A DNA stretch of 64,000 bases, taken from the IMG/VR virus record IMGVR_UViG_3300005662_000021, positions 1 to 64,000 of that record, one strand, 5' to 3'. This DNA is from a virus (taxonomy: Duplodnaviria; Caudoviricetes). The notes beneath the pieces are model-generated. The model saw only the letters and a program-made list of their open reading frames with translations. It was not told the origin of the DNA and searched no databases. Positions 1-64,000 of this stretch are shown here, one piece after another (within the stretch, counting starts at the first letter, position 1; each line of letters begins with the position of its first letter). The position numbers and the translations under genes were made by a program.

Positions 1-65
1 TAGGTGGGTGAATAATCATTACAATAATATAACGATTCACCACACCATTTAGTTCCCCAATGGTA

Positions 66-461
66 TTATTTGTAAGTAAACTTATTCAACTTAATATTAA
101 CATTATCACATAACCTAGTACTAACATCTCTATAAAAGTAAGTGGAGAAGATACAACCAAACCATCTATTCAAATCTTCCCTAACTACCATCCTTACATC
201 ATTATACATCCAATTACTCCTTCTATATGTATGAAAGATATTACCCATACTATTGGGGTTGTATGCGTTACTACAATTAATAATCTTTATATTCAAGTCA
301 ATACACTTGAATGAATGTCCAGCAACTGTCTTAACCTCTCTAGTATTAACATTAACCTTATAGGTAATGGTGAACCCACAACCAATCGCATCATATGTCT
401 TACCCTTGAAGTATTTCTTAACAACGTTCTCAATCATATAAGGAATTATTTTGTTACACAA
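66..461 (-). CDS. hypothetical protein
   Basis: 131 aa ORF, divergent from the downstream block; no recognised motif. Confidence 0.6.
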   Translation of the reverse strand: MCNKIIPYMIENVVKKYFKGKTYDAIGCGFTITYKVNVNTREVKTVAGHSFKCIDLNIKIINCSNAYNPNSMGNIFHTYRRSNWMYNDVRMVVREDLNRWFGCIFSTYFYRDVSTRLCDNVNIKLNKFTYK

Positions 462-510
462 AGATAATCATTCCCCATCACACCACCAAACATTTATTAA
501 TCTTTTTATT

Positions 511-692
511 CTGTCATAATGTCAGTTGGGGATGTATACAATCCATAACATATACGAAGGTGTTCCCCATGTCATATTGTCAGTCCCCCATATACGTAAT
601 ACATCTAATCCCTCCTTTGTCATTCTGTCAGTCCCCCATATATACAATCCATAACATATACGAAGGAGGGAGGACTATGTCAAAATGTCATA
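511..692. repeat. iteron-like TGTCA-N3-TGTCA repeats and 26-bp direct repeat
   Basis: TGTCAnnnTGTCA four times (~512, ~570, ~618, ~678); TATACAATCCATAACATATACGAAGG at ~535 and ~641; TGTCAGTCCCCCATAT at ~578 and ~627. Confidence 0.8.
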
Positions 693-1033
693 GGGTTTAA
701 TTTGACACAGGGAGGGAGCTATTACTTTTTTGACTTTGAACCTTGAAAATAGGGGGATGCTCCCCCCTGTAGTCCCATATTACCTTATAGACCCCTCCCC
801 TCCTACGTATCCCCCCTTGCTCCCTCCCCTGTTTTCTTCGTATATAGGGGGGACAATCCCCTAAATAAAGTATATGGGGTAAAAAAAATTTATGGTAAAA
901 ATTTTGGAAAATTGGGAAATACCCATATATGAAAAAAAATTTTGGGTAAAAAGTAAGTCACCCCTTATATAAGTGAAAATGTAAAAAAAAATTTCTGGAG
1001 AAAAATTACAAATTTTAGAAAAAAAACAATAAA

Positions 1034-1534
1034 ATGTTTTTTGTGATATTTATATATATGGGAAGAAATATAAATGAACATTGTTGTATAATATGTGGGG
1101 AAAAAACTCCATCATTATTTTATTCAAGCAGAAAAAACAAGTGTAAAACTTGTTTGTCGTTAAATTACAAAAATAATATAGATAAAGAGGAATATATTGA
1201 AAAACAGAAAAAGTGGAGAGGAAATAATTTGATACATTATAGGGTTGAGAGTGCAAAACATAGAGCTAAAAGAAATAACTTGGATTTTCAACTGACAGAT
1301 AAGATTATTGAGGACAAACTCAAGGAACAAAATAATTTATGTTATATATCAAAACAACCATTATCATACAAAGAGAATGATTGGAATTCAATTTCATTAG
1401 ATAGGTTGGATAGTGAGTTGGGATATACAATTGAGAATACTATTATTGTAACTAAATTTGTTAATAATTCCAAAAATAATTTATCATTGGATGAGTATAT
1501 TAAATTAATTAAATTGGTTTGTGATAATTTGTAA
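1034..1534 (+). CDS. putative HNH-like/homing endonuclease (likely start 1058)
   Basis: CxxC pairs, CYIS, SLDRLDSELGYTIEN motif typical of phage HNH-like proteins; GATATTTATA just upstream of ATG 1058. Confidence 0.55.
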   Translation: MFFVIFIYMGRNINEHCCIICGEKTPSLFYSSRKNKCKTCLSLNYKNNIDKEEYIEKQKKWRGNNLIHYRVESAKHRAKRNNLDFQLTDKIIEDKLKEQNNLCYISKQPLSYKENDWNSISLDRLDSELGYTIENTIIVTKFVNNSKNNLSLDEYIKLIKLVCDNL

Positions 1535-1563
1535 AAACATTTTCTCGTTATACTCGATATCAA

Positions 1564-1602
1564 ACCCCAACCCCTTTTTAAATTGATATATTTATATTAA
1601 AA
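1564..1602 (+). repeat. intergenic repeat module, copy 1 (others at 2041-2100 and 3042-3079)
   Basis: CCCCAACCCCTTTTTAAATTGATATATTTATATTAAAA shared with the 2041 copy; TCTCCCTTCGGTCGTAAT shared by the 2041 and 3042 copies. Confidence 0.85.
1588..1596 (+). promoter_or_regulatory. putative phage late-promoter motif ATATTTAT(A), representative copy
   Basis: Same motif 10-30 nt upstream of many starts (~2087, 3659, 4924, 5709, 6217, 6677, 9551, 13313, 29273, 38885, 43997, 50186, 54144) and on the minus strand before 10748, 12496, 25250, 28200. Confidence 0.65.
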
Positions 1603-1610
1603 ATTAGATA

Positions 1611-2039
1611 ATGAAAAGAATTATAAGATTAACTGAGGGTGAATTGGTTAAATTGGTTGATAAGTTAATATATGAGATTAAGGAAGATGGGGTTAGGGAG
1701 CGATTGAAATATCTATTGAATGAGTTAAAGGGGTATGGTTTAGAGGATGGGGATTATGCCATATTTGGTTCTGCACCATTAGTTGTTAAGGGGTTGTTGG
1801 ATGATGTGAATGATTTGGATGTGATAATAAAACCATCAAAATGGATATTTGGGGATAATGATGAATATAGGACTGAAGATATTGAATTTTTTAATAATTG
1901 GGCAGGATTTGACATTGATGATTTGATTGATAATAAATCATTTGAATACAATGGGTTTAGATTTGTAAATGTTGATGAGGTTATAAGGTATAAAAAAATG
2001 CTTAAAAGAAATAAAGATAAAAAATTTTGGGATAAATAA
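1611..2039 (+). CDS. nucleotidyltransferase-fold protein with shared N-terminal leader
   Basis: YAIFGSAPL...DVNDLDVII (GS plus DxD pol-beta-type NTase motif) after MKRIIRLTEGEL leader. Confidence 0.6.
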   Translation: MKRIIRLTEGELVKLVDKLIYEIKEDGVRERLKYLLNELKGYGLEDGDYAIFGSAPLVVKGLLDDVNDLDVIIKPSKWIFGDNDEYRTEDIEFFNNWAGFDIDDLIDNKSFEYNGFRFVNVDEVIRYKKMLKRNKDKKFWDK

Positions 2040-2108
2040 ATTCTCCCTTCGGTCGTAATCAATCCCCAACCCCTTTTTAAATTGATATATTTATATTAAA
2101 ATTAATTT

Positions 2109-2990
2109 ATGAAAATTATTATTAGTGAACAACAACTTCAGAGAATTATTAAGGAGTTTTATAAGAAAAAACCAAAAGTTAGAAGTATTGGTAAAGGATT
2201 ATGGGATTATGGTAAAACAGTAAAAGAGTTAATTATTCAAGAATTACAAGTATTTCTTTCAAAAAAACGAACAAGTAATTATTCAATGAATAGTGAAATG
2301 TTTCTCCAGGATTATGTTGAATATATAAATGAAACAATAATTAGACTTTTTAATGAAGCTTATATAGAATTTGACGATGAAAATATTGAAAATATTATAA
2401 AAGAAAATTTGGCTAGTATTGAGGGTAAAAAAATAATTATGAAATACCCCAAAAAATTGGTTATATTCAGATATGATGAAAAAAGGACATATTCTAATTT
2501 TGAGCAATTAAAGGAAGCCATAGATTTCACGTCTAAAAAATTGGATACATACATTAATGAAAATTTTCCTAATGATTTATATAATATGGCACCGACATAT
2601 AGTGGTCAAGAAATAGAGGATGAATTGACACAAAAAATTTATGATTGGGAGCATACAAAAACTATACTTGAGAGATTATATAATGACTATATTGTTAGTG
2701 ATTTGGTTGATGAACAATTATTTGAAAAATTAAAGGGTAAAAACTATATTGATGAGATATTCAAAATTATGGATAAAGAGATGGAAAAAAATAATTATCA
2801 AATATTCCATAAAATAAAAGAAACTGACCTTAAATATTATTTTAATATGTTCTTGGAGAGTTACATTAAATATTATTCTAAACGTTTCAATAAAGAAGAA
2901 CTAAGGTCGGACACAATAAATTTAAAGATAAATTTACCCCTTGAAATTTTAATGAGTAAAATATTTAATATGATTTATAAAAATTTATAA
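2109..2990 (+). CDS. hypothetical protein with shared leader
   Basis: MKIIISEQQLQRIIKE; 293 aa. Confidence 0.7.
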   Translation: MKIIISEQQLQRIIKEFYKKKPKVRSIGKGLWDYGKTVKELIIQELQVFLSKKRTSNYSMNSEMFLQDYVEYINETIIRLFNEAYIEFDDENIENIIKENLASIEGKKIIMKYPKKLVIFRYDEKRTYSNFEQLKEAIDFTSKKLDTYINENFPNDLYNMAPTYSGQEIEDELTQKIYDWEHTKTILERLYNDYIVSDLVDEQLFEKLKGKNYIDEIFKIMDKEMEKNNYQIFHKIKETDLKYYFNMFLESYIKYYSKRFNKEELRSDTINLKINLPLEILMSKIFNMIYKNL

Positions 2991-3000
2991 CTAAGATATT

Positions 3001-3040
3001 ATTCCCCATTTCTTATATTAGGATTGGGGATATTTTTTTT
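3001..3040 (+). terminator. intrinsic terminator (TCCCCA/TGGGGA family)
   Basis: hairpin plus T-run. Confidence 0.7.
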
Positions 3041-3145
3041 CTCTCCCTTCGGTCGTAATAAATCCCCAACCCCTTTTTTGAAAAAAAATTTGAGAATTTG
3101 AAAATAATGTATTAATTTTACGGAATTAATTAATCAAATACATTT

Positions 3146-3646
3146 ATGGGTAAGTCAAAAAAAGAGAAGGTATTAACGGATATTCAATTTACCAAAATTG
3201 ATATGGTATTAAAGATGTTTAAATGTCTTTTGCCATTGTATATTGAGTGTAAGGATGATGAACCACGATGTGTAACATTTTGTGGATTGAATAGGAGTGT
3301 GATATATGATATTACAAGTTGTAGTTTTTTTAAGGTTGGTTTAATATCTGATGGGGCATTAAAGAAACTTGAGAGGAATGTTGAGGAACATCTATATAAT
3401 AGGACACTTTCGAGTAGGGTTATATTTTCTATATTGGAAAAGAATCCTGATATGACTGTTGAGGATTTTATAAAAATATTGAAGAAGTATGGTACGACAA
3501 TAACATTAACTGAGAGTGAACATAATCGTTTACCAAAGGACACAAAAGGGTTTTACGAAAAGACATATGAAGACTATGAGAAGATTGGGGTGAATGTACT
3601 AGGTTTGAGGGATTATATGGAATATTTGAATTCGATTAAATTATAG
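3146..3646 (+). CDS. hypothetical protein
   Basis: 166 aa ORF. Confidence 0.7.
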   Translation: MGKSKKEKVLTDIQFTKIDMVLKMFKCLLPLYIECKDDEPRCVTFCGLNRSVIYDITSCSFFKVGLISDGALKKLERNVEEHLYNRTLSSRVIFSILEKNPDMTVEDFIKILKKYGTTITLTESEHNRLPKDTKGFYEKTYEDYEKIGVNVLGLRDYMEYLNSIKL

Positions 3647-3680
3647 TTTTATACTGGTATATTTATATTAAAATTAATTT

Positions 3681-4877
3681 ATGAGAAGAAAGATTAATGA
3701 GGCATTGGGAGTACCTGTTAATATAATACCCAGTGCGATTAAGTTATATGATGAGATATATAGATTTTTATCTAGTTTAAAGGACATTCAATCTGATAAT
3801 AGTTATAAGACCATATTAACTGGTGATTATACAATTTCGGATATGAAATTGAGAACAATTAATTTGGAGGTTGAGTTACATAAGGTTCAAGGTGGGAGTT
3901 TTTCATTTTTAAGTTTTGGTCAAGGTGTACATATTTCGGTTAATGACCAATTCCAAATGGAAGTATTTGTGGAAGAGGATGAGACAATTATTAATATTGA
4001 GTTTATTGTTCCTGAAAAATTCGAGGATAAGGAATTCTTGGAATATTATCAACAGAATAAAAATCGTTTCATATCAATTATTGCCCATGAGTTGAAACAT
4101 GCGTATGATTCTTTCAAGAAGAATAAGACAAATTTACCTAAGAGGGTTGATTATCAAATTAGTGCTAATAGGGGATTTGGTGGGGTAAGACCATTGAATA
4201 GATTTTTATTTCTTTCATATTATACTCACCATATTGAGAATTTGGTTAGACCAACACAATTGGCGGCAGAGATTCATCTTGGAAAGATTACAGCAAAAGA
4301 ATTTTATAATTTTTTTGTTGATAATGAGATTTTTAAAATATTAAAAGAGGCAAAAGAATTTTCATTGGAAAATTTAAAGACATCATTAAAGAACTATATG
4401 CCTCAAGTTTATGAGATTTTGAATATGGTTGGTATGGATGTTGATACTGAAGATGATGCTATTGATAGTATCCTTGAATTATTTTATATTAACCTTGTGA
4501 ATTGGAAACAAGAACAAATGATTAATTTCATTTATCCAAGAGGGAGGAACAATCCTTTCTTTCAACATATGGTAAATGACGATAAAGATAATTATATTAA
4601 CACTTATTCACATAAGATTGGAAAATATAAAGATGATTATGAAAGATTTTATATTGATGAGGCGAGATTTATGAAACATACCGCAACAAAGATGATTAAG
4701 AAATTGGGTCGATTATATGAATTAACAAATCAAAAAACTATGAAAGAGAACAAATCAATTTGGGATTGGGAGATGTATCAAAAAATACATGGTAAGAACT
4801 CACCAATTGTTACCAAGATAAAGACCAAGGATGAATTAATTTCGGAATTGTCAAAACGTATTAAGAAAAAACTATAA
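3681..4877 (+). CDS. putative zinc metalloprotease-like protein
   Basis: IAHELKHAYD HExxH motif. Confidence 0.5.
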   Translation: MRRKINEALGVPVNIIPSAIKLYDEIYRFLSSLKDIQSDNSYKTILTGDYTISDMKLRTINLEVELHKVQGGSFSFLSFGQGVHISVNDQFQMEVFVEEDETIINIEFIVPEKFEDKEFLEYYQQNKNRFISIIAHELKHAYDSFKKNKTNLPKRVDYQISANRGFGGVRPLNRFLFLSYYTHHIENLVRPTQLAAEIHLGKITAKEFYNFFVDNEIFKILKEAKEFSLENLKTSLKNYMPQVYEILNMVGMDVDTEDDAIDSILELFYINLVNWKQEQMINFIYPRGRNNPFFQHMVNDDKDNYINTYSHKIGKYKDDYERFYIDEARFMKHTATKMIKKLGRLYELTNQKTMKENKSIWDWEMYQKIHGKNSPIVTKIKTKDELISELSKRIKKKL

Positions 4878-4880
4878 TTT

Positions 4881-4920
4881 AATATCCCCATACTTTAATT
4901 AGTGTGGGGATATTTTTTTT
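4881..4920 (+). terminator. intrinsic terminator
   Basis: AATATCCCCA...TGGGGATATT plus T-run. Confidence 0.8.
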
Positions 4921-4945
4921 GGTATATTTATAAAATAAAAAATAT

Positions 4946-5707
4946 ATGAAAAAAATTATAAGATTGACCGAGGATGATTTGATTAGAATTGTGGAAAAAG
5001 TTATGATGGAAGAAGGTATAACAAATACTTGGGATAAGGTTATGGATTATGTATATGGTCAGCCAAAAAAGAAGAATGTAAAATCTGGTCAAAGTACATC
5101 AGGTGATTCATATAATAAAATGATGAATTTTGTTACTGACCCATTTAATTTAAAAAAGGATATTGATTTCACAAAAAAAATAAGTCAACCATCATCAACA
5201 GGTAAACAAAAGTTAGATGGGTCAACATTGAGTGTTAGTGGAAAAATATGGCCATTTTTAAGAGAATGGGAGGGTGACCCAAAGAATAGGGTAGGTGGGG
5301 TTAAAGAACCGAAGTATAAGGCATATAAGGATAGTGTGGGTGTTGTTACGATAGGGTATGGTCACACACAGAATGTTAAACCGACTGATGTATTAAAGAG
5401 TAAAAAAGAAGCGGATGATTTATTGGTTTTAGATGTTAGAGAGAACGCAAATTATATTCGAAAGATATTGAAGGGTTGGAAGGATAAAAAAATTCCTGGG
5501 TATATGGTGACACAAGGGCAATTTGATGCTTTGGTATCATTATCATTTAATTCTGGGATTGGTAATGTTAGGAAGTCCGCATTTCTTCAAGAATTAAAAA
5601 AGGGAAATGATAAGAAGGCGGCTGAATTAATTAAAACATATAATACAATTGGAACTCAAGGCGTATCAAATCGAAGACAAGCTGAAATTGATTTATTTAA
5701 TTCTTGA
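4946..5707 (+). CDS. GH24 phage lysozyme with shared N-terminal leader
   Basis: EWEG...AYKDSVGVVTIGYGHT...QGQFDALVSLSFNSG...RRQAEIDLF. Confidence 0.85.
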   Translation: MKKIIRLTEDDLIRIVEKVMMEEGITNTWDKVMDYVYGQPKKKNVKSGQSTSGDSYNKMMNFVTDPFNLKKDIDFTKKISQPSSTGKQKLDGSTLSVSGKIWPFLREWEGDPKNRVGGVKEPKYKAYKDSVGVVTIGYGHTQNVKPTDVLKSKKEADDLLVLDVRENANYIRKILKGWKDKKIPGYMVTQGQFDALVSLSFNSGIGNVRKSAFLQELKKGNDKKAAELIKTYNTIGTQGVSNRRQAEIDLFNS

Positions 5708-5744
5708 TATATTTATTATTATTAATAAATTAATAAAAAAAACA

Positions 5745-6167
5745 ATGAAAAGAATAGTAAAATTAACTGAATCTGACTTAAGTAAATTGGTTAAAAGAAT
5801 AATTAAAGAATCCTATGATATTGATGAAGTGATAACTGAGTTGGATGATTGGATTGAAGGTAATGTTGACCATATCAGTCGATATTCATTAGAAGACAAA
5901 GTAAAAGAATTATTAAATATGGATGAAGAAATAACTTCAGAAGTAGAAGAATTGGAAAGTGATGAGGGTGATGAATATGGTGAAAATTGGGGAACAAAAA
6001 TAATTGTAATAAAATACAATGATGAAGATTTGATGAAGGTGTGTGTGACTTCTGAAGGTGGATATCATTTTGGTAAAAATAATATTGTTTTTGAAGGTGA
6101 ACCAAGAGATAAATTGGTGCGTGCTGGCTTTGGTATTCGTTTTTATTTCGATAAAAGTTTGTTATAA
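5745..6167 (+). CDS. hypothetical acidic protein with shared leader
   Basis: MKRIVKLTESDLSKLVKRIIKE; start reassigned from 5649. Confidence 0.7.
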   Translation: MKRIVKLTESDLSKLVKRIIKESYDIDEVITELDDWIEGNVDHISRYSLEDKVKELLNMDEEITSEVEELESDEGDEYGENWGTKIIVIKYNDEDLMKVCVTSEGGYHFGKNNIVFEGEPRDKLVRAGFGIRFYFDKSLL

Positions 6168-6204
6168 AAAAATCCCCATTCTTTAATTAGAGTGGGGATT
6201 TTTT
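6168..6204 (+). terminator. intrinsic terminator
   Basis: AAAAATCCCCA...TGGGGATTTTT. Confidence 0.8.
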
Positions 6205-6359
6205 ATTTGTATTAATATATTTATAAATAAAAAAATGGCAAAAAATATAAGAAAATCTAGAGTTTACATTAAGAGTAAAAAATCCTCCAAGAAAACATTC
6301 AAAAGGATTAAAAATAATATGGAGGTAATAAAAGAATTAACAATTAAAAAATAAAAACT

Positions 6360-6605
6360 ATGAAACATTTATTAAACGAACTATCAGATTCTGAAAAACA
6401 AAGAATATTAGGACAATATAATGATTCCTTAATTATTGAAACAAAAAAATTTAACAAGTTTATAAATTCAAAACTTGGAAATGTAAAACCTCTACTTGAA
6501 CAAGATGAAGAAGAAGAGGATGAAATGGAAGATGAAGAAGAATATTACTTAGATATGGATTCAGATGAAGAAGAAGAGGATGAAATGGAAGATGAAGATT
6601 ATTAA
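6360..6605 (+). CDS. small acidic protein
   Basis: MKHLLNELSDSEKQRIL leader variant; duplicated DEEEEDEMEDE. Confidence 0.65.
   Translation: MKHLLNELSDSEKQRILGQYNDSLIIETKKFNKFINSKLGNVKPLLEQDEEEEDEMEDEEEYYLDMDSDEEEEDEMEDEDY
6504..6598 (+). repeat. 35-bp intragenic duplication
   Basis: GATGAAGAAGAAGAGGATGAAATGGAAGATGAAGA at 6504 and 6564. Confidence 0.9.
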
Positions 6606-6621
6606 TTTAAAATCATAATTA

Positions 6622-6656
6622 TATCCCCATCATATAATATTATGGTGGGGATTTTT
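6622..6656 (+). terminator. intrinsic terminator
   Basis: ATCCCCA...TGGGGAT plus T-run. Confidence 0.7.
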
Positions 6657-6700
6657 ATTTATAAGAATATTGTGTTATATTTATAGTAAAATTAGATACA

Positions 6701-7174
6701 ATGAGAAAAGAAGGATATAGAATTGGAGAATTTGGTGAGATGGAGATGAAGGGAATTAATTTGGTTGTTAAAGCATTGGCCAAAAAATTTCCATTTGTAA
6801 CAGGTTGGGAATTAAGTCAAATTTGGGATGAGTATTACAATGTTATTTTTATTAACTTGATAGTTGACCTTGAAAAGGCTGGAGAATATTATAATGTTGA
6901 GTTTTCGGATTATTGGATTGATTTATGGAAATCAGATAAAATAGTTGACTCATCATATATTTTGTCAATGGCATATAATAATAACTTGAATAATTTAGTT
7001 GAGACAAATAAAATCAAAGAAAAATTGGAAGAATTATATTCAAATTTACCTGATGATTTTTGTTTGTTTTATAGATTTGAAGATACTGATTTAAATAAAT
7101 TCAAAAATAAATGTTATATTAACATACATTATTTTGTTAATAAACCATCTCAAAATATATACTATTCAATATAA
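6701..7174 (+). CDS. hypothetical protein
   Basis: 157 aa ORF. Confidence 0.65.
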   Translation: MRKEGYRIGEFGEMEMKGINLVVKALAKKFPFVTGWELSQIWDEYYNVIFINLIVDLEKAGEYYNVEFSDYWIDLWKSDKIVDSSYILSMAYNNNLNNLVETNKIKEKLEELYSNLPDDFCLFYRFEDTDLNKFKNKCYINIHYFVNKPSQNIYYSI

Positions 7175-7180
7175 AGAATT

Positions 7181-7642
7181 ATGAAAATTATAATAACTGA
7201 GTCACAATTAAAAAAACTAACTGAAGATAAAGTTGAGAGGACTAAAAATTTGATAAGACAGAAAGCTAACGAGGATGGTATTATGGATACGTCAAGAATG
7301 TTAGGTATGGATTATAAGGATTTTATTAATAAATTTGAAATTCCATTTGATGATGATAAGGCAAAAAAACTTATCGAAGATTATATGGATGATAAACTTG
7401 ATAGAATCTATGATTTTGAGAAAAATAAGGATTTGTATTGTGAACGATATGAAACACCTGACAAATTTCTCAATGTAGTTGAAGAAGCAATTCTTGACTT
7501 CTTATATTACAACCATTTTCAGGATATATTAGATGACGATAGTGTTGAATTTGAGAATGTTGTTTTTTTGGTGTCAAATTATTTAATTGAAAATTATGGT
7601 GATATTATCAAAAATAAATTTATTGAAAATTGTAAGAAATGA
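7181..7642 (+). CDS. hypothetical protein with shared leader
   Basis: MKIIITESQLKKLTE. Confidence 0.7.
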   Translation: MKIIITESQLKKLTEDKVERTKNLIRQKANEDGIMDTSRMLGMDYKDFINKFEIPFDDDKAKKLIEDYMDDKLDRIYDFEKNKDLYCERYETPDKFLNVVEEAILDFLYYNHFQDILDDDSVEFENVVFLVSNYLIENYGDIIKNKFIENCKK

Positions 7643-8091
7643 AAATATTAATTAATGAATCTCAACTTGAGGGAGCAATAAAAAAGTATTTAGAAAGATT
7701 CTATTCCGATAAAATTATGGACATTGAAATAGAAGGGTCTAAAATTACTATAACCTTAGAAGGTGAACCAAATTGGTCTAATATGGCTGAATTGGAATCC
7801 GATATTAAAAATGATTTGAAAAGTGTATTTTCAGGTAAAAATCTTCAATTGGAAATAAAATTTGAAAAAGAATTTGAGGCGACAATTGAATTTGATGGCA
7901 ATGATGTTAGATTAGAAAAAACAATGGATAATGGTGAAATATTTGAATTGGAGGGAGAATTGATTCAATATAGTTCTGGTAGAGCTGATGAATGGGAATT
8001 CGAACCAACTTATATTTCTGATGATGATTATTATCGTGAAAATTGGGAGATGTTGGATGAATATATTTTGGATAGATTTGCTAACAAGTAG
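7639..8091 (+). CDS. hypothetical protein with shared leader
   Basis: MKILINESQLEGAIKKYLE. Confidence 0.7.
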   Translation: MKILINESQLEGAIKKYLERFYSDKIMDIEIEGSKITITLEGEPNWSNMAELESDIKNDLKSVFSGKNLQLEIKFEKEFEATIEFDGNDVRLEKTMDNGEIFELEGELIQYSSGRADEWEFEPTYISDDDYYRENWEMLDEYILDRFANK

Positions 8092-8215
8092 GTATAATCA
8101 AAAAAAGACTAAGTAAAACCAAAAATTATATCAATCAAGTCTTTAACTATTCTTCTGATATATTTATTATGTAATGGGGTAAAACTAAATGTGGTTTTAC
8201 AAAACAAAAAACAAA

Positions 8216-8827
8216 ATGAAAAAAGTAATTGTAATCATTTTGTGGTTTATATTAGTATTTACAAATTTAAATAAATCACAAAACATTTCAGTTTCTTCGG
8301 AAGATGAAAATTTAGTTCACAGAGATGTTACAGCAATTAGTTTCTCGGTAAATGCGAACATCAAAAACAACCACCCTTTCACCAATTTTTGTAAGGAGTA
8401 TCTAAAAGTTGCGATATTATACCATATTGAGTGTGGTATCCCTGCAAGTATTCAATTGGCACAAGCAATAGCTGAAAGTGGTGGTGGTAAATCAGAACTT
8501 GCTTTGAAAGCAAATAATCTTTTTGGTATGAAGTATTATGAAACTTTATATAATGGAGATTATTGGGAATCACCAGGTGGTATTAAATGGAGAAAATACG
8601 ATAATTTCGAACATTCATTTTCTGACCATGCTGATTTTTTACACAAATTTTATCCTAATTTTATTGGTAAAGATTGGAAATTTTGGGTAAAAAATTGTAA
8701 AGGTTACGGAGGTGTGGGGTATTGGGCTCACATTGGTTCTGTAATCGAATATTATGAGTTATGGAGATATGATGAATATGTTGATAATTACAAGTTGAGA
8801 ATGGAGGAAAAAACCTATAATTTGTGA
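8216..8827 (+). CDS. GH73 glucosaminidase-like peptidoglycan hydrolase with signal peptide
   Basis: GIPASIQLAQAIAESGGG...ANNLFGMK...WRKYDNFEHSFSDH; hydrophobic N-terminus. Confidence 0.8.
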   Translation: MKKVIVIILWFILVFTNLNKSQNISVSSEDENLVHRDVTAISFSVNANIKNNHPFTNFCKEYLKVAILYHIECGIPASIQLAQAIAESGGGKSELALKANNLFGMKYYETLYNGDYWESPGGIKWRKYDNFEHSFSDHADFLHKFYPNFIGKDWKFWVKNCKGYGGVGYWAHIGSVIEYYELWRYDEYVDNYKLRMEEKTYNL

Positions 8828-9306
8828 TGATTATATTCTCTTAATTTATCCAAGTAATGTTTATATAATAAGATTGTCAGATGGTATGACCCCAGTATTA
8901 AAACACAATAAATTTCAAACCACAACATACCTGATGATAATAAAATAAGGATAGACATTAGATAAAAAACCGTAAATAATCGGAATCGTTTAAGTGTTAA
9001 TAAGGGATAAGAACATGAGAGAAAAAAAAGTCCCGCGAAAATGTTATGAGTAATGGGATAAAGTTCTATTGAAAACGCAGTCAGGAGTAATAAAAAAAAT
9101 GAAGGTATTTGCCATTTGTCAGTACTAAAAAAGAAATAACTTGTGGCTGCGTTTACTAAAATAAAAAGGGGTTGTAAAGGTGTTTTCCAATAACTTGATA
9201 TTGACCATAATTCACCACATATTGACAAAAGAATAAAAGGTTGTATAATTGATAATATAATCACAAAGAATTTGATATAAAATTCATATTTCTTGATAAA
9301 TTGCAT
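8815..9306 (-). CDS. multi-pass membrane protein
   Basis: several hydrophobic segments. Confidence 0.55.
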   Translation of the reverse strand: MQFIKKYEFYIKFFVIILSIIQPFILLSICGELWSISSYWKTPLQPLFILVNAATSYFFFSTDKWQIPSFFLLLLTAFSIELYPITHNIFAGLFFLSCSYPLLTLKRFRLFTVFYLMSILILLSSGMLWFEIYCVLILGSYHLTILLYKHYLDKLREYNHHKL

Positions 9307-9320
9307 AAAAAAATAAAATT

Positions 9321-9506
9321 ATGAATGACGAACAAAAAGCTCAAGTTTATGGTTCACTATTAAATGAACATACTAAATATTTCAACGAAATAAATAGAAT
9401 AAAGGGAGATAGTTTAGACTTGAATCGAGAGCAAAGGTTAAAAATCCAAGAATTGGAGAATAAACAAAGAGAAGTGATGGAAAAGGTTAAAAAGTTATTT
9501 AGTTAA
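9321..9506 (+). CDS. hypothetical coiled-coil protein
   Basis: 61 aa ORF. Confidence 0.55.
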   Translation: MNDEQKAQVYGSLLNEHTKYFNEINRIKGDSLDLNREQRLKIQELENKQREVMEKVKKLFS

Positions 9507-9572
9507 TAACACAAAAACACATCTTTTTAGATGTGTTTTGTTTTTATAAAATATTTATTATAAAAAAGTATT

Positions 9573-9917
9573 ATGTCTTATAGAAAAACTAAATTAATTC
9601 AAGAAAGAAATATATTATTAGAGAAAAAATACATATTGGAACAAGGTCCTGTACCACCTCCAGCACCACCTCCTGCACCTGTTCCTATACCACCATCTAC
9701 AGGAACACCACCTCCATCAAGTGGGGAAACAAAACCTTTTGAAATTAAATCTGTGGAGGATTTTAAAACCCCTGAAAACAAAAATAAATTATGTAGTAAG
9801 ATGAAAATACCTACAGAAATAATATCCCAAAAAAAAGAAATTGAGGGGTATCAATATTATTTAACTAAAGATAATAGTCAATTATTTTGTTATGATGAAA
9901 TTGAGGATAAAAAATAA
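9573..9917 (+). CDS. hypothetical protein, Pro-rich linker
   Basis: MSYRKTKLIQERNILLEKKY then PVPPPAPPPAP. Confidence 0.65.
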   Translation: MSYRKTKLIQERNILLEKKYILEQGPVPPPAPPPAPVPIPPSTGTPPPSSGETKPFEIKSVEDFKTPENKNKLCSKMKIPTEIISQKKEIEGYQYYLTKDNSQLFCYDEIEDKK

Positions 9918-9920
9918 TAT

Positions 9921-10748
9921 CTAAGCACTATATCCTGCTTCATCATCAATTGCTGCATTTACTTTTTCTGTTCCTTTAGCCCAAAAAGTACCAGCAAATT
10001 TATTTGTACGGTCTTCTTTGGCTATTTTAACAAGTTCACGAATAGATAATCCATCTTTTACACCTTGATTAATTCTTTTAGCGAAACCCTGAAAGAAACC
10101 AGGACCATTCCAAGTTGCGTATGAAAAATGTAACATTAATGGTCTACTACTTTCAACAACTTTTTGAGTATCACCTTTAAAGAAACTCTTGGCATTAGAA
10201 TCGTATAATTTTTTCATCAATTTTGCTCCTAGTTCAAGGAGTTGAGGTCTTAATTCACCACCATCATAATTCCATTTCCATTTATTACAAAAACTTTCCA
10301 TACCCATTTTTTCTTTTTCCTTATCAATAAGTCCAAAAAATTCTTTACCTTCTTGTGCTGTAACACTATTTCCTTCAATATTTCCCGCCACTCTATCAAT
10401 ACCAAACATAGTTTCACCTGACCTACTATAAGCACCTTCTTTTCTTGGATGTTTAGTACCTGGATATTTGGCACATTCAGGATTCCAATAACCACCTTCA
10501 AATTTTTGTATAACTTTTTTAGTTATTTCAATAAAATCAGAAGAAGTACCACTTCCACCACCACTATCTGTAGAGGATGAATAATCTGTCGTACTATTGT
10601 TACTACCATCAGAACTTGATTCAGATTTTTTAGCTAAATCCATTGCATAATCTAAAAAGTCCTTAGCAAATTGTTTTGAATCTAATTCGGTTAAATTATA
10701 TAGTTTTTTTATTTGAATTTTTTCTTGTTCACTAATTATTAGTCTCAT
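9921..10748 (-). CDS. putative GH108-like lysozyme with shared leader
   Basis: FEGGYWNP...SGETMFGIDR resembles GH108 EGGY..DP..GET.YGI; MRLIISEQEK leader. Confidence 0.5.
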   Translation of the reverse strand: MRLIISEQEKIQIKKLYNLTELDSKQFAKDFLDYAMDLAKKSESSSDGSNNSTTDYSSSTDSGGGSGTSSDFIEITKKVIQKFEGGYWNPECAKYPGTKHPRKEGAYSRSGETMFGIDRVAGNIEGNSVTAQEGKEFFGLIDKEKEKMGMESFCNKWKWNYDGGELRPQLLELGAKLMKKLYDSNAKSFFKGDTQKVVESSRPLMLHFSYATWNGPGFFQGFAKRINQGVKDGLSIRELVKIAKEDRTNKFAGTFWAKGTEKVNAAIDDEAGYSA

Positions 10749-10807
10749 TTTATTTCTTTTATTTATAAATATTTGATGATAATTAAAATAACTTATATTT
10801 ATTTAAT

Positions 10808-11197
10808 ATGCAAGTTAAAGTAGAATATAAAGATTCGTGTGTTGATAAAACTAAACACAAATACATTCATGAATTTATAAAGTTCTTGAATAAGAATTAC
10901 CCAATACAACAAGACATTAAAATCATATTTTTATCTAAGAGATTAGGGAATATGACTACAGGTTCTAGAAATAATAAAGGAGAAATTAAAGTATTAGGTA
11001 AAAAAAGAATGGTTAGAGACATTTTAAGAACTCTAGCTCACGAATGGATACACGAATACCAATTGGGAGTTTTAGGTAGAAGTAATGGTCCCGATATTGG
11101 GGGAATAAATGAAGATGAAGCTAATTCAATTGCAGCTAAGTTACTTAAAATATTTGAAAAATTACATCCTGAAAAGGAATATATGATGTATGAGTAA
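10808..11197 (+). CDS. HExxH metallopeptidase-like protein
   Basis: TLAHEWIHEYQ...EDEAN. Confidence 0.55.
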   Translation: MQVKVEYKDSCVDKTKHKYIHEFIKFLNKNYPIQQDIKIIFLSKRLGNMTTGSRNNKGEIKVLGKKRMVRDILRTLAHEWIHEYQLGVLGRSNGPDIGGINEDEANSIAAKLLKIFEKLHPEKEYMMYE

Positions 11198-12496
11198 TTA
11201 AACAAATGATGCAAATTCTGAAAAGAATTGTGCTGGCATTTGTGAGTGACTAACATTTCTTCTTATATCTGGTTGAGTTTTTTCAATTTTACTTAAACTA
11301 TCACCATGTTTTCTGTATTGACCACCCCAATTCTCTTGTCTTGATACCATTTTAACATTCTGTGGTAAAGTTCCAGTTAAATCGTTTCCTAATAAAGACA
11401 TAGTATCAGAAGTAACTATAGGGTCTATAAGTCCTGCTTTATATCCTTGTTTAGCTGCAGCCCAAGCATTTTTACCACCAGCAGAAAAACCACTCACAGA
11501 ACTAATTTTAGCATTAGGGTCAGTTGATTTGATATAGTTTATAACACTATCCAATGAATTCTCAAAATTACTATACGCAACGTTTTTATTTTTCAAGTAA
11601 TTACTACCTTGTTGTTGCATAAATTGAGCACCAAATTGGGTGCTAGGGTAACCACCAAAAACAATAGCATAATCAGAAGAATCAACATTCTTATCAATAA
11701 TAATTCCTTGTTTAGAAATTGCTTTATCAGATTTTTTTTCACCTTGTTTTGAACTGCTACCTGGTGATGAAATACCACCTTTATCAGTTACATTAAAATT
11801 AAATTCAATGTGTACAGCATTATTTCCTTTTTCTCTTAGAACTTTTCTAATCCCTGAGTTACCTTGGTTCATTAATTTTTCAGCTGTAGATGCAAATTTT
11901 TCACTATATGGTGTAATATCAATTGCAAAACCAGATAAGTGGTTACTCATAAGTTTTCCAGTACGTTTGTCTCTCTCTCTTAAAAAATCAGCAAATTGTT
12001 GCTGTGTCATTTGATTTGCTTTTAGCTTGTCCCAAGCTTGGACAACCTCATTACCGTACCAATTTAATATATCAACCCTTCTGTTTTGTGAATTTGCTCT
12101 TGCTTGGTCTTCATAAGTTCTAAGTGTACTTGTATATGTTAAATCAGGTGTACCAGCTTCAGCAAATATACTTTTTAAAAGTTTTTCTGCATCGGCATTA
12201 AGTGGTATAGCTGATGGATATGACTTTAAAGTTATACTATCGGCATTAGGATGTTTAAAATATTCACCAGCGGCAACACTACCACTTTGACCTAAAGATT
12301 CACTTGAAGAACTTGAAGAACTTGAAGAACTTGTTGATGATAATCCTCCACTTTCACTTGATTGATTTTGTTGATTGGCTAATGACTTAGCATAATTCAA
12401 AAAATCACTTGCGAATTTTTTTGAATCCACCTCATCTAATTTATAAAGTTTTCTTATATTTTTTCGTTCTGATTCTGATATAATTAATCGTTTCAT
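11198..12496 (-). CDS. peptidase M15-like domain plus alpha/beta-hydrolase-like domain, with shared leader
   Basis: TSTLRTYEDQ, SNHLSGFAIDI, AVHIEF (M15 Zn ligands); GFSAGG elbow; start reassigned to MKRLIISESE. Confidence 0.6.
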   Translation of the reverse strand: MKRLIISESERKNIRKLYKLDEVDSKKFASDFLNYAKSLANQQNQSSESGGLSSTSSSSSSSSSSESLGQSGSVAAGEYFKHPNADSITLKSYPSAIPLNADAEKLLKSIFAEAGTPDLTYTSTLRTYEDQARANSQNRRVDILNWYGNEVVQAWDKLKANQMTQQQFADFLRERDKRTGKLMSNHLSGFAIDITPYSEKFASTAEKLMNQGNSGIRKVLREKGNNAVHIEFNFNVTDKGGISSPGSSSKQGEKKSDKAISKQGIIIDKNVDSSDYAIVFGGYPSTQFGAQFMQQQGSNYLKNKNVAYSNFENSLDSVINYIKSTDPNAKISSVSGFSAGGKNAWAAAKQGYKAGLIDPIVTSDTMSLLGNDLTGTLPQNVKMVSRQENWGGQYRKHGDSLSKIEKTQPDIRRNVSHSQMPAQFFSEFASFV

Positions 12497-12539
12497 TAAA
12501 ATAATTTCTTTATAAATATCAGAAAAATTAATTGGTATC

Positions 12540-12965
12540 TTAAGAGATACCAATTAATTCCAAATCAAATATTAGTTTTTGACCAGCTAATGGATGATTA
12601 GCATCTATAACAACACTTGATTCATTTATATCCAAAATTTTCACGATTATAGGACCTTGTGAACTCATCCCTTGTAAAGTTTCACCAACTTTAACATCTT
12701 GAGGGACTTGAGATTTACTGATTGTAGTAATTCTTTCAGGGTCATAGTCACCATAAGCATCATTTGGTTCAATTTCGATTGTTTTTTTATCACCAACACT
12801 CATCTCCATTAATCCTTGTTCAAATCCTTTGATTAATTGATTTTGACCTAAAGTTGAAACCAAAGGTTCACGACCTTCATTTAATGAAGAATCAAAAATT
12901 GTTCCATCAGATAATCTACCTGTATAATTGACTGTAATGGTGTCACCATTTTGTACTTTTTTCAT
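12540..12965 (-). CDS. FKBP-type peptidyl-prolyl isomerase (SlyD/FkpB-like)
   Basis: VNYTGRLSDGTIFDSS...DANHPLAGQKLIFDLELI. Confidence 0.92.
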   Translation of the reverse strand: MKKVQNGDTITVNYTGRLSDGTIFDSSLNEGREPLVSTLGQNQLIKGFEQGLMEMSVGDKKTIEIEPNDAYGDYDPERITTISKSQVPQDVKVGETLQGMSSQGPIIVKILDINESSVVIDANHPLAGQKLIFDLELIGIS

Positions 12966-13005
12966 TTTATTAATATTTTAATGAAACAATAATAATATAA
13001 ATTCG

Positions 13006-13278
13006 TTAAGTCAATTCGAATGATATTTGTAACATAAATTTTTTATTATAAAATCCCATAAACTCCCAAGCTTCCTCAACAATAAAATTTAAACCATCTT
13101 GACCAATTTCTTCATATAATTTTGAATCCCCAATAAATAATTTACACCGAATAATATATATTTTTTTATTTGTGCTAAAGAATAAGTCTTGTATTTCTAC
13201 ATTACTACCCACCCCATATAGAAGTTCTAGTTCAGAATTAAAAATTCTATTAATTAAAAAGTGAATTGTTTTGTGCAT
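13006..13278 (-). CDS. hypothetical protein
   Basis: 90 aa ORF. Confidence 0.55.
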   Translation of the reverse strand: MHKTIHFLINRIFNSELELLYGVGSNVEIQDLFFSTNKKIYIIRCKLFIGDSKLYEEIGQDGLNFIVEEAWEFMGFYNKKFMLQISFELT

Positions 13279-13326
13279 TAAAAAAAAATGATTTAATTTG
13301 TATTAAAATACTATATTTATATAAAT

Positions 13327-13629
13327 ATGAAAAGACTAATTATAACTGAAGAAGAAAAAGATGATATACTGAGTAAGTATTCAGAAGCTGACGATAGGAT
13401 TTTACGTTATATAAGACGTAATTATAGAGTTATTGAAGTACCTGAAGATTTTATATCTTTTCTTGGAAAATATAAGATTATGGTTGACGATAAAGGTATT
13501 CCTGTCAAAAATAATGTTAAAAGATTAGTTGATTTAATTGATTTGGAAATTATAGACAATTTTCCTGATGTTTCTGATAAAGTTAGAAGACAAACAATAA
13601 AAAAATACATTAAAAATTTTGAAGAGTAA
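13327..13629 (+). CDS. hypothetical protein with shared leader
   Basis: MKRLIITEEEKDDILSKY. Confidence 0.7.
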   Translation: MKRLIITEEEKDDILSKYSEADDRILRYIRRNYRVIEVPEDFISFLGKYKIMVDDKGIPVKNNVKRLVDLIDLEIIDNFPDVSDKVRRQTIKKYIKNFEE

Positions 13630-13663
13630 TTCTAATTTCATATCTTAGATTAAAATTAGAATT

Positions 13664-13849
13664 ATGTCTGAAATTATTTGGTCTTTGGTTGGTGTTGTTT
13701 GGCTAACCATTTCAATCTATATTGCTTATTTGGTCTTTAAATTTGGTAAACCTTTATTTCAAAAATTATTGAAATCAAATGGTGTTACTGATTTATATAA
13801 TGTTAATAATATTTTAAACAAATTTAATAACCCCAATAATAAAAAATAA
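13664..13849 (+). CDS. small membrane protein
   Basis: N-terminal TM segment. Confidence 0.5.
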   Translation: MSEIIWSLVGVVWLTISIYIAYLVFKFGKPLFQKLLKSNGVTDLYNVNNILNKFNNPNNKK

Positions 13850-13850
13850 A

Positions 13851-14105
13851 ATGTTGAGTAACGAATCATTAAAAGAATTTACTTGGATAATGAAAGTATT
13901 GGATTCTTGTGAAAATAATTCACAAATTGAAACTACTATTAAGTTATTTGAGTTATATTTGAAGAAATGGAAAATGAATATGAATTCAAAACACATCTCA
14001 ACTTTCAATTCTAACTTTGAAAAGGAAAAGAAATCAAAAATGATTTCATTTAAGAGAAAAGGGAAATCAACTCTTTTCGGTTCGTCACAATTTTTCTTAT
14101 TTTAA
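13851..14105 (+). CDS. hypothetical protein
   Basis: 84 aa ORF. Confidence 0.55.
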   Translation: MLSNESLKEFTWIMKVLDSCENNSQIETTIKLFELYLKKWKMNMNSKHISTFNSNFEKEKKSKMISFKRKGKSTLFGSSQFFLF

Positions 14106-14119
14106 TAAAATTAAATCAT

Positions 14120-14677
14120 ATGGGATATAGTTATACTTGGTTTGGAAGAGCCAAACGATTTTTAATGCGAGATTTACCTAATTTCTTTAGGAATATATAC
14201 AAATTCAGAAAAGCTCTGTGGAATCATCACTGGTGGGACTATAGTGGTACATTAGATTTCATTGAAATTGGTGTTGATGATATCGCTAATGGTGTTGAAA
14301 AAAAAGGTATCGAAATTCAACACAGTAGAATGAAGAAAGTAGCTAAAATGAGACGTGCTACTGAGATAATTAAAAACATACGTGAAGATAGATATTTTGA
14401 TATCGTTGAAAAAGAAATGGGAAGAGGTTTGAGTGGGTTTAATTATGATTTTATACCTCTTGAAGATAAACCAGGTTTCTTGGAAATGGTTGATAAAGAT
14501 TCTGAAGAAGAAAAAGAGTTCAAAAATAGATATTTTGCTAGAATTAGAGAACTAGAAGAGCAGGAGTGGAATGAACTTTGGGATATTTTGAAAGGTCAAC
14601 ACCCAAGTGTTTATGAAAATGAAGGGAATTGGGATGATATTTTTGATGGAACAGGAATGCGTGGATGGTGGGATTAA
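14120..14677 (+). CDS. hypothetical protein
   Basis: 185 aa ORF ending RGWWD. Confidence 0.7.
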   Translation: MGYSYTWFGRAKRFLMRDLPNFFRNIYKFRKALWNHHWWDYSGTLDFIEIGVDDIANGVEKKGIEIQHSRMKKVAKMRRATEIIKNIREDRYFDIVEKEMGRGLSGFNYDFIPLEDKPGFLEMVDKDSEEEKEFKNRYFARIRELEEQEWNELWDILKGQHPSVYENEGNWDDIFDGTGMRGWWD

Positions 14678-14750
14678 ATTTTTTTTTAAAAAAACTCCTA
14701 ATGTTTTGGAAATAGAAAATAGAATTGTACTTTTGTACTTATTAAATCAT

Positions 14751-15509
14751 ATGAAAAACAACACTACAATGAAAAACACAATTTTATTCCTACTTTGTCT
14801 TCTACCATTAATTTCATTTTCACAAATGGTATACAATGATGGTTATATTTCAGTTAAATATGTTGATTTACTTGAGAGAGATAGAATTAAAGATTCTGTT
14901 TTAATTCCATCTGATAATAAAATAAAAACAAACAAAGTATACGTTGTTGAAGGTAATAGATTACCAACATCAAAAAGTGAGTATTTCTCCAATGAAGATT
15001 TAACTATGTTTAGTTTAAATAATTTTGTTAGTGAGTATTCTAATGATTTAGTATTAGACAATTATAAAAATCCTAGTAAAATAACTTTTAAAAATACAAA
15101 TTTTGAAGTATTTTTAGAAAAAGATAATCGTTTAAATTTTTATAGTGGATATGGTTTTTTTGAATTTGATAGTATTATACAATACACAACAAATCAAGAT
15201 TTCAGAGTTGAGATTGTGTACTATGATGGTTTGATAACTTCGGTTGAATTTAATTTTGACTATATAGGAGAAAAAACTTTAAATTCCACATTGAAATGGT
15301 TCAATTCATTATCTGATAATCAAAAAAATTTATACAATATTAGTGATAATCAAGATATGATAAATCTTTGGATTGATTATCAATTTATGAATTCAATGTC
15401 AGAATCACTACCAAATAAAAATTTTAGAAATAATATTGTTAAAAATGAAGCATTTTCTTTCGTTTTTTCAAATAACGATTTAAACATTATCAATAAAAAA
15501 GAATGGTAA
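14751..15509 (+). CDS. secreted hypothetical protein
   Basis: signal peptide MKNTILFLLCLLPLISFSQ; host-type promoter TTTG..TACTTTTG upstream (~14705-14735). Confidence 0.6.
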   Translation: MKNNTTMKNTILFLLCLLPLISFSQMVYNDGYISVKYVDLLERDRIKDSVLIPSDNKIKTNKVYVVEGNRLPTSKSEYFSNEDLTMFSLNNFVSEYSNDLVLDNYKNPSKITFKNTNFEVFLEKDNRLNFYSGYGFFEFDSIIQYTTNQDFRVEIVYYDGLITSVEFNFDYIGEKTLNSTLKWFNSLSDNQKNLYNISDNQDMINLWIDYQFMNSMSESLPNKNFRNNIVKNEAFSFVFSNNDLNIINKKEW

Positions 15510-15543
15510 AAAAAAAACACTACGTTTCCGTAGTGTTTTTTTT
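15509..15543. terminator. bidirectional terminator
   Basis: AAAAAACACTAC-GTTTCC-GTAGTGTTTTTT between convergent genes. Confidence 0.8.
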
Positions 15544-16549
15544 ATCCTAATTGAATTGTTTTAGGTTCACCAACTCTAGGCGGACTTATCGTAGTAACGT
15601 TAATTAAAACTCTATCATATTTAAGTTTTAAATCTGAAACCAATTTTGGAATTGGTGCTGTAAGTGACCCTGACACATTTAAATCTTTATTAATACTTCT
15701 TATTATGGTGTCTAGTTGTGGATTAATTGTTATTAAATACTCAATAGAAGGAATAGTAACAATTCCGTTTTGCGTTATTCCTCCACTATTTATGAATTTT
15801 TTAAATGTACTACAAAGTGCATCTAAAAGTTTTTTTCTGTTTTCTTCTTCTGTCTTACCAATCCTATTTTTATCAATAGAAAAATCTGCTGAAACAAATA
15901 CCTTTTCATTTAATTTTAAATTATTCAATGATACATTATCTACAGAAGGAAATGAAACATTATTACCTAATTTTAGTTCATTTTCTACAAATTTTACAAT
16001 TTCAGATTTAAAATTTTGAATATTTTTGATTAATCTATTAATTTGTTCAACATTATACTTTGGTAAATCATCTTCAATAATATGATTTATATCGTCAGTT
16101 GTTGGTTCTGCTGGTAAGCCAGGAAAATTAGACCTAAATTTATCTCTTAAAGTATTAAATCTTGTGTTGAATTCTCGTTTTTCTTCAGGGTCAAGTGGTA
16201 AACCATCTCTTTTTCTTACGTTTCTGATAATTGTACCAAAAGAAAGCCCAAGTGATACCATTAAATAATCTTTTAAAACTTGAGAATTATCTTTTATCGC
16301 TATGGTTAATCCATCCCCATATCCTTCCTTTAAAGGACCTGGTTTTTTTCCATTATATTTTAAATTTGTATTTTTATCAATTTCAATTTTAAGTGTTGTC
16401 ATTGTATCAGGTGTGACTAATCCTTTACCACCTTCACAATAAAGTTGAAGTACTGTAGGTCCATACGCTATAGGTTTTTCTTGTTCAAATATCACACGTT
16501 TAACTAATTTTATTAAATCATTTTCAGTTAATCTTATTATTTTTTTCAT
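15542..16549 (-). CDS. hypothetical protein with shared leader
   Basis: MKKIIRLTENDLIKLVKRVIFEQ; start reassigned. Confidence 0.7.
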   Translation of the reverse strand: MKKIIRLTENDLIKLVKRVIFEQEKPIAYGPTVLQLYCEGGKGLVTPDTMTTLKIEIDKNTNLKYNGKKPGPLKEGYGDGLTIAIKDNSQVLKDYLMVSLGLSFGTIIRNVRKRDGLPLDPEEKREFNTRFNTLRDKFRSNFPGLPAEPTTDDINHIIEDDLPKYNVEQINRLIKNIQNFKSEIVKFVENELKLGNNVSFPSVDNVSLNNLKLNEKVFVSADFSIDKNRIGKTEEENRKKLLDALCSTFKKFINSGGITQNGIVTIPSIEYLITINPQLDTIIRSINKDLNVSGSLTAPIPKLVSDLKLKYDRVLINVTTISPPRVGEPKTIQLG

Positions 16550-16598
16550 AAAGTTTGTTTTTATCATAAATATAACTATCTTTGAAAAAAAAGTAAAA

Positions 16599-17321
16599 AT
16601 GAAAATTACATTTATATCTGACACACACTCCAAACACAAATTAATCACTGATGACTTAATTGGTGGAAATTTATTAATCCACGCTGGGGATATATCTTCA
16701 ATGGGTTATAAACACGAAATTGAAGATTTTTGTGAGTGGTATAATAGTTTGGAAAATTATGACTTCAAAATGTTCATTGCAGGTAATCACGATTGGGGTT
16801 TCATAGATAGAGAGCCATTCTTTGTTCATAGAAGTGTCCTAATCCCCAAATCTACCGAAGAAATATTAAATACCTATAAGAACTTTGAATACCTAAGAGA
16901 TAATTCAGTAGAAGTCCAAATTGGGGATGAAAACCCAGTGAAGATATATGGTAGTCCTTGGCAACCAGAATTCTTTGATTGGGCATTTAATCTACCAAGA
17001 AAAGGTGAGGAACTGAAACGTAGATGGAATAATATTCCAACTGATACTGACATCTTAATCACTCACGGACCAGCTTATGGTTACCTAGATAAAGTAATTG
17101 GTAGAACTGACCATCTTGGGTGTGAACTATTGACTAAAAGAATTAAAGAGATAAAACCAAAAATTCACGTTTGTGGTCATATTCATACTGGTTATGGTTA
17201 TACTTTTGATGGTGATACTCATTACATAAACGCATCAGTTCTTAATGAACAATATGCTTATAGTAATAAACCACTTACAATTGATTGGAATCCAACAACA
17301 AATGAATTAGAATTCATATAA
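16599..17321 (+). CDS. calcineurin-like metallophosphoesterase
   Basis: DTH, HAGD, AGNHD, THGP, GHIH motifs. Confidence 0.9.
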   Translation: MKITFISDTHSKHKLITDDLIGGNLLIHAGDISSMGYKHEIEDFCEWYNSLENYDFKMFIAGNHDWGFIDREPFFVHRSVLIPKSTEEILNTYKNFEYLRDNSVEVQIGDENPVKIYGSPWQPEFFDWAFNLPRKGEELKRRWNNIPTDTDILITHGPAYGYLDKVIGRTDHLGCELLTKRIKEIKPKIHVCGHIHTGYGYTFDGDTHYINASVLNEQYAYSNKPLTIDWNPTTNELEFI

Positions 17322-17352
17322 AAAAACCCCCATTTATTGGGGGTTATTTTTT
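17320..17352. terminator. bidirectional terminator
   Basis: AAAAAACCCCA...TGGGGGTTATTTT. Confidence 0.65.
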
Positions 17353-18151
17353 AAGATAATAAACTATTAAATTTTTTAAATTCTTGTAAACGATGAGCTA
17401 AACCATTTGTTCCACCATTCACTCTTCTTGTTACTTTTGTTACAACATCATCTGTTGAACCTTCATCACACATAGGCCAAAGACCTACATTGTTGAAAAA
17501 GAACGCAGCAGAACCAAGTGGGTATTTAGTTGCCACCAAATCAGGATTTACGACACAATCTTCACCAATGAATTTTGAGAAGATTTCATAATTTTGTTTA
17601 CCTGTAAGTTGAATGTAGCCACGGCCTCTGAATTTCCATCCTTCTTTTGACGTTTCATCACCATTACCCATCCTACTTCCATAAACACGAGATGCAATTT
17701 TCTCAGGTTGGTGAGCATAAGATTCAGCTAAGTTACCAGGGAAATATCCACCGAAGATTTTCATCAAACCATCTTTTGAATAGTTTAAATTTTCTGATAC
17801 CGCTTTGAAATTACCTGACTCGTGAGAACATTGAGCTAAGAAATGTGCCAAACGAAGATTTGTGATGAGGTTAAATTTTTCAGCAATTAAACCAATCTCG
17901 TCAATCACATTTTGAGGTACGTGACCTTTAAGTTTCTCCAATTTTAATGGTTCTTTTTTGACTGTGGGTATTTCAATTCCCATTTTACCCAAAGTCACTT
18001 GACCTGCAATACCATCGGCAACTAACCCATTCTTAGATTGCCATTCTTTTAGTACTTTTTCAGTACCAGGACCGAATATACCATCGGCAGTTACCCCCAA
18101 TTTTTCTTGTAGGAGTTTTACTAAAGCTCCTTGTGAACCAATTTTTAACAT
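17351..18151 (-). CDS. GH19 endolysin with N-terminal peptidoglycan-binding domain
   Basis: ADGIFGPGT PG-binding repeats; AHFLAQCSHESGNF, FRGRGYIQLTGKQNY, VTRRVNGGTNGL. Confidence 0.9.
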   Translation of the reverse strand: MLKIGSQGALVKLLQEKLGVTADGIFGPGTEKVLKEWQSKNGLVADGIAGQVTLGKMGIEIPTVKKEPLKLEKLKGHVPQNVIDEIGLIAEKFNLITNLRLAHFLAQCSHESGNFKAVSENLNYSKDGLMKIFGGYFPGNLAESYAHQPEKIASRVYGSRMGNGDETSKEGWKFRGRGYIQLTGKQNYEIFSKFIGEDCVVNPDLVATKYPLGSAAFFFNNVGLWPMCDEGSTDDVVTKVTRRVNGGTNGLAHRLQEFKKFNSLLS

Positions 18152-18206
18152 AGTTTTATATTTTTAAAATAAATACTAACAATCATAACAAATCTGATAT
18201 TTATTA

Positions 18207-19985
18207 TTGTTAATTTTTTTAAAAATGTCATTCAAAGTTAAAAGAACTATTTACTTTTCATTTTTTATAATGTTTCTGTTCGTTATAATAAATCTTATTT
18301 CTCTTGTTTCACCAAAAGAGATATCAACTTATTTGAGTATTTTAGAAATTTTCAGTTTAATATTTTTATTTCCCTTATTCTGTTATTTAGGAAACGTTTA
18401 CACCAGAAAACTAAAGTTAGTTACAAACCACAACAGATATTCAAACAAACTAAATGAATTAATAATTGAGGAGTCTCACAATCCATTATTCTACCAAGGT
18501 AATATAAATGAGGGTGGAAAACTTTTAACTAAAAAGATTTCTGAAGTACTAAATGTTGATAGAGTTTCAATTTGGTTATATGGTAAGAATAAAAGTTCCA
18601 TAATTTGTAAACAATTATATATAAAAAACGATAAAATATGGGATGAAGGTATTTTTTTAAATAAAAAAGATTTTTTACCATATTTTAATCATTTAGAAAT
18701 TGACCCAATCATTGTTGCCAATAATGCTGAGAAACACGAAGCAACTTCTTGTTTTACTGAATCTTATTTAAGACCAAATAAAATAAAATCTATTTTAGAT
18801 GTACCAATAATTTATCGTGGTGAAGTTATTGGAGTATTTTGTTTTGAGAATTTAAAGGTAAGAGATTGGTTACAAATTGAAATAAATTTTGGACAAGTTA
18901 TTGCGTCAATATATTCTTTTACATATTCAATTATGGAGACTAAAAAAGCACAAGAAGAATTAAAAGAGTTTGAAAACTTTGTAGATAATTCAGTATTAGT
19001 TTCAAATGCGGATAAAAAAGGTAGGATAACTTATGTTAACAAAAGATTTGAAGAAGTTTCAGGGTGGAAAATGGGAGAAACCATAGGTAAAGACCACAAT
19101 ATTGTAAGTTCTAATTTACATCCAAAAGAATTTTGGAAAGAAATGTATAATGTTGTAGTAAAACAGAAAAAAATATGGAATGATGTAATAACGAACAAAA
19201 GTAAAAATGGTGATTTGTATTGGGTTGATTCATTTATTAAAGCTGATTTTGATGAAAAGGGTAATCTTAAAGGGTATCGTTCAATCAGATATGATGTAAC
19301 CGAAATCATTAAACAAAATATTGAAATAGAGAAAAAGAACACCTATTTAGAGCATGCAGCAAAGATTCTAAGACACGATATGCACTCAGGTATCAATACA
19401 TATATCCCTAGAGGAATTAATTCGTTAGAACGAAGATTAACTCCAGAACAAATGGAGGAATTAAAAATAACCGCACCATTCAAAATGTTAAAGGATGGGT
19501 TGACACATACTCAAAAAGTGTATAATGGTGTTTATGAATTTACAAATTTAGTTAAAAAAGATTCAGTATTAAACGTCAAAAATTGCGACCTCAAGAAAAT
19601 ACTTGATAATTTCTTATCAACCACATCATACAAAAGTCAGGTTAAAATACATTCATTAATTGAGAAAGAAGTAAATGAACCATTATTTTGTACAGCAATA
19701 GATAACTTAATTCGTAATGGATTAAAATATAATGATTCAAATACAAAGTTAGTGACAGTCCAAATGGAGGGTAATTATTTAATTATTCAGGATAATGGTC
19801 GAGGATTAACTCAAGAAGATTTTATAAAATATTCAAAACCATATTCAAGGAAGGAAGGACAAAAAGAAAGTGGAACTGGATTAGGTTTAAATATTTGTAT
19901 TGCAATATTGAATGAACACGGATTTGAGGTTTCTTGTGAAAAAAATGAAATAGGTACTAAATTCAAAATAAACTTAGAAAAATAA
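18207..19985 (+). CDS. sensor histidine kinase (TM-GAF-PAS-HK-HATPase)
   Basis: 2 TM; GAF (SILDVPII); PAS (ITYVNKRF, GDLYWVDS); RHDMHS; DNLIRNGLKY, DNGRG, GTGLGL. Confidence 0.9.
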   Translation: MLIFLKMSFKVKRTIYFSFFIMFLFVIINLISLVSPKEISTYLSILEIFSLIFLFPLFCYLGNVYTRKLKLVTNHNRYSNKLNELIIEESHNPLFYQGNINEGGKLLTKKISEVLNVDRVSIWLYGKNKSSIICKQLYIKNDKIWDEGIFLNKKDFLPYFNHLEIDPIIVANNAEKHEATSCFTESYLRPNKIKSILDVPIIYRGEVIGVFCFENLKVRDWLQIEINFGQVIASIYSFTYSIMETKKAQEELKEFENFVDNSVLVSNADKKGRITYVNKRFEEVSGWKMGETIGKDHNIVSSNLHPKEFWKEMYNVVVKQKKIWNDVITNKSKNGDLYWVDSFIKADFDEKGNLKGYRSIRYDVTEIIKQNIEIEKKNTYLEHAAKILRHDMHSGINTYIPRGINSLERRLTPEQMEELKITAPFKMLKDGLTHTQKVYNGVYEFTNLVKKDSVLNVKNCDLKKILDNFLSTTSYKSQVKIHSLIEKEVNEPLFCTAIDNLIRNGLKYNDSNTKLVTVQMEGNYLIIQDNGRGLTQEDFIKYSKPYSRKEGQKESGTGLGLNICIAILNEHGFEVSCEKNEIGTKFKINLEK

Positions 19986-19990
19986 AAAAA

Positions 19991-20422
19991 ATGATTGAAT
20001 CTTTAATGTTAATTGATGATGAGGACTTGTTCCATTTGGTGTTTGAAGATGCTTGTTCGTTATTGGATATAAGTTTGTCTTTAAAGGCATTGACGAGTTC
20101 TGATGAAGCCGCAAAACTATTTGAGAAGTGGCATAAAAATGGAGACAAGAAACCTGAGTGTGTTTTTGTTGATTTAAATTTGATAGGTTCATCATTTGAT
20201 GGTATTGAACTTATAAGAAAAATAAATTTTGAGTTTGGAAATCACGTTATTATTGGGATAATATCATCATCCAATGAACCTGAAGAACAAACAAAAGCAT
20301 TACAAGCTGGAGCTCAATTTTGGATTATTAAATCTGATGATATTGAACCTAGATTAGAATCGTTTAGACAAGATTATGAGGGATATAAAAATAGAACAGC
20401 CCCATTTAAAGTATACTCATGA
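19991..20422 (+). CDS. single-domain response regulator
   Basis: LIDDED, VFVDLNL, ISSS, WIIKSD. Confidence 0.85.
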   Translation: MIESLMLIDDEDLFHLVFEDACSLLDISLSLKALTSSDEAAKLFEKWHKNGDKKPECVFVDLNLIGSSFDGIELIRKINFEFGNHVIIGIISSSNEPEEQTKALQAGAQFWIIKSDDIEPRLESFRQDYEGYKNRTAPFKVYS

Positions 20423-30394: not shown

Positions 30395-31726
30395 ATGGAA
30401 AACCATTCAAGTTTAAATCTTAAAAATAGAATGAAATTGTTAATGAATTATCAAAGTGATAAAACATTAACTGAAAACTATAACACATTATTAGTAAAAT
30501 CAAACAATAATGATTTTATAATTAGTGATATGATGTCTCCAGATAACAGATATTTCATTTTGATGGATGAAATGTATGATTTGAAGGAAAATAGAAAAAT
30601 TGGTAATTTTTGGGATAGTATTGACAATATAACCCTTTTCCTTACACACTCTTTCAAACACGCAACAAATATACCTCAACAAATTCGTGAAGAAAACTTG
30701 ATGAATTTGGGTAAATTATCATTAAATGAATCGTTAAACTCAGATTTATTTTTTATAAAAGAATCTGCGAAAGAATTATTTAATCAAATAAATCTTAATG
30801 AAAGAACATGGGGTGAATGGGCATGGAGTGGTGCTAAAGATTTAGGAAATTGGTTAGGTAAAAGTGCAACAGACTTAGTTACAGGAACAACTAAAATGAT
30901 TGGTGACGCAGGAAAAGGTCTATATCAATTAGGGGGTGCTGTTTTAAGTGGCGATGTTACTAAAATATTGTCTTTGTTAGGACAAGGATTTATATATTTT
31001 GCTCGTTGGTTAAGAAATACGTTATATAACCCTATTGGTGCAACAATAGACGCTGTATTAATTGCTACAGGCATTGGTAAAACAGTTCAATGGATACCTT
31101 GGGCAATTGTGGTTGCGTTAGATATCTACGAATTTATGTCAGGAGATAGTGAACATAAAGGTGACCCATTATGGTGGCAACTTTTAACTATAGGTTTTGA
31201 TGTAATAGGACTTGTTAGTGCTGGTGCCGCGGCAAAAGCAGCAAAAGCCGAATTAAGTGTAGTTAAAGAATTAGTTCAAAAATCACCTGAAGAAATTGCA
31301 CTATTTTTAGAAAAAAATCCAGGAATGAGAAAAACAGTTGAAGGTATGTTGACTAATGTTAATAAAGTACCTGGATTTTTAGACAAGGCTGTAAATTTCC
31401 TTATGAAACCTTTTCCAAAAGCTGCAGAATGGATTAAAGGTATGTTGGGTAAAGTGAGTGGTTTTATTAGTAAATTCACTCAAGGACTTGGTGAACTTTT
31501 ATCCAAAAAGGGAGCAAAATTAGCAGGTAGAGAACTTGCAATTAATTATGGTGTTGAAAAAGGGGTAGGTAAAGCTATAGAATATGTGAGCGGTGCAGGT
31601 TCTAGAGGTGCGGAAGCAGCAATAGCACAAGGTAGTTCTGAAGCCGCAAAAGGTACTGAAAATTTAATATCAAACATACAAAGAAGTGGTGTTAATGTTG
31701 ATTACGAAGGAACTGGATTATTTTAA
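30395..31726 (+). CDS. probable virion protein with hydrophobic helices
   Basis: LKNRMKLLMNY..LTE; Gly/Ala-rich TM-like segments. Confidence 0.65.
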   Translation: MENHSSLNLKNRMKLLMNYQSDKTLTENYNTLLVKSNNNDFIISDMMSPDNRYFILMDEMYDLKENRKIGNFWDSIDNITLFLTHSFKHATNIPQQIREENLMNLGKLSLNESLNSDLFFIKESAKELFNQINLNERTWGEWAWSGAKDLGNWLGKSATDLVTGTTKMIGDAGKGLYQLGGAVLSGDVTKILSLLGQGFIYFARWLRNTLYNPIGATIDAVLIATGIGKTVQWIPWAIVVALDIYEFMSGDSEHKGDPLWWQLLTIGFDVIGLVSAGAAAKAAKAELSVVKELVQKSPEEIALFLEKNPGMRKTVEGMLTNVNKVPGFLDKAVNFLMKPFPKAAEWIKGMLGKVSGFISKFTQGLGELLSKKGAKLAGRELAINYGVEKGVGKAIEYVSGAGSRGAEAAIAQGSSEAAKGTENLISNIQRSGVNVDYEGTGLF

Positions 31727-31752
31727 ATAAAATAAAATAAAAATAATATAAA

Positions 31753-33096
31753 ATGGAAAAGAAAATTTTATTAGAAGAAATAGAAAGATTTAGATTACTT
31801 TCTGGTTATAAAACTAAACATACACTTACAGAAAATGAAGAAATTTTAGAATATGGTTTAGGTTCAGCTGAAAGTGCTTTGATAAAAGATTTAAAATTTG
31901 CGGCTTCAGCTGAAGGTAGAGCTTTAAGAAGTAAGGTTGAGGATGCACTTAGAACTATTCAACATACATTCACAATAAATGGTGTTAAAAGTAACAGACA
32001 TACAATTCAGGATATTGTTACAGCCGCAGAAAAAGGATTATTAAAATCAGATGAAATCGGAAATATGTACTCACATCTTATGAAAGAATTAGGAAAAGAT
32101 ACAAGTAGTGAAGCAAGAAGAATTAAGGACGCCATCATTTCTGATTTTGTTCAAAAACCATCATTTATTAAAAAATATGCAATTAAAACTGAGGAAGAAG
32201 CTTTAGCCGCTTTAAAAGCAACTGGTAATTACACCGAAGATGAAGCTAAGAAAGTTTTACAAAAATATAAAGATACTGGTGGTAGATTTAAACCAGGTGG
32301 TGATATAAATTTAAAACCAAAACCAGGGCCTGATGATTTTGATATTCACATAGAACCAGTACCAATTCCAATTCCTGAACCTTGGTGGAGTAAATTATGG
32401 AAGAATAAAAATTTCAAGTATGCTATGGCGGCAGCTGCTGGTGCAGGAACTTTAGCTTTATTATATTGGTGGATGACTGGTGGTGATGATGATTCAGGTT
32501 TCTCACCTTGTTTAACAACAGTTACAAAAGGAAATGGATTCACCCAAAGTGACCTTCAGAAATTAGCTGATAGTGGGGGTGATTATTTACCAATGGGTAG
32601 TCCTAATATTGTTACAGTTGATGGTACACCATCAAATTTAAAAGATGTTAAATTTTATAAAGATGGTACTTTTGAAGCTCAAGGTGTTAAAGGTAACTAT
32701 AAACCAGGTAATGGTACAATTCAAATTTCACATGGCGGTAACAACTATATCATCATATGTAACTATGTTGATAATGATGACGATGTAGTTCCACCACCAC
32801 CAGTTCCAACTCGTGGTTGCTCACCAGGATATGATTTTCCATTTGGTTTTTATAAGAGTAATCCAATGGTTGCCGAAGTTCAACGTTGTGTTGGAGCAAG
32901 TGAAGATAGTTGTATGGGTCCTGAAACTGCAGGTAAAATTAGCACTTTCTTAGGTTTAGCTGATAGACCTAGTTCATTGACTAAAGATATTTATGATAAA
33001 GTTATTGCAAAATGTAAAGGCAGTAACAAAACTGAAGAAAAAAAATATAAAGACCCAAATAGAGAAGGTGGTGATAGTTCAACAATGACAACTTAA
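31753..33096 (+). CDS. probable virion protein, single TM
   Basis: LEEIERFRLLSGY..LTE; AAAAGAGTLALLYWW TM. Confidence 0.65.
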   Translation: MEKKILLEEIERFRLLSGYKTKHTLTENEEILEYGLGSAESALIKDLKFAASAEGRALRSKVEDALRTIQHTFTINGVKSNRHTIQDIVTAAEKGLLKSDEIGNMYSHLMKELGKDTSSEARRIKDAIISDFVQKPSFIKKYAIKTEEEALAALKATGNYTEDEAKKVLQKYKDTGGRFKPGGDINLKPKPGPDDFDIHIEPVPIPIPEPWWSKLWKNKNFKYAMAAAAGAGTLALLYWWMTGGDDDSGFSPCLTTVTKGNGFTQSDLQKLADSGGDYLPMGSPNIVTVDGTPSNLKDVKFYKDGTFEAQGVKGNYKPGNGTIQISHGGNNYIIICNYVDNDDDVVPPPPVPTRGCSPGYDFPFGFYKSNPMVAEVQRCVGASEDSCMGPETAGKISTFLGLADRPSSLTKDIYDKVIAKCKGSNKTEEKKYKDPNREGGDSSTMTT

Positions 33097-33110
33097 ATTC
33101 AAAAAAAATT

Positions 33111-34868
33111 ATGAAATCAAAAAAAATAATTAAAGAACAACAAGAACAAGGTCAAAATAATCCTAGTAATCTTTTAGATTTGGCGGTTATGTACAATTGT
33201 TTTCCTGAAAATCAATATGGTGCATTTACTAAAAGAAGAGATGTGGTTACAAATAAACTTTGTTTATATAAAAAATCAACTAACCCAACACTAGTTGATG
33301 CTAAAAAAAATTACGTCTTTATATTTCCAAATGATGATGGATATACCTTTAGTATGGAATATAGAGATAATCCAGAACAAGAAGGAAAAGTTATTGAAAA
33401 AAATCCTAGTGTTTCTTGTAAGAGTATTACAAAGACAGGTGCACTTTTAGCATCACCTGACCAACAAAAAGTAATTGATTATTTAAAACAAGAAAAGTTT
33501 ATTCAAATAGACCAATTACCTAAAGAAAAATGGAATCAATATTCTTTGGTTGATTTATCTCAAGACCCTGATTCTGTTAAATTATTACAAGATAAAGGGT
33601 TATATAACACATTATTAATATCTATTAAAGATAAACAACCTTTACAAATGTGGAAACCAAAAGGATTAAGTGCTGCGACTGAAGATATATTTGAACAAGG
33701 TAATAAATTAGTTAGTCATTTATCTAAATTAGGTTGGATAAGTAAAGATAAAATGTCACCTGAAATTGCTGGTGATTATATTGGAATTGATTTAAGTAAC
33801 AAAGATGAATATGTTAAAAACGATGTCCTTAAAAATTTAGGGGATTATTCAAAATATTTTAAACAAGGATATGTTATGTATCAACCAATCAAGGTTATGT
33901 CAATGCAGGAATTACTTTCTCAAAAACAAACAACAGCAAAAAGACTGAAAACCGAATATAATAAAAATGATTGTGTGAAACTTATTAAACTTTATTGGGA
34001 AAGTATGGAAAAAGATTTACCAATAGGACAAGGTGAAAAAAGTATGGTTGAGATGTGTGTAAAAAGTTATCAATATCCATATATGAAAGGAAAAATTGAT
34101 GCCATCAAATATACCACTCGTGAGAAAAAGAAATATCAATTATTTACTAATCAAGATAGTAAAGAAAGAGATAAGGTTTTACAACAAACAATATCTGAAG
34201 GTCTTCAAAAATTAAAAAAACAGAAAAAGATTAATGAAACTTTAGTAATTAAAAAAAAACTTACAATTCTTTCAGAAGGTAAAAATTTAAGAAATAAGAA
34301 GGAATTAAATTCTTTTTTTGATAAATTTTTAGTAGAAACAGCAATACTAAATTCAAAAGGATATGATTCAAAATTAATTTCAGAAGGGTTCTTTGATTTT
34401 ATTGGTAGTTTCTTTGGTACTGGTGTTGAATCTGTAATGTCTTATTTTAAGGAATATGCCGCAAAATGGTTATTAAGTATTGCTGGAATAGATTCTAAAG
34501 GTTGGATAGGTTCAATTATTACAACAGCATTAGGAAACTTAAAATTTGGAGATATTCCTAAAATAACTTCTTGTGAATTTTTAGTCCCTTATTTAGCAAA
34601 AACAATCAGTGAGTCTGCAGCAAAAAAATATATGGAATCACAAACCAGTGAATCTCCGATTGGTTCAATTATGAGAAACGCTGTTTTTGAAGTTCTTGAG
34701 GATAGTGCATTCGGACAAGCGATTGAAAAAGGCTTAGAGGGTTTAATATGTCCAAAACTTGGACATCTACAAACAAAAATGGGTAATGTTAAAGACCAAT
34801 TGATAACTAAAGCTGAGACATCAGGTGAACAAATGAAATCAGCCCCATCACTTGCTTCGCAACTATAA
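33111..34868 (+). CDS. probable virion protein
   Basis: 585 aa; repeated ISE/INE/LSE motifs before a C-terminal helical domain. Confidence 0.65.
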   Translation: MKSKKIIKEQQEQGQNNPSNLLDLAVMYNCFPENQYGAFTKRRDVVTNKLCLYKKSTNPTLVDAKKNYVFIFPNDDGYTFSMEYRDNPEQEGKVIEKNPSVSCKSITKTGALLASPDQQKVIDYLKQEKFIQIDQLPKEKWNQYSLVDLSQDPDSVKLLQDKGLYNTLLISIKDKQPLQMWKPKGLSAATEDIFEQGNKLVSHLSKLGWISKDKMSPEIAGDYIGIDLSNKDEYVKNDVLKNLGDYSKYFKQGYVMYQPIKVMSMQELLSQKQTTAKRLKTEYNKNDCVKLIKLYWESMEKDLPIGQGEKSMVEMCVKSYQYPYMKGKIDAIKYTTREKKKYQLFTNQDSKERDKVLQQTISEGLQKLKKQKKINETLVIKKKLTILSEGKNLRNKKELNSFFDKFLVETAILNSKGYDSKLISEGFFDFIGSFFGTGVESVMSYFKEYAAKWLLSIAGIDSKGWIGSIITTALGNLKFGDIPKITSCEFLVPYLAKTISESAAKKYMESQTSESPIGSIMRNAVFEVLEDSAFGQAIEKGLEGLICPKLGHLQTKMGNVKDQLITKAETSGEQMKSAPSLASQL

Positions 34869-34873
34869 CCAAA

Positions 34874-34942
34874 GATACCTGTGATGTAGAGGTCACATGG
34901 GATAAACTCGACTAAAAGAAAGGGAGGTATCCAACATCTACC
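34874..34942 (+). ncRNA. candidate pseudoknotted small RNA
   Basis: GATACCT/AGGTATC stem, GTGAT/GTCAC hairpin, loop GTAGA complementary to downstream TCTAC. Confidence 0.35.
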
Positions 34943-34966
34943 AAAAGGACGTTTTTACGTCCTTTT
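34943..34966. terminator. bidirectional terminator
   Basis: AAAAGGACG-TTTTTA-CGTCCTTTT. Confidence 0.75.
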
Positions 34967-34971
34967 GTGTT

Positions 34972-35463
34972 TTAGTAGATATCGTTTTTAAATTCATTCC
35001 AAACTTGACCAACAGATGAATTTAATATTTCTGAGAATATTGTTGGTTCATAAGGTTTGGTATTTAATTTCATATTAGCTTCTTCAGGAGTCTTGTCTCC
35101 TTTCAATCTATTACAACTTGAACAACAAGTTACTAAATTCATCCAAGTGTTTTGACCCCCTCTTGATTTGGGGATGATGTGGTCTATAGTAAGATTTTTC
35201 TTACTACCACAATATGTACATTCATTGTTGTCTCTTTTATAAATTCTCTGCCTATTGATTCTTAATTTATTGATTCTGAACTTAACAAAATTTAATAAAC
35301 GGATTATCAATGGGCGTACAAATTCTTTCATACCTGAGACAATTGGATTCTCACTTGCTTTTATTACTTCAGCCTTTCCTTTATTGACCAAAGTAAATCC
35401 CTTGTAAACACTTGTGATGTTTATTGGTGTGAAGTCTGCATTTAATACTAATACTTTTTCCAT
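34972..35463 (-). CDS. HNH endonuclease (McrA-like HNH_5)
   Basis: RDNNECTYCG...TIDHIIPKSRGG...NLVTCCSSCNRLK. Confidence 0.9.
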   Translation of the reverse strand: MEKVLVLNADFTPINITSVYKGFTLVNKGKAEVIKASENPIVSGMKEFVRPLIIRLLNFVKFRINKLRINRQRIYKRDNNECTYCGSKKNLTIDHIIPKSRGGQNTWMNLVTCCSSCNRLKGDKTPEEANMKLNTKPYEPTIFSEILNSSVGQVWNEFKNDIY

Positions 35464-35660
35464 ATGATATGAGTTAGTATTTATAAATATAAATCATTAT
35501 TTGAGTTAAAAAAAAATAATACCAATTAATGGTAGGTAAATTTTTTATAAAAACATAGGGGGCATTTTTTAAAATAAAAAAAATTGTAAAAAAAATTGTA
35601 AAGAATTCTTTTTTTAAAAAAACTTGTCTATCTTTGTAGTCACAAAAATAAATCAATACT

Positions 35661-36359
35661 ATGCGTGACTTTATTAAAATCTCCGTTATTCTTCTCATTA
35701 TCTATTGTGTATGGGATTATATGAAAGAACACAATCTAACATTGGTTGAAATGTTCACAACTTTCCCAGCACAAAATATTAATAATTCTATGGAGAATGT
35801 TAATGTAACTATTAACAACCAAAGAGATTATAACTATAACAATGTTAGTCATAATTCTAATGTTCAAGAAACTTCATATCAACCAAAACCTAAAGTTTCT
35901 ACTGAAGATGTAATAGTTAAACCACTTGGAAATGTTGATTATAGTGACTTAACTGATGCTTGTAGTATTATAAAGGAAGCCTATGGTTTTAATTGTGTCA
36001 TTGGTGAACCTGAACCAATAACTCCTGATTTATACATTTCAGGTACTGAAGACATCATAAATGCTCACACTTGTTATGAAAAGTTTTATACTAAACGTAG
36101 AGTTGTTTACATTGTAGATAAAAGACTTTGGGCAACTGGTGATTTCTTGAGAGGTTATGCCGCAATGAATGCAGGATTTGTAATTGTTAGAGGTGAAAAA
36201 TCTTTTTTGAGAGAAACTATAGTCCACGAAATGGGTCATACTTTTGGTTTGGGACATTGTGATGATTTGGGTTGTATTATGGCAACTAACAATGACCAAT
36301 ATGACACAGGAAGATTTTGTAACAAATGCAGAAATAAAATTTCACACTTTTTTAATTAA
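35661..36359 (+). CDS. archaemetzincin-like (M54) zinc protease
   Basis: HEMGHTFGLGHC...CIM...FCNKC. Confidence 0.75.
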   Translation: MRDFIKISVILLIIYCVWDYMKEHNLTLVEMFTTFPAQNINNSMENVNVTINNQRDYNYNNVSHNSNVQETSYQPKPKVSTEDVIVKPLGNVDYSDLTDACSIIKEAYGFNCVIGEPEPITPDLYISGTEDIINAHTCYEKFYTKRRVVYIVDKRLWATGDFLRGYAAMNAGFVIVRGEKSFLRETIVHEMGHTFGLGHCDDLGCIMATNNDQYDTGRFCNKCRNKISHFFN

Positions 36360-36365
36360 AAAAAT

Positions 36366-36740
36366 ATGAACACACCTAAAGATAAATTGATGAAATTCTA
36401 CCAAAAAAATGGTATCCTTGAACTTAGTAAAGTCACAGGATTAACAATAAAAGAATTAGTTGATTTATTAAATTTAAATTTCAAAACATTTGAGGATATT
36501 AACTTTATGCCCCATTATGGAGGTGTTGCAGGTAAAATTATGTTTAAAAATGGGTATGGTGCTTCGGTAATTCGTCATGAACATTCATATGGTGGTAAAA
36601 AAGGTCTTTATGAATTAGCAGTTCTTGATAATGAAGGTAATTTAACTTATGATACACCAGTTACAAATGATGTTCTTGGATTTTTAAGTCCAAAAGAAGT
36701 AACAGATTATTTAATTCAAATACAAGATTTAAAAAATTAA
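36366..36740 (+). CDS. conserved phage hypothetical protein
   Basis: FKNGYGASVI...GLYELAVL. Confidence 0.65.
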   Translation: MNTPKDKLMKFYQKNGILELSKVTGLTIKELVDLLNLNFKTFEDINFMPHYGGVAGKIMFKNGYGASVIRHEHSYGGKKGLYELAVLDNEGNLTYDTPVTNDVLGFLSPKEVTDYLIQIQDLKN

Positions 36741-36744
36741 AATT

Positions 36745-37017
36745 ATGCCTAGATTTTATCAAGAAGTAGAAGCTGAAGTTGACATAGATGTTGAAGACTT
36801 CATTTATCAATGTTCCGATAGAGATATTGAGAAAATAATCAAATGTTTGGTTGAGGAAGGTAAATTACCTAAAACATTGACAACTTATAGTAAGACTCAA
36901 AGTCTATCTCTTAGTGAAGTTACTTGGTATGAAACCATTGAAAAGATAAGAAGTAATAGATTTCTACTAAGTGATGAAGAAACTGAATTAATTGAAAAAA
37001 TAGCAAAAAGATTTTAA
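36745..37017 (+). CDS. hypothetical protein
   Basis: 90 aa ORF. Confidence 0.6.
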   Translation: MPRFYQEVEAEVDIDVEDFIYQCSDRDIEKIIKCLVEEGKLPKTLTTYSKTQSLSLSEVTWYETIEKIRSNRFLLSDEETELIEKIAKRF

Positions 37018-37083
37018 TCAAAACCCTTGACAAACCAAAGTATTAATTATATACTTTCAAAACAAATTCAAAAACAGAATATT

Positions 37084-38487
37084 ATGAACTTCTTAGACGC
37101 ATTACAAACAGAAGATACCTTAACTGAAAATGGTATGGTTACAAATTCATCAACTCTTAACGAGTGTGTGAATCTATTCTTCACCATTGGAGCAATGAGA
37201 GGACAAGACAAAGAAAGATTGTTAAGTCTATTCTCAAAGGCTTTCATTGAGAATCCTCAGACTGCATTGCGTATATTATTTTGGGCAAGAGATGTTCGTG
37301 GTGGTGCTGGTGAAAGACAAATATTCCGTGATATAATCCAACTCTTAGCAGAGGTGGCACCAGAAGTATTGGCGAAGAATATTAAATTCATTCCTGAATT
37401 CGGTCGTTGGGACGATATTACAGTCCTATTCAATACAAAAGTGAATGACGATGCGATTAACACAATAGTACAAGGTTTAGAAGCCAAAAATGGACTATGT
37501 GCAAAGTGGATGCCAAGAAAAGGAGTTATTTTTAACTCAATCAGGAAGGTTATGGGTCTTACACCAAAAACATTACGTAAAATGTTGGTAGTTCTTTCCA
37601 AAACGGTCGAGCAAAAGATGTGTGCTAACGAGTGGACAAATATTGAATACTCAAAAGTACCATCTTTGGCTATGGCTCGATACACCAAAGCATTCTCTAA
37701 ACACGATTTAACTGGTTTTGGAGTATACTTGGAATCATTGAAAAAAGGTGAGACTAAAGTAAACGCTGGGGCTGTATATCCATATGATATAGTTAAAACT
37801 TTGGGGCAAGGTGTCAAAGATTTGGCTGTAGAACAATGGAAAGCTCTTCCCAACTTTATGGAAGGAAGTACCGAAAGAATTTTACCAGTAGTTGATGTAT
37901 CAGGTTCAATGTCTACTAGTGCTGGTAACAACAATAATCTATCTTGTATGGATGTTGCAGTATCATTGGGATTGTACATTTCAGAAAGAAATGAAGGTTC
38001 TTTTAAAGACTCTTTCATTACATTCTCTGAGAGACCAAAATTACAAAAGTTGAGTGGTAATCTATATAATAGATACATACAACTACGTACTGCTGATTGG
38101 GGTATGAGTACAAACTTGGAGTCTGTGTTCAAATTGATTCTAAACCAATCAATTAAACATAATGTACCTCAAAGTGAAATGCCGACCAAAATCCTTATCT
38201 TATCGGATATGGAATTTAATCAAGCAACTGGACGTAATAATTCCGCAATTCAAATGATTCGTAAAGAATATGAGAATAGTGGATATCAACTACCTGGTAT
38301 TATCTTTTGGAACATACAATCGAGAGGAGATAACTTCCCAGTTCGTTTTGATGAAAGTGGTACAGCGTTAATATCTGGTTTTAGTCCATCAATCTTGAAG
38401 TCAATTCTTGGGGGAAAAGAACTATCACCAATATTAATTATGAATGAAACCATCGAGTCCGAAAGATATAAGATGATAGAAGTTTAA
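37084..38487 (+). CDS. TROVE-like/vWA protein (DUF2828-type, Ro60-related)
   Basis: RDVRGGAGER, GRWDD, AKWMPR, VVDVSGSM (MIDAS DxSxS), LILSDMEF, IIFWN, ISGFSP. Confidence 0.8.
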   Translation: MNFLDALQTEDTLTENGMVTNSSTLNECVNLFFTIGAMRGQDKERLLSLFSKAFIENPQTALRILFWARDVRGGAGERQIFRDIIQLLAEVAPEVLAKNIKFIPEFGRWDDITVLFNTKVNDDAINTIVQGLEAKNGLCAKWMPRKGVIFNSIRKVMGLTPKTLRKMLVVLSKTVEQKMCANEWTNIEYSKVPSLAMARYTKAFSKHDLTGFGVYLESLKKGETKVNAGAVYPYDIVKTLGQGVKDLAVEQWKALPNFMEGSTERILPVVDVSGSMSTSAGNNNNLSCMDVAVSLGLYISERNEGSFKDSFITFSERPKLQKLSGNLYNRYIQLRTADWGMSTNLESVFKLILNQSIKHNVPQSEMPTKILILSDMEFNQATGRNNSAIQMIRKEYENSGYQLPGIIFWNIQSRGDNFPVRFDESGTALISGFSPSILKSILGGKELSPILIMNETIESERYKMIEV

Positions 38488-38496
38488 AAAAATGGA

Positions 38497-38674
38497 AAAA
38501 TTGGTTTAAAAGGAATGATTACTGCAAAGTTAACACAACAAATCAATTAATCAAAATGGTAGCCGAGGATAGGTTCAAACCCTGTCACCCTCTGATAAGG
38601 AGGGGGGTTAGTCTCACTTTCCTAATCGCACGGGAATAAATTACTAACCAAAACCCATTCTGAAACCAATTTTT
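38497..38674 (+). ncRNA. CAGCAA-family stem RNA copy 1 containing a T-loop module
   Basis: AAAATTGGTTT/AAACCAATTTT outer stem, GAATG/CATTC inner stem then ATTACTGCAA; internal GATAGG-TTCAAAC-CCTGTC T-arm. Confidence 0.6.
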
Positions 38675-38731
38675 CCTATTTTTTCTTGACTTAATGAAAC
38701 TTTTAAATTAATTTTACGTTATATAGAACAA

Positions 38732-38791
38732 AGGATAGATTCAGCAAACTAAAAAAATCAAAACTTGTAAATTTGAACAAAAACTATCCTG
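38732..38791 (+). ncRNA. CAGCAA-family stem RNA copy 2
   Basis: AGGATAG/CTATCCT stem, ATTCAGCAA, A-rich loop. Confidence 0.6.
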
Positions 38792-38799
38792 ACAATTAA

Positions 38800-38863
38800 G
38801 GTTATAACGAATGACTTCAGCAACTTAAAAAAGACAGCACATCTTAAAAAATCATTCCGAACC
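38800..38863 (+). ncRNA. CAGCAA-family stem RNA copy 3
   Basis: GGTT/AACC outer, GAATGA/TCATTC inner stem, CTTCAGCAA, A-rich loop. Confidence 0.6.
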
Positions 38864-38907
38864 AAACTTTTTAATAATTTAGTAATATTTATAAACAAAT
38901 AACAAAA

Positions 38908-39003
38908 ATGAGAACATCGATAAACCATATTAGTAATTCAGTACAACCGCAATTTAAAAATTGTTGGTCAGCGGATTCTTATGGTTCAGGTGGAATCTCG
39001 TGA
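38908..39003 (+). CDS. 31-aa leader peptide candidate
   Basis: MRTSINHISNSVQPQFKNCWSADSYGSGGIS followed by a terminator. Confidence 0.45.
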   Translation: MRTSINHISNSVQPQFKNCWSADSYGSGGIS

Positions 39004-39031
39004 TGGTAAAAAAGATATTAATTTTTTATAC

Positions 39032-39064
39032 AAACCCTGGACAAAAGACGTTCAGGGTTTTTTT
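39032..39064 (+). terminator. terminator/attenuator upstream of tRNA array
   Basis: AAACCCTGGA...TTCAGGGTTT plus T-run. Confidence 0.75.
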
Positions 39065-39094
39065 GTGTTCTTTGACATCGTTGGTAAAATATAA

Positions 39095-39167
39095 TCCCCC
39101 TTGGTATAAAGGTTGATTACATCAGATTTTGAATCTGAGGATGGTGGTTCAATTCCATCAGGGGGAA
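39095..39167 (+). tRNA. tRNA-Gln(UUG)
   Basis: TCCCCCT/AGGGGGA acceptor; TCAGA-TTTTGAA-TCTGA. Confidence 0.9.
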
Positions 39168-39285
39168 CAATTTAAAGTGGTGAAATTTGACCACTTTAAA
39201 AAAAATATCAAATCTTGGAACTAATAGAACTTAAGGTTGGTTCATATAGATGAAAGTTGATTATTAAATTTTAAAATAAAAAATT

Positions 39286-39561
39286 ATGGAACTAGTAAGA
39301 AAGGGGGAATCGAGATGTTATGTATTCCGTGAAGAAGACATCCAAAAGGTATATGATACCATCAAAGAAATTGATAATTTTGAATTTGATTATATGCCTA
39401 ATAATTGGGTAACAGTTTTCAATAGTAAAGACGTACATAAAAACTATATGGTATATAATGGTAAATTTGACATTGATGTACCTAAACTGATTGACGAGTG
39501 TGGTAAAAGGGGTGTAGGTATCATTGTTAGGTCTACTAATATTCAAGATGATTGTTGGTAA
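39286..39561 (+). CDS. hypothetical protein
   Basis: 91 aa ORF. Confidence 0.6.
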   Translation: MELVRKGESRCYVFREEDIQKVYDTIKEIDNFEFDYMPNNWVTVFNSKDVHKNYMVYNGKFDIDVPKLIDECGKRGVGIIVRSTNIQDDCW

Positions 39562-39579
39562 AAAAAACTTGATAAAACA

Positions 39580-39611
39580 TTTGGAAATAAGAATATAGTG
39601 TCGTAATTTTG
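39580..39611 (+). promoter_or_regulatory. Bacteroidota-type sigma70 promoter
   Basis: TTTG-N20-TAATTTTG. Confidence 0.75.
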
Positions 39612-39615
39612 TGGA

Positions 39616-39681
39616 AGAGTAAGGAAAGGTCGTAGGTAGCACTGTCCACAACCAGCCTTAAACGTGGTGGATACTTACTCT
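39616..39681 (+). ncRNA. unclassified small structured RNA
   Basis: AGAGTAAG/CTTACTCT closing stem, TCCAC/GTGGA inner stem, starts right after promoter. Confidence 0.45.
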
Positions 39682-39711
39682 AAATTTTTTCAAACTTAAA
39701 ATATTAATTTT

Positions 39712-39903
39712 ATGACTAAAAATCAAATTTTAAATCTTGAAGTTGGGGATGTTATTCCAAATATGTTTGGTAAACTAAAAAAAGTCACAAGAATTTTACA
39801 TAAAGGAACTGACATTAATGGAAAAATGTTTGTTTATTTTTACCAAGAATTTGGGGATAGTAGTGAAATGTCTTCAACTTTAAAAGAAGGTAATCAAATA
39901 TAA
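39712..39903 (+). CDS. hypothetical protein
   Basis: 63 aa ORF. Confidence 0.55.
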   Translation: MTKNQILNLEVGDVIPNMFGKLKKVTRILHKGTDINGKMFVYFYQEFGDSSEMSSTLKEGNQI

Positions 39904-39908
39904 ATTAT

Positions 39909-39984
39909 GGTGGGATTGCCAAGTTGGTCAAGGCGAATAGCTGAAGATTATTTAATGTAGGTTCGATTCCTACTCCCACCACCA
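39909..39984 (+). tRNA. tRNA-Phe(GAA)
   Basis: GGTGGGA/TCCCACC; loop CTGAAGA; encoded CCA. Confidence 0.9.
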
Positions 39985-39999
39985 AACAACTATAAGACA

Positions 40000-40170
40000 A
40001 TGAGAAGCAAAACCGTAGATAGATTGCTGAAAAGCACACCGAAAGATGTAGAAATCTTTGTGGATTGGTATGCCGACCTGGTGGTTCGCATCAATCAGCT
40101 ATTGCGTGAAAACGACATCAGCAAAAAGGAACTCGCAGAGAAGATGGACAAAAAACCATCTGAAATTTAG
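40000..40170 (+). pseudogene. truncated XRE-family HTH regulator fragment
   Basis: LVVRINQLLRENDISKKELAEKMDKKPSEI then TAG then KW; higher GC than flanks. Confidence 0.6.
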
Positions 40171-40183
40171 AAATGGATTATAT

Positions 40184-40256
40184 GAGGTATGAACCCAAAT
40201 GGAGAGGGACAACATTGTGGATGTTGGTTTAGTGAGTTCGATTCTCATCATACCTA
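40184..40256 (+). tRNA. tRNA-His(GUG)
   Basis: G-1, AGGTATG/CATACCT; CAACA-TTGTGGA-TGTTG; A73 rather than C73. Confidence 0.85.
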
Positions 40257-40268
40257 CTTAAACAAATT

Positions 40269-40355
40269 GGAAAGTTAAGCTCGGCGGCCCGAGTCTACGT
40301 CTTGAAAACGATAGGTACAATTGTATTGTATGGGGCTCGACACCTCAGCTTTCCG
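40269..40355 (+). tRNA. tRNA-Ser(UGA)
   Basis: GGAAAG/CTTTCC; loop CTTGAAA; long variable arm; atypical T loop. Confidence 0.75.
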
Positions 40356-40364
40356 CAAATATTT

Positions 40365-40437
40365 AGTCCCATAGTTCAATGGATTAGAACCGAACAATAC
40401 GAATGTTCAAATACCCGTTCAAATCGGGTTGGGACTA
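40365..40437 (+). tRNA. tRNA-Arg(ACG)
   Basis: AGTCCCA/TGGGACT; GAACA-ATACGAA-TGTTC. Confidence 0.85.
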
Positions 40438-40445
40438 CAAAACTC

Positions 40446-40568
40446 AGTCTTGTGGCGGAATGGTAGACGCAGCTGTGATAACTTCGCTGGAAGGTGAATC
40501 TCCTTTAAAATATTAGCAGGGTCAATCAGTTCTCAGTTATCGTATAGGTTCAAATCCTATCAAGACTA
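40446..40568 (+). ncRNA. tRNA-Leu-like shell S1 (anticodon arm replaced)
   Basis: AGTCTTG/CAAGACT-A, GCGGAATGGTAGACGC D arm, T arm TATAGG-TTCAAAT-CCTAT; insert with GATAACT/AGTTATC stem. Confidence 0.75.
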
Positions 40569-40640
40569 CAAAAAAAAATTTTAAATCTTGGAACTAAATG
40601 GTGAGAGAAGGGGTTTATGTAAATGAATTTAGAAACAATT

Positions 40641-40727
40641 GGAGGATAAAGTAATCAGGGTCGTTACCACCGCCTGCTAAGCGAGTGGCACCAAGTATGG
40701 TGTGGGGTTCGTGTCCTCTGTCCTCCG
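40641..40727 (+). tRNA. tRNA-Ser(GCU)
   Basis: GGAGGAT/GTCCTCC; loop CTGCTAA; long variable arm. Confidence 0.85.
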
Positions 40728-40743
40728 CAAAAAAATATTAATA

Positions 40744-40811
40744 AGATTAGAGCAGTTGAGTTCATAACTCAAAGGAATGCAGACAGTGGAGATGAGCGAC
40801 CCACCTAATCA
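40744..40811 (+). ncRNA. unclassified small structured RNA
   Basis: GATTAG/CTAATC closing stem with GAGTT/AACTC and GTGG/CCAC hairpins. Confidence 0.4.
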
Positions 40812-40842
40812 TTTTAAATGAATAAAAAAATATTCCAAAGTG

Positions 40843-40874
40843 TTTGGAAATTAGAAAATGAAATCGTAATTTTG
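40843..40874 (+). promoter_or_regulatory. Bacteroidota-type sigma70 promoter
   Basis: TTTG-N20-TAATTTTG directly upstream of shell S2. Confidence 0.75.
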
Positions 40875-40886
40875 TGATACAATAAT

Positions 40887-41034
40887 AGTCCTGTGGCGGA
40901 ATTGGTAGACGCTATTAAGATAACTAAGGCAGTATATTTTCTCGGAGTAAATATGCAAAGTCATAGTGTTGTACAGATTATCCGAGTGACGAGTACATGC
41001 TTAATTTTTACAGGTTCGAATCCTGTCAGGACTA
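40887..41034 (+). ncRNA. tRNA-Leu-like shell S2
   Basis: AGTCCTG/CAGGACT-A, D and T arms; insert has two hairpins with complementary loops CTCGGA/TCCGAG. Confidence 0.75.
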
Positions 41035-41247
41035 CAAAAAATTAAAAAATAAAAGTTATGGACACACATTATTGGGTAAGATTTGAGATTAGAATTGAAA
41101 CTATCAACAATCAATTAACTTCTGATGAACAAAAAGAAATCTTTGACTATATAAAATCAAGAATTGACGGTAGAGATGACATAGATAGACCTAAAAAGTT
41201 GGATTGTTGTTTTGTCAATATGAGGAAATTTTAGATAAGTTAAATCA

Positions 41248-41377
41248 AGTCCTGTGGCGAAAGCTAAGGGTAGAGTGAAGATTGAATGTTCAGACACTCC
41301 TTAATACTAGGATTGGAGCGAAAGGTCTAACATAAACAATATGTAGCTTAATACGGGTTCGAATCCTGTCAGGACTA
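41248..41377 (+). ncRNA. tRNA-Leu-like shell S3 (degenerate D arm)
   Basis: AGTCCTGTGGCG...TACGGGTTCGAATCCTGTCAGGACTA; AAGCTA/TAGCTT insert stem. Confidence 0.7.
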
Positions 41378-41404
41378 TTTTTTAAACTATAAAATTAAAA
41401 TATA

Positions 41405-41617
41405 ATGAACGCAAGAAAAGAAATACTTGGAAAAATAGAAGAGTTTGAAAAACGTGTGAAGTATTGGAAAGATAGACAAATAAATTTTAAATGGACAGAA
41501 GAAACTATAAAAGAGGGTGACCCATTATTTGTAATGTGTCAAGATTTTGAACATTCTTTTAAAGAAAAAATATTACTCTTGCAATGGGTATTAGATTTAA
41601 TTAAAGATGAAAATTAA
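41405..41617 (+). CDS. hypothetical protein
   Basis: 70 aa ORF. Confidence 0.55.
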   Translation: MNARKEILGKIEEFEKRVKYWKDRQINFKWTEETIKEGDPLFVMCQDFEHSFKEKILLLQWVLDLIKDEN

Positions 41618-41956
41618 AACAAACTAATATGATAAATAAAATTTCAGCACTTTTTGCACTTTTAATCGGTATAATGTATTTTTCTTTATTTGCATACGAT
41701 ATAGAATATGACCGAGATTTAATGACTTGGTTTTGGCTATTATTTTCCGAAATTTGGTTTATGATTAGTTTACGTTTTTGGATTTTATATGATAAAAATA
41801 ATTAAAAAATGTTAGTAATTATTGGTCTTTTATTTTTGATAATTGGAATCTTATTCTTAATTTTGTCTTACAAAACAAAGAACTCAGACTTGTTTATAGT
41901 TGGAATTATATTTCTAATTGTTCTTTTGTTTGGATTTATATATGGTTTAATAATAT

Positions 41957-42031
41957 AGAGTAGTAGCGCAATTGGTAGCGCACTCGGTTTGGGACCGAGA
42001 GATTTTGCAGGTTCGAGTCCTGTCTACTCTA
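41957..42031 (+). tRNA. tRNA-Pro(UGG)
   Basis: AGAGTAG/CTACTCT; CTCGG-TTTGGGA-CCGAG. Confidence 0.9.
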
Positions 42032-42039
42032 CAAGATTT

Positions 42040-42116
42040 AGGAAAGTATCCCCTCAGCCTTATACGCCGTAGAAAGGGTAACTGGTAACATATGGGTTCG
42101 AACCCCATCTTTCCTA
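42040..42116 (+). tRNA. non-canonical D-arm-less tRNA-like RNA, anticodon UAU (Ile)
   Basis: AGGAAAG/CTTTCCT-A acceptor; loop CTTATAC; T arm ATGGG-TTCGAAC-CCCAT; only 8 nt before anticodon stem. Confidence 0.65.
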
Positions 42117-42129
42117 CAAAATTATAATA

Positions 42130-42206
42130 CGGCAAGTATACCCTCCGTCTGATACACGGTAGAAAGGTTAATTGGTTACATATAGGTTCGATTCCTATCT
42201 TGCCGA
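42130..42206 (+). tRNA. non-canonical D-arm-less tRNA-like RNA, anticodon GAU (Ile)
   Basis: CGGCAAG/CTTGCCG-A; CCGT-CTGATAC-ACGG; T arm ATAGG-TTCGATT-CCTAT; paralog of 42040. Confidence 0.7.
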
Positions 42207-42215
42207 CAACAATAA

Positions 42216-42289
42216 GTCTCAGTAACTCAGTGGTTTAGAGTTCTCGACTGTTAATCGAGTGGTCGTAGGTTCGAATCCTACCTGGGACG
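42216..42289 (+). tRNA. tRNA-Asn(GUU)
   Basis: GTCTCAG/CTGGGAC; loop CTGTTAA. Confidence 0.92.
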
Positions 42290-42305
42290 CAAATTTTAAT
42301 AAATT

Positions 42306-42533
42306 ATGGTTAATGTAAAAATTGGTGAATTTAAGGTTGGTGATAAGTTGTTTATTGATTATAGTGAAGATAATCCAAACAATAAACACATCGAAATTAG
42401 AGCAATTGTGGATATGGAGGTGGTGATTTATTTGGATGACAAAAATAACTACCATATGGAACCAATTCATTACTTCAATGTGTTATGTAGATGTCACTCA
42501 CTTAAAAAAATAACAAATGAAACGGACAATTAG
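42306..42533 (+). CDS. hypothetical protein
   Basis: 75 aa ORF. Confidence 0.55.
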   Translation: MVNVKIGEFKVGDKLFIDYSEDNPNNKHIEIRAIVDMEVVIYLDDKNNYHMEPIHYFNVLCRCHSLKKITNETDN

Positions 42534-42672
42534 AAAACCAAGTTCTGCAAAGTTTTATGAAATGCTTAGAAATAAGTACAACAACTACATTAAGAAACAA
42601 GAAAATGAAATGGAAGATTCTACAAATTAGATTCCAACCTAAAAAATTTAATTAACAATATATAATTTTCAT

Positions 42673-43182
42673 ATGAAAAAAGAGTTTTTATTTAATGATA
42701 ACATTATTGATTTTGAATTTGACGAAGTAATAGATAAAAAAATAAATGTTAAGGTATTTCACTATTTCAATAATAATCTTTTATTTGAAAAAATTGATGA
42801 TAGAATAATTTGTCTTAAAGGTATTGGTAAATTATTCTTTCAAGAAGGATTCCCAATTTCATTATCTATTTCAAAATTAAAAGAACAAGGGGTTGAGGTT
42901 AGTATATTACACGTTGCTGATGAATGTTTAAAAAATGGGTGGTCACCAATCACAACATATAATAAATTAAAATCTGACTTTGAAGAAGATATTGACAAAG
43001 AAAATCATTATGATTTACATTTATTAAAAAAATTTTGTGAATCAAATTATGAAGACCAAAGAGAAATGATATTTGAATATCTGTTTAAATGCAAAACTGA
43101 TGATGTTAGAAATAAAAAAAATGAAAATCCAATAAATTGGTTACAATCACTTGTAACTAGTGGGGCTAAAAATAAACTTTAA
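42673..43182 (+). CDS. hypothetical protein
   Basis: 169 aa ORF. Confidence 0.65.
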   Translation: MKKEFLFNDNIIDFEFDEVIDKKINVKVFHYFNNNLLFEKIDDRIICLKGIGKLFFQEGFPISLSISKLKEQGVEVSILHVADECLKNGWSPITTYNKLKSDFEEDIDKENHYDLHLLKKFCESNYEDQREMIFEYLFKCKTDDVRNKKNENPINWLQSLVTSGAKNKL

Positions 43183-43191
43183 CAAGAAAAT

Positions 43192-43266
43192 GACCCTGTA
43201 GCTTAGCTGGTTTAAAGCACAATACTTTTAATATTGGGAGCGGGAGTTCGAATCTCCCCAGGGTCA
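43192..43266 (+). tRNA. tRNA-Lys(UUU)
   Basis: GACCCTG/CAGGGTC; CAATA-CTTTTAA-TATTG. Confidence 0.92.
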
Positions 43267-43275
43267 CAACACAAT

Positions 43276-43360
43276 GTCCTTATGGTGTAATGGTTAAACA
43301 TCCCACTCTTACAAAGTGGAGACGAGAAGTATAATCCTAGTTCGAATCTAGGTAAGGACA
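43276..43360 (+). tRNA. tRNA-Val(UAC) with enlarged variable region
   Basis: GTCCTTA/TAAGGAC; CCACT-CTTACAA-AGTGG; ~16-nt variable region. Confidence 0.85.
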
Positions 43361-43388
43361 CATTAAATGATTTTTAAAATATAAAAAA

Positions 43389-43637
43389 ATGAAAAAAATA
43401 TTATTTCTTGGTTTGATATCTGTATTATTCCTTAGTTGCAAAAGAGAAGCTAAAGAAGAAATAGAAACAGATAATACTAATTATAGTGTTGAACTTCTAT
43501 TTGAAGTTGATGGATGTAAAGTCTATCGATTTTTGGATGGTGAATTCCATTATTTCACAACTTGTAATGGTTCTGTAACTCATAAAAGTAATGAAAAAAA
43601 CTCCAAAGATTTGGAAATACAAACCGTTGTGAAATAA
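43389..43637 (+). CDS. lipoprotein (DUF4884-like)
   Basis: lipobox LFLSC; YSVELLFEVDGCKVYRF. Confidence 0.6.
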   Translation: MKKILFLGLISVLFLSCKREAKEEIETDNTNYSVELLFEVDGCKVYRFLDGEFHYFTTCNGSVTHKSNEKNSKDLEIQTVVK

Positions 43638-43643
43638 AGATTT

Positions 43644-43705
43644 GAACAATTAAGGGACCGAGCCTGCCTACAATTTCGGTGTGAGGTGCTAGTAGGTAAT
43701 TGTTC
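43644..43705 (+). ncRNA. candidate pseudoknotted small RNA
   Basis: GAACAATTA/TAATTGTTC; ACCGA/TCGGT hairpin; loop CCTAC complementary to 3' GTAGG. Confidence 0.45.
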
Positions 43706-43718
43706 TTTATGTTATAAT

Positions 43719-43852
43719 AGTACCACGAGGCATCCCATAAGAACTGCTCACTGCTGTGGTCTTGTTGCTTGTAAACGAATAGCCCAAGGTATAAGTTAGG
43801 AAGCTTAACTCAACCTATCCCCCACTGACGAGTGGGGTGAAGTTGGGGGATT
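43719..43852 (+). ncRNA. unclassified structured RNA
   Basis: ACCAC/GTGGT, AGTTA/TAACT, CCCCACT/AGTGGGG hairpins; GC-rich intergenic. Confidence 0.4.
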
Positions 43853-43868
43853 AAAAAAGAAACAATAG

Positions 43869-43954
43869 GGTCGGGTGGCCGAGTTGGTTAAGGCACTAGT
43901 CTGCAAAACTATCGAATGAAAAATTCATCGTGGGTTCAAATCCCTCCCCGACCT
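43869..43954 (+). tRNA. tRNA-Cys(GCA) with long variable arm
   Basis: GGTCGGG/CCCGACC-U73; loop CTGCAAA; GAAT/ATTC variable stem. Confidence 0.88.
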
Positions 43955-44015
43955 CAAAAAAAAAGTTCAGTTAGTTATTTTTACTCATTTTGTTGATATT
44001 TATATATATATATAT

Positions 44016-44765
44016 ATGAAATGGAATGATAACGATATTGAAAAATTAATTGATTTGGTTAATCAAGGATTAAAACCAAATAGTATTGCTGAAATTTTTG
44101 GGGTTACGTATAAAACGATAACTAATAAAATGTTTAGATTGGGTTTACAAGTAGTTTATACAACAAATAAAACTTGTAAAAATTGTGGAAATACATTTGA
44201 GTCTTATTTAAGTAAAAACAAATTATTTTGTAATTCATCTTGTTCAACAACGTTTAATAATAAAAAACGTAAACATAGTGAAGAAACTAAAAATAAAATA
44301 TCAAAAACATTAAAAAGTAAACCAACTAAACCAACTAAGCCTACTAAACCTAAAGTTGGTAAAATAAAAACTTGTAGGATTTGTAATAATAAAGTTATTG
44401 AAAAGTACAAAATTGTTTGTACTAATTGTAGGTTAGAGTATTATCAATATTATAGACCTTCTTGTACTTTTCAATTTAATGTAAAGGATTATCCACAAGA
44501 ATTTGATTTAATTTTAATTGAACAATATGGATGGTATTCTCCAACAAATAAAAAAAATAATTTGGTTGGAGTCACAAAAGACCATAAATATTCAGTGATG
44601 GAAGGTTATAGAAATAAAATAGACCCTAATATTTTATCTCATCCAGCAAATTGTGAATTACTTTTATTTTCGGATAATTCGTCTAAAAATGGTAAATCGT
44701 CTTTAACATTAACCGAATTGCTTGAAAATATTGAAATTTGGAATAAGAAATACGGAAATATTTAA
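44016..44765 (+). mobile_element. free-standing putative homing endonuclease gene
   Basis: N-terminal HTH, CxxC zinc ribbons, NUMOD3-like KHSEETKNKIS, DHKYS...HPANC; between tRNA-Cys and tRNA-Trp. Confidence 0.6.
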
Positions 44766-44793
44766 AAGTTATTATTATCTTTACAAAACATAT

Positions 44794-44868
44794 GGGAATG
44801 TAGCTCAATTGGATTAGAGTAGTGGATTCCAGACCCACAGGTTATAGGTTCGAGTCCTATCGTTCTCG
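44794..44868 (+). tRNA. tRNA-Trp(CCA)
   Basis: GGGAATG/CGTTCTC; loop TTCCAGA. Confidence 0.88.
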
Positions 44869-44899
44869 CAAATTTTATCAACAATTTAAAATACTTATT

Positions 44900-45211
44900 A
44901 TGGTAAGGGATTACATAATCGAAACATTAAAGAAAATCAAGGAACACGATGAGAAGGTGCACAAGTTGTATGATATGGGAGTTGATTTACTTGACTTTAA
45001 CAATACCACGTCCCAACTTGAGAAGTCTATTCCGACCATCCTCAGAAAAGAAAAAGACGAATCATACGGATGGATACAGGATTTAGTTGGTTGGTGGTTG
45101 TATGAAAATATTGAAAAAAAGATTTGGTATGATGAAATTGAAGTTAATGTTGAAAGTGTCGAAGATTTTACCGACTATTTATTAAAAGAGTACAGCTCTA
45201 TTAATGAATAA
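44900..45211 (+). CDS. hypothetical protein
   Basis: start reassigned to MVRDYIIE (upstream ORF part overlaps tRNA-Trp). Confidence 0.6.
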   Translation: MVRDYIIETLKKIKEHDEKVHKLYDMGVDLLDFNNTTSQLEKSIPTILRKEKDESYGWIQDLVGWWLYENIEKKIWYDEIEVNVESVEDFTDYLLKEYSSINE

Positions 45212-45222
45212 TCGTTTAAACT

Positions 45223-46560
45223 ATGAAAATTTTCTATTCAATTTTACTAATCTTTTTACCTTTTTTAATTTATTCCCAAGGTCTTATAATAAATGAAATA
45301 TCAAATGGTGATTCTGGAAACAGAGAATATTTTGAGTTAGTTGTTATTGGCTCGACTTCAAACCCTACAATAAGTGTAGACTTGGGTGGATGGATAATAG
45401 ATGATAATAATGGAGATTTTGAAGGTGTTTTAAGTGGGGTTGGTACAGCTCAAGGTCATATAAGAATTAAACCAGGATGTTTATCTAATGTAAAACCTGG
45501 GTCAATTATTTTAATTTATAATAGTGCTGATGTTAATCCCACTTTTGGGATAACTCCAGACCCATTAGATTTTGATGGTGATTGTGTTTATATTTTACCA
45601 ATAAGTGATTTGTGTTTGGATAATACATCAAATTTACCAACAACAACAAATCCATTGTATACTCCAGTTAGTTATACCGCAACAAGAATTTGGGATAGGA
45701 TTGGATTTAGAAATGATGGTGATGCCGCACAAGTTAGAAGTCCAAATGGTTTATTTTTTCACGGATTTTCATACGGGGATGTGTCAACCCCATTTCCCAC
45801 TTTTCCATTTGGTGGTTCATCTTTTAATATTATAACAGGGAGTGGATTACAAAGAAATTATTTTTTCAATAGTGGTAGTTTTGGAGCAAAAGTCAATTTC
45901 AGTAGAGGTGTTGCCCCAACAAATGAAACTCCAGGTCAACCAAATAATGATGCCAATAGATATTTTATAAATTCATTAAGAATTGGGACTTATAATTATT
46001 CAAACTTATTAGACCCAATTAATATTGGTTCATCAACAACATTGGTTGATTGTGGGACAATATTACCAATTGGTATAATTGAATTTAAGGGAACAAAAAT
46101 TAACGATAATGTCAATCTTCAATGGACGCTTGATAATGTCACAGAAGTCAATTATATTGAGTTGGAGAAGAGTTCAAATGGTTATGATTTCTATCCCATT
46201 TCTGAGATTTATCCTTATGATTTAACAATGAATTATATTGATGATTTGACTTACTCAGAAAATTATTATAGACTTAAAATTGTTGAATATAGTGGTGATA
46301 TAACTTATAGTAATATTATTAATATCTCAAATAAAATTAACGATGATGTATTAATATATCCCAATCCAACAAAAGATATATTGAATATAAAAACAATCAA
46401 AAATATTAATAGAATTTCACTATTTAATGAACTTGGGGTTGAATTTGTTATTGAGAATCCGACATCTCAAATTGATTTATCCTCATTGTCAAAAGGAATT
46501 TATATAGTTAAGATTAATATTGATGAGAATACAATTATTAAAAAAATAATATTAATTTAA
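45223..46560 (+). CDS. secreted protein with T9SS type A C-terminal sorting domain
   Basis: signal peptide; LIINE lamin-tail-like start; LPIGIIEFKG...YYRLK; IYPNPT...LSKGIYIVKI. Confidence 0.8.
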   Translation: MKIFYSILLIFLPFLIYSQGLIINEISNGDSGNREYFELVVIGSTSNPTISVDLGGWIIDDNNGDFEGVLSGVGTAQGHIRIKPGCLSNVKPGSIILIYNSADVNPTFGITPDPLDFDGDCVYILPISDLCLDNTSNLPTTTNPLYTPVSYTATRIWDRIGFRNDGDAAQVRSPNGLFFHGFSYGDVSTPFPTFPFGGSSFNIITGSGLQRNYFFNSGSFGAKVNFSRGVAPTNETPGQPNNDANRYFINSLRIGTYNYSNLLDPINIGSSTTLVDCGTILPIGIIEFKGTKINDNVNLQWTLDNVTEVNYIELEKSSNGYDFYPISEIYPYDLTMNYIDDLTYSENYYRLKIVEYSGDITYSNIINISNKINDDVLIYPNPTKDILNIKTIKNINRISLFNELGVEFVIENPTSQIDLSSLSKGIYIVKINIDENTIIKKIILI

Positions 46561-47202
46561 ATGGCTTATATTGAAGGTAATTTTTTCCCCTTAAAGGTAT
46601 ATGTTCGAAATGAATATCTATATCAAAATAAGAAGGGATTTGGTGAATTTACTGAGGGTGTTATAATATCAATTAGATGTTTACCAGGACAAGCGGCACT
46701 ATTCCAAGTATTATTTAATAATGGTGTTATGAGAGATAAACTTCCATCTCACGCATTATTAACTGAACCAAAATTACCTGATGTTGATTTACCATTCCAT
46801 TATCTTCAAATATGGAATTGTTTTTCATATAATTTCTCGGTACATCATTTAAGTTATGTCTATGATACCAGAGTTTCAGTCTTTATGAAAGATAAGAAAT
46901 GGTATGATGGAAGTTATTATGCCACAATAAATTGGGGTTCTAGTGATTTGAATAGTGATTTTACCTTGGCTGAAGACCCAATGGAACATAAGTCACACCA
47001 TATATTACTACTAGATAATGGCCAGATTGCCCTACAACCGAATAATAGGATAAGATGGTCAGAACCATCCTTTGTCACAAAATCTTTCCCTGAGAGACCT
47101 GATTATTTGGTTAATAAGGATTATTATAATTGTGAGGGTTATGATAAGTGGGCGACCGAGGATTCTGAGTATATGTTTTATGATACAAATGAAAATAAAT
47201 AA
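46561..47202 (+). CDS. conserved phage hypothetical protein
   Basis: YVRNEYLY, HKSHHILLLDNGQIALQPNNRI. Confidence 0.7.
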   Translation: MAYIEGNFFPLKVYVRNEYLYQNKKGFGEFTEGVIISIRCLPGQAALFQVLFNNGVMRDKLPSHALLTEPKLPDVDLPFHYLQIWNCFSYNFSVHHLSYVYDTRVSVFMKDKKWYDGSYYATINWGSSDLNSDFTLAEDPMEHKSHHILLLDNGQIALQPNNRIRWSEPSFVTKSFPERPDYLVNKDYYNCEGYDKWATEDSEYMFYDTNENK

Positions 47203-47211
47203 TTTTTAAAT

Positions 47212-47727
47212 ATGACACCAATGGTAATTGTAAATTTCTATAAACCCTATGATACAACTTGGGAACTACTCCAACTAATGGCATTGGATAAAATTGCCGA
47301 ACACGAAAAGGAAACAAGTGAAGTTGAATTTGGAGATGTATCCGTTCAACAACAATTTGATGATTATCGTGCAGCTTGTTTTCAAGGGTTAAAAACATTT
47401 ATAATGCAAGTTTTAAATGAATGGGGAACTGAAAACATCTTGGTGTTTAATGATAAATTCTATAAGAAATTTGAACATATGGAAATGGAGGGTAGATTAA
47501 AAACTTATACAACTCCCAATGTTTTCAAAACATCAAAAGAATTATTCAAATGTTTAAAGAAAGAAAAGTTTCAGTTAGAACCAGATGATTTTGATTTCAT
47601 TCACGAAACTTTTTCAAGTGCTGATGATGTTGTGTGTAATATATTCGCATTTGAATATGAATTAAAAGAAATTGATGATGATAAGGATTGGTTAGATGAG
47701 AACGGATTTGGTGATATTTTAGAATAA
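47212..47727 (+). CDS. hypothetical protein
   Basis: 171 aa ORF. Confidence 0.65.
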   Translation: MTPMVIVNFYKPYDTTWELLQLMALDKIAEHEKETSEVEFGDVSVQQQFDDYRAACFQGLKTFIMQVLNEWGTENILVFNDKFYKKFEHMEMEGRLKTYTTPNVFKTSKELFKCLKKEKFQLEPDDFDFIHETFSSADDVVCNIFAFEYELKEIDDDKDWLDENGFGDILE

Positions 47728-47742
47728 AAAAAAGATAATAAT

Positions 47743-47955
47743 ATGAAAACAATAGGCGTATTAGAAGCATTGAAAGATGAAACAATTAAAAAAGGAGATA
47801 AAATAATTATTGAACTTATTGTTGATGAAATAGATATTGAAAGTATGTACCCATTATCTGCATTTTGTTTTAATAAATATGATGAAATATCAAAAACTAA
47901 TTATTTTAAATTGTCATGGAGTACTAAAATAAAAATAAAAGACAATAATAGTTAA
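47743..47955 (+). CDS. hypothetical protein
   Basis: 70 aa ORF. Confidence 0.5.
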   Translation: MKTIGVLEALKDETIKKGDKIIIELIVDEIDIESMYPLSAFCFNKYDEISKTNYFKLSWSTKIKIKDNNS

Positions 47956-48028
47956 TTTTTTTTGTAACCAACTTGACCTTTTGTATTATATCGTTATATT
48001 TAATAAAAAAATAGTAAAAACTTCACAA

Positions 48029-48100
48029 ATGAAACACAATCTCTATATGGACTTAACGACTGGAGCTGAGGGTAGAAATCCTCGGATGGAGATGGTATAA
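48029..48100 (+). CDS. 23-aa leader peptide candidate
   Basis: MKHNLYMDLTTGAEGRNPRMEMV followed by a terminator. Confidence 0.4.
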   Translation: MKHNLYMDLTTGAEGRNPRMEMV

Positions 48101-48127
48101 TATAAGGTTTTAATTGTTAATAAAATC

Positions 48128-48164
48128 AAATCCATCTTCCTAAAAAAAAGATGGATTTTTTTTT
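48128..48164 (+). terminator. terminator/attenuator
   Basis: AAATCCATCTT...AAGATGGATTT plus T-run. Confidence 0.75.
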
Positions 48165-48173
48165 GTCACAGAG

Positions 48174-48204
48174 TTTGGGAATTAGAAATGGTTTTGTAAC
48201 TTTG
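48174..48204 (+). promoter_or_regulatory. Bacteroidota-type sigma70 promoter
   Basis: TTTG-N19-TAACTTTG. Confidence 0.7.
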
Positions 48205-48208
48205 TGGT

Positions 48209-48688
48209 ATGAGAAAACAAACACCATACATATCCTCTTCGGTCGCCATAAAAGGGATTAATGATTCAGGACTTGCAAAGTCTGAAACAAACGATTGTGT
48301 AGTTAGAGCTTTTGCTTCAGCTTTCAACGTGACTTATGATTTTGCTCACAAAAAGGTTGCTGAAATATTTGGAAGAAAAAACGGACAAGGAACTTATTGT
48401 TTTAGTTTGGTGATGAGGTCTTTGGAAAGTAAAGGAATTAGTGTTAATAGAAAAAAAATTAAAACAATAAGTAAAGATGTGAACCTTTCTTATTGGATTA
48501 AGGTTAAAGGTGTAAACACTTTGAGAAGTATGACAACTGCAAAGTTTTTGGAGGATTATCCCAAAGGAACTTACATAGTCACAGTCAAAGGTCACGCTTT
48601 TACAATTAAAGATGGGGTGGTGATTGGAAATCCTGATGATGCAACAAAGAGAAAAAAAACTATCTATGGAGCTTGGAAAATTGGATAA
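48209..48688 (+). CDS. conserved phage hypothetical protein
   Basis: NDCVVRAFASAF...KGHAFTIKDG. Confidence 0.7.
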   Translation: MRKQTPYISSSVAIKGINDSGLAKSETNDCVVRAFASAFNVTYDFAHKKVAEIFGRKNGQGTYCFSLVMRSLESKGISVNRKKIKTISKDVNLSYWIKVKGVNTLRSMTTAKFLEDYPKGTYIVTVKGHAFTIKDGVVIGNPDDATKRKKTIYGAWKIG

Positions 48689-48737
48689 GATTACCTACTT
48701 TTGTGATGTTCATTGAAATTGAGGGAAAAATATTAAA

Positions 48738-48811
48738 GGGCTATTGGTGTAGTGGTCGAACATGCCACCCTGTCACGGTGGAGAACAGGGGTTCAAATCC
48801 CCTATAGCTCG
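48738..48811 (+). tRNA. tRNA-Asp(GUC)
   Basis: GGGCTAT/ATAGCTC; CCACC-CTGTCAC-GGTGG. Confidence 0.92.
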
Positions 48812-48824
48812 CAATACTTTAATT

Positions 48825-48914
48825 AATCGGTTGGTGTAAGTGGAAATGAATACCACCTTGGGTAGCAACCTATTTTTAGAATGGGGGATGTAGGTTCGAA
48901 TCCTACACTGGTTA
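48825..48914 (+). ncRNA. tRNA-like RNA without a canonical anticodon loop
   Basis: AATCGGT/ACTGGTT acceptor, D-like arm, TGTAGG-TTCGAAT-CCTACA T arm. Confidence 0.6.
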
Positions 48915-49150
48915 AAAAAAGTTTTAAAAGTTGGAACTAAATGATATGAAGGTTGGTTTATAATAATGTAACTTAAAAAAATAGATTATGACAAACTTTA
49001 TGATAAATTTTATTATTCTTGCTATTTTTATAATGCTTTTGGGTTTTATTGGTAACTATATCATAAAAAAATATCCAGATTCTTGGGTAGCAAAATGGTG
49101 GGATGATATGACTGATATTGGTCATTGGTGGTAAATTAAAATAATATCTA

Positions 49151-49320
49151 TGTCACGAGATTAAGATGTGACTTACGTTCTAAGGAGTTTACTTATTGTC
49201 AATTAGGGCGGACGAAGGCAACATAAGTTATATTATGGTGACTTGATATTCACCATAACGAATACAAGATATCAAAAAGAGAAGTGGAGAATCACTTATT
49301 CAAAACTTCTCTTAATTTTT
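49151..49320 (+). ncRNA. unclassified multi-hairpin RNA
   Basis: GTCAC/GTGAC, ACTTAT/ATAAGT, TTATGGTGA/TCACCATAA (loop TTGATAT complementary to ATATCAA), AAGAGAAGT/ACTTCTCTT. Confidence 0.4.
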
Positions 49321-49404
49321 GCCTAGGTGGTGTAATGGTAGCCACGCAAGACTTAAAATCTTGTGACCAGTAAGGTCGTGCGGGTTCGAGTCCCGCCCTG
49401 GGTA
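49321..49404 (+). tRNA. tRNA-Leu(UAA)
   Basis: CAAGA-CTTAAAA-TCTTG; long variable arm. Confidence 0.92.
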
Positions 49405-49420
49405 CAAAAAAATAAAAAAC

Positions 49421-49609
49421 ATGATATATTTTAAAATTTACTTTACACTACTTCTTATCACAATCATAGTTGCTGGAGTTACTGGGTCGCTTATGAATAG
49501 CGATACTAAAAGAAGTGATTTATGGTTCAAGATTTCAAACACTTGTTGGATAGCAACATTAGTTATGGTTATTGCAGGCGTATTAACTTCTGTATGGATT
49601 CTACATTAG
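49421..49609 (+). CDS. small membrane protein
   Basis: two TM segments. Confidence 0.55.
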   Translation: MIYFKIYFTLLLITIIVAGVTGSLMNSDTKRSDLWFKISNTCWIATLVMVIAGVLTSVWILH

Positions 49610-49646
49610 AATCTTGTCGGGACTACAAAAAAAAGTTTAAAAAAGA

Positions 49647-49678
49647 TTTGGAATTAAGAAAATCAAATCGTAATTTTG
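49647..49678 (+). promoter_or_regulatory. Bacteroidota-type sigma70 promoter
   Basis: TTTG-N20-TAATTTTG directly upstream of shell S4. Confidence 0.75.
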
Positions 49679-49687
49679 TGAGACAAT

Positions 49688-49780
49688 AGTCTTGTGGCGG
49701 AATGGAAGACGCTCGCTTCAAGGTGCGGTTAGTCAACGAAATGTAAAGCTAACGTACAGGTTCGAATCCTGTCAGGACTA
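49688..49780 (+). ncRNA. tRNA-Leu-like shell S4 (possible Leu-CAA with 8-nt anticodon loop)
   Basis: AGTCTTG/CAGGACT-A; TCGC-TTCAAGGT-GCGG; GTTAGT/GCTAAC variable stem with 14-nt loop. Confidence 0.7.
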
Positions 49781-49784
49781 CAAA

Positions 49785-49888
49785 TGTGTTGTTCCTTTGA
49801 GAAAGGAAATATAAAGATGAGTGACATTACTTGAATTATGGAATAGTAACATAATCGTACACTACAACACAGAGGATTTCTCATCCTC
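49785..49888 (+). ncRNA. unclassified structured RNA
   Basis: TGTGTTGT/ACAACACA closing stem, TTCCTTT/AAAGGAA hairpin, then GAGGAT/ATCCTC hairpin. Confidence 0.4.
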
Positions 49889-49902
49889 AAATTTTTAAAA
49901 AC

Positions 49903-49975
49903 GCACCATTCGACAAGGGGTCTAAGTCACCTCCCTTTCACGGAGGAGTCACGGGTTCGAATCCCGTATGGTGTA
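49903..49975 (+). tRNA. tRNA-Glu(UUC)
   Basis: GCACCAT/ATGGTGT; CCTCC-CTTTCAC-GGAGG. Confidence 0.93.
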
Positions 49976-50027
49976 CAAATCTCAGAAGTAATTAATCTGG
50001 GGCTGAGAGGTTCGAAACTCACGGAAA

Positions 50028-50126
50028 TGATTATGGTGTAGGCGCACGGAAAGATAAAGTATGAGAATGGTAAGTACCCATTAAAGAAATTGACATCAGG
50101 ATTAAGGTTCGAATCCTTATTAATCA
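50028..50126 (+). ncRNA. tRNA-like RNA with insert in place of anticodon arm
   Basis: TGATTA/TAATCA, GTG/CAC D-like arm, TAAGG-TTCGAAT-CCTTA T arm. Confidence 0.5.
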
Positions 50127-50136
50127 ACAAACATTA

Positions 50137-50176
50137 TGTGTATAGGATTTTTGGGTTGTGTATAGGATTTTCGGGT
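50137..50176 (+). repeat. 20-bp tandem duplication
   Basis: TGTGTATAGGATTTT(T/C)GGGT x2 just before the HNH gene. Confidence 0.85.
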
Positions 50177-50197
50177 TTTTTGTGATATTTATATAAT

Positions 50198-50779
50198 ATG
50201 GAAGAATTAAATAGACATCAAAAAGCTGCATTGGTAAGTGGTATTAAGCGTAGACAGAAATCACTACAAGAATACTACGAAAATCCTAATATTTGTAGGT
50301 GTTGCAATAAACCAATTATGGTTGGTGAAAAACAAAAAGTTCGTGAGGTTAGAAGAAAAGTTTTTTGTGACCATAGTTGTTCTGCAACTTTTAATAATCA
50401 ACAAAGAGAAATTAAAGAACCGATTAAAAAAAATAAAGAACCAAGACCTAAAAAGGAAAATAAAGAATCTAAACCTAAAAAGGAAAAATTTGAATTTATT
50501 TTAGGTTTAACTAAAAAAGATTTGTTTGAAAAACACGAAATTTATTATAGATTTAGAGCAGTAATTAGGAAACATGCACATTATATTTTCAACAAACATC
50601 ATAAAGACCAAAAATGTAAGGTTTGTGGATATAATACTCACGTAGAAGTTTGTCATATAAAATCAGTTTCATCTTTCAGTGATGATACTCTAATAATTGA
50701 GATAAATTCTATAGATAATTTAGTTGGGTTATGCCCTAATCATCATTGGGAATTTGACAATGGTAAAATAAAATTATAA
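50198..50779 (+). mobile_element. free-standing HNH endonuclease gene
   Basis: CxxC ribbons; CKVCG...EVCHIK...NLVGLCPNHHWEFD. Confidence 0.8.
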
Positions 50780-50786
50780 CACATCA

Positions 50787-50872
50787 CGCAAGGTGGACGA
50801 GTGGTCAATGTCAGGGGTCTCATAAGCCTCTTCTGCGAAAGTGGAACTTCGGTTCGAATCCGAACTTTGCGT
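50787..50872 (+). tRNA. tRNA with CAU anticodon (Met or Ile2) and long variable arm
   Basis: CGCAAGG/CTTTGCG; GGGGT-CTCATAA-GCCTC; TTCTGC-GAAA-GTGGAA variable stem. Confidence 0.85.
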
Positions 50873-50885
50873 CAAATTATTAAAA

Positions 50886-50971
50886 GGGTGTCTATCCAAA
50901 TTGGTGAAGGAAGCTGTCTGTAAAACAGTTGCTATATGCTAAACTTGGGGGTTCGAATCCCTCGGCACCCA
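50886..50971 (+). tRNA. tRNA-Tyr(GUA)
   Basis: GGGTGTC/GGCACCC; loop CTGTAAA; long variable region. Confidence 0.9.
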
Positions 50972-50975
50972 CAAA

Positions 50976-51179
50976 AGAAATGAAACCTTACATAGGATGG
51001 ATTAGCACCATTGAAAGGGAACTTGGCTCTCATAGGGTCGCAACCTAAATCGAGAGTAATAATGACCCAAGTTGCTATGTAGGAGACCCTGCTCTACCGT
51101 GCACGGTATCAGGTGATGGGGAACAAACCATCATTAAACGTCTTGCCCATATAATGCTTATGGAAGGACTTTCATTTCT
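50976..51179 (+). ncRNA. unclassified ~200-nt multi-helix RNA
   Basis: AGAAATGAAA/TTTCATTTCT closing stem; ACATAG/CTATGT, AACTTGG/CCAAGTT, CTCTC/GAGAG, TACCGT/ACGGTA, TGATGG/CCATCA, CCATA/TATGG. Confidence 0.65.
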
Positions 51180-51184
51180 AATTT

Positions 51185-51259
51185 GCAGTAATAGCTCAAT
51201 GGTAGAGTTCTTGTCTTCCAAACAAGATGTTGCGAGTTCGAGTCTCGCTTACTGCTCCA
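51185..51259 (+). tRNA. tRNA-Gly(UCC)
   Basis: GCAGTAA/TTACTGC; loop CTTCCAA; encoded CCA. Confidence 0.93.
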
Positions 51260-51275
51260 AATTTAAAAATTCATT

Positions 51276-51488
51276 ATGAATCAGTCCGAATTTAGAAATC
51301 TTAGAACTGGGGATAAAATCCATATTAAGTCTCGTGATGGTTTATATACCTTCTTAAAAAAAGACTTTAGAACTGGTGAAATTCATATAACCTGTAAAAT
51401 ATGGCAATATGAAGAAAATCCGATAAGAGTAACAAGTTTTGATGATTTCAAATGTTTGGCTGGTGGTTTATGGAGAAAAATTATGTAA
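51276..51488 (+). CDS. hypothetical protein
   Basis: 70 aa ORF. Confidence 0.55.
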   Translation: MNQSEFRNLRTGDKIHIKSRDGLYTFLKKDFRTGEIHITCKIWQYEENPIRVTSFDDFKCLAGGLWRKIM

Positions 51489-51561
51489 TAGGAGAAAGTA
51501 AGTCGGTTGGTGTATAGCTTCCTTACGTCTAAAATTTAAGCACGATTACATAATACAAAAA

Positions 51562-51635
51562 GGGGGATTAGCTCAGCTGGCTAGAGCACTTGATTTGCAT
51601 TCAAGAGGTCATCGGTTCGACTCCGATATCCTCCA
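51562..51635 (+). tRNA. tRNA-Ala(UGC)
   Basis: GGGGGAT/ATCCTCC with G3-U70; loop TTTGCAT. Confidence 0.95.
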
Positions 51636-51667
51636 CTGAAAAATAAACATTGTTTTAAATTTAATTT

Positions 51668-52273
51668 ATGAAAAAATTTTTAGTATTTTTAGTGTTAGTA
51701 GTATTATTGACATCTTGGTCATATACACCCCCACGTAGGGTATTATTTATCGGTGATAGTTTAACCTGTGCAACTGGTGGGTGGCAAGACCAAGTTTCCA
51801 AACATTTTGGATATCAAAGGGTCAATTTATCTAAAGGTGGTGTTAGAACGGATTATATGAGGACAACCCTAAATGCTTGTTTTAAAAACGATTCAGCTTT
51901 TTCAAGTGTTTTTATCTATGGTGGATGTAATGATGCTTTCTCTTATGTAAATCTCCAAGGTGCGGTTAATAACATTCAAATGATGGTTGATAGTTGTAAT
52001 AGAAGAGGAATTGAACCAATTGTGATTGTGGGTTTTAATCCAGCTCAAGTAACAACAAAGACTGTGTATGATGCAGAAACAACCAAGAGATGTGTTGGAA
52101 GATACATTGAGTTTCAAAAGTTGATGGTTCACGAGAAAACTGGTTTAAAAAATTGTAAGATAATTCCAATGGACACTACAATGTTTTATAGTGATACTGG
52201 AGATGGAATTCATTTTGCTGCGAGTGGTCATAGAAAATTTGCTAATTGGGTTATAAATCATATGGAAAAATGA
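51668..52273 (+). CDS. SGNH/GDSL hydrolase, exported
   Basis: FIGDSLT, YGGCND, DGIHFAASGH; signal peptide. Confidence 0.85.
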   Translation: MKKFLVFLVLVVLLTSWSYTPPRRVLFIGDSLTCATGGWQDQVSKHFGYQRVNLSKGGVRTDYMRTTLNACFKNDSAFSSVFIYGGCNDAFSYVNLQGAVNNIQMMVDSCNRRGIEPIVIVGFNPAQVTTKTVYDAETTKRCVGRYIEFQKLMVHEKTGLKNCKIIPMDTTMFYSDTGDGIHFAASGHRKFANWVINHMEK

Positions 52274-52521
52274 AAAAAATATTTTGGTTTTCAATTTTAA
52301 TCACTATCTTTGTATCCTGTAACAAACACCCCACGATAGAACCTGGTGATATTGTTAAGAAGTGTGTAATTGATACGATGTATATTACAGAATCTCCATC
52401 CACAATTGAATTTGGTAAGAGATATAATTATAAAACCGATTGTGATGAATTGATAATGACAAGAAGAAGTGATGTGTATGAAATAGGGGATACAATAACC
52501 TACGTTTATAAAAGAAGATAA
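52270..52521 (+). CDS. lipoprotein
   Basis: lipobox IFVSC. Confidence 0.6.
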   Translation: MKKIFWFSILITIFVSCNKHPTIEPGDIVKKCVIDTMYITESPSTIEFGKRYNYKTDCDELIMTRRSDVYEIGDTITYVYKRR

Positions 52522-52527
52522 TTATTT

Positions 52528-52613
52528 GCCGTTTTCGCATAGTGGTTGATTGCACTGGATTTGTAACCCAGTTCCGTTAGGACACGTCAGTTCGAATCTG
52601 ACAAACGGCTCCA
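52528..52613 (+). tRNA. tRNA-Thr(UGU) with enlarged variable arm
   Basis: GCCGTTT/AAACGGC; loop TTTGTAA; TCC-GTTA-GGA variable stem; encoded CCA. Confidence 0.88.
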
Positions 52614-52617
52614 AAAA

Positions 52618-52830
52618 TCCCAATTGATGTAGATAGATTGGGTGGTCAGTAAGCCTAATTGCTCGTATTATGGTTAATATGTCACTATAACCAGGGTTGC
52701 CAAGACCAGATTGTTGGCAGTTTACACGAGATAGTCACTCGCATTTTCTACAAAAGGCAAAAAACACTAGTCCGTTTCTACAGGATGATGGGGCATTGAA
52801 AAAGTGTAGCTAACTTGGAAGATACCCCAA
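52618..52830 (+). ncRNA. unclassified ~210-nt structured RNA
   Basis: CCCAAT/ATTGGG, TGGTTA/TAACCA, TGCCAA/TTGGCA, CGAG/CTCG hairpins; loop TGTAGA complementary to two downstream TCTACA. Confidence 0.5.
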
Positions 52831-52918
52831 AATTTTTTAAAAAAAACATAGGAAAAAGTGAATAATTCAGGAAGAACAACTATCTTTGTCTTATTAATCA
52901 CTGAAACACATAATCACA

Positions 52919-53149
52919 ATGGCTAAAGAGAAAAAAACAATCCAAGTTGAGTTATTAAAAGAATTCGCAAACAACTATTTGGCTATTCCAATGGTTTCTA
53001 TCCAAGAAAAAATGGGCATTATCACAATGATTGAAAAGGTTCTACACGAATCTAATGCCTATAAAGGTTATATGTATTTAAAACTTGAAGAAAACAATAC
53101 CCCCCCAGCATTTGGTAGTGAGGGGTGGGCAACAAGAAAATATTTTTAA
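52919..53149 (+). CDS. hypothetical protein
   Basis: 76 aa ORF after TATCTTTG promoter element. Confidence 0.6.
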   Translation: MAKEKKTIQVELLKEFANNYLAIPMVSIQEKMGIITMIEKVLHESNAYKGYMYLKLEENNTPPAFGSEGWATRKYF

Positions 53150-53158
53150 TTTAAAACT

Positions 53159-53431
53159 TTGAATATTATGGCACTTATTTATGTAATCTTGGATAGTAAC
53201 GATAGAATTCCAATTCTAACTGCAAGTAGTATTGAAAAAGCTGAATTACTTTTGAATCAATATATGGGTGTTGAAGGTCCTATATTTGATGAAAGTGTTG
53301 AGTATATAGGTTTTGAACCATTTGATGACAGAGGTTATTATGAAATTTATGAAGGTGAATACAAATATAAGACAGAAGATGGTGAACAAAGATTCATAAG
53401 ATATTGTATGTCATTAGATAGTTTATATTAA
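53159..53431 (+). CDS. hypothetical protein
   Basis: 90 aa ORF. Confidence 0.55.
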   Translation: MNIMALIYVILDSNDRIPILTASSIEKAELLLNQYMGVEGPIFDESVEYIGFEPFDDRGYYEIYEGEYKYKTEDGEQRFIRYCMSLDSLY

Positions 53432-53436
53432 AATTT

Positions 53437-53582
53437 AGTCCTGTGGCGGAATGGAAGACGTTTGGGTGCAAATCCCATTAGCCCAAAGGGGGTTACAATA
53501 TATTGAGGTTCGATTCCTCTACTGGTACGGATGTGTCAGATTGGCGTTGTTGTAAATACAGGTTCGATTCCTGTCAGGACTA
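53437..53582 (+). ncRNA. tRNA-Leu-like shell S5 with a nested second T arm
   Basis: AGTCCTG/CAGGACT-A; TTTGGG/CCCAAA hairpin; TTACAATA/TGTTGTAA arm containing GAGG-TTCGATT-CCTC. Confidence 0.75.
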
Positions 53583-53590
53583 CAACATTT

Positions 53591-53674
53591 AAAACATCAA
53601 CTCGTAAAGAAAATGATGGCAAAGAGGTTCAGATAAAGGTAACGAGCTCCTACCTACCCTGAACAAGATGTTTT
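53591..53674 (+). ncRNA. candidate pseudoknotted small RNA
   Basis: AAAACATC/GATGTTTT, GTTCAG/CTGAAC, AGGTA/TACCT; loop ACGAG complementary to 5' CTCGT. Confidence 0.5.
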
Positions 53675-53683
53675 AATTAATAT

Positions 53684-53797
53684 GGTCAAGTGGCGGAATG
53701 GAAGACGCTAAGTAAGATGGTGTACGTTTGTCCCATAAGAAAGACCGATGCAACAGAAATGTGAAGGGTCGTATAGGTTCAAATCCTATCTTGACTA
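53684..53797 (+). ncRNA. tRNA-Leu-like shell S6
   Basis: GGTCAAG/CTTGACT-A; GCGGAATGGAAGACGC; TATAGG-TTCAAAT-CCTAT. Confidence 0.75.
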
Positions 53798-53800
53798 CAA

Positions 53801-53984
53801 TGAGTAAGAGATACTCAGCAGTCTTAGTAAAGACTTAAATCTATACTCGGTTCTAAAGGGGACATCGTGAACGCCCCTTTCATGGGAATAAAGGCAGGTA
53901 GCAGAGCCTCCCAGTAGCTTGACTAATTTTAAGAGGGATGACCCACAGGTTTATTGAAAGCAAGAAAACCGATATATCTACTCA
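53801..53984 (+). ncRNA. CAGCAA-family-like stem RNA copy 4 with multi-hairpin interior
   Basis: TGAGT/ACTCA and AGATA/TATCT stems followed by CTCAGCAG; four internal hairpins. Confidence 0.5.
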
Positions 53985-54010
53985 CTTGGAATCTCAGAGT
54001 GGGGAAATTT

Positions 54011-54098
54011 GCACCCATAGCTCAACTGGACAGAGCAACCGCCTTCTAAGCGGAAGGGTACCGAAAGGTCATTGTAGGTTCGAGTCCTACTGGGTGTA
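54011..54098 (+). tRNA. tRNA-Arg(UCU) with long variable arm
   Basis: GCACCCA/TGGGTGT; loop CTTCTAA; ACC-GAAA-GGT variable stem. Confidence 0.88.
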
Positions 54099-54164
54099 CT
54101 AAATTTTAATAGTAGCTATTGGTTTGAATTATTGATTTGTTTATATTTATAGTAAAATACTATT

Positions 54165-54770
54165 ATGGAACAAAACAAATTCAATAAAGAAGATTTAGAA
54201 AACTTAATTCACACACAAAATAAGAGTTATCGTGAAATTGGTAAATTGTACGGAGTTAGTGACACTTATATCAAAAAAATAGCAAGAAAACTTGGTATAG
54301 AGTTATTGGTTAGAAAAGTGTTTCCTAAAGATTTTACCCCAATAAATAAAGGTACTTGTGAAATACTTACTTGTAAAAATTGTCTAGCTACTTTTCAAAA
54401 AAAATATGGTAATCCGAAATTTTGTTGTCATAGTTGTAGTATTGATTATAGACAAAAAAATAAATACAATCATTATTTATTCAACCAACAAGAATTTACT
54501 AATTGTATTTCAGATATGAAATGGTTTAAGAAATATATTCTTGAAGAACAAAATGAAAAATGTAATATTTGTAATATTGATAATTTTTGGAATGGTAAAC
54601 CATTGAAGTTCATTTTAGACCATATTGATGGAAATGCCGCTAACAATACAAGAAATAATTTAAGACTGATTTGTCATAATTGTGATTCCCAATTGGACAC
54701 TTACAAATCAAAAAATAAAAATTCGGCTAGAAAAAATAGGTATTTTTTAAACTATAAAAACAAATTATAA
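54165..54770 (+). mobile_element. free-standing HNH endonuclease gene
   Basis: N-terminal HTH; CNIC...ILDHIDGNAANNTRNNLRLICHNCDSQ. Confidence 0.85.
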
Positions 54771-54966
54771 AATTATGAAATTTAAAGTAGGAGACAAAGT
54801 TTACAAACCGAAAGGTTACAAATTCCCAGGTATAGTTGTTGCGGTATTCCAAACCACATCTGGTGAAACGAGAATTGTTGCAGAATTAATTGATAATGGT
54901 ATGTTACACATATTTAGTGAGAGTCAGCTTGAACTTGATATAAACTAAATAAATCATTATTAAGAT

Positions 54967-55224
54967 ATGAATTCTAAATTAACACAAAATAAAACACCTC
55001 TTCAAAACGTTATAGATAAAGTTGAAAAACTTACTAGAGAAGCTAAACAGAATACAGAGGAAAAAAGAAAATTAAACATAGTTATTTCTTATCTTTGGGA
55101 CGAGTTACAAAATGAAAGATATGTAATGTCTGAAATTTATGAAAAAAGTAAAAAAGAAGATAATGAAGTAACTGGAAAAATGTGGATTGAAAAAAATTTT
55201 ATAGACTATCAAAAATTTTTATAA
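54967..55224 (+). CDS. hypothetical protein
   Basis: 85 aa ORF. Confidence 0.55.
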   Translation: MNSKLTQNKTPLQNVIDKVEKLTREAKQNTEEKRKLNIVISYLWDELQNERYVMSEIYEKSKKEDNEVTGKMWIEKNFIDYQKFL

Positions 55225-55357
55225 TGAAAGACGAAAATCAAGGTAAAACAAATGACCAAAGAGAATTTGCAATGTTTATGTTCTCTGGTTCAATGTTAGC
55301 ACTAATTGTATTAGGATTGGTTTATCTAATCAAATTTGGATTTAACCTTTAAAAAAG

Positions 55358-55441
55358 ACCTGAGTGGTGGAATGGTAGACACGTTTGGCTTAGACCCAAA
55401 TTCCGTTTAAAGGAGTAAGAGTTCGAATCTCTTCTTAGGTA
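55358..55441 (+). tRNA. tRNA-Leu(UAG)
   Basis: ACCTGAG/CTTAGGT; TTTGG-CTTAGAC-CCAAA. Confidence 0.9.
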
Positions 55442-55461
55442 CAAAAATTGGACATAAAAAA

Positions 55462-55770
55462 ATGGAAGCAAAAATTCTTAAAAAAGGTATTAATGTTACC
55501 TATTATTTTCCACATGGAAATAATGAACCATTTTGTGTTACATTCATCAAATCAGGATGGAAGGAACATTATCACGTTATATCAGAGTGGGGTGATTCTG
55601 GAGATTTTACTCACAGAGTAATGAAACCTATTGAAATAATTGATATGTACAATTTGACAGCTGATGATTTACCAATTGGTAATGAAATTTATTTTATCTC
55701 TAAAAAAGAAATCTTGGAGCATCCAAATGATTATGATTTAGGTGAATTTGTTCGAAAAAAAATTTCTTAA
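55462..55770 (+). CDS. hypothetical protein
   Basis: 102 aa ORF. Confidence 0.6.
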   Translation: MEAKILKKGINVTYYFPHGNNEPFCVTFIKSGWKEHYHVISEWGDSGDFTHRVMKPIEIIDMYNLTADDLPIGNEIYFISKKEILEHPNDYDLGEFVRKKIS

Positions 55771-55959
55771 TGTAATTTTGTTTTTTTATCTTTGTATCAA
55801 ATAATAAAACTATGAAAAAGAAAGATAAATTAAAAAATACAATTGACGCCATAGGGAATGGTGCTCGTTTGGTATATTTAGAGAAGAACCCTCACGGTTT
55901 CTCCTCAATAACAAAAGTTCATAAAACTATTAAACAATATACTAGAAAAAACAAACGAA

Positions 55960-56382
55960 ATGAAATACAAAATATATTTGGATGATGAAAGAACTCCTAA
56001 TGATAAGGATTGGACTATTGTTAGAAATTATGGTCAATTCATCAAAAAGATTTCTGAAATTGGATTAGAAAATGTAGCAGTAATTTCATTTGACCATGAT
56101 TTGGGCGACACTGCGGTTGAAGAATATTACACAAACGTAATGAATAAAGGTATATTAGATTATGATAATATTGAAGAAAAAACTGGATATGATGCAGCTA
56201 AATGGTTGGTTGAACAATATATGGACAACATTACAAGTCCTTTCCCTCAAGTATATGTTCACTCAGCCAATCCTATTGGAGCTATTAATATTATTAATTA
56301 TGTTAATCGTTTCCTAAGACATATCGGTAAGAAACAAACCGCAAAATTAAAAGTAGAACCTTTCACCATTCAACATAAATAA
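55960..56382 (+). CDS. cyclic-phosphate processing receiver-domain protein
   Basis: IYLDDERTP, ISFDHDLG, TGYDAAKWL, VHSANPIG. Confidence 0.8.
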   Translation: MKYKIYLDDERTPNDKDWTIVRNYGQFIKKISEIGLENVAVISFDHDLGDTAVEEYYTNVMNKGILDYDNIEEKTGYDAAKWLVEQYMDNITSPFPQVYVHSANPIGAINIINYVNRFLRHIGKKQTAKLKVEPFTIQHK

Positions 56383-57034
56383 AAATGATATTAACAGAAC
56401 AACAAGAAAAATTTTTTGAGTTTGTCAAAGAACAACATGGCACTCAAGTGAGAAAATATACGGGTGAACCTTATTGGACTCATCCATTGGCTGTCGCAGA
56501 ATTAGTAAATAAATATAAATCAGATTCTTTTAGTAATGGTGAAGTATTTGCTATAGAAATATCGTTAGGTCATGATTTATTGGAAGATACTCCTTGTACT
56601 GTTGAAACTTTAAGAAAAAAATTAAGTGAGATTGGTTATCCCTATTTAAGTACTGAGATGATTGTTTCAGGTATTGGTCATTTAACCGACACCTATACTA
56701 AAGAAGCATATCCTAAACTCAATAGAGCCAAAAGAAAAGCTATGGAAGTTGAAAGGCTTGGTAGAATCCCTGCTTATTGTCAAACAATTAAATATGCTGA
56801 CTTGATTGAGAACATTTCATCTATTGTTGAGTATGATAAATCTTTCGCTGTTACTTATCTTCAAGAGAAAAAAGAGTTACTTAAGAATATGAGGGGTGGA
56901 AATTTTAATCTTTACTTGAAAGCAATAGAAGTTTATTTGGAAGCTTTAAAAACTCTTGAGGGGTAAAAGGATTTTGATAAAATTCCTTATTGCCCAAAGT
57001 AAAACCTTTCACCATCCAACATAAATAAAAATGA
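56350..57034 (+). repeat. 39-bp direct repeat flanking the HD gene (56350-56388 and 56996-57034)
   Basis: AAAGTA(G/A)AACCTTTCACCAT(T/C)CAACATAAATAAAAATGA. Confidence 0.9.
56385..56966 (+). CDS. HD-domain phosphohydrolase (SpoT/Mesh1-like)
   Basis: HGTQVRKYTGEPYWTHP, HDLLEDT, IKYADLIEN. Confidence 0.85.
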   Translation: MILTEQQEKFFEFVKEQHGTQVRKYTGEPYWTHPLAVAELVNKYKSDSFSNGEVFAIEISLGHDLLEDTPCTVETLRKKLSEIGYPYLSTEMIVSGIGHLTDTYTKEAYPKLNRAKRKAMEVERLGRIPAYCQTIKYADLIENISSIVEYDKSFAVTYLQEKKELLKNMRGGNFNLYLKAIEVYLEALKTLEG

Positions 57035-57105
57035 ATATTTTCTAATAAACATATAGTTAATTTGAGAATAGAAACCATTTTTCTTATATTTATATATAAA
57101 GATAT

Positions 57106-58074
57106 ATGGAAAATTGTAAAATTTGTTTCAAAGAATTTAAAAACTTAAAGGCACTTTCATCACATTTTAATTCTAAACATAAATTGAGTTCTAATGAATA
57201 TTATGATGTTTTTCTGTTAAAAGAGGGTGAAGGTAAATGTAAAATTTGTGGAAACCCAACTTCATTTAGAAATCTAAATAAAGGTTATTTAGATAATTGT
57301 TCAATTGAATGTAGAGATAAAAATGAATCATTTAATAAAGGTTATTGGAAAGGTAAGAAACAAACTGAGGATACAATTAAAAAAAGAATCAAAAATACTA
57401 ACCAAGTTTTAAAAGAACAAAAAAGAAAAGAAACAACATTAAAAAAATTTAATGTAGATAACCCCTCAAAAAACTCAGAGATTTCTAATAAAATTAGTTT
57501 AGCTTTAAAAGGAAGGAAGATTAAAAGAACAAATGAATGGCAAAAAAATATAATAACTGCTAAGAAAAAAAATGGCACAATCAAACATTCACAAGAAACC
57601 AAAGAAAAGATTACAAATTCTTTAAACATTTTTCACCAAAAAAATATTGATAGGGAAAAGTATATTACTAATTCATCAAACACCAAACATTTGACTGGTT
57701 GGTATAAAAAATTACATTTTAGAAGTTCTTTAGAACTTTCTTTTTTAATTAATAATCAAAATGTTAATTTTGAGAGTTGTGAGAATAAGTTATATGGTAT
57801 TGTTTATATAATAGATGGTAAATCAAAAATATACTATCCAGATTTTACTGATGGTCAATTTATATATGAAATTAAACCTTATAGTTTGTTAAACTATAAA
57901 AATAACAATCTAAAAATTAAGTTAGGGTATGAAAAATATAGTAATAATTTTAAATTGATAACTGAAAAAGAATCTCCATATGTATCAAAAAAAATAATAG
58001 AGGAATTAATTAAACTAGGGGTTATTATTTTAAGTAAATCAAGTGAAAATAAATTTAAAAAATACAAATATTAG
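57106..58074 (+). mobile_element. free-standing putative homing endonuclease
   Basis: zinc finger, NUMOD3-like repeats, FRSSLE...YYPDF...YEIKP (PD-(D/E)xK, TnsA-like). Confidence 0.7.
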
Positions 58075-58095
58075 TTAACCAATTAAAGTTATTTT

Positions 58096-58587
58096 ATGAA
58101 CATTTTTTTCTTGGACTACGATGTTGTTAAATGTGCAAAGTATCATTGTGATAAACATTGTATCAAACAATTATTGGAATCAGCACAATTATTATGTGGT
58201 GCCCACCACGTAACAAATTCCAAATTGGATATCCCTTATAAATTATCCCACAAAAATCACCCTTGTTCAATATGGGTTAGAGAATCATTATCTAACTATT
58301 TATACCTATGTGAACTTGGATTGGAATTGTGTAAGGAGTATACTTATAGATATGGAAAACGTCATAAGTCCCAGGATGTTATTGAGTGGTGTGTAACAAA
58401 TTTTGTCAATATTTGTGACAAAGGTTTCACTGAACCACCCAAAGCAATGCCTGATGAATATAAGGTTAAAGACGTTATTCAATCTTATAGGAACTATTAC
58501 ATTGGGGCAAAAAAAGATTTTGTTTCTTGGAAGAATCGTGATGTTCCCTATTGGTTTTGTGAAGAAAATCACTTAGAATTAGCATAA
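58096..58587 (+). CDS. pyrimidine dimer DNA glycosylase-family protein
   Basis: MNIFFLD...HCDKHCIKQLLESAQLL...HKNHPCSIWVR...QSYRNYY. Confidence 0.75.
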   Translation: MNIFFLDYDVVKCAKYHCDKHCIKQLLESAQLLCGAHHVTNSKLDIPYKLSHKNHPCSIWVRESLSNYLYLCELGLELCKEYTYRYGKRHKSQDVIEWCVTNFVNICDKGFTEPPKAMPDEYKVKDVIQSYRNYYIGAKKDFVSWKNRDVPYWFCEENHLELA

Positions 58588-58683
58588 AAATAAAACTATG
58601 AATATATTCAATAAAATAATGACAGGATTTTGGTTTATACTATTTCTTCTATTTTTATTTACAATTAGAAAAAGGAGGAAGGC

Positions 58684-58923
58684 ATGAAAGAAAAATTAAC
58701 AAAGTTTCAAACAAAGGTTTGGCAAACAATTGAACCCATAATTAAAAAAGAATCTTATCAAGTTAATTTGACATTTGATGACGAATTTGTAATAACAAGA
58801 GATTCTAAATTTACAATTAAAATTTTTCCCAAAAAAGAAGTTTCAATAACAAAAGACAATACAATAATTTTTGAGGAAAAAGATATTACTGAATTTGTAA
58901 AATTTTTGGAAGAAATTAATTAA
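58684..58923 (+). CDS. hypothetical protein
   Basis: 79 aa ORF. Confidence 0.55.
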   Translation: MKEKLTKFQTKVWQTIEPIIKKESYQVNLTFDDEFVITRDSKFTIKIFPKKEVSITKDNTIIFEEKDITEFVKFLEEIN

Positions 58924-58997
58924 AAAAAGTCCCCATTTAATTTTGATATTAGGTGGGGATTTCTTAATTTTGTGAAACAATTAAAACGAATAAAACA

Positions 58998-59486
58998 ATG
59001 GGAACAAACTACTACAGAATTCCAAGTGTGGAAGAAATGGAAAAAAGAAAACAAGAATTGATTGATACCATTAATTCTTTAGATATTCATCCATTTTCAA
59101 TTCAAAGAAACTTTAGAACAATTAAAAAACAAATTGATTCTATTGATTATTACTCAATTTGGGATTTGTTTGTTGAAGGTGCAAACATTCACTTAGGTAA
59201 ACGTAGTAGTGGATGGAAGTTTTTATGGAATTTCAATGACAAAAAATTTTATTCAAATAAAGAAGAATTATTGAACTTTATAAGAACAGGTAGGGTTGTA
59301 GATGAGTATGGTAATGAAATGGATGTTGAAGAGTTTATCACAATGGCACTAGTATGGGGACAACCTGATGGTTATGACCATAAAAAATATCGTAGAGAAC
59401 ATCCACGACAATACCACTACGATTTTGAACAACCTGAAGAATATATAGATGGATTAAGAGTTTCACCAAATACTGAATTTAGTTAA
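58998..59486 (+). CDS. conserved phage hypothetical protein
   Basis: MGTNYY...IHLGKRSSGWKFLW. Confidence 0.7.
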   Translation: MGTNYYRIPSVEEMEKRKQELIDTINSLDIHPFSIQRNFRTIKKQIDSIDYYSIWDLFVEGANIHLGKRSSGWKFLWNFNDKKFYSNKEELLNFIRTGRVVDEYGNEMDVEEFITMALVWGQPDGYDHKKYRREHPRQYHYDFEQPEEYIDGLRVSPNTEFS

Positions 59487-59487
59487 T

Positions 59488-60498
59488 ATGGAAAGAAAAT
59501 TAGCGAGCATACAAATAGTAAAAGAAGTTAGACCAATAGTTGGGGCTGACGCTATAGAAGTTGTTAGAATAAACAATTGGGATGTTGTATCCAAAAAAGG
59601 AGAATACAAAGTTGGAGACTTTTGTATCTATTGTGAGATTGACTCCTTCTTACCCATTAAAGAAGAATTTGAATTCTTAAGAAAAACATCATACAAAAAA
59701 ATGTCTGATGGTAGTGAAGGATTTAGATTGAAAACAATAAGATTAAGAGGACAATTAAGTCAAGGTCTATTGTTACCAATAAGTGTTCTTCCAATTGATA
59801 TGGAACTAACTGAAGGAGAAGATGTTACTGAAATGTTGGGTATATTTAAATACGAACCCCCAATTCCAGCGGAACTTCAAGGTAAAGTTAAAGGTATGTT
59901 TCCATCTTTTATAAGAAAAACAGATGAAGAACGTATCCAAAACTTATCAAGTGAATACGAAAATATCAGATTGTCTGGTAAGGCATTTTATGTCACTGAG
60001 AAGTTGGATGGTTCAAGTGCTACATTCTACTACAAGGATGGTGTATTTGGGGTGTGTGCAAGAAATCTTGAGCTATTGGAGACTGAGGGTAATTCCTTTT
60101 GGAAAGTTGCAAGAGAATTGAATTTGGAGGAATCTTTATCTAAATTGGGTTATAATGTATGTGTTCAAGGTGAAATCATCGGAGAAGGAATCCAAGGTAA
60201 CCCATACAAGATAAAAGGTCAAACTGTTAAATTCTTCAACGCATTTAATATTGATGAACAAAAAAATATCCAATTTACTAAATTCCTAATGTTAATGGAA
60301 GATTTGGGTTTAAAAACAGTTCCAATATTGGATTACGAATTTGTACTTCCAAAATCAATTGATGAATTATTGTTATTTGCTGAAGATAAATCTCAACTTA
60401 ATGGGAACTTTGATAGGGAGGGTGTTGTTATAAGAGCATATGATAGAACAATATCATTCAAAGTTATATCAAACAAATTTTTGTTAAACGAAAAATAA
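59488..60498 (+). CDS. ATP-dependent RNA ligase (DRB0094/Rnl2-like)
   Basis: N-terminal OB-like module; TEKLDGSS (motif I), QGEIIG, FFNAF, REGVV, SFKVISNKFLL. Confidence 0.9.
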   Translation: MERKLASIQIVKEVRPIVGADAIEVVRINNWDVVSKKGEYKVGDFCIYCEIDSFLPIKEEFEFLRKTSYKKMSDGSEGFRLKTIRLRGQLSQGLLLPISVLPIDMELTEGEDVTEMLGIFKYEPPIPAELQGKVKGMFPSFIRKTDEERIQNLSSEYENIRLSGKAFYVTEKLDGSSATFYYKDGVFGVCARNLELLETEGNSFWKVARELNLEESLSKLGYNVCVQGEIIGEGIQGNPYKIKGQTVKFFNAFNIDEQKNIQFTKFLMLMEDLGLKTVPILDYEFVLPKSIDELLLFAEDKSQLNGNFDREGVVIRAYDRTISFKVISNKFLLNEK

Positions 60499-60506
60499 AT
60501 AAAACT

Positions 60507-60785
60507 ATGGCTAAGAGACTTTCATATCAAGAAAAAAAAGAAAAAATGCTTGTTGACATCTTGAATAAGATGTTTGAAATTGCTGGCCACGATGTTACTT
60601 TTGAGGATATAAAAGACCGTAAAGATGCGTGGTATAATGATTGGACAATGACTGAAGAACAATACGAAGAATGGAAAAAATGGGGGGCAAACCAAATCAA
60701 AAAAGTAATGAAGTATACTGATACTTATGCCGACAGACAAATGTCAATGATTGGTGCAAATTGGGGTCTTAAATTTAATAAATAA
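60507..60785 (+). CDS. hypothetical protein
   Basis: 92 aa ORF. Confidence 0.6.
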   Translation: MAKRLSYQEKKEKMLVDILNKMFEIAGHDVTFEDIKDRKDAWYNDWTMTEEQYEEWKKWGANQIKKVMKYTDTYADRQMSMIGANWGLKFNK

Positions 60786-60811
60786 GATATTTATAGTAAA
60801 GAAACTATTTA

Positions 60812-61225
60812 ATGGAACGAGATATAATAACCTATCAAAGTATTTTTTTGGATGATGTTATTATTACCGTGTTATTTAAAGAAAATGAAAACTATGAGTT
60901 ATTTACCAATTTTTTCGACCAATATGGTTTTGGATTTTATTATCCTAAAACAAAAACCATAATCATTGATGGTGAAATTTTTGTAAATACTGATTTAGAT
61001 TTTGATGATTTAAGATTTGTTGAAGCACACGAAATTGCTCATCTTATGTTAGGTCATATAGGTGGTGAGAGATATGATGAAGATGAAATTGATGCCGACC
61101 TCGCAGCTTATAAACTTCTTACAAATAAAGGATTATCAACTAAAAGGTTAACTGATTCTTTTGAAGATAGACACGGAATTAAATTCTCAAAGAAATTATT
61201 GAAAAGGTTAGAAGGAAGATTATAA
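60812..61225 (+). CDS. HExxH metallopeptidase-like protein
   Basis: EAHEIAHLMLGH...EIDAD. Confidence 0.55.
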   Translation: MERDIITYQSIFLDDVIITVLFKENENYELFTNFFDQYGFGFYYPKTKTIIIDGEIFVNTDLDFDDLRFVEAHEIAHLMLGHIGGERYDEDEIDADLAAYKLLTNKGLSTKRLTDSFEDRHGIKFSKKLLKRLEGRL

Positions 61226-61322
61226 CAAAGTACAACTCAGGTTGTACTTTTTTTGTTTGAGTCATATTTATCTGATATAATAAAATTATATTCAGACTTT
61301 TTGTTTTAAACTCTATCAAAAT

Positions 61323-62132
61323 ATGTTAACTATAAATAATTATCCCGATAAAAATGTTCTTCTTGGAGAAGTTCCTGGTAATATTGATGTTAATTTTGAT
61401 AAAGCTCTTGAATCATTAATTAATTATTGGATTTCAAATAAACAATATAGTATTTCAATTAATAAAGTCCCAAATAATCCTAATGCTGTAACATTTGTAA
61501 CAAATACTTGGACAAAAAAGGAAGATGGTAGTTGGCAGGCGGGTGACAATCAAGATTCAACATTTAAACAATGGGTTGAGGGTTCATATAATAAAAATGA
61601 ACAAGTAAGTAAAAATGGAACATTTTCAGTTGATTTAACAAAAAAACAAATAATATTTACTCCCCCTACAACAACTACAACTGAAATAAATTGGAATAAT
61701 TATCCTTGTGTAACTAGTAACCAAACTAAAAAAGAAATAAAAGCGAATGATGGTAGTATAAGTTATGAAATCAGTGGGTTTACATATTTTGGTAATGGTA
61801 CTAAAAAAGATAAAAGTGGTGTCACATCTAAATATGAATGTACCGATAACAAAACAATATCTACAGGAACAACAAATTCTTTTAGTATTGGTTCTTCATC
61901 GTCTTCATCTTCTTCTTCATCAACTGGTTCAAACACAAGTGGTACACATCAAGAAGGTTTATCATATTGGGAAGGAGAACTTGAAAAAAAGGGTCCAGTA
62001 ACTATAAAAACAGCGGTAAATCAAATTGGTAATTTAAATAAAGATGATAAAACAAAAGTTACTGAAAATACAATTACACATAAAATACTTAATGAACAAA
62101 TTTTAAGAATAAAAAAACTAATGAATTTATGA
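61323..62132 (+). CDS. probable virion protein
   Basis: Ser-rich linker; C-terminal NEQILRIKKLMNL. Confidence 0.65.
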   Translation: MLTINNYPDKNVLLGEVPGNIDVNFDKALESLINYWISNKQYSISINKVPNNPNAVTFVTNTWTKKEDGSWQAGDNQDSTFKQWVEGSYNKNEQVSKNGTFSVDLTKKQIIFTPPTTTTTEINWNNYPCVTSNQTKKEIKANDGSISYEISGFTYFGNGTKKDKSGVTSKYECTDNKTISTGTTNSFSIGSSSSSSSSSSTGSNTSGTHQEGLSYWEGELEKKGPVTIKTAVNQIGNLNKDDKTKVTENTITHKILNEQILRIKKLMNL

Positions 62133-62800
62133 CATTTATTAAACCAATTAAATATGGTCATTTGACAAATGAAACGTCAAAAAAACATATATACACCCCC
62201 GATAATGTTGATTCCGTTTTAGCACCATATGAAGGGGTTATTACAGATGTTAATTATTCAAAATGCGATGGGTTGATTCAAATTTCACATTTATTAAATG
62301 GTAAAGTATTTTATTCTGAAATATGTGGAGTGAATAAAAATATTTATGTTGGAAGTGGCATGAGTGTAAAGAAAGGAGATATAATAGGACAATGTGGGGG
62401 TAAAGATATTAAATTTGTTATTAAAGATTCAAATAAGAATGAAATTGACTTACAACCTTTTTTTGTTGGTAAATTTGAACCTGATAAAAAGGATTTAGAT
62501 AAAAAAGATTCGGATAAAGAAAAAAAAGAAAAAGGTTTAGGTAAACCATCGTCAGATAATGAAAAAAACAAAGAAAATAAAAAATACCAAAAAAATAAAG
62601 AAGACGATGAGGATGAAAACAAACCTTGGGATTTTACAAATTATGAACCAGGTATGACGTTACCAAATTTGTTTACAGCCGCAGCATTAACCCCATTTGA
62701 TTTTATTGAAAAAGCTTTGAAACCAAAAAGAAAGGAAAAAAAAGAAGAAATTGAAAATTTACAAGAAGAACTAAAAAGAATAAAAAAACTATTAAAATAA
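62129..62800 (+). CDS. degenerate M23-like domain protein
   Basis: VLAPYEGVI...VKKGDIIG; C-terminal EELKRIKKLLK. Confidence 0.5.
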   Translation: MTFIKPIKYGHLTNETSKKHIYTPDNVDSVLAPYEGVITDVNYSKCDGLIQISHLLNGKVFYSEICGVNKNIYVGSGMSVKKGDIIGQCGGKDIKFVIKDSNKNEIDLQPFFVGKFEPDKKDLDKKDSDKEKKEKGLGKPSSDNEKNKENKKYQKNKEDDEDENKPWDFTNYEPGMTLPNLFTAAALTPFDFIEKALKPKRKEKKEEIENLQEELKRIKKLLK

Positions 62801-62831
62801 AAAATCCCCATCTTAAAAAGTGGGGATTTTT
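62801..62831. terminator. bidirectional terminator
   Basis: AAAATCCCCA...TGGGGATTTT. Confidence 0.8.
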
Positions 62832-62852
62832 ACTTTTAGTTAGAAATTAAAA

Positions 62853-63017
62853 CTATTTCTCAACTTTAGCTGTGTCAACAGAAGGAGTTGTAACTGTAGT
62901 AGCTTCAACTTTAGTTGAATCTTCAGTTGTTTTAGTTTCTTCAGTTTTTGCAGTTGTTCCACAAGATGTGAAAACTAAGCTCAAAGTTACAATTGCTCCA
63001 AAAAGTACGTTTTTCAT
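62853..63017 (-). CDS. 54-aa lipoprotein missing from the ORF track
   Basis: MKNVLFGAIVTLSLVFTSCGTTAKTEE..., lipobox FTSC, Thr/Glu-rich. Confidence 0.7.
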   Translation of the reverse strand: MKNVLFGAIVTLSLVFTSCGTTAKTEETKTTEDSTKVEATTVTTPSVDTAKVEK

Positions 63018-63151
63018 TTTTTTAAGTTTTTTTTAAGATTTAATTTTGTTTTAGTTATTGAACACTTAATAAATACACAATATGTTTTAATAAGTCAAAT
63101 GTATTTAAAAAATTTTATTAAAAATTATACTTATAAAAAAAACTAAATAAT

Positions 63152-63508
63152 ATGAACTGGAAACACACATTAATTATTGTGGTGTCTATTTTACTGATTG
63201 GAATGTTTTTGGGTTATTTGATAAGTTATAACGCAAAAGAGACAAGAAGTCTCCAACAACAAATTATAGATGCTGAAAGAAAAGCAATTGATTCCTTACA
63301 CAAGGAATTGGTAACAATGAAATCTGAGAGAGAAAAAATGGAATCTCAACTTGAATCACTAACTATGGGTATTAGTATTAGTGAATCAAACTTATCAACA
63401 AAAATAAACCAACTAAAAATTCAGAACAATGTTAAGATTGATGCTATTACTAGCAGTACTAATGACCAACTCCTTGATGGTTTACGCGCAAGATACAATA
63501 AAAAATAA
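63152..63508 (+). CDS. TM-anchored coiled-coil protein (spanin-like, tentative)
   Basis: N-terminal TM then coiled coil. Confidence 0.5.
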   Translation: MNWKHTLIIVVSILLIGMFLGYLISYNAKETRSLQQQIIDAERKAIDSLHKELVTMKSEREKMESQLESLTMGISISESNLSTKINQLKIQNNVKIDAITSSTNDQLLDGLRARYNKK

Positions 63509-63923
63509 TAAAGATTCTATTGAACCCAAAATCGATTTAATGGTCATCAACGGTGACACATTGTTTACAATGAATAGAAAGTTTGCTGAAAGAATTGCAA
63601 TCGAACACGATTCATTAGAAATAATGGTAGACAAATTTAAAGAATGTAATGATGTGCTTTCAGCTAGTTTGGAACTTAAAGACCAATATAAAGTAGCTTT
63701 GGATAAATCAGAACAAGTTTCTGATATGTTAAGAAAGGAAGGTGATAAAAAAGATAAAATCATCAAGGGATATCAAACAATAGATGAGTCACAACAAAAG
63801 ATTATTGGCGAATTACATAATGAATTCAAAAAAGCAAGAAATAGGAATAAATGGTTAACTGGATTAACCATAGGAGGTGTTTCAGTGGGGTTTACTTCAA
63901 TTATCCTTTTACTACTAAAATAA
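63429..63923 (+). CDS. coiled-coil protein with C-terminal TM
   Basis: overlaps previous gene; C-terminal hydrophobic helix. Confidence 0.5.
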   Translation: MLRLMLLLAVLMTNSLMVYAQDTIKNNKDSIEPKIDLMVINGDTLFTMNRKFAERIAIEHDSLEIMVDKFKECNDVLSASLELKDQYKVALDKSEQVSDMLRKEGDKKDKIIKGYQTIDESQQKIIGELHNEFKKARNRNKWLTGLTIGGVSVGFTSIILLLLK

Positions 63924-64000
63924 GTTTATTATATTTTTTAGGTCTTCGGACATAAAAAATTAAATAATTTATTATTATGGGAATTACTTATTTTGCTTTA

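What the first reader, a model, noticed from the sequence alone, without database searches (positions are those of the whole stretch)
37084..38863. TROVE/vWA (Ro60-like) gene followed by three copies of a CAGCAA stem RNA: candidate phage Ro/Y-RNA-like RNP
Seen: directly after the stop codon are three elements built as stem-[A/C]TTCAGCAA (or ATTACTGCAA)-variable loop-A-run-complementary stem. The stems differ in sequence but all pair (GAATG/CATTC, AGGATAG/CTATCCT, GAATGA/TCATTC), which is compensatory variation. Copy 1 holds a T-loop arm, copies 2-3 have short A-rich loops, and a probable fourth copy lies at 53801-53984. Established: Ro60/TROVE proteins bind a bulged stem of Y RNAs, bacterial YrlA RNAs contain tRNA-like modules, and both are linked to RNA repair. 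Inference: a phage RNP in which one protein binds a constant stem displaying interchangeable RNA payloads (decoys or scaffolds).
Basis: partly seen in the sequence, partly recalled or inferred. Interest (0 to 1): 0.85.

Follow-up and report, generated by a model that had tools for sequence, protein, structure and literature searches.

The report
Partner RNAs of Ro60-like phage protein
A freshwater phage encodes a ring-shaped Ro60-like protein followed by three small folded RNAs that share one conserved "handle"; the same protein-RNA pairing recurs in very different phages, so these are most likely its Y-RNA-like partners, in an RNA family I found in neither Rfam nor the papers searched.

Summary
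Three of the four reported elements are real. The gene (37084-38487) belongs to Pfam DUF2828+DUF7788 and PHROG 850; its model has the Ro60 fold (TM 0.63-0.65) with a complete MIDAS motif. Each RNA (38513-38660, 38733-38789, 38809-38857) has a 6-bp terminal stem opening with G-C, a single-stranded (A/C)UUC(A/U)GCAA next to the 5' arm, and a variable payload.

All 77 related viral contigs with enough flanking DNA carry such elements within about 650 nt of the stop codon; 68 meet strict criteria. The stems covary, and the neighbouring protein genes are not conserved. A covariance model hit only these sites in 548 kb.

The handle also lies beside the homologous gene in Listeria, Mycobacterium and Campylobacter phages, and elsewhere in the same genome in Felix O1-like and KVP40 phages.

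The proposed fourth copy (53801-53984) is a different conserved RNA-like region. Rfam has no matching family. The handle is not the YrlA motif. It resembles Dictyostelium Class I RNAs, below threshold.

Four metatranscriptomes contain the locus. Protein-RNA binding is inferred, not shown.

This scan has reported the same pairing many times on other DNA (232 notes, at least 158 genomes), so this window is one more instance.

The parts
37027..37055 (+). Promoter-like site TTGACA-17-TATACT ahead of the Ro60-like gene
   Evidence: Consensus scan, 11 of 12 matches. RNA-library contigs of 4 runs begin at 37072-37108 and none covers 36500-37034; this is a weak hint only.
37084..38487 (+). Ro60-like ring protein gene (467 aa): DUF2828 N-terminal helical repeat ring plus DUF7788 vWA domain with MIDAS
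   Evidence: Pfam PF11443 (5e-38) and PF25043 (6e-50), not TROVE. PHROG 850 'RNA-binding protein', 9e-157. AF2 pLDDT 92, pTM 0.91. Foldseek finds Ro60 structures 1yvr, 1yvp, 2i91 and 9nep at TM 0.63-0.65, E 1e-8 to 1e-9, over the full length. D271, S273, S275, T343 and D375 are invariant in 60 homologs.
38513..38660 (+). Partner RNA 1 (about 148 nt): the handle is arms 38513-18/38655-60 plus UUACUGCAA 38519-27. The payload is a T-arm-like hairpin (38568-86), hairpin 2 (38588-38604) and a conserved hairpin 3 (38606-49).
   Evidence: Fold at -35.5 kcal/mol, z -2.25. An alignment of 10 relatives keeps the closing stem and shows 8 pairs with compensatory changes; L006 lacks the T-arm and hairpin 2. 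RNA contigs of two studies end at 38666.
38688..38726 (+). Conserved spacer with a possible internal promoter for RNAs 2 and 3 (TTGACT ... TAATTTTA ... TATATA)
   Evidence: The spacer is 88% identical across 7 relatives, more conserved than the RNA payloads. It was not called by the sigma-70 scan. The promoter reading is inference.
38733..38789 (+). Partner RNA 2 (57 nt plus tail UGAC to 38793): GGAUAG-AUU-CAGCAA-36 nt-CUAUCC
   Evidence: R1 57.2 bits (a seed member). Orthologous copies occur in relatives with stems GGAUAG, GGGAUAG and others. Rfam RF01414 gives 21.0 bits in register. Covered by RNA contig 38635-38862.
38809..38857 (+). Partner RNA 3 (49 nt plus tail CGAAC to 38862): GAAUGA-CUU-CAGCAA-28 nt-UCAUUC
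   Evidence: R1 45.3 bits (a seed member). Orthologs carry GAAUGA or GAAUGG stems. An RNA contig ends at 38862.
39032..39067 (+). Intrinsic terminator closing the unit, after a 31-codon ORF at 38909-39004 and before the tRNA array
   Evidence: The terminator scan finds 11 pairs followed by a U-run. An RNA contig ends at 39064.

Best explanation
The locus encodes a Ro60/Y-RNA-type ribonucleoprotein built from a divergent branch of the Ro60 fold.

Shown:
- The protein is a ring of helical repeats closed by a vWA/MIDAS domain.
- Three neighbouring RNA elements share a handle: a 6-bp terminal helix opening with G-C, then a single-stranded UNC(A/U)GCAA directly 3' of the 5' arm, often with a YG after the 3' arm.
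- This handle, not any neighbouring protein gene, is what stays linked to the gene family across phages of Proteobacteria, Firmicutes, Actinobacteria and Campylobacterota.

Inferred:
- The unit is transcribed from the promoter at 37027, and possibly from a second one before RNA 2. It ends at the terminator at 39032, and the RNAs are released by processing.
- The protein recognises the handle, as Ro60 recognises the conserved 5' strand of the Y RNA stem.
- The variable payloads (an A-rich linker, hairpins, a T-arm look-alike) gate the ring or tether it to other factors such as exoribonucleases or tRNA-handling and RNA-repair enzymes.
- Given the adjoining tRNA array and RNA-repair genes, the likely role is RNA quality control or counter-defence during infection.
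For: - Fold: AF2 pLDDT 92. Ro60 structures are the top full-length matches in the PDB and Swiss-Prot libraries. The MIDAS residues are invariant.
- Linkage: elements lie 20-650 nt after the stop codon in all 77 related contigs with at least 150 nt of downstream DNA. 68 meet strict criteria; the other 9 have A-U closing pairs, two G.U pairs or a CAGCAC variant.
- Specificity: model R1 gave 76 hits at E<1e-3 in 548 kb, all on the gene's strand just downstream of the gene.
- Stem enrichment: 76% of motifs in the downstream zone have an in-register stem, against 27% elsewhere; within 90 nt the figures are 43% and 7%.
- Covariation: 4 of 6 pairs show double changes.
- Neighbouring ORFs are conserved in only 0-17 of the 80 loci.
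- Distant phages: Listeria LMTA-57 has 3 elements upstream of the gene, mycobacteriophage LeBron 3 downstream, Campylobacter F365 2 upstream, KVP40 at least 3 about 7 kb away beside a tRNA, and wV8 has 4 among its tRNAs.
- A link to Y RNAs: the middle LeBron element matches Rfam YrlA through its T/D arms, 39.8 bits, E 8e-6.
- Expression: contigs from four metatranscriptomes in four studies cover 37072-39064.
- Literature: P100-like Listeria phage CKA15 has three hyper-transcribed unannotated regions within 2 kb upstream of its Rsr-like gene, and the protein is found in virions (PMC12282133). Felix O1-like Bas63 gp130, Ro60-like and directly upstream of the tRNAs, counters the Ppl defence (PMC11482910).
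- Context in the window: cyclic-phosphate cREC, HD and RNA ligase genes lie downstream of the tRNA array.
Against: - No experiment shows that this protein binds these RNAs.
- The protein is not a Pfam TROVE member. Its profile touches Ro60 sequences only at the MIDAS motif (E 0.02).
- The RNAs score against neither Y_RNA nor YrlA and lack the GNCGAA/CGAA motif used by canonical bacterial and phiLo Ro60 (PMC4201824, PMC12135203).
- Only assembled contigs, not raw reads, were available from the RNA libraries. RNA ends, strand and abundance are therefore unknown, and DNA carry-over cannot be excluded.
- In KVP40 the elements are not adjacent to the gene.
- Seed elements were chosen by requiring pairing, so the 100% paired figure is partly by construction.
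Confidence: 0.72

Rival explanations
1. The elements are cis-acting signals of the operon, such as RNase processing sites, stabilisers of the mRNA 3' end, or autoregulatory operators bound by the protein on its own transcript. On this reading they are not free-standing partner RNAs.
For: In the window they lie in the 3' untranslated region, between the stop codon and the terminator, with no sigma-70 promoter call of their own. One RNA contig spans copy 1's end through copy 3, which fits co-transcription.
Against: Their position relative to the gene is not fixed: upstream in Listeria and Campylobacter phages, interleaved with tRNAs in wV8, and 7 kb away in KVP40. They occur in 1-4 copies with unrelated payloads of up to about 275 nt. 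Payloads include tRNA-like modules of the kind found in free Y RNAs. The spacer before copy 2 is conserved like a promoter.
Confidence: 0.12
2. They are protein-independent small RNAs of the tRNA island. Examples would be tRNA-fragment-like decoys for host anticodon nucleases, or substrates or guides for the RNA-repair enzymes, with linkage to DUF2828 reflecting only shared residence in tRNA/RNA-repair islands.
For: They lie next to a tRNA array of more than 24 genes and RNA-repair genes. T-arm look-alikes occur in copy 1, KVP40, wV8 and LeBron.
Against: Across 80 loci the elements track the gene's stop codon while tRNAs and other neighbours come and go. LeBron and the Campylobacter phage carry the elements next to the gene without a large array. 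Most elements have no tRNA-like part.
Confidence: 0.08
3. They are DNA-level repeats, such as recombination or homing sites or remnants of a mobile element, and not RNAs.
For: They are short inverted repeats in a region that carries HNH endonuclease genes.
Against: They always lie on the gene's strand. Pairing is kept through compensatory changes while the arm sequences differ. Some relatives use G.U pairs that would be A.C on the other strand. The asymmetric single-stranded motif is conserved. RNA libraries contain the region.
Confidence: 0.02

Closest known systems
Ro60 (Rsr) with Y RNAs: animal Ro60-Y RNA, D. radiodurans Rsr-Yrn1, Salmonella and mycobacteriophage Rsr-YrlA/YrlB (Chen et al. 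2014, PMC4201824; Rfam RF02553), Thermus phage phiLo Ro60-Yrl1/2 (PMC12135203; PDB 9KOP, 9L5Y)
   Same: The protein has the same ring-plus-vWA/MIDAS fold. The RNA genes lie next to the protein gene. The RNA ends pair into a stem, with a short conserved recognition motif on the 5' side. The payloads are variable, and in some members they mimic tRNA T/D arms. The systems sit in tRNA and RNA-repair contexts.
   Different: The protein falls in Pfam DUF2828/DUF7788, not TROVE, and is about 13% identical to Ro60. The recognition motif is single-stranded UNC(A/U)GCAA after a covarying 6-bp stem, not GGUCCGA or GNCGAA in a bulged helix. The window's RNAs do not score against the Y_RNA or YrlA models. 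There are usually several RNAs per locus, many only 50-65 nt long.
Dictyostelium Class I RNAs (Rfam RF01414; Kjellin et al. 2021, PMC7919456)
   Same: Both have a 6-bp terminal stem that covaries with an invariant 5' G paired to a 3' C. Both carry an unpaired ..UUACAGCAA directly after the 5' arm, an A/U-rich variable middle, UG after the 3' arm and a length of about 50-65 nt. The RF01414 model hit only these elements in the DNA scanned, and in register (21.0, 23.1, 28.8 and 30.7 bits).
   Different: All scores are below the gathering score of 41.5. The spacing is one nucleotide shorter. The window's copies read (A/C)UUCAGCAA and AUUACUGCAA. There is no DUSE promoter. The hosts are phages rather than amoebae. 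The only named Class I partner is the RRM protein Rnp1A. I could not establish whether dictyostelids encode a DUF2828 protein.
Phage-encoded stable small RNAs in tRNA clusters (e.g. T4 species 1 and 2 RNAs)
   Same: They are small structured non-tRNA RNAs transcribed and processed together with phage tRNA arrays (own knowledge).
   Different: These RNAs have no shared handle motif and no dedicated partner protein gene. This comparison was not tested here.

Membership tests
Ro60 / TROVE proteins | Toroid of HEAT-like helical repeats closed by a C-terminal vWA domain | tested here: met
   The AF2 model (pLDDT 92) aligns over its full length to 1yvr, 1yvp, 2i91, 9nep and 2nvo at TM 0.50-0.65, Foldseek probability 1.0.
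Ro60 / TROVE proteins | Sequence match to Pfam TROVE (PF05731) | tested here: not met
   hmmscan returns only DUF2828 and DUF7788. The family profile touches Ro60 chains only at the MIDAS motif, E 0.02.
Ro60 / TROVE proteins | MIDAS motif DxSxS...T...D in the vWA domain | tested here: met
   D271, S273, S275, T343 and D375 are invariant in 60 homologs.
Ro60 / TROVE proteins | Binds Y RNA stems and misfolded RNA ends | not testable with these tools
   This needs EMSA, RIP or a solved structure.
YrlA / bacterial Y RNA (RF02553) | Covariance-model score at or above the gathering score (69 bits) | tested here: not met
   There is no YrlA or Y_RNA hit at E<=10 in 38400-39100. A distant relative's element (LeBron) reaches 39.8 bits.
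YrlA / bacterial Y RNA (RF02553) | GNCGAAN0-1G Ro-binding motif near the 5' end (PMC4201824) | tested here: not met
   The 5' regions read GAAUGAUUACUGCAA, GGAUAGAUUCAGCAA and GAAUGACUUCAGCAA.
YrlA / bacterial Y RNA (RF02553) | tRNA-like module with T and D arms | tested here: inconclusive
   Copy 1 has a T-arm-like hairpin but no D arm. Copies 2 and 3 have neither.
YrlA / bacterial Y RNA (RF02553) | Encoded beside a Ro60-type gene | tested here: met
   The elements start 26-322 nt after the stop codon, and the same holds in the related loci.
Dictyostelium Class I RNA (RF01414) | 6-bp stem joining the 5' and 3' ends, with an invariant 5' G | tested here: met
   G-C in 38 of 38 sequences, while the other pairs covary.
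Dictyostelium Class I RNA (RF01414) | 11-nt motif CCUUACAGCAA next to the 5' arm | tested here: inconclusive
   The core CAGCAA and the preceding U(U) are present. The window has AUUCAGCAA, CUUCAGCAA and UUACUGCAA, one nucleotide closer to the stem. Relatives have UUACAGCAA.
Dictyostelium Class I RNA (RF01414) | Score at or above the gathering score (41.5 bits); Kjellin's working cut-off was 25 | tested here: not met
   Window copy 2 scores 21.0 bits. The best relatives score 30.7 and 28.8 bits.
Dictyostelium Class I RNA (RF01414) | DUSE promoter about 60 nt upstream; occurrence in Dictyostelia | tested here: not met
   The sequence is a phage contig from freshwater metagenomes with bacterial-type promoter and terminator signals.
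DUF2828-linked 'CAGCAA-handle' RNAs (undescribed; defined here by model R1 and by motif plus stem) | G-C-closed 6-bp terminal stem, 3-nt linker, C(A/U)GCAA, variable payload, on the gene's strand near a DUF2828 gene | tested here: met
   Copies 1-3. The family recurs in 77 of 77 usable loci and in 5 distant phages.

The most novel reading that the evidence does not exclude
The phage 'CAGCAA-handle' RNAs and the Class I RNAs of dictyostelid amoebae are one RNA family. On this reading, Class I RNAs, reported as unique to Dictyostelia and of unknown mechanism, would be Y-RNA-like partners of a Ro60-fold protein. They could have been acquired from, or share ancestry with, the DUF2828 systems of phages and bacteria that the amoebae eat.
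Probability: 0.08. Interest if true: 0.9.

Novelty: new variant of a known kind. Interest (0 to 1): 0.66.

Why it matters
Ro60-Y RNA particles are a classic but still poorly understood RNA-surveillance machine. The DUF2828 branch is very large: 6891 clusters at 50% identity and 711 phage records. It includes model phages with tractable hosts (Felix O1/Bas63, P100/A511, KVP40, LeBron).

Knowing its cognate RNAs and their minimal handle makes several things directly testable:
- what the ring recognises;
- what the interchangeable payloads recruit;
- whether the reported anti-defence activity of Bas63 gp130 against Ppl (PMC11482910) needs the RNAs.

It would also explain the unannotated 'spacers' in many phage tRNA arrays, and the hyper-abundant transcripts seen in Listeria phage CKA15 (PMC12282133). 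If the Class I resemblance reflects homology, it would give a mechanism to an orphan eukaryotic RNA class.

Tried and rejected
- Fourth copy at 53801-53984: rejected as a family member.
- Rfam at gathering threshold on the window and on 20 loci returned only tRNAs. Scans at E<=10 gave no Y_RNA or YrlA hit in the window.
- Sequence search of the PDB with the single protein gave nothing meaningful.
- No whole genome is held for the window.
- Does Dictyostelium encode a DUF2828 protein? The AlphaFold cluster library hides organisms. Swiss-Prot folds show only Ro60s and no DUF2828 entry. The proteome files in the Kjellin supplement are truncated, and their only DVSGSM hit is an unrelated Ras/vWA protein. 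Paper searches gave nothing. The question stays open.
- The Avesson 2011 paper, which names the four Class I-binding proteins, is not held.
- Literature search for the motif string returned only primers and barcodes.
- MAFFT could not keep the 3' arms of very divergent elements in register, so I built no family-wide second model and counted stems by script instead.
- PADLOC gave no defence-system match for the protein.
- The RNA libraries are available only as assembled contigs. Stretches without cover (36500-37034, 39068-39388) and coincident contig ends are hints at best.
- I did not verify by sequence that Bas63 gp130 is the ortholog of wV8 gene 47; Bas63 was not among the rows listed.
Full report
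**What is there**

The window is an AT-rich phage sequence found in freshwater metagenomes. It carries a large tRNA array at 39095-55442. Upstream of the array, an ORF at 37084-38487 encodes a 467-aa protein.

The ORF follows a near-consensus TTGACA-17-TATACT site at 37027-37055. After the stop codon come three elements on the same strand. A 31-codon ORF and a strong intrinsic terminator (39032-39067) then close the unit, just before the first tRNA.

**The protein**

- Pfam places it in DUF2828 (PF11443) plus DUF7788 (PF25043), not in TROVE.
- PHROGs calls it phrog_850, 'RNA-binding protein'.
- The family is very large. It has 6891 representative clusters at 50% identity and 711 phage records, covering Vibrio/KVP40-like, Felix O1-like, Listeria, Staphylococcus, Enterococcus, Bacillus, Campylobacter and Mycobacterium phages. 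Mycobacteriophage annotators already label it 'Ro-like RNA binding protein'.
- An AlphaFold2 model built from 60 homologs is confident (pLDDT 92, pTM 0.91).
- Its best full-length structural matches are Ro60 from Xenopus, human and Deinococcus, and the Ro60 of Thermus phage phiLo. TM-scores are 0.50-0.65, E is about 1e-9 and identity is about 13%.
- The vWA MIDAS residues (D271, S273, S275, T343, D375) are invariant.
- At the sequence level, the family profile reaches Ro60 only weakly, at the MIDAS motif (E 0.02).

So this is a divergent branch of the Ro60 fold. Others have reached that conclusion by HHpred or structure comparison (PMC12282133, PMC11482910).

**The three RNAs**

Each has the same plan: a 6-nt 5' arm starting with G, three linker nucleotides, C(A/U)GCAA, a variable middle, the complementary 3' arm ending in C, and then U/C-G-A.

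| RNA | 5' arm | Core motif | 3' arm |
|---|---|---|---|
| RNA 1 | 38513-18 | CUGCAA 38522-27 | 38655-60 |
| RNA 2 | 38733-38 | CAGCAA 38742-47 | 38784-89 |
| RNA 3 | 38809-14 | CAGCAA 38818-23 | 38852-57 |

- In RNA 1 the sixth pair is A.C; the alternative register is GGAAUG/CAUUCU.
- RNA 1 (about 148 nt) folds into the closing stem, an unpaired motif and linker, a T-arm-like hairpin (38568-86, loop UUCAAAC), a second hairpin and a third hairpin.
- In ten relatives the closing stem and hairpin 3 are kept, with compensatory changes. One relative (L006) lacks the T-arm and hairpin 2 through a 53-nt deletion, and more distant relatives have other inserts. The payload is therefore modular.
- RNAs 2 and 3 have A-rich middles without strong structure.

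**Is it more than chance?**

- TTCAGCAA is over-represented in the window, 9 occurrences against 2.3 expected.
- I fetched 80 viral contigs encoding relatives of the protein at 98-59% identity. All 77 with at least 150 nt of downstream DNA carry motif-bearing elements within about 650 nt of the stop codon.
- 68 of them meet strict criteria: an arm starting with G, six in-register pairs, at most one G.U, and a C at the end. The other nine have A-U closing pairs, two G.U pairs or a CAGCAC variant.
- In an alignment of 38 short elements, four of the six stem pairs show double compensatory changes and the first pair is always G-C. Sliding the partner by one column drops pairing to about 50%. The seed was selected for pairing, so the 100% figure is partly by construction.
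- As an unselected control, 76% of distinct C(A/U)GCAA sites in the downstream zone have an in-register 6-bp stem within 300 nt, against 27% elsewhere in the same loci. Within 90 nt the figures are 43% and 7%.
- The covariance model R1, run over the window with filters off, scores only RNAs 2 and 3 (57 and 45 bits; next best 18).
- Over 548 kb of loci, R1 gave 76 hits at E<1e-3, all on the gene's strand just downstream of it.
- The protein-coding neighbours of the window's gene are conserved in only 0-17 of the 80 loci. The RNAs are the only constant companions of the gene.

**Distant phages**

The same handle lies beside the homologous gene in phages of unrelated hosts.

| Phage | Elements | Position |
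|---|---|---|
| Listeria LMTA-57 | three (..UAACAGCAA.., ending CUGU) | upstream of the gene |
| Mycobacteriophage LeBron (GC-rich) | three | downstream of the gene |
| Campylobacter F365 | two | upstream of the gene |
| Felix O1-like wV8 | four | between the tRNA genes that follow the gene |
| KVP40 | at least three | about 7 kb from the gene, beside a tRNA |

- Two elements in KVP40 and wV8 carry T-arm payloads, and one of these also carries a D-arm payload.
- The middle LeBron element matches Rfam YrlA through its T/D arms (39.8 bits, E 8e-6, below the gathering score of 69). This ties the family by architecture to bacterial Y RNAs.

**Comparison with known RNA families**

- Rfam at gathering threshold finds only tRNAs in the window and in 20 loci.
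- Canonical bacterial and phage Y RNAs (YrlA; phiLo Yrl1/2) are recognised through a GNCGAA/CGAA motif (PMC4201824, PMC12135203). That motif is absent here, and neither Y_RNA nor YrlA scores in 38400-39100 at E<=10.
- The only Rfam model that lights up on the elements is Dictyostelium Class I RNA (RF01414). It does so in register, and nowhere else in the DNA scanned. Scores are 21.0 bits (window RNA 2), 23.1 (Listeria), and 30.7 and 28.8 (two relatives), all below the gathering score of 41.5.
- Class I RNAs are defined by a covarying 6-bp terminal stem with an invariant 5' G, the motif CCUUACAGCAA next to the 5' arm, a variable middle, a CUGU end and a length of about 60 nt. They were reported as unique to Dictyostelia (PMC7919456).
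- The resemblance is real at the feature level. However, the spacing differs by one nucleotide and the promoter context is different. I also could not find out whether dictyostelids have a DUF2828 protein.
- An earlier instance of this scan was later re-checked, and the bold reading was given 6 in 100. I keep it at about 8%.

**Expression**

- Only assembled contigs of metatranscriptomes were available. Contigs from four RNA libraries in four studies cover 37072-39064. None covers 36500-37034, upstream of the promoter-like site.
- Contigs end at 38666 (two studies), 38862 and 39064. These positions are five nucleotides after the 3' arms of RNA 1 and RNA 3, and at the terminator.
- This is compatible with a transcription unit running from 37027 to 39067 that is processed at the RNA ends. 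Contigs cannot prove ends, strand or abundance, and DNA carry-over is not excluded.
- The spacer before RNA 2 is more conserved than the payloads and may hold a second promoter.
- Published data on relatives help. Listeria phage CKA15 shows three hyper-transcribed unannotated regions within 2 kb upstream of its Rsr-like gene, whose product is also found in virions (PMC12282133).

**Likely function**

By analogy with Ro60, the handle would dock on the ring, and the payload would gate the cavity or tether partners such as PNPase (PMC4201824, PMC12135203).

The window places the unit next to the tRNA array. It is upstream of a cyclic-phosphate-processing cREC domain protein, an HD protein and an RNA ligase. 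This is the RNA-repair context noted for ROT/TROVE proteins in jumbo phages (PMC7824862).

In Felix O1-like Bas63, deleting the Ro60-like gene directly upstream of the tRNAs sensitises the phage to the Ppl defence (PMC11482910). I did not verify orthology by sequence, although the gene is present in all 251 Felix O1-like records matched. A role in RNA surveillance, repair or counter-defence during infection is therefore the best guess. It remains inference.

**The rejected fourth copy**

The region 53798-53990 is conserved in three relatives at 71-87% identity and has covarying hairpins. However, the supposed motif changes at positions that are invariant in the family, the supposed 5' arm forms a local hairpin, and R1 does not score it. 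It is a different conserved RNA-like element, lying between a tRNA-like gene and tRNA-Arg.

**Standing within this scan**

After I had reached the reading above, the scan's notebook showed that the same protein-RNA pairing has been reported many times on other DNA: 232 notes in at least 158 genomes, covering phages, giant viruses, bacteria and an archaeal contig. The conclusions were the same, including the Class I resemblance. Those notes are not independent evidence.

This window is one more, cleanly organised instance. It has three RNAs in a single promoter-to-terminator unit with the gene. It also adds metatranscriptome coverage and a natural payload-deletion variant.

Noticed in passing
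window 40446-40568, 53437-53582, 53684-53797 (also 49688-49780, 42130-42206): These tRNA-like genes are far too long (93-146 nt) and score weakly against the tRNA model (31-41 bits). They have normal acceptor, D and T arms but large foreign inserts, and one carries a second T-arm.
   Followed up: partly
window 53798-53990: A conserved structured region lies between a tRNA-like gene and tRNA-Arg. It is 71-87% identical in three relatives, has several covarying hairpins and matches no Rfam family. It is not a CAGCAA-handle RNA.
   Followed up: partly
window 55960-56382, 56385-56966, 59488-60498: An RNA-repair gene set lies at the far end of the tRNA array: a cyclic-phosphate-processing receiver domain (cREC_REC), an HD-domain protein, and an RNA ligase with a PHA02142 OB-fold.
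   Followed up: partly
window 38909-39067: A 31-codon ORF is followed by a strong terminator just before the first tRNA. The ORF is conserved in only 6 close relatives.
   Followed up: no
window 45223-46560: A protein with a Por/T9SS C-terminal sorting domain lies inside the tRNA island. Together with the lack of a Shine-Dalgarno sequence before the Ro-like gene, this hints at a Bacteroidota host.
   Followed up: no
window 50198-50779, 54165-54770: HNH endonuclease genes are interspersed among the tRNA genes.
   Followed up: no
L084:961-1512 (Listeria phage LMTA-57): A ROOL RNA match (88.5 bits, just under the gathering score of 99.1) lies about 1 kb upstream of the DUF2828 gene and its three handle RNAs, among tRNAs and near an RtcB ligase gene. 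It may be one of the hyper-transcribed regions reported for phage CKA15.
   Followed up: no
L041-L082, e.g. L045:4848-5108, L063:4500-4751, L022:4629-4909: Many relatives carry a long handle RNA (230-275 nt) directly after a short one. Its large internal core is strongly conserved and matches no Rfam family.
   Followed up: no
L021:5131-5339; L057:6749-7240 and L069:6735-7226: A group I intron (51.5 bits) and phage-encoded tmRNAs (85-87 bits) lie a few kb downstream of the DUF2828 gene in relatives.
   Followed up: no

What the first reader, a model, noticed from the sequence alone, without database searches (positions are those of the whole stretch)
37084..60498. Integrated RNA-repair / translation-rescue island
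Seen on one strand: TROVE-like protein with repeated RNAs, 22 canonical tRNAs, about 10 tRNA-like RNAs, a cyclic-phosphate receiver domain, a SpoT/Mesh1-like HD hydrolase and an RNA ligase. A metallophosphoesterase lies at 16599. Established: RNA ligases with end-healing enzymes counter anticodon nucleases (T4 Pnk/Rnl1 versus PrrC), and phage tRNAs can replace cleaved host tRNAs. Inference: a multi-layer counter-defence that replaces, decoys, heals and re-ligates tRNA and dampens ppGpp.
Basis: partly seen in the sequence, partly recalled or inferred. Interest (0 to 1): 0.75.

Follow-up and report, generated by a model that had tools for sequence, protein, structure and literature searches.

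The report
Phage Ro-like RNP, tRNA array, RNA-repair genes
A large Bacteroidota-type phage carries, on one strand, a Ro60-like protein gene with its own hairpin RNAs, a nearly complete tRNA set and an RNA-ligase cluster; this kind of region is already described for jumbo phages, but the hairpin RNA that travels with the Ro-like gene and tRNA arrays in many phage families appears not to be.

Summary
All listed genes and RNAs are present on the + strand: DUF2828/DUF7788 (Ro60/TROVE-like), 21 cloverleaf tRNAs, about 10 tRNA-like RNAs, cREC, an SpoT/Mesh1-type HD hydrolase and an Rnl5 RNA ligase.

The theme (tRNA supply plus RNA repair in jumbo phages) is published (Iyer et al. 2021). The region is a mosaic, not one co-inherited unit:
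- The HD gene is a cassette flanked by 39-nt repeats and is missing from the 82% clade.
- cREC is missing from a 98% relative.
- Four near-complete Rnl5 jumbo phages lack DUF2828.
- No 5' kinase was found.
- The metallophosphoesterase is an MPPED2-like cyclic-nucleotide phosphodiesterase 20 kb away.

Two linkages are real:
- cREC, an EndoV-like gene and Rnl5 recur in that order.
- DUF2828 lies beside tRNA arrays in every lineage checked, including isolates of five phage families.

DUF2828 comes with a covarying hairpin RNA carrying a CAGCAA loop motif. The model gave 92 hits in DUF2828 loci against 1 in control loci, and Rfam has no match. A sibling first-reader note on this window had already flagged that RNA.

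"Decoy" and "dampens ppGpp" are untested. The HD could equally remove toxSAS pyrophosphate from tRNA 3' ends.

The parts
37027..38487 (+). DUF2828+DUF7788 protein (Ro60/TROVE-vWA-like 'RNA-binding protein'). The likely true start is the ATG at 37084.
   Evidence: Pfam and PHROG hits. Relatives align from residue ~14-22 onward. With its own families excluded, the nearest named Atlas clusters are TROVE+vWA_Ro60, score 0.93. MIDAS-like VDVSGSMS motif is present.
38494..38676 (+). Long-stem RNA 'Y1'. A 14-bp plus 6-bp closing stem is followed by ATTACTGCAA. The interior holds a T-arm-like hairpin that some relatives lack.
   Evidence: Fold gives -51.5 kcal/mol. Conserved down to the 71-73% clade, with a compensatory GAATG/CATTC to GTATG/CATAC change in L014.
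38732..38790 (+). CAGCAA hairpin RNA, copy 2: a 7-bp stem closing an A-rich loop that begins with TTCAGCAA.
   Evidence: R1 hit at 56.8 bits. The stem covaries across lineages.
38808..38858 (+). CAGCAA hairpin RNA, copy 3.
   Evidence: R1 hit at 34.4 bits.
39030..39063 (+). Intrinsic terminator-like hairpin plus T-run, closing the DUF2828-RNA unit 30 nt before tRNA-Gln.
   Evidence: Read directly from the sequence. Conserved in alignment A1.
39095..55442 (+). tRNA array. It holds 21 cloverleaf tRNAs for 19 amino acids. Five of them (Val, Cys, Met, Thr, Arg-TCT) have enlarged variable arms. Small ORFs, a T9SS-sorted protein and an SGNH hydrolase are interspersed.
   Evidence: ARAGORN, Rfam, Pfam. 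Gene content is a mosaic compared with close relatives.
39612..39690 (+). Small stem-closed RNA behind a Bacteroidetes-type promoter. It is 98.7% identical in the clade whose flanks are only ~78% identical.
40446..40568 (+). tRNA-Leu-like 'shell' 1 of 6. The others are at 40889-41034, 41249-41376, 49688-49781, 53437-53582 and 53684-53797. Acceptor, D and T arms are conserved; the middle is an unrelated insert.
   Evidence: Repeat families D1, D6 and D8, Rfam tRNA hits of 93-146 nt, folds. No tRNA-model hit longer than about 90 nt in seven sampled loci of other lineages.
42040..42206 (+). Two paralogous 77-nt tRNA-like genes (42040-42116 and 42130-42206). They lack a D arm, have an 18-nt variable region and carry anticodons UAU and GAU (Ile).
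   Evidence: Rfam alignment. 92.9% identical in the 78% clade. Ile is the one amino acid missing from the ordinary tRNAs.
44016..44765 (+). HNH/homing-endonuclease-like ORF. Others lie at 50198-50779, 54165-54770 and 57106-58074. These are mobile insertions in the array.
   Evidence: Pfam and PHROG hits. Presence varies among relatives.
55960..56382 (+). cREC, a cyclic-phosphate-processing receiver domain protein.
   Evidence: PF20274 2e-23. Lies within about 5 kb of Rnl5 in 37 of 80 Rnl5 loci. Absent from the 98% relative L106.
56385..56966 (+). SpoT/Mesh1-type HD hydrolase (small-alarmone-hydrolase-like). The cassette is flanked by 39-nt direct repeats at 56350-56388 and 56996-57034.
   Evidence: Repeat D20. 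Absent from the 82% clade.
58096..58587 (+). T4 endonuclease V (Pyr_excise)-like protein, phrog_624. It is conserved between cREC and Rnl5.
   Evidence: The order cREC, this gene, Rnl5 occurs in 19 loci down to 62% Rnl5 identity.
58998..59486 (+). 162-aa protein of an unnamed family. Its stop codon lies 1 nt before the Rnl5 start codon.
   Evidence: 2122 homologues and no Pfam family. AF2 model with pLDDT 93 and no solved-structure match. Found beside Rnl5 in L031 and L162, and near DUF2828 in L029-33 and L042/45.
59488..60498 (+). Rnl5-family ATP-dependent RNA ligase (NgrRnl/DraRnl type), with K172 in the KLDG motif.

Best explanation
This is the RNA and translation-support region of a roughly 300-kb jumbo phage of a Bacteroidota host. 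It is built from three separately evolving modules that share one theme: keeping a usable tRNA pool during infection.

(1) A Ro60-like DUF2828 protein is encoded with its own hairpin RNAs (CAGCAA loop motif) at the head of the tRNA array. By analogy with Ro60/Y RNA, it probably forms an RNP that handles structured or damaged small RNAs. This step is inferred.

(2) The array holds 21 ordinary tRNAs, two D-arm-less Ile-type tRNAs and tRNA-Leu-derived scaffold RNAs. It supplies phage-made tRNAs. It has been invaded by homing endonucleases and unrelated accessory genes.

(3) A cREC, EndoV-like, p162, Rnl5 cluster is predicted to process 2',3'-cyclic-phosphate ends and seal nicked RNA. A recently inserted SpoT/Mesh1-type hydrolase cassette sits in it. 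That enzyme could hydrolyse alarmones or strip pyrophosphate from tRNA 3' ends.

Shown here: gene and RNA identities, synteny, covariation and recurrence in other phages. Not shown: any binding, enzymatic activity or counter-defence effect.
For: Identities.

Host type: the Bacteroidetes promoter motif occurs 16 times against 5.3 expected. One ORF carries a T9SS sorting domain.

Genome size: relatives' contigs of 128-141 kb are estimated to be 43-48% complete.

DUF2828 and tRNA arrays:
- In 80 IMG/VR loci, every tRNA but one lies downstream of DUF2828.
- tRNA arrays flank DUF2828 in KVP40, Sf17, WIL-1, BUCT-ZZ01 and Los1, isolates of five phage families.

Hairpin RNA:
- The motif is 18-fold enriched downstream of DUF2828.
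- Model R1 gives 92 hits in DUF2828 loci against 1 in 1.42 Mb of Rnl5 loci.
- In the five isolates it gives 8 hits of at least 24.8 bits, against a best of 17.5 bits in four tRNA-rich control loci.
- Among the 10 isolate hits aligned (E up to 0.1), 100% of positions pair and 5 of 7 pairs change on both sides.

Literature:
- Abundant ncRNAs lie beside the Rsr-like gene of a P100-like Listeria phage (PMC12282133).
- A phage Ro60 binds adjacent Y-like RNAs and host PNPase (PMC12135203).
- Phage SSU5 small alarmone hydrolase removes the toxSAS modification from tRNA (bioRxiv 10.1101/2024.07.05.602228).
- Jumbo-phage tRNA arrays, RNA ligases, cREC and TROVE proteins are reviewed in PMC7824862.

cREC, EndoV-like gene and Rnl5: same order in 19 loci. 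cREC lies 2.7-3.1 kb upstream of Rnl5 in two distant jumbo contigs.
Against: - The modules are not co-inherited. Four of four near-complete Rnl5 jumbo contigs lack DUF2828, and 2 of 5 DUF2828 contigs hold Rnl5.
- The HD gene is absent from the 82% clade, and cREC is absent from a 98% relative.
- Unrelated genes sit inside the array: a T9SS-sorted protein, an SGNH hydrolase and lipoproteins.
- No polynucleotide kinase is present in the window or in relatives' incomplete contigs.
- DUF2828 gives no significant hit to Pfam TROVE or to solved Ro60 structures.
- The EndoV-like protein and p162 have no assigned role.
- A near-complete tRNA set is equally expected from codon-usage adaptation in a 30% GC phage.
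Confidence: 0.65

Rival explanations
1. Plastic accessory hot-spot. The tRNA array exists for codon supply in an AT-rich phage. The flanking genes are independent accessory genes that accumulate where insertions are tolerated. Nothing functionally integrates them.
For: - Gene content is a mosaic among relatives of 93-98% identity.
- Homing-endonuclease ORFs are inserted, and the HD cassette is flanked by repeats.
- Unrelated secreted or lipid-active proteins sit in the array.
- Rnl5 phages lack DUF2828.
- Anticodons are mostly U34 or G34, fitting A/T-ending codons.
Against: - DUF2828 sits next to tRNA arrays in at least six unrelated phage groups and brings a dedicated RNA with it.
- The order cREC, EndoV-like gene, Rnl5 is kept down to 62% Rnl5 identity.
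- Listeria phage WIL-1 independently groups DUF2828, HD, RtcB, an RNA ligase and a phosphoesterase beside its tRNAs.
Confidence: 0.25
2. A single integrated, multi-layer counter-defence replaces host tRNAs, decoys tRNases with tRNA-like RNAs, heals ends (cREC plus the metallophosphoesterase), re-ligates them (the RNA ligase) and lowers ppGpp.
For: - The components are present.
- There is precedent for phage tRNAs and RNA repair as counter-defence (PMC7824862).
- Related arrays carry tmRNA, a true rescue RNA.
Against: - The metallophosphoesterase is an MPPED2-like cyclic-nucleotide phosphodiesterase homologue. It lies 20 kb away among genes on the opposite strand.
- No 5' kinase was found.
- Rnl5 is the nick-sealing family, not Rnl1.
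- The shells were not seen in sampled loci of other lineages, and nothing tests decoy action.
- The window has no tmRNA.
- The components do not strictly co-occur.
Confidence: 0.12
3. The DUF2828 RNP serves the phage's own tRNA array. It would handle quality control, maturation or protection of polycistronic pre-tRNA transcripts, possibly by recruiting host PNPase. It would not repair damage inflicted by host defences.
For: - DUF2828 lies on the same strand as the tRNA array and adjacent to it in the isolates of all five families examined.
- CAGCAA hairpins sit in the gaps between tRNAs in Sf17 and KVP40, where tRNA processing would release them.
- Ro60 with Y RNA and PNPase degrades structured RNA (PMC4201824; PMC12135203).
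Against: - About half of the IMG/VR DUF2828 loci show no tRNA within 10 kb.
- Mycobacteriophage homologues come from ~75-kb genomes; their tRNA content was not examined here.
- There is no direct evidence of binding or of tRNA substrates.
Confidence: 0.3

Closest known systems
Jumbo-phage RNA-repair and tRNA-provisioning systems (Iyer, Anantharaman, Krishnan, Burroughs and Aravind 2021, Viruses, PMC7824862, section 3.4.9)
   Same: [quoted passage not shown]
   Different: The passages retrieved from that survey mention neither the DUF2828-associated hairpin RNA nor the positional coupling of DUF2828 to tRNA arrays. Here no PNK/HAD healing enzyme was found, and the ligase is Rnl5.
Salmonella rsr-yrlBA-rtcBA RNA-repair operon, and Ro60/Y RNA/PNPase (RYPER) complexes
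   Same: A Ro60-type protein is encoded next to its own stem-closed ncRNAs (some tRNA-like) and next to an RNA ligase and cyclic-phosphate enzymes (PMC7790460, listed; PMC4201824).
   Different: The protein is DUF2828, not Pfam TROVE. The RNAs lack the GNCGAA motif and give no Rfam hit. The ligase is Rnl5 rather than RtcB. The whole is embedded in a phage tRNA array.
P100-like Listeria phages (WIL-1, CKA15): tRNA array, DUF2828/Rsr-like gene, HD, RtcB, RNA ligase, phosphoesterase
   Same: The same gene themes appear, all on the same strand as the tRNAs. CAGCAA hairpins lie just upstream of DUF2828. The HD protein shares the HD..EDT motif. Abundant ncRNAs have been reported there (PMC12282133).
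   Different: This is a different phage family and host phylum. The tRNAs lie upstream rather than downstream. The ligases are RtcB and an Rnl2-like enzyme, and no cREC is annotated.
T4 Pnkp/Rnl1 healing and sealing against PrrC
   Same: The concept is the same: a phage-encoded RNA ligase restoring cleaved tRNA.
   Different: Neither Pnkp nor Rnl1 is present. Rnl5 (NgrRnl type) seals nicks in duplex RNA contexts and has no demonstrated tRNA-repair role.

Membership tests
Rnl5 RNA ligase (NgrRnl/DraRnl, TIGR02306) | N-terminal OB domain fused to a nucleotidyltransferase domain | tested here: met
   PF21189 8e-39 at residues 5-98 and PF09414 9e-23 at residues 167-326. Aligns end to end with NgrRnl 5cot, E 5e-78.
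Rnl5 RNA ligase (NgrRnl/DraRnl, TIGR02306) | Equivalog HMM score above the curated cut-off, and the KxDG adenylylation motif | tested here: met
   TIGR02306 scores 215 bits against a cut-off of 151. K172 lies in KLDGSS.
Rnl5 RNA ligase (NgrRnl/DraRnl, TIGR02306) | Seals 3'-OH/5'-phosphate nicks in which the 3'-OH strand is RNA | not testable with these tools
   This is a biochemical property.
cREC (PF20274) | Profile match above the gathering score, with the conserved acidic residues of the receiver fold | tested here: met
   83.3 bits against 27. LDDER and SFDHDLG motifs are read in the translation.
cREC (PF20274) | Hydrolysis of 2',3'-cyclic phosphate or cyclic ADP-ribose | not testable with these tools
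   This activity is only predicted in the literature (PMC7824862).
RelA/SpoT-type HD hydrolase / small alarmone hydrolase (Mesh1, PaSpo) | Pfam HD_4 match above the gathering score | tested here: inconclusive
   21.8 bits against a cut-off of 27.2. However, TIGR00691 N-terminus scores 4e-13, Lmo0812 4yf1 scores 7e-7, and Mesh1 3nqw aligns over residues 13-185.
RelA/SpoT-type HD hydrolase / small alarmone hydrolase (Mesh1, PaSpo) | Hydrolase motifs: RxxxGxPYxxHP, HDxxED(T), and a later (K)xAD..xN | tested here: met
   RKYTGEPYWTHP, HDLLEDT and KYADLIEN are read in the translation and in the alignments.
Ro60/TROVE protein | Match to the TROVE domain (PF05731) or to solved Ro60 structures | tested here: inconclusive
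   No PF05731 hit. The profile of 17 relatives hits phage TROVE protein 9l5y only at E 0.12, over the MIDAS region. Language-model neighbours are TROVE+vWA_Ro60, score 0.93.
Ro60/TROVE protein | C-terminal vWA domain with a MIDAS motif, and adjacent stem-closed ncRNA genes | tested here: met
   DUF7788 is present with the VDVSGSMS motif. Hairpin RNAs accompany the gene across lineages.
YrlA / Y RNA (Rfam; Chen et al. 2014) | Match to the Rfam Y-RNA-type models, or the GNCGAAN0-1G motif with T and D arm mimics | tested here: not met
   No Rfam hit at E up to 5 across 38488-39094. No GNCGAA motif in 38494-38858. Only Y1 has a T-arm-like hairpin, and close relatives lack it.
T4-type healing-and-sealing (Pnkp + Rnl1) or RtcB pathway | A polynucleotide 5'-kinase/3'-phosphatase, or RtcB | tested here: not met
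   The only Walker-A match in the 64-kb window is a single, unconvincing one in an ORF with no Pfam family. No AAA_33 in relatives' contigs, which are only 24-50% complete. No RtcB among the ORFs scanned. The rest of the genome has not been seen.

The most novel reading that the evidence does not exclude
DUF2828 and the CAGCAA-loop hairpin RNA together form a previously undescribed, very widespread class of phage Ro/Y-like ribonucleoprotein. It is evolutionarily coupled to phage tRNA arrays in model phages as well: KVP40-like, FelixO1-like and P100-like phages, cyanophages and Campylobacter phages. Its job would be surveillance or protection of the phage tRNA pool. In this phage lineage the tRNA-Leu 'shells' and the D-arm-less Ile tRNAs would be further products of the same tRNA-centred system.
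Probability: 0.4. Interest if true: 0.75.

Novelty: new member of a known kind. Interest (0 to 1): 0.55.

Why it matters
As an 'island', this is one more example of the tRNA-plus-RNA-repair regions already catalogued in jumbo phages.

Checking it turned up something more useful. The Ro-like DUF2828 gene occurs in 711 isolated phage genomes. In every lineage examined it sits beside the tRNA array and carries a dedicated, covarying hairpin RNA that Rfam does not hold.

The same trio is present in culturable phages of E. coli/Shigella, Vibrio and Listeria. The open question of what phage Ro-like proteins do, and why they travel with tRNAs, therefore becomes directly testable by RIP-seq and deletion.

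The work also separates the linkages that hold (cREC with Rnl5; DUF2828 with its RNA and tRNAs) from those that do not (the metallophosphoesterase; strict co-inheritance of the ligase with the Ro-like gene).

Tried and rejected
- Megablast of 8 kb against isolated phages gave no match. No whole genome is held for the window.
- The Burroughs and Aravind 2016 paper could not be read. Statements about it rest on memory and on the 2021 review.
- p162: the first AlphaFold model from a shallow alignment was poor (pLDDT 60). The deeper alignment gave pLDDT 93. Foldseek against the PDB, VIA-align wide (best Z 2.2) and AFDB clusters returned only noise or uncharacterised proteins. No function is assigned.
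- The p162 HMM finds the family next to Rnl5 only in the near clade, L031 and L162, so it is not a universal Rnl5 partner.
- The 466-aa neighbour of p162 in L161 is not DUF2828.
- A simple helix search around the motif was individually not significant in AT-rich DNA. The covariance model and independent test loci were used instead.
- Model R1 does not detect the long Y1 element, because of its large insert.
- A 'metallophosphoesterase as end-healing enzyme' reading was rejected on its position and its MPPED2 homology.
- The reading that tRNAs are 'always downstream of DUF2828' holds only for the IMG/VR lineages. In KVP40, WIL-1, BUCT-ZZ01 and Los1 the tRNAs lie upstream.
- A search for tRNA-Leu shells in seven loci of other lineages found none longer than about 90 nt.

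Full report
**Observation**

The window is AT-rich (about 30% GC). Between 36 and 62 kb every sizeable ORF is on the + strand.

- **Ro60/TROVE-like protein, 37027-38487.** It carries DUF2828 and DUF7788 and matches phrog_850 'RNA-binding protein'.
- **cREC receiver domain, 55960-56382.** PF20274 scores 83 bits against a cut-off of 27.
- **HD hydrolase, 56385-56966.** Its best solved relatives are small alarmone hydrolases and the SpoT/Rel hydrolase domain. The TIGR00691 N-terminus scores 4e-13. The motifs RKYTGEPYWTHP, HDLLEDT and KYADLIEN are present.
- **RNA ligase, 59488-60498.** It is an Rnl5-family enzyme: NgrRnl 5e-78, TIGR02306 above its cut-off, K172 in the KLDG motif.

ARAGORN finds 24 tRNAs. 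Of these, 21 are ordinary cloverleaves covering 19 amino acids, and Rfam confirms 19 of them.

The remaining RNAs are tRNA-like:
- six RNAs share tRNA-Leu-like acceptor, D and T arms around unrelated inserts of 30-80 nt;
- an odd element lies at 48824;
- two 77-nt paralogues at 42040 and 42130 lack a D arm and carry the Ile anticodons UAU and GAU. Ile is the one amino acid missing from the ordinary set.

The metallophosphoesterase at 16599 is real. It is an MPPED2-type cyclic-nucleotide phosphodiesterase homologue (2.7e-44). It lies 20 kb away between genes on the opposite strand. I do not count it as part of the region.

**What kind of phage**

Isolated phages give no close DNA match. IMG/VR holds relatives at 93-98% identity on contigs of 128-141 kb that CheckV rates 43-48% complete. 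The genome is therefore about 300 kb.

Two results point to a Bacteroidota host. The Bacteroidetes promoter pattern TTTG-N17-21-TAnnTTTG occurs 16 times against 5.3 expected. One ORF in the array carries a T9SS sorting domain.

**Is it one integrated island?**

*Against integration:*
- The array is a mosaic. Small ORFs, the T9SS protein and HNH genes differ between relatives of 93-98% identity.
- The zinc-finger homing-endonuclease-like ORF at 57044-58095 is absent from all near relatives.
- The HD gene is flanked by 39-nt direct repeats and is missing from the 82% clade.
- The 98% relative L106 has another gene where cREC sits.
- Four Rnl5-bearing jumbo contigs that are 93-100% complete have no DUF2828. 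A positive control in the same search did hit.
- Of five DUF2828 contigs, two hold Rnl5 and four hold cREC.
- No P-loop polynucleotide kinase is present in the window or in the incomplete relatives.

*For integration:*
- cREC lies within about 5 kb of Rnl5 in 37 of 80 Rnl5 loci. The order cREC, EndoV-like gene, Rnl5 is kept in 19 loci down to 62% ligase identity.
- In two DUF2828 lineages without Rnl5, cREC still follows the tRNA array.
- Listeria phage WIL-1 has 17 tRNAs, then DUF2828, an HD protein with the same HD..EDT motif, RtcB, NADAR, an RNA ligase and a phosphoesterase, all on one strand.

So the theme recurs, while the parts are exchangeable.

**The Ro-like gene, its RNA and tRNA arrays**

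In 80 IMG/VR loci every tRNA but one lies downstream of DUF2828.

DUF2828 occurs in 711 isolated phage records. I examined isolates of five phage families, and in all five it sits beside the tRNA array on the same strand:
- Vibrio phage KVP40;
- Shigella phage Sf17, where 26 tRNAs start 166 nt after the stop codon;
- Listeria phage WIL-1;
- Synechococcus phage BUCT-ZZ01, which also has a tmRNA;
- Campylobacter phage Los1.

The 600 nt after the gene in the window are conserved as well as the coding sequence, down to the 71-73% clade, and end in a terminator.

A sibling first-reader note (e1-5405902) had pointed to CAGCAA-containing stem RNAs in that stretch. Following that lead:
- The motif is 18-fold enriched in the 800 nt after DUF2828 across lineages of 58-98% identity.
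- The flanking 7-bp stem differs in sequence between lineages but stays complementary. I chose those units for having a helix, so that count is biased.
- I therefore built covariance model R1. It gives 92 hits in 1.37 Mb of DUF2828 loci, 91 of them on the gene's strand. It gives one weak hit in 1.42 Mb of Rnl5 loci.
- In the five isolate loci, none of which was used to build the model, R1 finds eight hits of at least 24.8 bits. They lie next to DUF2828 or in gaps between tRNAs. Four tRNA-rich loci without DUF2828 give at most 17.5 bits.
- The ten isolate hits aligned (E up to 0.1) pair at 100% of positions. Five of seven pairs change on both sides, against 36-44% pairing when the partner is slid. 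That alignment is fitted to the model, which favours pairing.

Rfam has nothing at this place, and the YrlA motif GNCGAA is absent.

Published work fits this reading. A P100-like Listeria phage shows highly abundant ncRNAs just upstream of its Rsr-like gene and downstream of its tRNAs (PMC12282133). A Thermus phage Ro60 binds adjacent Y-like RNAs and host PNPase (PMC12135203).

Whether DUF2828 is a true TROVE protein is not settled here. There is no PF05731 hit and only E 0.12 against a solved phage TROVE protein. The language-model neighbours, however, are TROVE+vWA_Ro60.

**Other parts**

- **EndoV-like protein (58096-58587).** It belongs to the Pyr_excise family and keeps the Glu that aligns with the T4 catalytic residue by spacing; that alignment is my own reading. 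Its role beside an RNA ligase is unexplained.
- **p162 (58998-59486).** Its stop codon lies 1 nt before the ligase start codon. The family has more than 2000 members and no Pfam family. A confident model (pLDDT 93) has no structural match. In other phages it sits next to Rnl5 with an AAA_33 kinase, or near an EndoV-like protein, a HAD_SAK_2 phosphatase and a metallophosphoesterase.
- **HD enzyme.** Alarmone hydrolysis is the published guess for jumbo phages. Phage SSU5's small alarmone hydrolase, however, removes the 3'-pyrophosphate that toxSAS defence toxins put on tRNA. That activity would fit the tRNA context better. Neither possibility was tested here.

**Verdict**

'Decoy', 'healing by the metallophosphoesterase' and strict integration are not supported.

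The most valuable result is the association of DUF2828, the CAGCAA hairpin RNA and the tRNA array across many phage families. It can be tested in laboratory phages.

Noticed in passing
window 42040-42116 and 42130-42206: Two paralogous tRNA-like genes have no D arm (4 nt in its place) and an 18-nt variable region that looks like a displaced D loop. Their anticodons are UAU and GAU. They would supply the Ile isoacceptors that the ordinary tRNA set lacks. The second copy is 92.9% identical in a clade whose flanks are only ~78% identical.
   Followed up: partly
window 43276, 43869, 50787, 52528, 54011: tRNA-Val, Cys, Met, Thr and Arg(TCT) have 13-18-nt variable arms, some closed by GAAA tetraloops. 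In related loci, 28 of 374 tRNAs other than Leu, Ser and Tyr are 82 nt or longer, mostly in this clade.
   Followed up: partly
window 51078-51139: Match to the freshwater-1 RNA motif (RF02979): 68.7 bits, E 3e-14, just under the gathering score of 72. It lies in the 204-nt gap between tRNA-Tyr and tRNA-Gly.
   Followed up: no
L093 15421-15830, L125 15225-15640; L032 15754-16171, L064 15335-15756, L118 4971-5278: Related phages carry GOLLD RNA about 5 kb downstream of Rnl5, and tmRNA genes at or in their tRNA arrays. The window itself has neither.
   Followed up: no
window 58998-59486: p162 belongs to a large, unnamed phage protein family: 2122 homologues and 828 representative clusters. A confident predicted fold has no match in the PDB. 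The family recurs in RNA-repair neighbourhoods.
   Followed up: yes
window 39198-39266, 40571-40639, 48914-48982: A second repeated upstream element, (A)n-TCTTGGAACTAA-N14-16-GGTT-ATATA-ATG, precedes tRNA-Ser and two small ORFs. It is distinct from the TTTG/TAnnTTTG promoters and may be a phage-specific promoter or a leader.
   Followed up: no
window 18207-19985, 21298-22131(-), 22438-24306, 26496-27524(-): The phage encodes a GAF-PAS histidine-kinase-like protein, a 277-aa class II aaRS catalytic core without an anticodon-binding domain (AsnRS/AsnA/EpmA-like), a full-length Hsp70/DnaK (HSP70 3.6e-256) and a GMP-reductase/IMPDH-like protein.
   Followed up: no
window 60812-61225: A 137-aa ORF downstream of the ligase contains an HEIAHLMLGH zincin-type motif (ImmA/IrrE-like by eye). 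It was not scanned.
   Followed up: no

Follow-up and report, generated by a model that had tools for sequence, protein, structure and literature searches.

Six genes of a lake-water phage join the upper body of tRNA-Leu to type-specific folded inserts in place of the decoding part

The window, a 64,000-nt stretch of DNA from a lake-water phage, carries six genes (S1 to S6, Table 1) in which the upper body of a tRNA-Leu, here called the shell, is kept and the decoding part is swapped for folded inserts specific to each type. They lie in a tRNA island bracketed by the gene of a DUF2828 protein and by an RNA-repair set (cREC-HD and RNA ligase). A custom finder that requires a TTCRANN T loop with 5/5 T-stem and 7/7 acceptor pairs recovered all six elements at exactly the positions proposed in the initial annotation, and every one of them has the full 7/7 acceptor and 5/5 T-stem pairs and A73. 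The D arm of tRNA-Leu (U8, A14, A15, G18G19 and the Levitt partner U48) is found in S1, S2, S4, S5 and S6, its place in S3 being taken by a hairpin. The two sequence motifs described as common to the elements were also recovered, with 5 occurrences of the 5' motif against 0.11 expected and 8 of the 3' motif against 0.00 expected.

Table 1. Features of the tRNA island and its borders (positions in the window)
Feature	Coordinates	Strand	Description
DUF2828 gene	37027-38487		Ro-like, TROVE-related; 2 kb upstream of the shells
S1	40446-40568	+	123-nt tRNA-Leu-shell RNA
Predicted S2 promoter	40843-40874	+	TTTG 40843-40846, 20-nt spacer, TAATTTTG 40867-40874
S2	40887-41034	+	148-nt shell RNA
S3	41248-41377	+	130-nt shell RNA; GCGAAAGC mini-hairpin for the D arm, then one long interrupted arm
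Orphan shell 3' remnant	49609-49626	+	T-loop end, T-stem 3' strand, acceptor 3' strand, then ACAAAAA
Predicted S4 promoter	49647-49678	+	TTTG 49647-49650, 20-nt spacer, TAATTTTG 49671-49678
S4	49688-49780	+	93-nt cloverleaf
S5	53437-53582	+	146-nt shell RNA
S6	53684-53797	+	114-nt shell RNA
cREC	55960-56382		RNA-repair set, with HD and RNA ligase
HD	56385-56966		RNA-repair set
RNA ligase	59488-60498		RNA-repair set

A normal anticodon arm is present in 0/6 elements. A 5-bp anticodon stem whose 7-nt loop holds U33 and a Leu anticodon is absent in S1-S3 and S6, S4 deviates by its 3-bp stem and 8-nt loop, and S5 by G33. The proposal that inserts replace the anticodon arm is exact for S1-S3, whereas S4, S5 and S6 (3/6) still hold a hairpin at that position. 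As had been anticipated, ARAGORN makes no normal tRNA call at S1-S6; it labels S4 'tRNA-???', assigning it a 4-base anticodon, and takes an inner piece of S5 for Leu(caa). Against the Rfam tRNA model RF00005 (gathering score 29 bits), S1 (41.4 bits), S4 (35.6), S6 (33.6) and S5 (32.5) lie above the threshold with scores that derive from the shell alone; S2 stays below it with 20.7 bits, scored over its 3' part, and S3 gives no match. An Rfam search of the window and 14 related loci returned nothing but tRNA, save for a separate tmRNA gene in L158, a true phage tmRNA that adjoins the shells there.

In S1 the D arm is followed by 5 unpaired nt, an 8-bp helix closing a two-hairpin domain, U48 and the T arm; compared with its homologues (L248, L250 and L251), both partners differ in 5 pairs, of which 2 lie in the acceptor, 2 in the long arm and 1 in the T stem. 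The 97-nt middle of S2 is closed by ATTAAG/CTTAAT and joined to the T arm by a 4-5 nt linker. S2 was seen only in close relatives (L005/L256 and L248); the middle shows 2 substitutions there, and in L005 the D loop is 3 nt shorter. Homologues of S3 in L134, L245 and L246 are 106 nt long and have entirely different acceptor stems, both sides being changed in 6 of the 7 acceptor pairs and in 2 T-stem pairs; among the 5 sequences of this type the number of pairs altered on both sides is 9, with the helices AGUG/GCUU and AUUG/CAAU kept. S6 holds a 4-bp AUGG/CCAU hairpin with a 12-nt loop and a variable-arm-like GACC/GGUC arm, in whose loop lies the sequence GAAAUGURAAG that it has in common with S4. 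Its middle differs at 1-2 positions among the homologues (L144, L240, L243 and L237), and 4 pairs are changed on both sides in L243, where the acceptor reads TACCAGG/CCTGGTA.

S4 combines a 3-bp stem under the 8-nt loop UUCAAGGU with a long variable arm of 6 bp and a 14-nt loop. In an alignment of 12 homologues, each from its own contig, columns 28-68 are almost invariant and 98.3% of the cells are paired; 6 shell pairs are changed on both sides, a number equalled in 0 of 500 shuffles, and slid controls gave 0-1. The homologue in L091 has flanks unrelated to those in the window. The cloverleaf, the conservation of the 8-nt loop in the 12 contigs and the 4-base anticodon given by ARAGORN are consistent with a leucine-charged decoding tRNA that reads a quadruplet or a +1 frameshift, a possibility which concerns S4 only and which we regard as very unlikely. 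Only 3 invariant pairs stand under the loop and no linker precedes the variable arm, so that the arm measures 14 nt instead of 17, which is probably too short for ribosomal geometry. Additionally, 3 homologues have G or C at position 73.

In S5 a CAA-type hairpin (G33) and a variable arm are followed by an inner T arm whose acceptor 3' strand has decayed and, beyond a spacer, by the outer T arm and acceptor; the homologue of S5 occurs only in L263, a 98% relative, and S5 looks like a recent fusion. A metatranscriptome contig of 219 nt (53381-53599) covers S5 unspliced, with no gap or mismatch, and may come from DNA carry-over; coverage of the region by RNA-library contigs is thin, with the same possible origin. 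These contigs bear on the reading of the elements as intron-bearing tRNA-Leu genes, whose insert would be removed by self-splicing or by a phage nuclease and ligase to give an ordinary tRNA-Leu. The RNA ligase and end-healing genes after the island and the Leu-like CAA loops retained in the S4 and S5 middles fit such excision, which is nevertheless hardly credible. No pair of exon ends rebuilds a 5-bp stem with a 7-nt loop in S1-S3 and S6, the inserts are far below the size of group I/II introns and show neither a ribozyme core nor a bulge-helix-bulge, and Rfam finds no intron family in the window and the 14 related loci. No splice joint was seen in the RNA runs, and by ARAGORN's calls the phage is already supplied with genes for Leu(UAA) and Leu(UAG). 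Exon ends, Rfam and RNA runs alike thus give no support to the excision of inserts, the outcome that the initial annotation had named as contrary to its own interpretation.

The six elements belong to a very large, unannotated RNA family of uncultured phages. The exact 3' pattern was found in at least 119 IMG/VR contigs and in 28 MAG contigs, and the matches listed from both sources yielded 157 distinct members, which measure 70-200 nt and number up to 6 in a contig. The MAG matches are phage-like contigs, and the pattern was never found as the tRNA-Leu of a cultured bacterium. U48 is kept in 141/157 members and the borders are sharp, composition becoming random within 2-3 nt inside both. The pair 3-70 is U-A in 157/157 members. 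To a large extent, the seeming uniformity of shell sequence is an ascertainment effect of the exact scan pattern; A73 is found in 40/46 members not chosen by that pattern. In other loci, 36 of the 168 matches to the 3' pattern have no 5' partner, as is the case for the orphan remnant of the window, which lies directly past the stop codon of an ORF (49421-49609).

The flanks of the shells (T at -1 in 80%, C74 in 96%, then AAA) match those of 330 ordinary tRNAs from the same phages and loci (T at -1 in 63%, C74 in 99%, then AAA), so the tRNA machinery probably matures the shells. The Bacteroidota sigma-A promoter consensus is TTTG/TAnnTTTG. The promoters that had been claimed for S2 and S4 were found again as boxes which we take to match this consensus; they end 12 and 9 nt before the RNA, respectively, and a ~45-nt upstream element is common to both genes. 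Across the family, a TAnnTTTG box lies no more than 25 nt upstream of 16/155 shells compared with 10/524 ordinary tRNAs, a 5-fold enrichment, and 139/155 shells have no obvious promoter of their own. This last count, the true-tRNA type of the flanks and the position of the shells between small ORFs and tRNAs on one strand would suit a role as processing punctuation, in which tRNA-like signals let RNase P and 3' nucleases split island transcripts into mRNAs and tRNAs without adding decoding tRNAs. We consider such a role improbable, since it accounts neither for the promoters directly before S2 and S4 nor for the enrichment over ordinary tRNAs, and it leaves unexplained the invariant middle loops found across unrelated contexts.

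The S1, S3, S4 and S6 types recur in unrelated phage contexts with their middle nearly unchanged, whereas their acceptor, D and T stems vary by compensatory substitution; these middles are thus under selection and no junk sequence. The acceptors of the same types read AGTCAGG elsewhere and are CTG/TTG variants in this lineage. Three further ortholog groups show 1-4 pairs changed on both sides each. The statement that each middle folds on its own is weak when judged on single sequences (z from -1.0 to -2.7) and is supported by the covariation of homologues; over the family the middles are more stably folded than shuffled sequences (mean z -0.76, n=123). Since S2 and S5 were seen only in close relatives, their middles lack independent support. 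The lineage specificity of these two, together with the orphan 3' halves and fused copies (49609-49626, S5 and the unpaired 3' matches), recalls tRNA-Leu pseudogenes decaying after duplication in a plastic tRNA island. Such decay is contradicted for S1, S3, S4 and S6 by the intact stems, the compensatory changes and the persistence across contexts, and for the set as a whole it has very little probability, given perfect acceptor and T stems in all six and the conservation of U48 and of the flanks. The initial annotation is thus upheld in its core, since family size, flanks and covariation favour a tRNA chassis that carries structured inserts of many kinds over tRNAs that are decayed or spliced; the roles it put forward (nuclease decoy, EF-Tu or ribosome ligand, protein sponge) would be candidates.

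The variation between phages is cassette-like. Of the 139 clusters into which the middles fall, 123 are singletons; one shell of L001 is missing from the window, with the junction inside the shared 29-nt 3' arm, and the S4 middle is swapped in one relative whose flanks are conserved. T-arm-like hairpins occur inside 10/133 middles compared with 0.76 expected, and these relic T arms, together with D-arm fragments, indicate that some middle sequence is the product of neutral fusion events. No motif is common to all middles, and the Ro-binding motif of YrlA RNAs (GNCGAAN0-1G) is not enriched (5/133 middles against 3.5 expected by shuffling), so no common partner can be named. A different reading makes the shell the effector and the middle a tolerated spacer, many anticodon-less tRNA-Leu cores acting as a decoy or sponge for a reader of the acceptor or elbow such as LeuRS, RNase P, the CCA-adding enzyme, EF-Tu, or a toxin or nuclease with which the host attacks the acceptor ends of tRNAs. 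It draws on the fusion relics, on middles of highly diverse length that share no motif, on the several copies per genome, on the complete set of LeuRS determinants and on the nearby RNA-repair genes, which suggest a conflict over tRNA. This reading appears unlikely to us: the middles of S1, S3, S4 and S6, including unpaired loops, are far more conserved than the shell, the acceptor sequence and even position 73 change freely, and a pure spacer should shrink or drift.

The explanation that we favour, and consider probable on the comparative sequence evidence, is that the elements are non-decoding, tRNA-scaffolded structured RNAs that use the tRNA-Leu core as a chassis for a type-specific module, with cassette exchange via the constant arms. 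The core would be that of a class II tRNA-Leu (7-bp acceptor, U8, D arm with A14, A15 and G18G19, U48, T arm whose loop reads TTCGAAT and, as a rule, A73), in which positions 27-47, the region of the anticodon and variable arms, would be replaced by a folded module of 17-130 nt. Transcription would take place within the phage tRNA island, for some shells from their own promoters, followed by an RNase P cut at +1 and by trimming and completion of the 3' end to CCA as in the neighbouring tRNAs. The products may persist as stable L-shaped RNAs displaying the module at the place of the anticodon arm; the specific work would fall to the module, as the ligand of a protein or an RNA, and the shell would provide for processing and stability and might also allow leucylation. 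As homology junctions, the 26-nt constant arms may mediate the gain, loss, fusion and exchange of modules between phages, and shell sequence would be homogenised within a genome.

In Escherichia coli, leucylation depends on A73, A15-U48, G18G19 and D/T-loop contacts, the anticodon and variable arms being dispensable (PMC9976931). The shells hold this whole set; however, position 73 varies (A, G, C or T) in the S4 and S6 types and A73 is also not strict in some other lineages, which weakens leucylation as a universal or obligatory requirement. Because DUF2828 and the RNA-repair set bracket the island, the most likely arena is a phage-host conflict over tRNA and translation. Shells are present in 9/80 DUF2828 loci, and DUF2828 in 0/5 shell-rich contig fragments.

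Species 1 RNA of phage T4 (rnaC, 139 nt) is the closest published analogue. Like the shells, it and species 2 RNA (rnaD) are small RNAs, stable as the shells are presumed to be, encoded in a phage tRNA cluster beside a homing endonuclease gene; rnaC also closes with a canonical T arm (CCGGG UUCGAAU CCCGG) and, after it, an acceptor-like 3' strand that pairs with the 5' end, and two long hairpins replace its D/anticodon region. Its function is unknown after 50 years (PMC3014915; PMC9697503). Unlike the shells, rnaC is a single gene, with no sequence similarity to them, no tRNA-Leu D arm and two U-U mismatches in the acceptor, whereas the shells form a multi-type family on a constant chassis.

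YrlA-type Y RNAs are likewise non-coding and have tRNA-like D, T and acceptor elements with a Levitt pair. They lie near the gene of a Ro-like protein; in the window, the TROVE-related DUF2828 gene lies 2 kb upstream of the shells. Y RNAs are partners of Ro60/TROVE, some are cut by RNase P and bear CCA, and YrlA is circularly permuted, its acceptor being loop-closed and its 5' and 3' ends forming the Ro-binding helix at the anticodon position (PMC4201824). In the shells, by contrast, the ends form the acceptor stem, and with this unpermuted topology, no enrichment of the Ro-binding motif and only tRNA matches in Rfam, identity with Y RNAs was rejected.

tmRNA also keeps acceptor and T arms while other RNA replaces the anticodon arm; these arms serve for processing and for charging by a synthetase to which the anticodon does not matter. 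With its G3-U70 pair tmRNA is of alanine identity, its D loop is reduced, and it contains pseudoknots and a tag reading frame; in the shells, pair 3-70 is U-A, the D arm is full and no reading frame is common to them. Identity with tmRNA was rejected on the 3-70 pair of the family and on an Rfam tmRNA match confined to the separate L158 gene.

In laboratory tRNA scaffolds, foreign RNA replaces the anticodon arm for processing and stability. Besides this 'tRNA scaffold' technology (named in PMC3401473), a minimal E. coli tRNA-Leu without anticodon and variable arms remains a substrate for leucylation as long as it retains A73 and the D/T-loop contacts (PMC9976931). Both are laboratory constructs, whereas the shells, which may be charged, are natural, multi-copy and evolving.

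A shell finder that required a T loop, five of five T-stem pairs and seven of seven acceptor pairs recovered exactly the six tRNA-Leu shells (S1 to S6) proposed by the initial annotation, genes in which the acceptor, D and T arms of tRNA-Leu are kept around a type-specific middle in the anticodon-arm region. Of the two shell motifs, one has 5 occurrences in the window (0.11 expected) and the other 8 (0.00 expected). The Rfam tRNA model places S1, S4, S5 and S6 above its gathering score and S2 and S3 below it, and ARAGORN, as had been predicted, gives a normal call for none of the six. The proposal that the anticodon arm had been replaced holds for S1–S3, which have one long arm only, but not for S4–S6, where a hairpin is kept at the anticodon position and is accompanied by a second, variable-arm-like hairpin. 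Decoding by S4 is unlikely because its arm has 14 nt instead of 17; it might still act as a quadruplet reader. A spliced tRNA-Leu was rejected since no exon pair restores an anticodon arm, and a self-splicing intron because the inserts are too short and Rfam matches tRNA only. An identity with YrlA fails both the topology and the motif test, and tmRNA is rejected by a U-A at shell pair 3–70. A phage-encoded tmRNA (Rfam 68.8 bits) directly adjoins three shell 3' ends in another contig, L158 (553–939, minus strand).

Comparison of homologues, made for each type in turn, shows that the middles are under selection. The S4 type was found in 12 contigs with columns 28–68 almost invariant, a stretch that takes in both the 8-nt loop UUCAAGGU and the variable-arm loop of 14 nt; its acceptor, D and variable stems vary with pairing retained (98.3% of cells paired in the 12 contigs), and six pairs have changed on both sides, a number reached by 0/500 shuffles, with slid controls giving 0–1. 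The S4 copy in locus L091 lies in DNA that is unrelated to the window on both sides. Homologues of S3 (106 nt) have entirely different acceptor stems (AGTCAGG, GACCGGG, AACAGAG), and five sequences of this type show nine pairs with both sides changed and two inner helices kept. Five such pairs were found in the S1 homologues, and the 8-bp helix closing the middle accounts for two of these. The S6 middle is unchanged in locus L243 despite differences at four acceptor pairs and at position 73. Three other ortholog groups have 1–4 compensatory pairs each. Compensatory stem changes around kept middles are thus seen in S1, S3, S4 and S6; S2 and S5 have homologues in close relatives only. In S2, the 6-nt loops CTCGGA/TCCGAG read CTCGGA/ACCGAG in the ortholog of locus L005 (13322–13466), which leaves five complementary bases without a compensating change. 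Over the family as a whole, folding of the middles is slightly more stable than that of shuffled sequences (mean z -0.76, n = 123). The covarying stems, together with the retained flanks and tertiary bases, bear out the earlier view that these are not decayed tRNAs, and a pseudogene reading was rejected. No known RNA family of Rfam was found in the six middles of the window, even with E values as high as 5 allowed, or in the middles of 14 shell-rich loci at gathering score, and no common 6-mer or Yrl motif stands out in the middles except D-arm and T-arm relics. An antisense role of the six middles was rejected, since their matches in the window are at chance level (at most 12–15 nt, E above 0.01), as was an origin as captured fragments, since a comparison with roughly 2 Mb of DNA from related phages gave no match outside other shells.

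The family is very large. Shell homologues occur in 9 of 80 loci found through DUF2828, and an exact IMG/VR scan with a 22-nt T-arm/acceptor (3') pattern matched at least 119 contigs. The same pattern matched 28 contigs in 185,579 species genomes, 27 of them MAG contigs with further shells and the exception an unrelated tRNA in Hymenobacter; as none of these matches is a tRNA-Leu of a cultured bacterium, mimicry of a host tRNA was rejected. In total, 157 distinct members of 70–200 nt with a Leu-type 5' part were collected, with at most six per contig among the matches listed. Of the first 127 members, only some 30 were called by ARAGORN, none longer than 97 nt, and the anticodons assigned to them are arbitrary (Lys, Ile, Tyr, Pro, Gly, Ser, Cys, Glu and four-base). 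In 141 of 157 collected members the T stem is directly preceded by a U, which is the Levitt partner of A15, and the borders between constant and variable parts are sharp, composition being random within 2–3 bases on either side. The exact scan pattern itself accounts for much of the apparent sequence constancy of the shell; of 46 members chosen independently of it, 40 have A73 and 43 have U48. No account of a tRNA-Leu chassis family emerged from literature searches, and in 50,697 deposited phage genomes neither a close relative of the window nor a relative of the shells was found, ordinary tRNAs being the sole matches (megablast and blastn).

The evolution of the family appears to be cassette-like. 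Of 139 clusters of middles, 123 consist of a single member, and whole shells are present or absent between close relatives. Compared with the related locus L001, the window has one shell fewer, with the junction within a 29-nt T-arm/acceptor repeat, and one of the DNA runs contains a related phage that retains the S4 flanks around another middle. Apparent DNA joints across S2 were other family members aligned by their arms. Within a given type, the acceptor variant follows the resident genome (CTG/CAG or TTG in the window lineage, AGG/CCT elsewhere), so that shells are homogenised within genomes and middles move between them. Additionally, S5 holds a second T arm inside the outer one, and the acceptor strand belonging to it has decayed; 10 of 133 middles enclose hairpins like a T arm (0.76 expected), D-arm hexamers are enriched in middles and orphan 3' shell halves occur (e.g., 49609–49626). 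One origin of new middles is thus the fusion of neighbouring shells.

Shell flanks have T at -1 in 80%, A at -2 in 69% and C at 74 in 96%, followed by AAA; in 330 ordinary tRNAs of the same loci (the window and L001–L227) the values are 63%, 63% and 99%, with a conserved trailer of AAA instead of CCA as well. Since shells and tRNAs have these leader and trailer features in common, they are likely to mature along one pathway, and the shells are probably processed like tRNAs. Upstream of S2 and S4, an element composed of TTTG, 20 nt and TAATTTTG ends 12 and 9 nt before the RNA, in an arrangement that fits the Bacteroidota promoter consensus; the promoters claimed for these two shells are thus present as candidates. 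A TAnnTTTG box lies at most 25 nt upstream of 16/155 shells compared with 10/524 tRNAs. Three RNA-labelled runs cover small shares of the window, as contigs and hence without ends, strand or level, and stretches that they leave uncovered carry no information; a metatranscriptome contig spanning S5 unspliced speaks only weakly against splicing, as it could stem from carried-over DNA.

We infer with good support that the shell is a processing and stability chassis, the module presumably being the specific part of each RNA. The E. coli LeuRS set comprises A73, A15-U48, G18G19 and D/T-loop contacts, with the anticodon and variable arms dispensable (PMC9976931), and the constant part of the shells coincides with it. 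However, most of this set is also a plain need of any L-shaped tRNA core, and position 73 varies in some shell types; leucylation is therefore ranked below the chassis role, as something that the shells may undergo.

Features of the window, with the tRNA island at 39–56 kb and the genes around it
Feature	Position	Remarks
Shell S1	40446-40568
Shell S2	40887-41034
Shell S3	41248-41377
Shell S4	49688-49780
Shell S5	53437-53582
Shell S6	53684-53797
TROVE-related DUF2828/DUF7788 protein	37027-38487	PHROG 'RNA-binding protein'; upstream of island
Two adjacent 77-nt tRNA-like genes	42040-42116, 42130-42206	perfect acceptor and T arms
tRNA-Val, Cys, Met, Thr, Arg(UCU), 86-89 nt	43276-43361, 43869-43955, 50787-50873, 52528-52613, 54011-54099	ARAGORN structures
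445-aa ORF	45223-46560	in island; C-terminal T9SS sorting domain (Por_Secre_tail), weak lamin-tail domain
92-nt 'tRNA-Gln(ttg)' call	48824-48915	poor anticodon stem, long extra arm
cREC domain protein, HD protein directly after	55960-56966	downstream of island
RNA ligase with PHA02142 OB fold	59488-60498	downstream of island

The source is an uncultured freshwater phage, the window being present in DNA sequencing runs from lakes and freshwater. The T9SS sorting domain of the island ORF and the labels of shell-bearing MAG contigs (Chitinophagia, Flavobacterium, Sediminibacterium, Saprospirales) point to a host in the Bacteroidota. The phage also encodes a full-length Hsp70/DnaK (22438–24306; Pfam HSP70, E 3.6e-256). 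The island holds 24 ARAGORN calls, all on one strand, small ORFs and a pair of HNH endonuclease genes scattered among the tRNAs, and a match to the Rfam freshwater-1 RNA motif (RF02979, 51078–51139) at 68.7 bits against a gathering score of 72. The DUF2828/DUF7788, cREC, HD and RNA ligase genes look like an RNA-repair set bracketing the island, and published comparative genomics takes a set of this kind to repair RNA when the host attacks tRNA (PMC7824862). As a contextual hint, these genes suggest conflict over tRNA as the arena in which the shells act. No protein consistently accompanies the shells, the commonest ORF cluster being a terminase in only 12 of 116 loci; DUF2828 was found in 0/5 shell-rich contigs, which are 15–34% complete fragments, so that its absence is uninformative.

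Among published RNAs, T4 species 1 RNA comes closest: like the shells it is encoded within a tRNA cluster and has a T arm plus an acceptor-like stem at its end, with hairpins in between; its function is unknown. A further-reaching and rather improbable reading is that of a natural 'plug-in' RNA system, in which one leucine-accepting tRNA chassis carries dozens of interchangeable structured modules against host factors. Host enzymes would mature and charge the chassis, every module would block or take over a different host factor (for example a defence nuclease or toxin that targets tRNA, a modification enzyme or a sensor associated with the ribosome), and recombination in the constant arms would swap modules among phages as an RNA counterpart of integron cassettes. 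If the chassis reading holds, phage tRNA islands would hold spare tRNAs plus a large hidden repertoire of tRNA-scaffolded RNAs, and phage tRNA counts would be inflated and distorted by shells that tRNA finders miss or give arbitrary anticodons. With the family, the engineered tRNA scaffold gains a precedent in nature, and the design of constant arms and variable middle adds a new case of cassettes evolving at the level of RNA genes; the family offers many independent, compact, evolution-tested RNA modules usable as bait for partners, and may open a route to the 50-year-old puzzle of the T4 species 1 and 2 RNAs.

Other tRNA-like genes of the window are unusual as well. Val, Cys, Met, Thr and Arg isotypes normally lack long variable arms; the five genes of these isotypes, otherwise ordinary-looking, have long class II-like ones. 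The 'tRNA-Gln(ttg)' call is probably another non-canonical tRNA-like gene. The two adjacent 77-nt genes, both missed by ARAGORN (Rfam 28.6 and 31.1 bits), have Ile-type anticodon loops (CUUAUAC and CUGAUAC) and no D arm in the usual place, with D-loop-like TAACTGGTAAC and TAATTGGTTAC after the anticodon hairpin instead, and the pair has an 84% match in the 462-kb uncultured phage LR756500.1.

What the first reader, a model, noticed from the sequence alone, without database searches (positions are those of the whole stretch)
50976..51179. 204-nt multi-helix ncRNA wedged exactly between tRNA-Tyr and tRNA-Gly
Seen: a 10-bp closing stem, a long nested arm and three more hairpins, with ends 4-5 nt from the flanking tRNAs, so tRNA processing would release it as a discrete RNA. 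Established: large phage ncRNAs such as GOLLD and ROOL lie beside tRNAs, but this is much shorter and I cannot assign it.
Basis: partly seen in the sequence, partly recalled or inferred. Interest (0 to 1): 0.65.

Follow-up and report, generated by a model that had tools for sequence, protein, structure and literature searches.

The report
Full-length freshwater-1 RNA in tRNA array
The stretch is a real, strongly conserved ~205-base folded RNA gene that uncultured lake phages carry once per genome, wedged against a tRNA gene; its middle third is already catalogued as the function-unknown "freshwater-1" motif, but the whole RNA is three times larger than that entry and its loops change in a way that suggests two or more copies stick together.

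Summary
Observation confirmed. Window 50973-51184 (+), between tRNA-Tyr and tRNA-Gly, encodes a ten-helix, two-domain RNA.

It is not unassignable. Positions 51078-51139 match Rfam RF02979 (freshwater-1 RNA, 62 nt) over the full model at 68.7 bits, E 1e-15. That is just under the 72-bit gathering score.

What I did not find described (no searched paper names freshwater-1; I could not read the Rfam entry text or the 2017 supplement):
- The family is really a ~200-215-nt RNA. I found 84 matches in viral contigs and 95 in metagenome and MAG contigs (132 distinct sequences). About 93% of cells are paired, against about 40% when partners are slid. 44-46 of 60 pairs show compensatory changes.
- There is exactly one copy in each of 18 phage records of 110-311 kb.
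- A same-strand tRNA ends within a few nucleotides of the closing stem in 156 of 175 cases, with ten tRNA identities. A tRNA follows directly in 86 of 160.
- The P8 loop is a perfect 6-nt palindrome in all 117 distinct full-length sequences but switches between five palindromes. The P6 loop switches UAAUUA/UAGCUA. This signature was validated by cryo-EM for symmetric kissing loops in OLE and GOLLD.

Best reading: an RNA punctuated out of the tRNA transcript that acts in trans and probably self-associates. Its biological role is unknown.

The parts
50886..50972 (+). tRNA-Tyr (GUA), upstream neighbour; no encoded CCA (discriminator A50971 is followed by CAAAA)
50973..51184 (+). whole inter-tRNA RNA (full-length freshwater-1-family RNA); covariance model R1 matches 50973-51186 at 193 bits
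50977..50988 (+). P1 5' strand (pairs with 51165-51178, with a 2-nt bulge at 51168-51169); closing stem
   Evidence: 13 of 14 pairs have compensatory changes in homologues
50989..50993 (+). P2 5' strand (UACAU), pairs with 51077-51081 (AUGUA); closes domain I
   Evidence: last pair switches G-C/U-A 33:27 and 30:39 with almost no exceptions
50996..51012 (+). P3 hairpin, 5 bp, loop AUUAGCA; contains a conserved G-U pair
51013..51019 (+). J3/4, near-invariant GAAAG
51020..51073 (+). P4-P5-P6 arm. The L6 loop is GUCGCAA here; other subgroups have the palindromes UAAUUA or UAGCUA. Conserved AUGACCC internal loop
51078..51139 (+). match to Rfam RF02979 freshwater-1 (model 1-62 of 62, 68.7 bits, gathering score 72). 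It covers the P2 3' strand, J2/7, P7, P8, P9 and the start of J9/10
51088..51113 (+). P7 (invariant CCUG/CAGG), CUC bulge and P8 hairpin
51099..51104 (+). L8 palindrome GUGCAC (centre of the 12-nt palindrome 51096-51107); proposed symmetric kissing loop
   Evidence: criterion from PMC12286853
51114..51133 (+). P9 hairpin, 6 bp, loop GGAACAAA
   Evidence: all 6 pairs compensatory in the viral set, 5 of 6 in the metagenome set
51147..51163 (+). P10 hairpin, 5 bp, loop UAAUGCU (GUGAG in most relatives)
   Evidence: all 5 pairs compensatory; absent in L013 and L023
51185..51259 (+). tRNA-Gly (UCC), downstream neighbour; cleavage by RNase P at its 5' end would make the RNA's 3' end
   Evidence: the processing itself is inferred

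Best explanation
Window 50973-51184 is a single-copy gene for a ~205-nt structured non-coding RNA of the freshwater-1 family. The Rfam model captures only its central 62 nt.

Shown:
- The RNA folds into ten helices in two domains. P1 closes the whole molecule. P2 closes domain I, which holds P3 and the P4-P5-P6 arm. Domain II holds P7/P8, P9 and P10.
- It occurs once per genome in large (110-311 kb) uncultured, mostly freshwater phages.
- It lies on the tRNA strand, almost always directly 3' of a tRNA.

Inferred:
- It is transcribed as part of the tRNA array. The enzymes that mature the flanking tRNAs cut it out: a 3'-end endonuclease after the upstream tRNA, and RNase P at the downstream tRNA. 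Where it is the last RNA gene of the array, a terminator sets its 3' end instead.
- The free RNA then acts in trans and pairs with further copies of itself through the palindromic L8 loop. In two of three subgroups L6 is palindromic as well. The result would be a homodimer or a higher oligomer, as in the RNA-only assemblies OLE, ROOL and GOLLD.

Not known: what the assembly does for the phage. A scaffold or decoy linked to tRNA or translation is only a guess.
For: Identity: RF02979 matches 51078-51139 at E 1e-15. Ten of 20 homologues pass Rfam's cut-off.

Extent: a search pattern taken only from domain I, outside the Rfam core, found 79 viral, 119 metagenome and 5 genome loci. Every true hit not cut by a contig end matches model R1 over positions 1-214 at 170-220 bits, apart from L171, which lacks domain II.

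Structure: 92.4% and 93.2% of cells are paired, against 33-45% for slid partners. 46 and 44 of 60 pairs show compensatory changes; 0 of 500 shuffles reach this.

Strand: a conserved G-U pair in P3 and a G-U wobble in the commonest P8 stem fit only + strand RNA.

Copy number: one per record in 18 of 18 records, 11 of them at least 90% complete.

Context: a same-strand tRNA ends at the element in 156 of 175 cases, with 10 identities, and one starts right after it in 86 of 160. About 8 of the 15 distinct exceptions show a T-arm and acceptor strand of tRNA-like genes that ARAGORN missed. Where no tRNA follows, the element is followed by a tRNA-like gene that ARAGORN missed, an intrinsic terminator, another structured stretch or an ORF.

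Cassette behaviour: a contig from a marine RNA library joins tRNA-Tyr to tRNA-Gly with TTAA in place of the 209 nt.

Expression: contigs in three freshwater metatranscriptome studies cover the element, one of them identical over 50970-51122. None covers the flanking ORF sequence that was laid.

Self-association: L8 is a perfect Watson-Crick hexamer palindrome in 117 of 117 distinct full-length sequences, with five versions: GUGCAC, UGGCCA, GUCGAC, UGCGCA and AGCGCU. The adjacent central L6 nucleotides covary GC (72) / AU (44). Kretsch et al. 2025 used exactly this adjacent-nucleotide covariation to support the symmetric kissing loops seen by cryo-EM in OLE and GOLLD (PMC12286853).
Against: - No experiment shows the RNA, its ends or its oligomeric state.
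- The RNA-library evidence rests on assembled contigs. These cannot show ends, strand or level, and could in principle contain DNA.
- The window's own subgroup has a non-palindromic L6 (UCGCAA), so any second contact is not universal.
- With G-C closure, the L8 palindrome could also be drawn as a 4-nt loop.
- The parsimony counts of loop switches (22 and 24) come from a tree built on about 200 columns and are probably inflated.
- The Rfam score is below the family's gathering cut-off.
- Function remains a guess.
Confidence: 0.62

Rival explanations
1. It is a cis-acting element of the tRNA operon rather than a trans-acting RNA. It would act as a processing platform, insulator, stabiliser or terminator that serves the abutting tRNA or the end of the array.
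For: A tRNA abuts the 5' end in about 90% of cases. The element is often the last RNA gene before a terminator or an ORF. In many relatives the P1 3' strand runs into a U-tract.
Against: Only one of the 20-30 tRNAs per array has it, and the partner tRNA differs (10 identities). A related array works without it: tRNA-Tyr, TTAA, tRNA-Gly. Ten covarying helices and about 50 invariant unpaired nucleotides are far more than a processing signal needs. Palindromic loop covariation has no cis explanation.
Confidence: 0.1
2. It is the RNA subunit of a ribonucleoprotein. The palindromic loops would be binding sites for a dimeric protein, for example the Ro60-like DUF2828/DUF7788 protein encoded 12.5 kb upstream, making this a Y-RNA-like partner.
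For: The ORF at 37027-38487 matches phrog_850 'RNA-binding protein' (E 8e-157) and Pfam DUF2828 plus DUF7788. It lies at the head of the tRNA array.
Against: Only 2 of 30 RNA-bearing viral records have that protein. Those two are the window's closest relatives. None of the 11 near-complete genomes has it. No Y RNA or YrlA match appears in Rfam at E up to 10. A sequence-specific protein site would not drift between five unrelated hexamers. A different, unidentified and possibly host protein is not excluded.
Confidence: 0.1
3. It is a ribozyme. It would either cleave itself at its own 5' end to free the tRNA 3' end, or be a very reduced RNase-P-like tRNA-processing catalyst.
For: It has a tight junction with a tRNA 3' end, many invariant unpaired nucleotides and an invariant helix P7, and a size typical of ribozymes.
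Against: No Rfam ribozyme or RNase P family matches at E up to 10. The junction nucleotides between tRNA and P1 are not conserved. The natural variant L171 lacks all of domain II yet keeps P1 and domain I.
Confidence: 0.05
4. The palindromes act at the DNA level, as a protein operator, restriction-type site or cruciform, and the RNA is monomeric.
For: All five L8 hexamers are classical type II restriction-site sequences (own knowledge). The whole of P8 is an inverted repeat in the DNA.
Against: The commonest P8 stem (GAUG/CGUC, 22 distinct sequences) contains a G-U wobble. That is a mismatch in DNA but a pair in RNA. A DNA-binding protein would not tolerate five different hexamers. The rest of the element evolves under RNA-pairing constraint.
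Confidence: 0.06

Closest known systems
freshwater-1 RNA motif (Rfam RF02979; from Weinberg et al. 2017, NAR 45:10811, PMC5737381)
   Same: Window 51078-51139 aligns to all 62 model positions with every highly conserved nucleotide: GACCCUGCUCU, GUGCAC, CAGG and the second hairpin. Homologues of the window RNA pass the family cut-off. The source is a freshwater metagenome.
   Different: The Rfam model is 62 nt with two hairpins. The conserved RNA is about 205 nt with ten helices. The model misses P1-P6 and P10, and it scores about half of the family, including this window, below its gathering score. I did not find the tRNA adjacency, the single copy per phage or the loop palindromes in any text I could search: 'freshwater-1' occurs in no main text of the library. 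I could not read the 2017 supplement or the Rfam page.
GOLLD and ROOL RNAs (large ornate RNAs of phage and prophage tRNA islands; cryo-EM nanocages, Kretsch et al. 2025, PMC12286853)
   Same: All are phage-borne, beside tRNAs, highly structured and without a known protein partner. All show covariation that keeps loops self-complementary, which marks symmetric intermolecular kissing loops.
   Different: They are 2.5 to 4 times larger and have no detectable sequence or model similarity (no Rfam hit at E up to 10). Oligomerisation is demonstrated for them and only inferred here.
Phage T4 species 1 and species 2 RNAs (rnaC, rnaD), small stable RNAs inside the T4 tRNA cluster (own knowledge, not checked here)
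   Same: They are stable non-tRNA RNAs encoded within a phage tRNA gene cluster and matured from the same precursors. Their function has been unknown for decades.
   Different: They are shorter (about 120-140 nt). A blastn search of 50,697 phage records with the window element found only tRNA-Gly matches.
HIV-1 dimerisation initiation site and other symmetric kissing loops (own knowledge; cited in PMC12286853)
   Same: A 6-nt self-complementary hairpin loop. One HIV-1 variant even uses GUGCAC. Alternative palindromes are exchanged in evolution.
   Different: The biology is unrelated. The HIV loop has flanking purines that this loop lacks.
manA and EGFOA motif RNAs under 200 nt that form RNA-only oligomers (bioRxiv 10.64898/2026.07.01.735769)
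   Same: They are short RNAs under 200 nt that turned out to self-assemble. From my own knowledge, they come from the same bioinformatic motif surveys of metagenomes.
   Different: They are different families. Freshwater-1 is not among the RNAs studied there.
YrlA / bacterial and phage Y RNAs with Ro60 (Rsr)
   Same: A structured RNA of about 100-200 nt closed by a 5'/3' stem, with tRNA-related context. A Ro-like DUF2828 gene lies in this window.
   Different: There is no co-occurrence with the Ro-like gene (2 of 30), no tRNA-like domain and no Rfam match.

Membership tests
Rfam RF02979 freshwater-1 RNA | Covariance-model score at or above the curated gathering score (72 bits) | tested here: not met
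   68.7 bits, E 9.8e-16, model 1-62 of 62, no truncation. The window's subgroup (L001, L010, L018, L022) is also below the cut-off.
Rfam RF02979 freshwater-1 RNA | Two adjacent stem-loops (the first with an internal bulge), with conserved nucleotides before, between and after them | tested here: met
   The cmscan alignment shows all pairs standard and all upper-case consensus nucleotides present.
Rfam RF02979 freshwater-1 RNA | Homology to sequences that do pass the family threshold | tested here: met
   L007, L002, L025, L014, L029, L003, L008, L023, L082 and L048 score 73-86 bits for RF02979. They align with the window over the whole ~205 nt under R1 at 170-220 bits.
Rfam RF02979 freshwater-1 RNA | Aquatic, mainly freshwater, metagenomic origin; no classified organism | tested here: met
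   The DNA holders are freshwater metagenomes, with a few estuary or marine ones. Among 185,579 species genomes there are only two true hits, both on MAG contigs beside tRNAs. No GenBank phage matches.
GOLLD / ROOL | Match to the Rfam models; size of about 500-800 nt | tested here: not met
   No such hit at E up to 10 in 50700-51400. The element is about 205 nt.
GOLLD / ROOL | Location in phage tRNA islands | tested here: met
GOLLD / ROOL / OLE (RNA-only homo-oligomers) | Symmetric intermolecular kissing loops, seen as covariation between adjacent or self-complementary loop nucleotides | tested here: met
   L8: five palindromic hexamers, 117 of 117 distinct sequences. L6 centre: GC 72 / AU 44 / other 1. 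This is a sequence signature only; assembly itself is not testable with these tools.
Y RNA / YrlA with Ro60 | Co-occurrence with a Ro60/TROVE-like gene | tested here: not met
   The DUF2828/DUF7788 protein is present in 2 of 30 RNA-bearing records and 0 of 11 near-complete genomes.
Y RNA / YrlA with Ro60 | Match to the Rfam Y RNA or YrlA models | tested here: not met
   No hit at E up to 10.
T4-type stable RNAs of tRNA clusters (rnaC/rnaD) | Sequence similarity to the T4 RNAs | tested here: not met
   blastn (word 11) of 50700-51500 against 50,697 phage records matched only tRNA-Gly.
T4-type stable RNAs of tRNA clusters (rnaC/rnaD) | Maturation from the tRNA precursor by tRNA-processing nucleases | not testable with these tools
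   Only context is available: spacers of 5 and 6 nt in the window, and abutting tRNAs in 156 of 175 and 86 of 160 homologues.

The most novel reading that the evidence does not exclude
The full-length freshwater-1 RNA is a self-assembling RNA. Copies join through the symmetric L8 kissing loop, and in most lineages through a second symmetric L6 contact on a different two-fold axis. With two such contacts it could build tetramers, rings or chains rather than a simple dimer. That would make it a compact (~205-nt) counterpart of the GOLLD and ROOL RNA-only assemblies of phage tRNA islands. It would point to a shared, still unknown role of oligomeric RNAs that phages express together with their tRNAs.
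Probability: 0.4. Interest if true: 0.75.

Novelty: new member of a known kind. Interest (0 to 1): 0.55.

Why it matters
Freshwater-1 has been in Rfam since the 2017 motif survey as a 62-nt motif, and I found no function or organism reported for it.

This work gives it four things:
- A genetic address: one copy per genome, in the tRNA arrays of large freshwater phages.
- Its true size and fold.
- A plausible maturation route.
- A testable physical property, self-association through covarying palindromic loops.

The RNA is small enough for easy in-vitro transcription, native gels and cryo-EM. It could therefore be a tractable model for why phages pair tRNA islands with ornate, oligomerising RNAs such as GOLLD and ROOL.

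The work also shows that the Rfam model under-annotates the family by about half. A rebuilt ~205-nt model would fix that.

Tried and rejected
1. Y-RNA-like partner of the DUF2828/DUF7788 protein at 37027-38487 (phrog_850 'RNA-binding protein'). Rejected for lack of co-occurrence: 2 of 30 records, 0 of 11 near-complete genomes. The protein has no sequence link to solved Ro60 structures and no NCBIfam hit.

2. RNase P, other ribozymes, riboswitches, tmRNA, 6S, GOLLD and ROOL: no Rfam match at E up to 10 apart from freshwater-1 and tRNAs.

3. Homologues in cultured or deposited phages: blastn found none.

4. Whole genome of the window: not held.

5. Cellular genomes: the domain-I pattern hit five contigs, three of them chance matches (Chryseobacterium twice, an Archaeoglobaceae MAG). 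Two viral loci, L042 and L051, were also chance matches. None of these is recognised by R1.

6. Pseudoknots: a mutual-information scan of 117 distinct sequences gave no convincing long-range Watson-Crick pair beyond the ten helices. There were hints only: 51018 with 51075 (81% Watson-Crick), and 50995 covarying with 51074 as A/A or G/G.

7. An own promoter or terminator inside the spacer: none by the sigma-70 and terminator scans. These are not enriched over shuffles and may not suit the host.

8. Literature: 'freshwater-1' occurs in no searchable main text. The supplement of the 2017 paper is not held.

9. The RNA-library contigs cannot give ends or levels. The start of one contig at 50970 is not taken as a 5' end. 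Parts of the laid stretch without cover are not used as evidence of absence.

Full report
**What is there.** The window carries a phage-type array of 24 tRNA genes, all on the + strand, at 39095-55442. tRNA-Tyr ends at 50971/2 and tRNA-Gly starts at 51185. The 212 nt between them fold on the + strand to -65.5 kcal/mol. The z-score is -4.3 against dinucleotide shuffles, and -2.95 on the opposite strand.

**Known family.** Rfam's gathering thresholds report only tRNAs in the window. In E-value mode, positions 51078-51139 match RF02979, 'freshwater-1 RNA', over the complete 62-position model. The score is 68.7 bits against a gathering score of 72, with E 9.8e-16, and every pair and every conserved nucleotide is in place. 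The RNA is therefore assignable, but the catalogued motif covers less than a third of it.

**Homologues and true extent.** An exact-pattern scan for the core found 39 IMG/VR contigs. In nearly all of them a tRNA ended about 105-110 nt before the core, and often another began about 95-100 nt after it. The tRNA identities differed between contigs. The whole ~200 nt aligned, with visible compensatory changes.

I wrote a ten-helix structure and built the covariance model R1, with 214 positions and 60 pairs. To avoid circularity I then searched with a pattern taken only from domain I, outside the Rfam core. It returned:
- 79 viral loci;
- 5 loci among the genomes of 185,579 species.

R1 matched over model positions 1-214 at 170-220 bits wherever the contig end allowed. 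There were 84 matches in the viral set and 95 in the metagenome set, which included the two MAG contigs. The exception among uncut hits is L171, described under natural variants below. The few pattern hits that R1 rejects are chance matches. Of the 119 metagenome loci, L189-L209 were not searched with R1. Domain I and the Rfam core are therefore parts of one RNA.

Ten of 20 members pass Rfam's own cut-off at 73-86 bits. The window's subgroup does not.

**Structure.** On the viral set, 92.4% of cells form standard pairs, against 33-44% when partners are slid. 46 of 60 pairs show changes on both sides, and 0 of 500 shuffles reach the observed covariation. The metagenome set, whose sequences did not go into the model, gives 93.2%, 44 of 60 and 0 of 500.

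Helices in window coordinates:

| Helix | Position | Note |
|---|---|---|
| P1 | 50977-50988 with 51165-51178 | closing stem |
| P2 | 50989-50993 with 51077-51081 | last pair switches G-C/U-A about 1:1 |
| P3 | 50996-51012 | hairpin |
| P4-P5-P6 | 51020-51073 | long arm |
| P7 | 51088-51091 with 51110-51113 | invariant |
| P8 | 51095-51108 | hairpin inside P7 |
| P9 | 51114-51133 | hairpin |
| P10 | 51147-51163 | hairpin |

P6 is poorly aligned between subgroups (64% paired), but each subgroup has its own hairpin there. A conserved G-U pair in P3 and G-U wobbles in P8 fix the functional strand as + RNA.

**Genomic behaviour.** R1 finds exactly one copy in each of 18 phage records. Eleven of these are at least 90% complete and measure 110-311 kb. 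The window also has one copy.

A same-strand tRNA ends at the element in 156 of 175 cases. Ten identities occur, with Leu-UAA, Gly-UCC, Tyr, Ala and Glu the most frequent. A tRNA begins right after it in 86 of 160. About 8 of the 15 distinct 'no upstream tRNA' cases show a T-arm plus acceptor strand of insert-bearing tRNA-like genes that ARAGORN misses. Without a downstream tRNA, the element is followed by a tRNA-like gene that ARAGORN missed, an intrinsic terminator, another structured stretch or an ORF.

Among cellular genomes there are only two true hits. Both are on MAG contigs beside tRNAs and are probably binned phage DNA. No deposited phage matches. The window's closest relatives are 128- and 141-kb fragments estimated at 43-48% complete, so this is a jumbo phage of roughly 300 kb.

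**Expression and cassette nature.** DNA holders are mainly freshwater metagenomes. In RNA libraries of three freshwater studies, assembled contigs cover the element. One 154-nt contig is identical to 50970-51122. One 272-nt contig runs from inside tRNA-Tyr to 51169. None covers the flanking ORF sequence that I laid. These are contigs, so they show presence only, not ends, strand or level.

A contig from a marine RNA library joins tRNA-Tyr to tRNA-Gly with TTAA in place of the 209 nt. A relative therefore lacks the element precisely. No sigma-70-type promoter or terminator lies inside 50774-51291, which is weak evidence.

**Loop palindromes.** The P8 loop carries a perfect Watson-Crick hexamer palindrome in all 117 distinct full-length sequences. 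The hexamer differs between sequences: GUGCAC, UGGCCA, GUCGAC, UGCGCA (within GUGCGCAC) and AGCGCU. Moving between these needs paired changes that preserve self-complementarity.

In P6, the two central, adjacent loop nucleotides covary GC (72) / AU (44), with one exception, giving UAGCUA or UAAUUA. The window's subgroup has UCGCAA, which keeps four of six self-pairs. No other loop is palindromic.

Adjacent nucleotides cannot pair within one chain. Kretsch et al. 2025 used this very signature to support the symmetric kissing loops they saw by cryo-EM in OLE and GOLLD, for example GGCC switching to GAUC or AGCU (PMC12286853). I therefore infer that the RNA pairs with copies of itself.

A parsimony count on a tree built without those columns gives 22 (L8) and 24 (L6) switches. 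I regard these as upper-end figures, because the tree rests on about 200 columns. The safe minimum is 4 and 2.

**Mechanism.**
- Shown: fold, strand, family, copy number and tRNA adjacency.
- Inferred from context: co-transcription with the array, and release by tRNA 3'-end processing upstream and by RNase P, or termination, downstream.
- Inferred from loop covariation: homo-oligomerisation.
- Unknown: the biological role.

**Rejected partner.** A Ro60-like DUF2828/DUF7788 protein is encoded at 37027-38487. It does not travel with the RNA: 2 of 30 records have it, and none of the 11 near-complete genomes.

**Natural variants.** These show that the RNA is modular:
- L171 keeps P1 and domain I but lacks all of domain II.
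- L013 and L023 lack P10, and L037 has a ~60-nt insert in P6.

**Novelty.** The instance is a new, sub-threshold member of a known family. I could not find the full-length architecture, the tRNA-punctuated single-copy context or the oligomerisation signature in the literature I could search.

Noticed in passing
window 37027-38487 (+): A 486-aa protein with Pfam DUF2828 plus DUF7788 and phrog_850 'RNA-binding protein' (E 8e-157), directly ahead of the tRNA array. It does not co-occur with the freshwater-1 RNA, so its RNA partner, if it has one, is something else. The insert-bearing tRNA-like genes of this array are candidates.
   Followed up: partly
window 40446-40568, 49688-49781, 53437-53582, 53684-53797 (+): tRNA-model hits of 93-146 nt with large inserts, one called by ARAGORN with a 4-nt anticodon. 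The same kind of insert-bearing tRNA-like gene abuts the freshwater-1 RNA in several other phages (L071, L183, L173, L152, L119, L142).
   Followed up: no
window 43276-43361, 43869-43955, 48824-48915, 50787-50873, 52528-52613, 54011-54099 (+): tRNA-Val, Cys, Gln, Met, Thr and Arg genes of 86-92 nt. That is unusually long for these identities and suggests long variable arms or inserts.
   Followed up: no
window 45223-46560 (+): A phage ORF with a C-terminal Por_Secre_tail (type IX secretion sorting) domain. This hints at a Bacteroidota host. One true genome hit of the RNA lies in a Chitinophagaceae MAG (L090).
   Followed up: no
window 22438-24306 (+) and 18207-19985 (+): A full-length Hsp70/DnaK homologue (Pfam E 4e-256) and a GAF-PAS histidine-kinase-like protein, both encoded by the phage.
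   Followed up: no
window 50198-50779 (+): An HNH endonuclease ORF (HNH_2) inside the tRNA array, two tRNAs upstream of the RNA. It is probably a homing endonuclease. A GDSL lipase-like ORF lies at 51668-52273.
   Followed up: no
L171:3018-3145 (-): A 128-nt natural variant that keeps P1 and domain I (P2-P6) but lacks the whole Rfam freshwater-1 core (P7-P10). Domain I can exist on its own.
   Followed up: partly
L009 and L039, downstream of the element: In these close relatives of the window, the tRNA-Gly that follows the RNA appears to be interrupted. A 5' fragment comes first, then about 60 nt, then a complete tRNA-Gly.
   Followed up: no
L003, L005, L016, L176 and L052, L084, L155, L156, downstream of the element: Further conserved, hairpin-rich non-coding stretches follow the freshwater-1 RNA in some phages, for example a conserved ...CCGUAAGAUCUGC... 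module. These may be other structured RNAs of the array.
   Followed up: no
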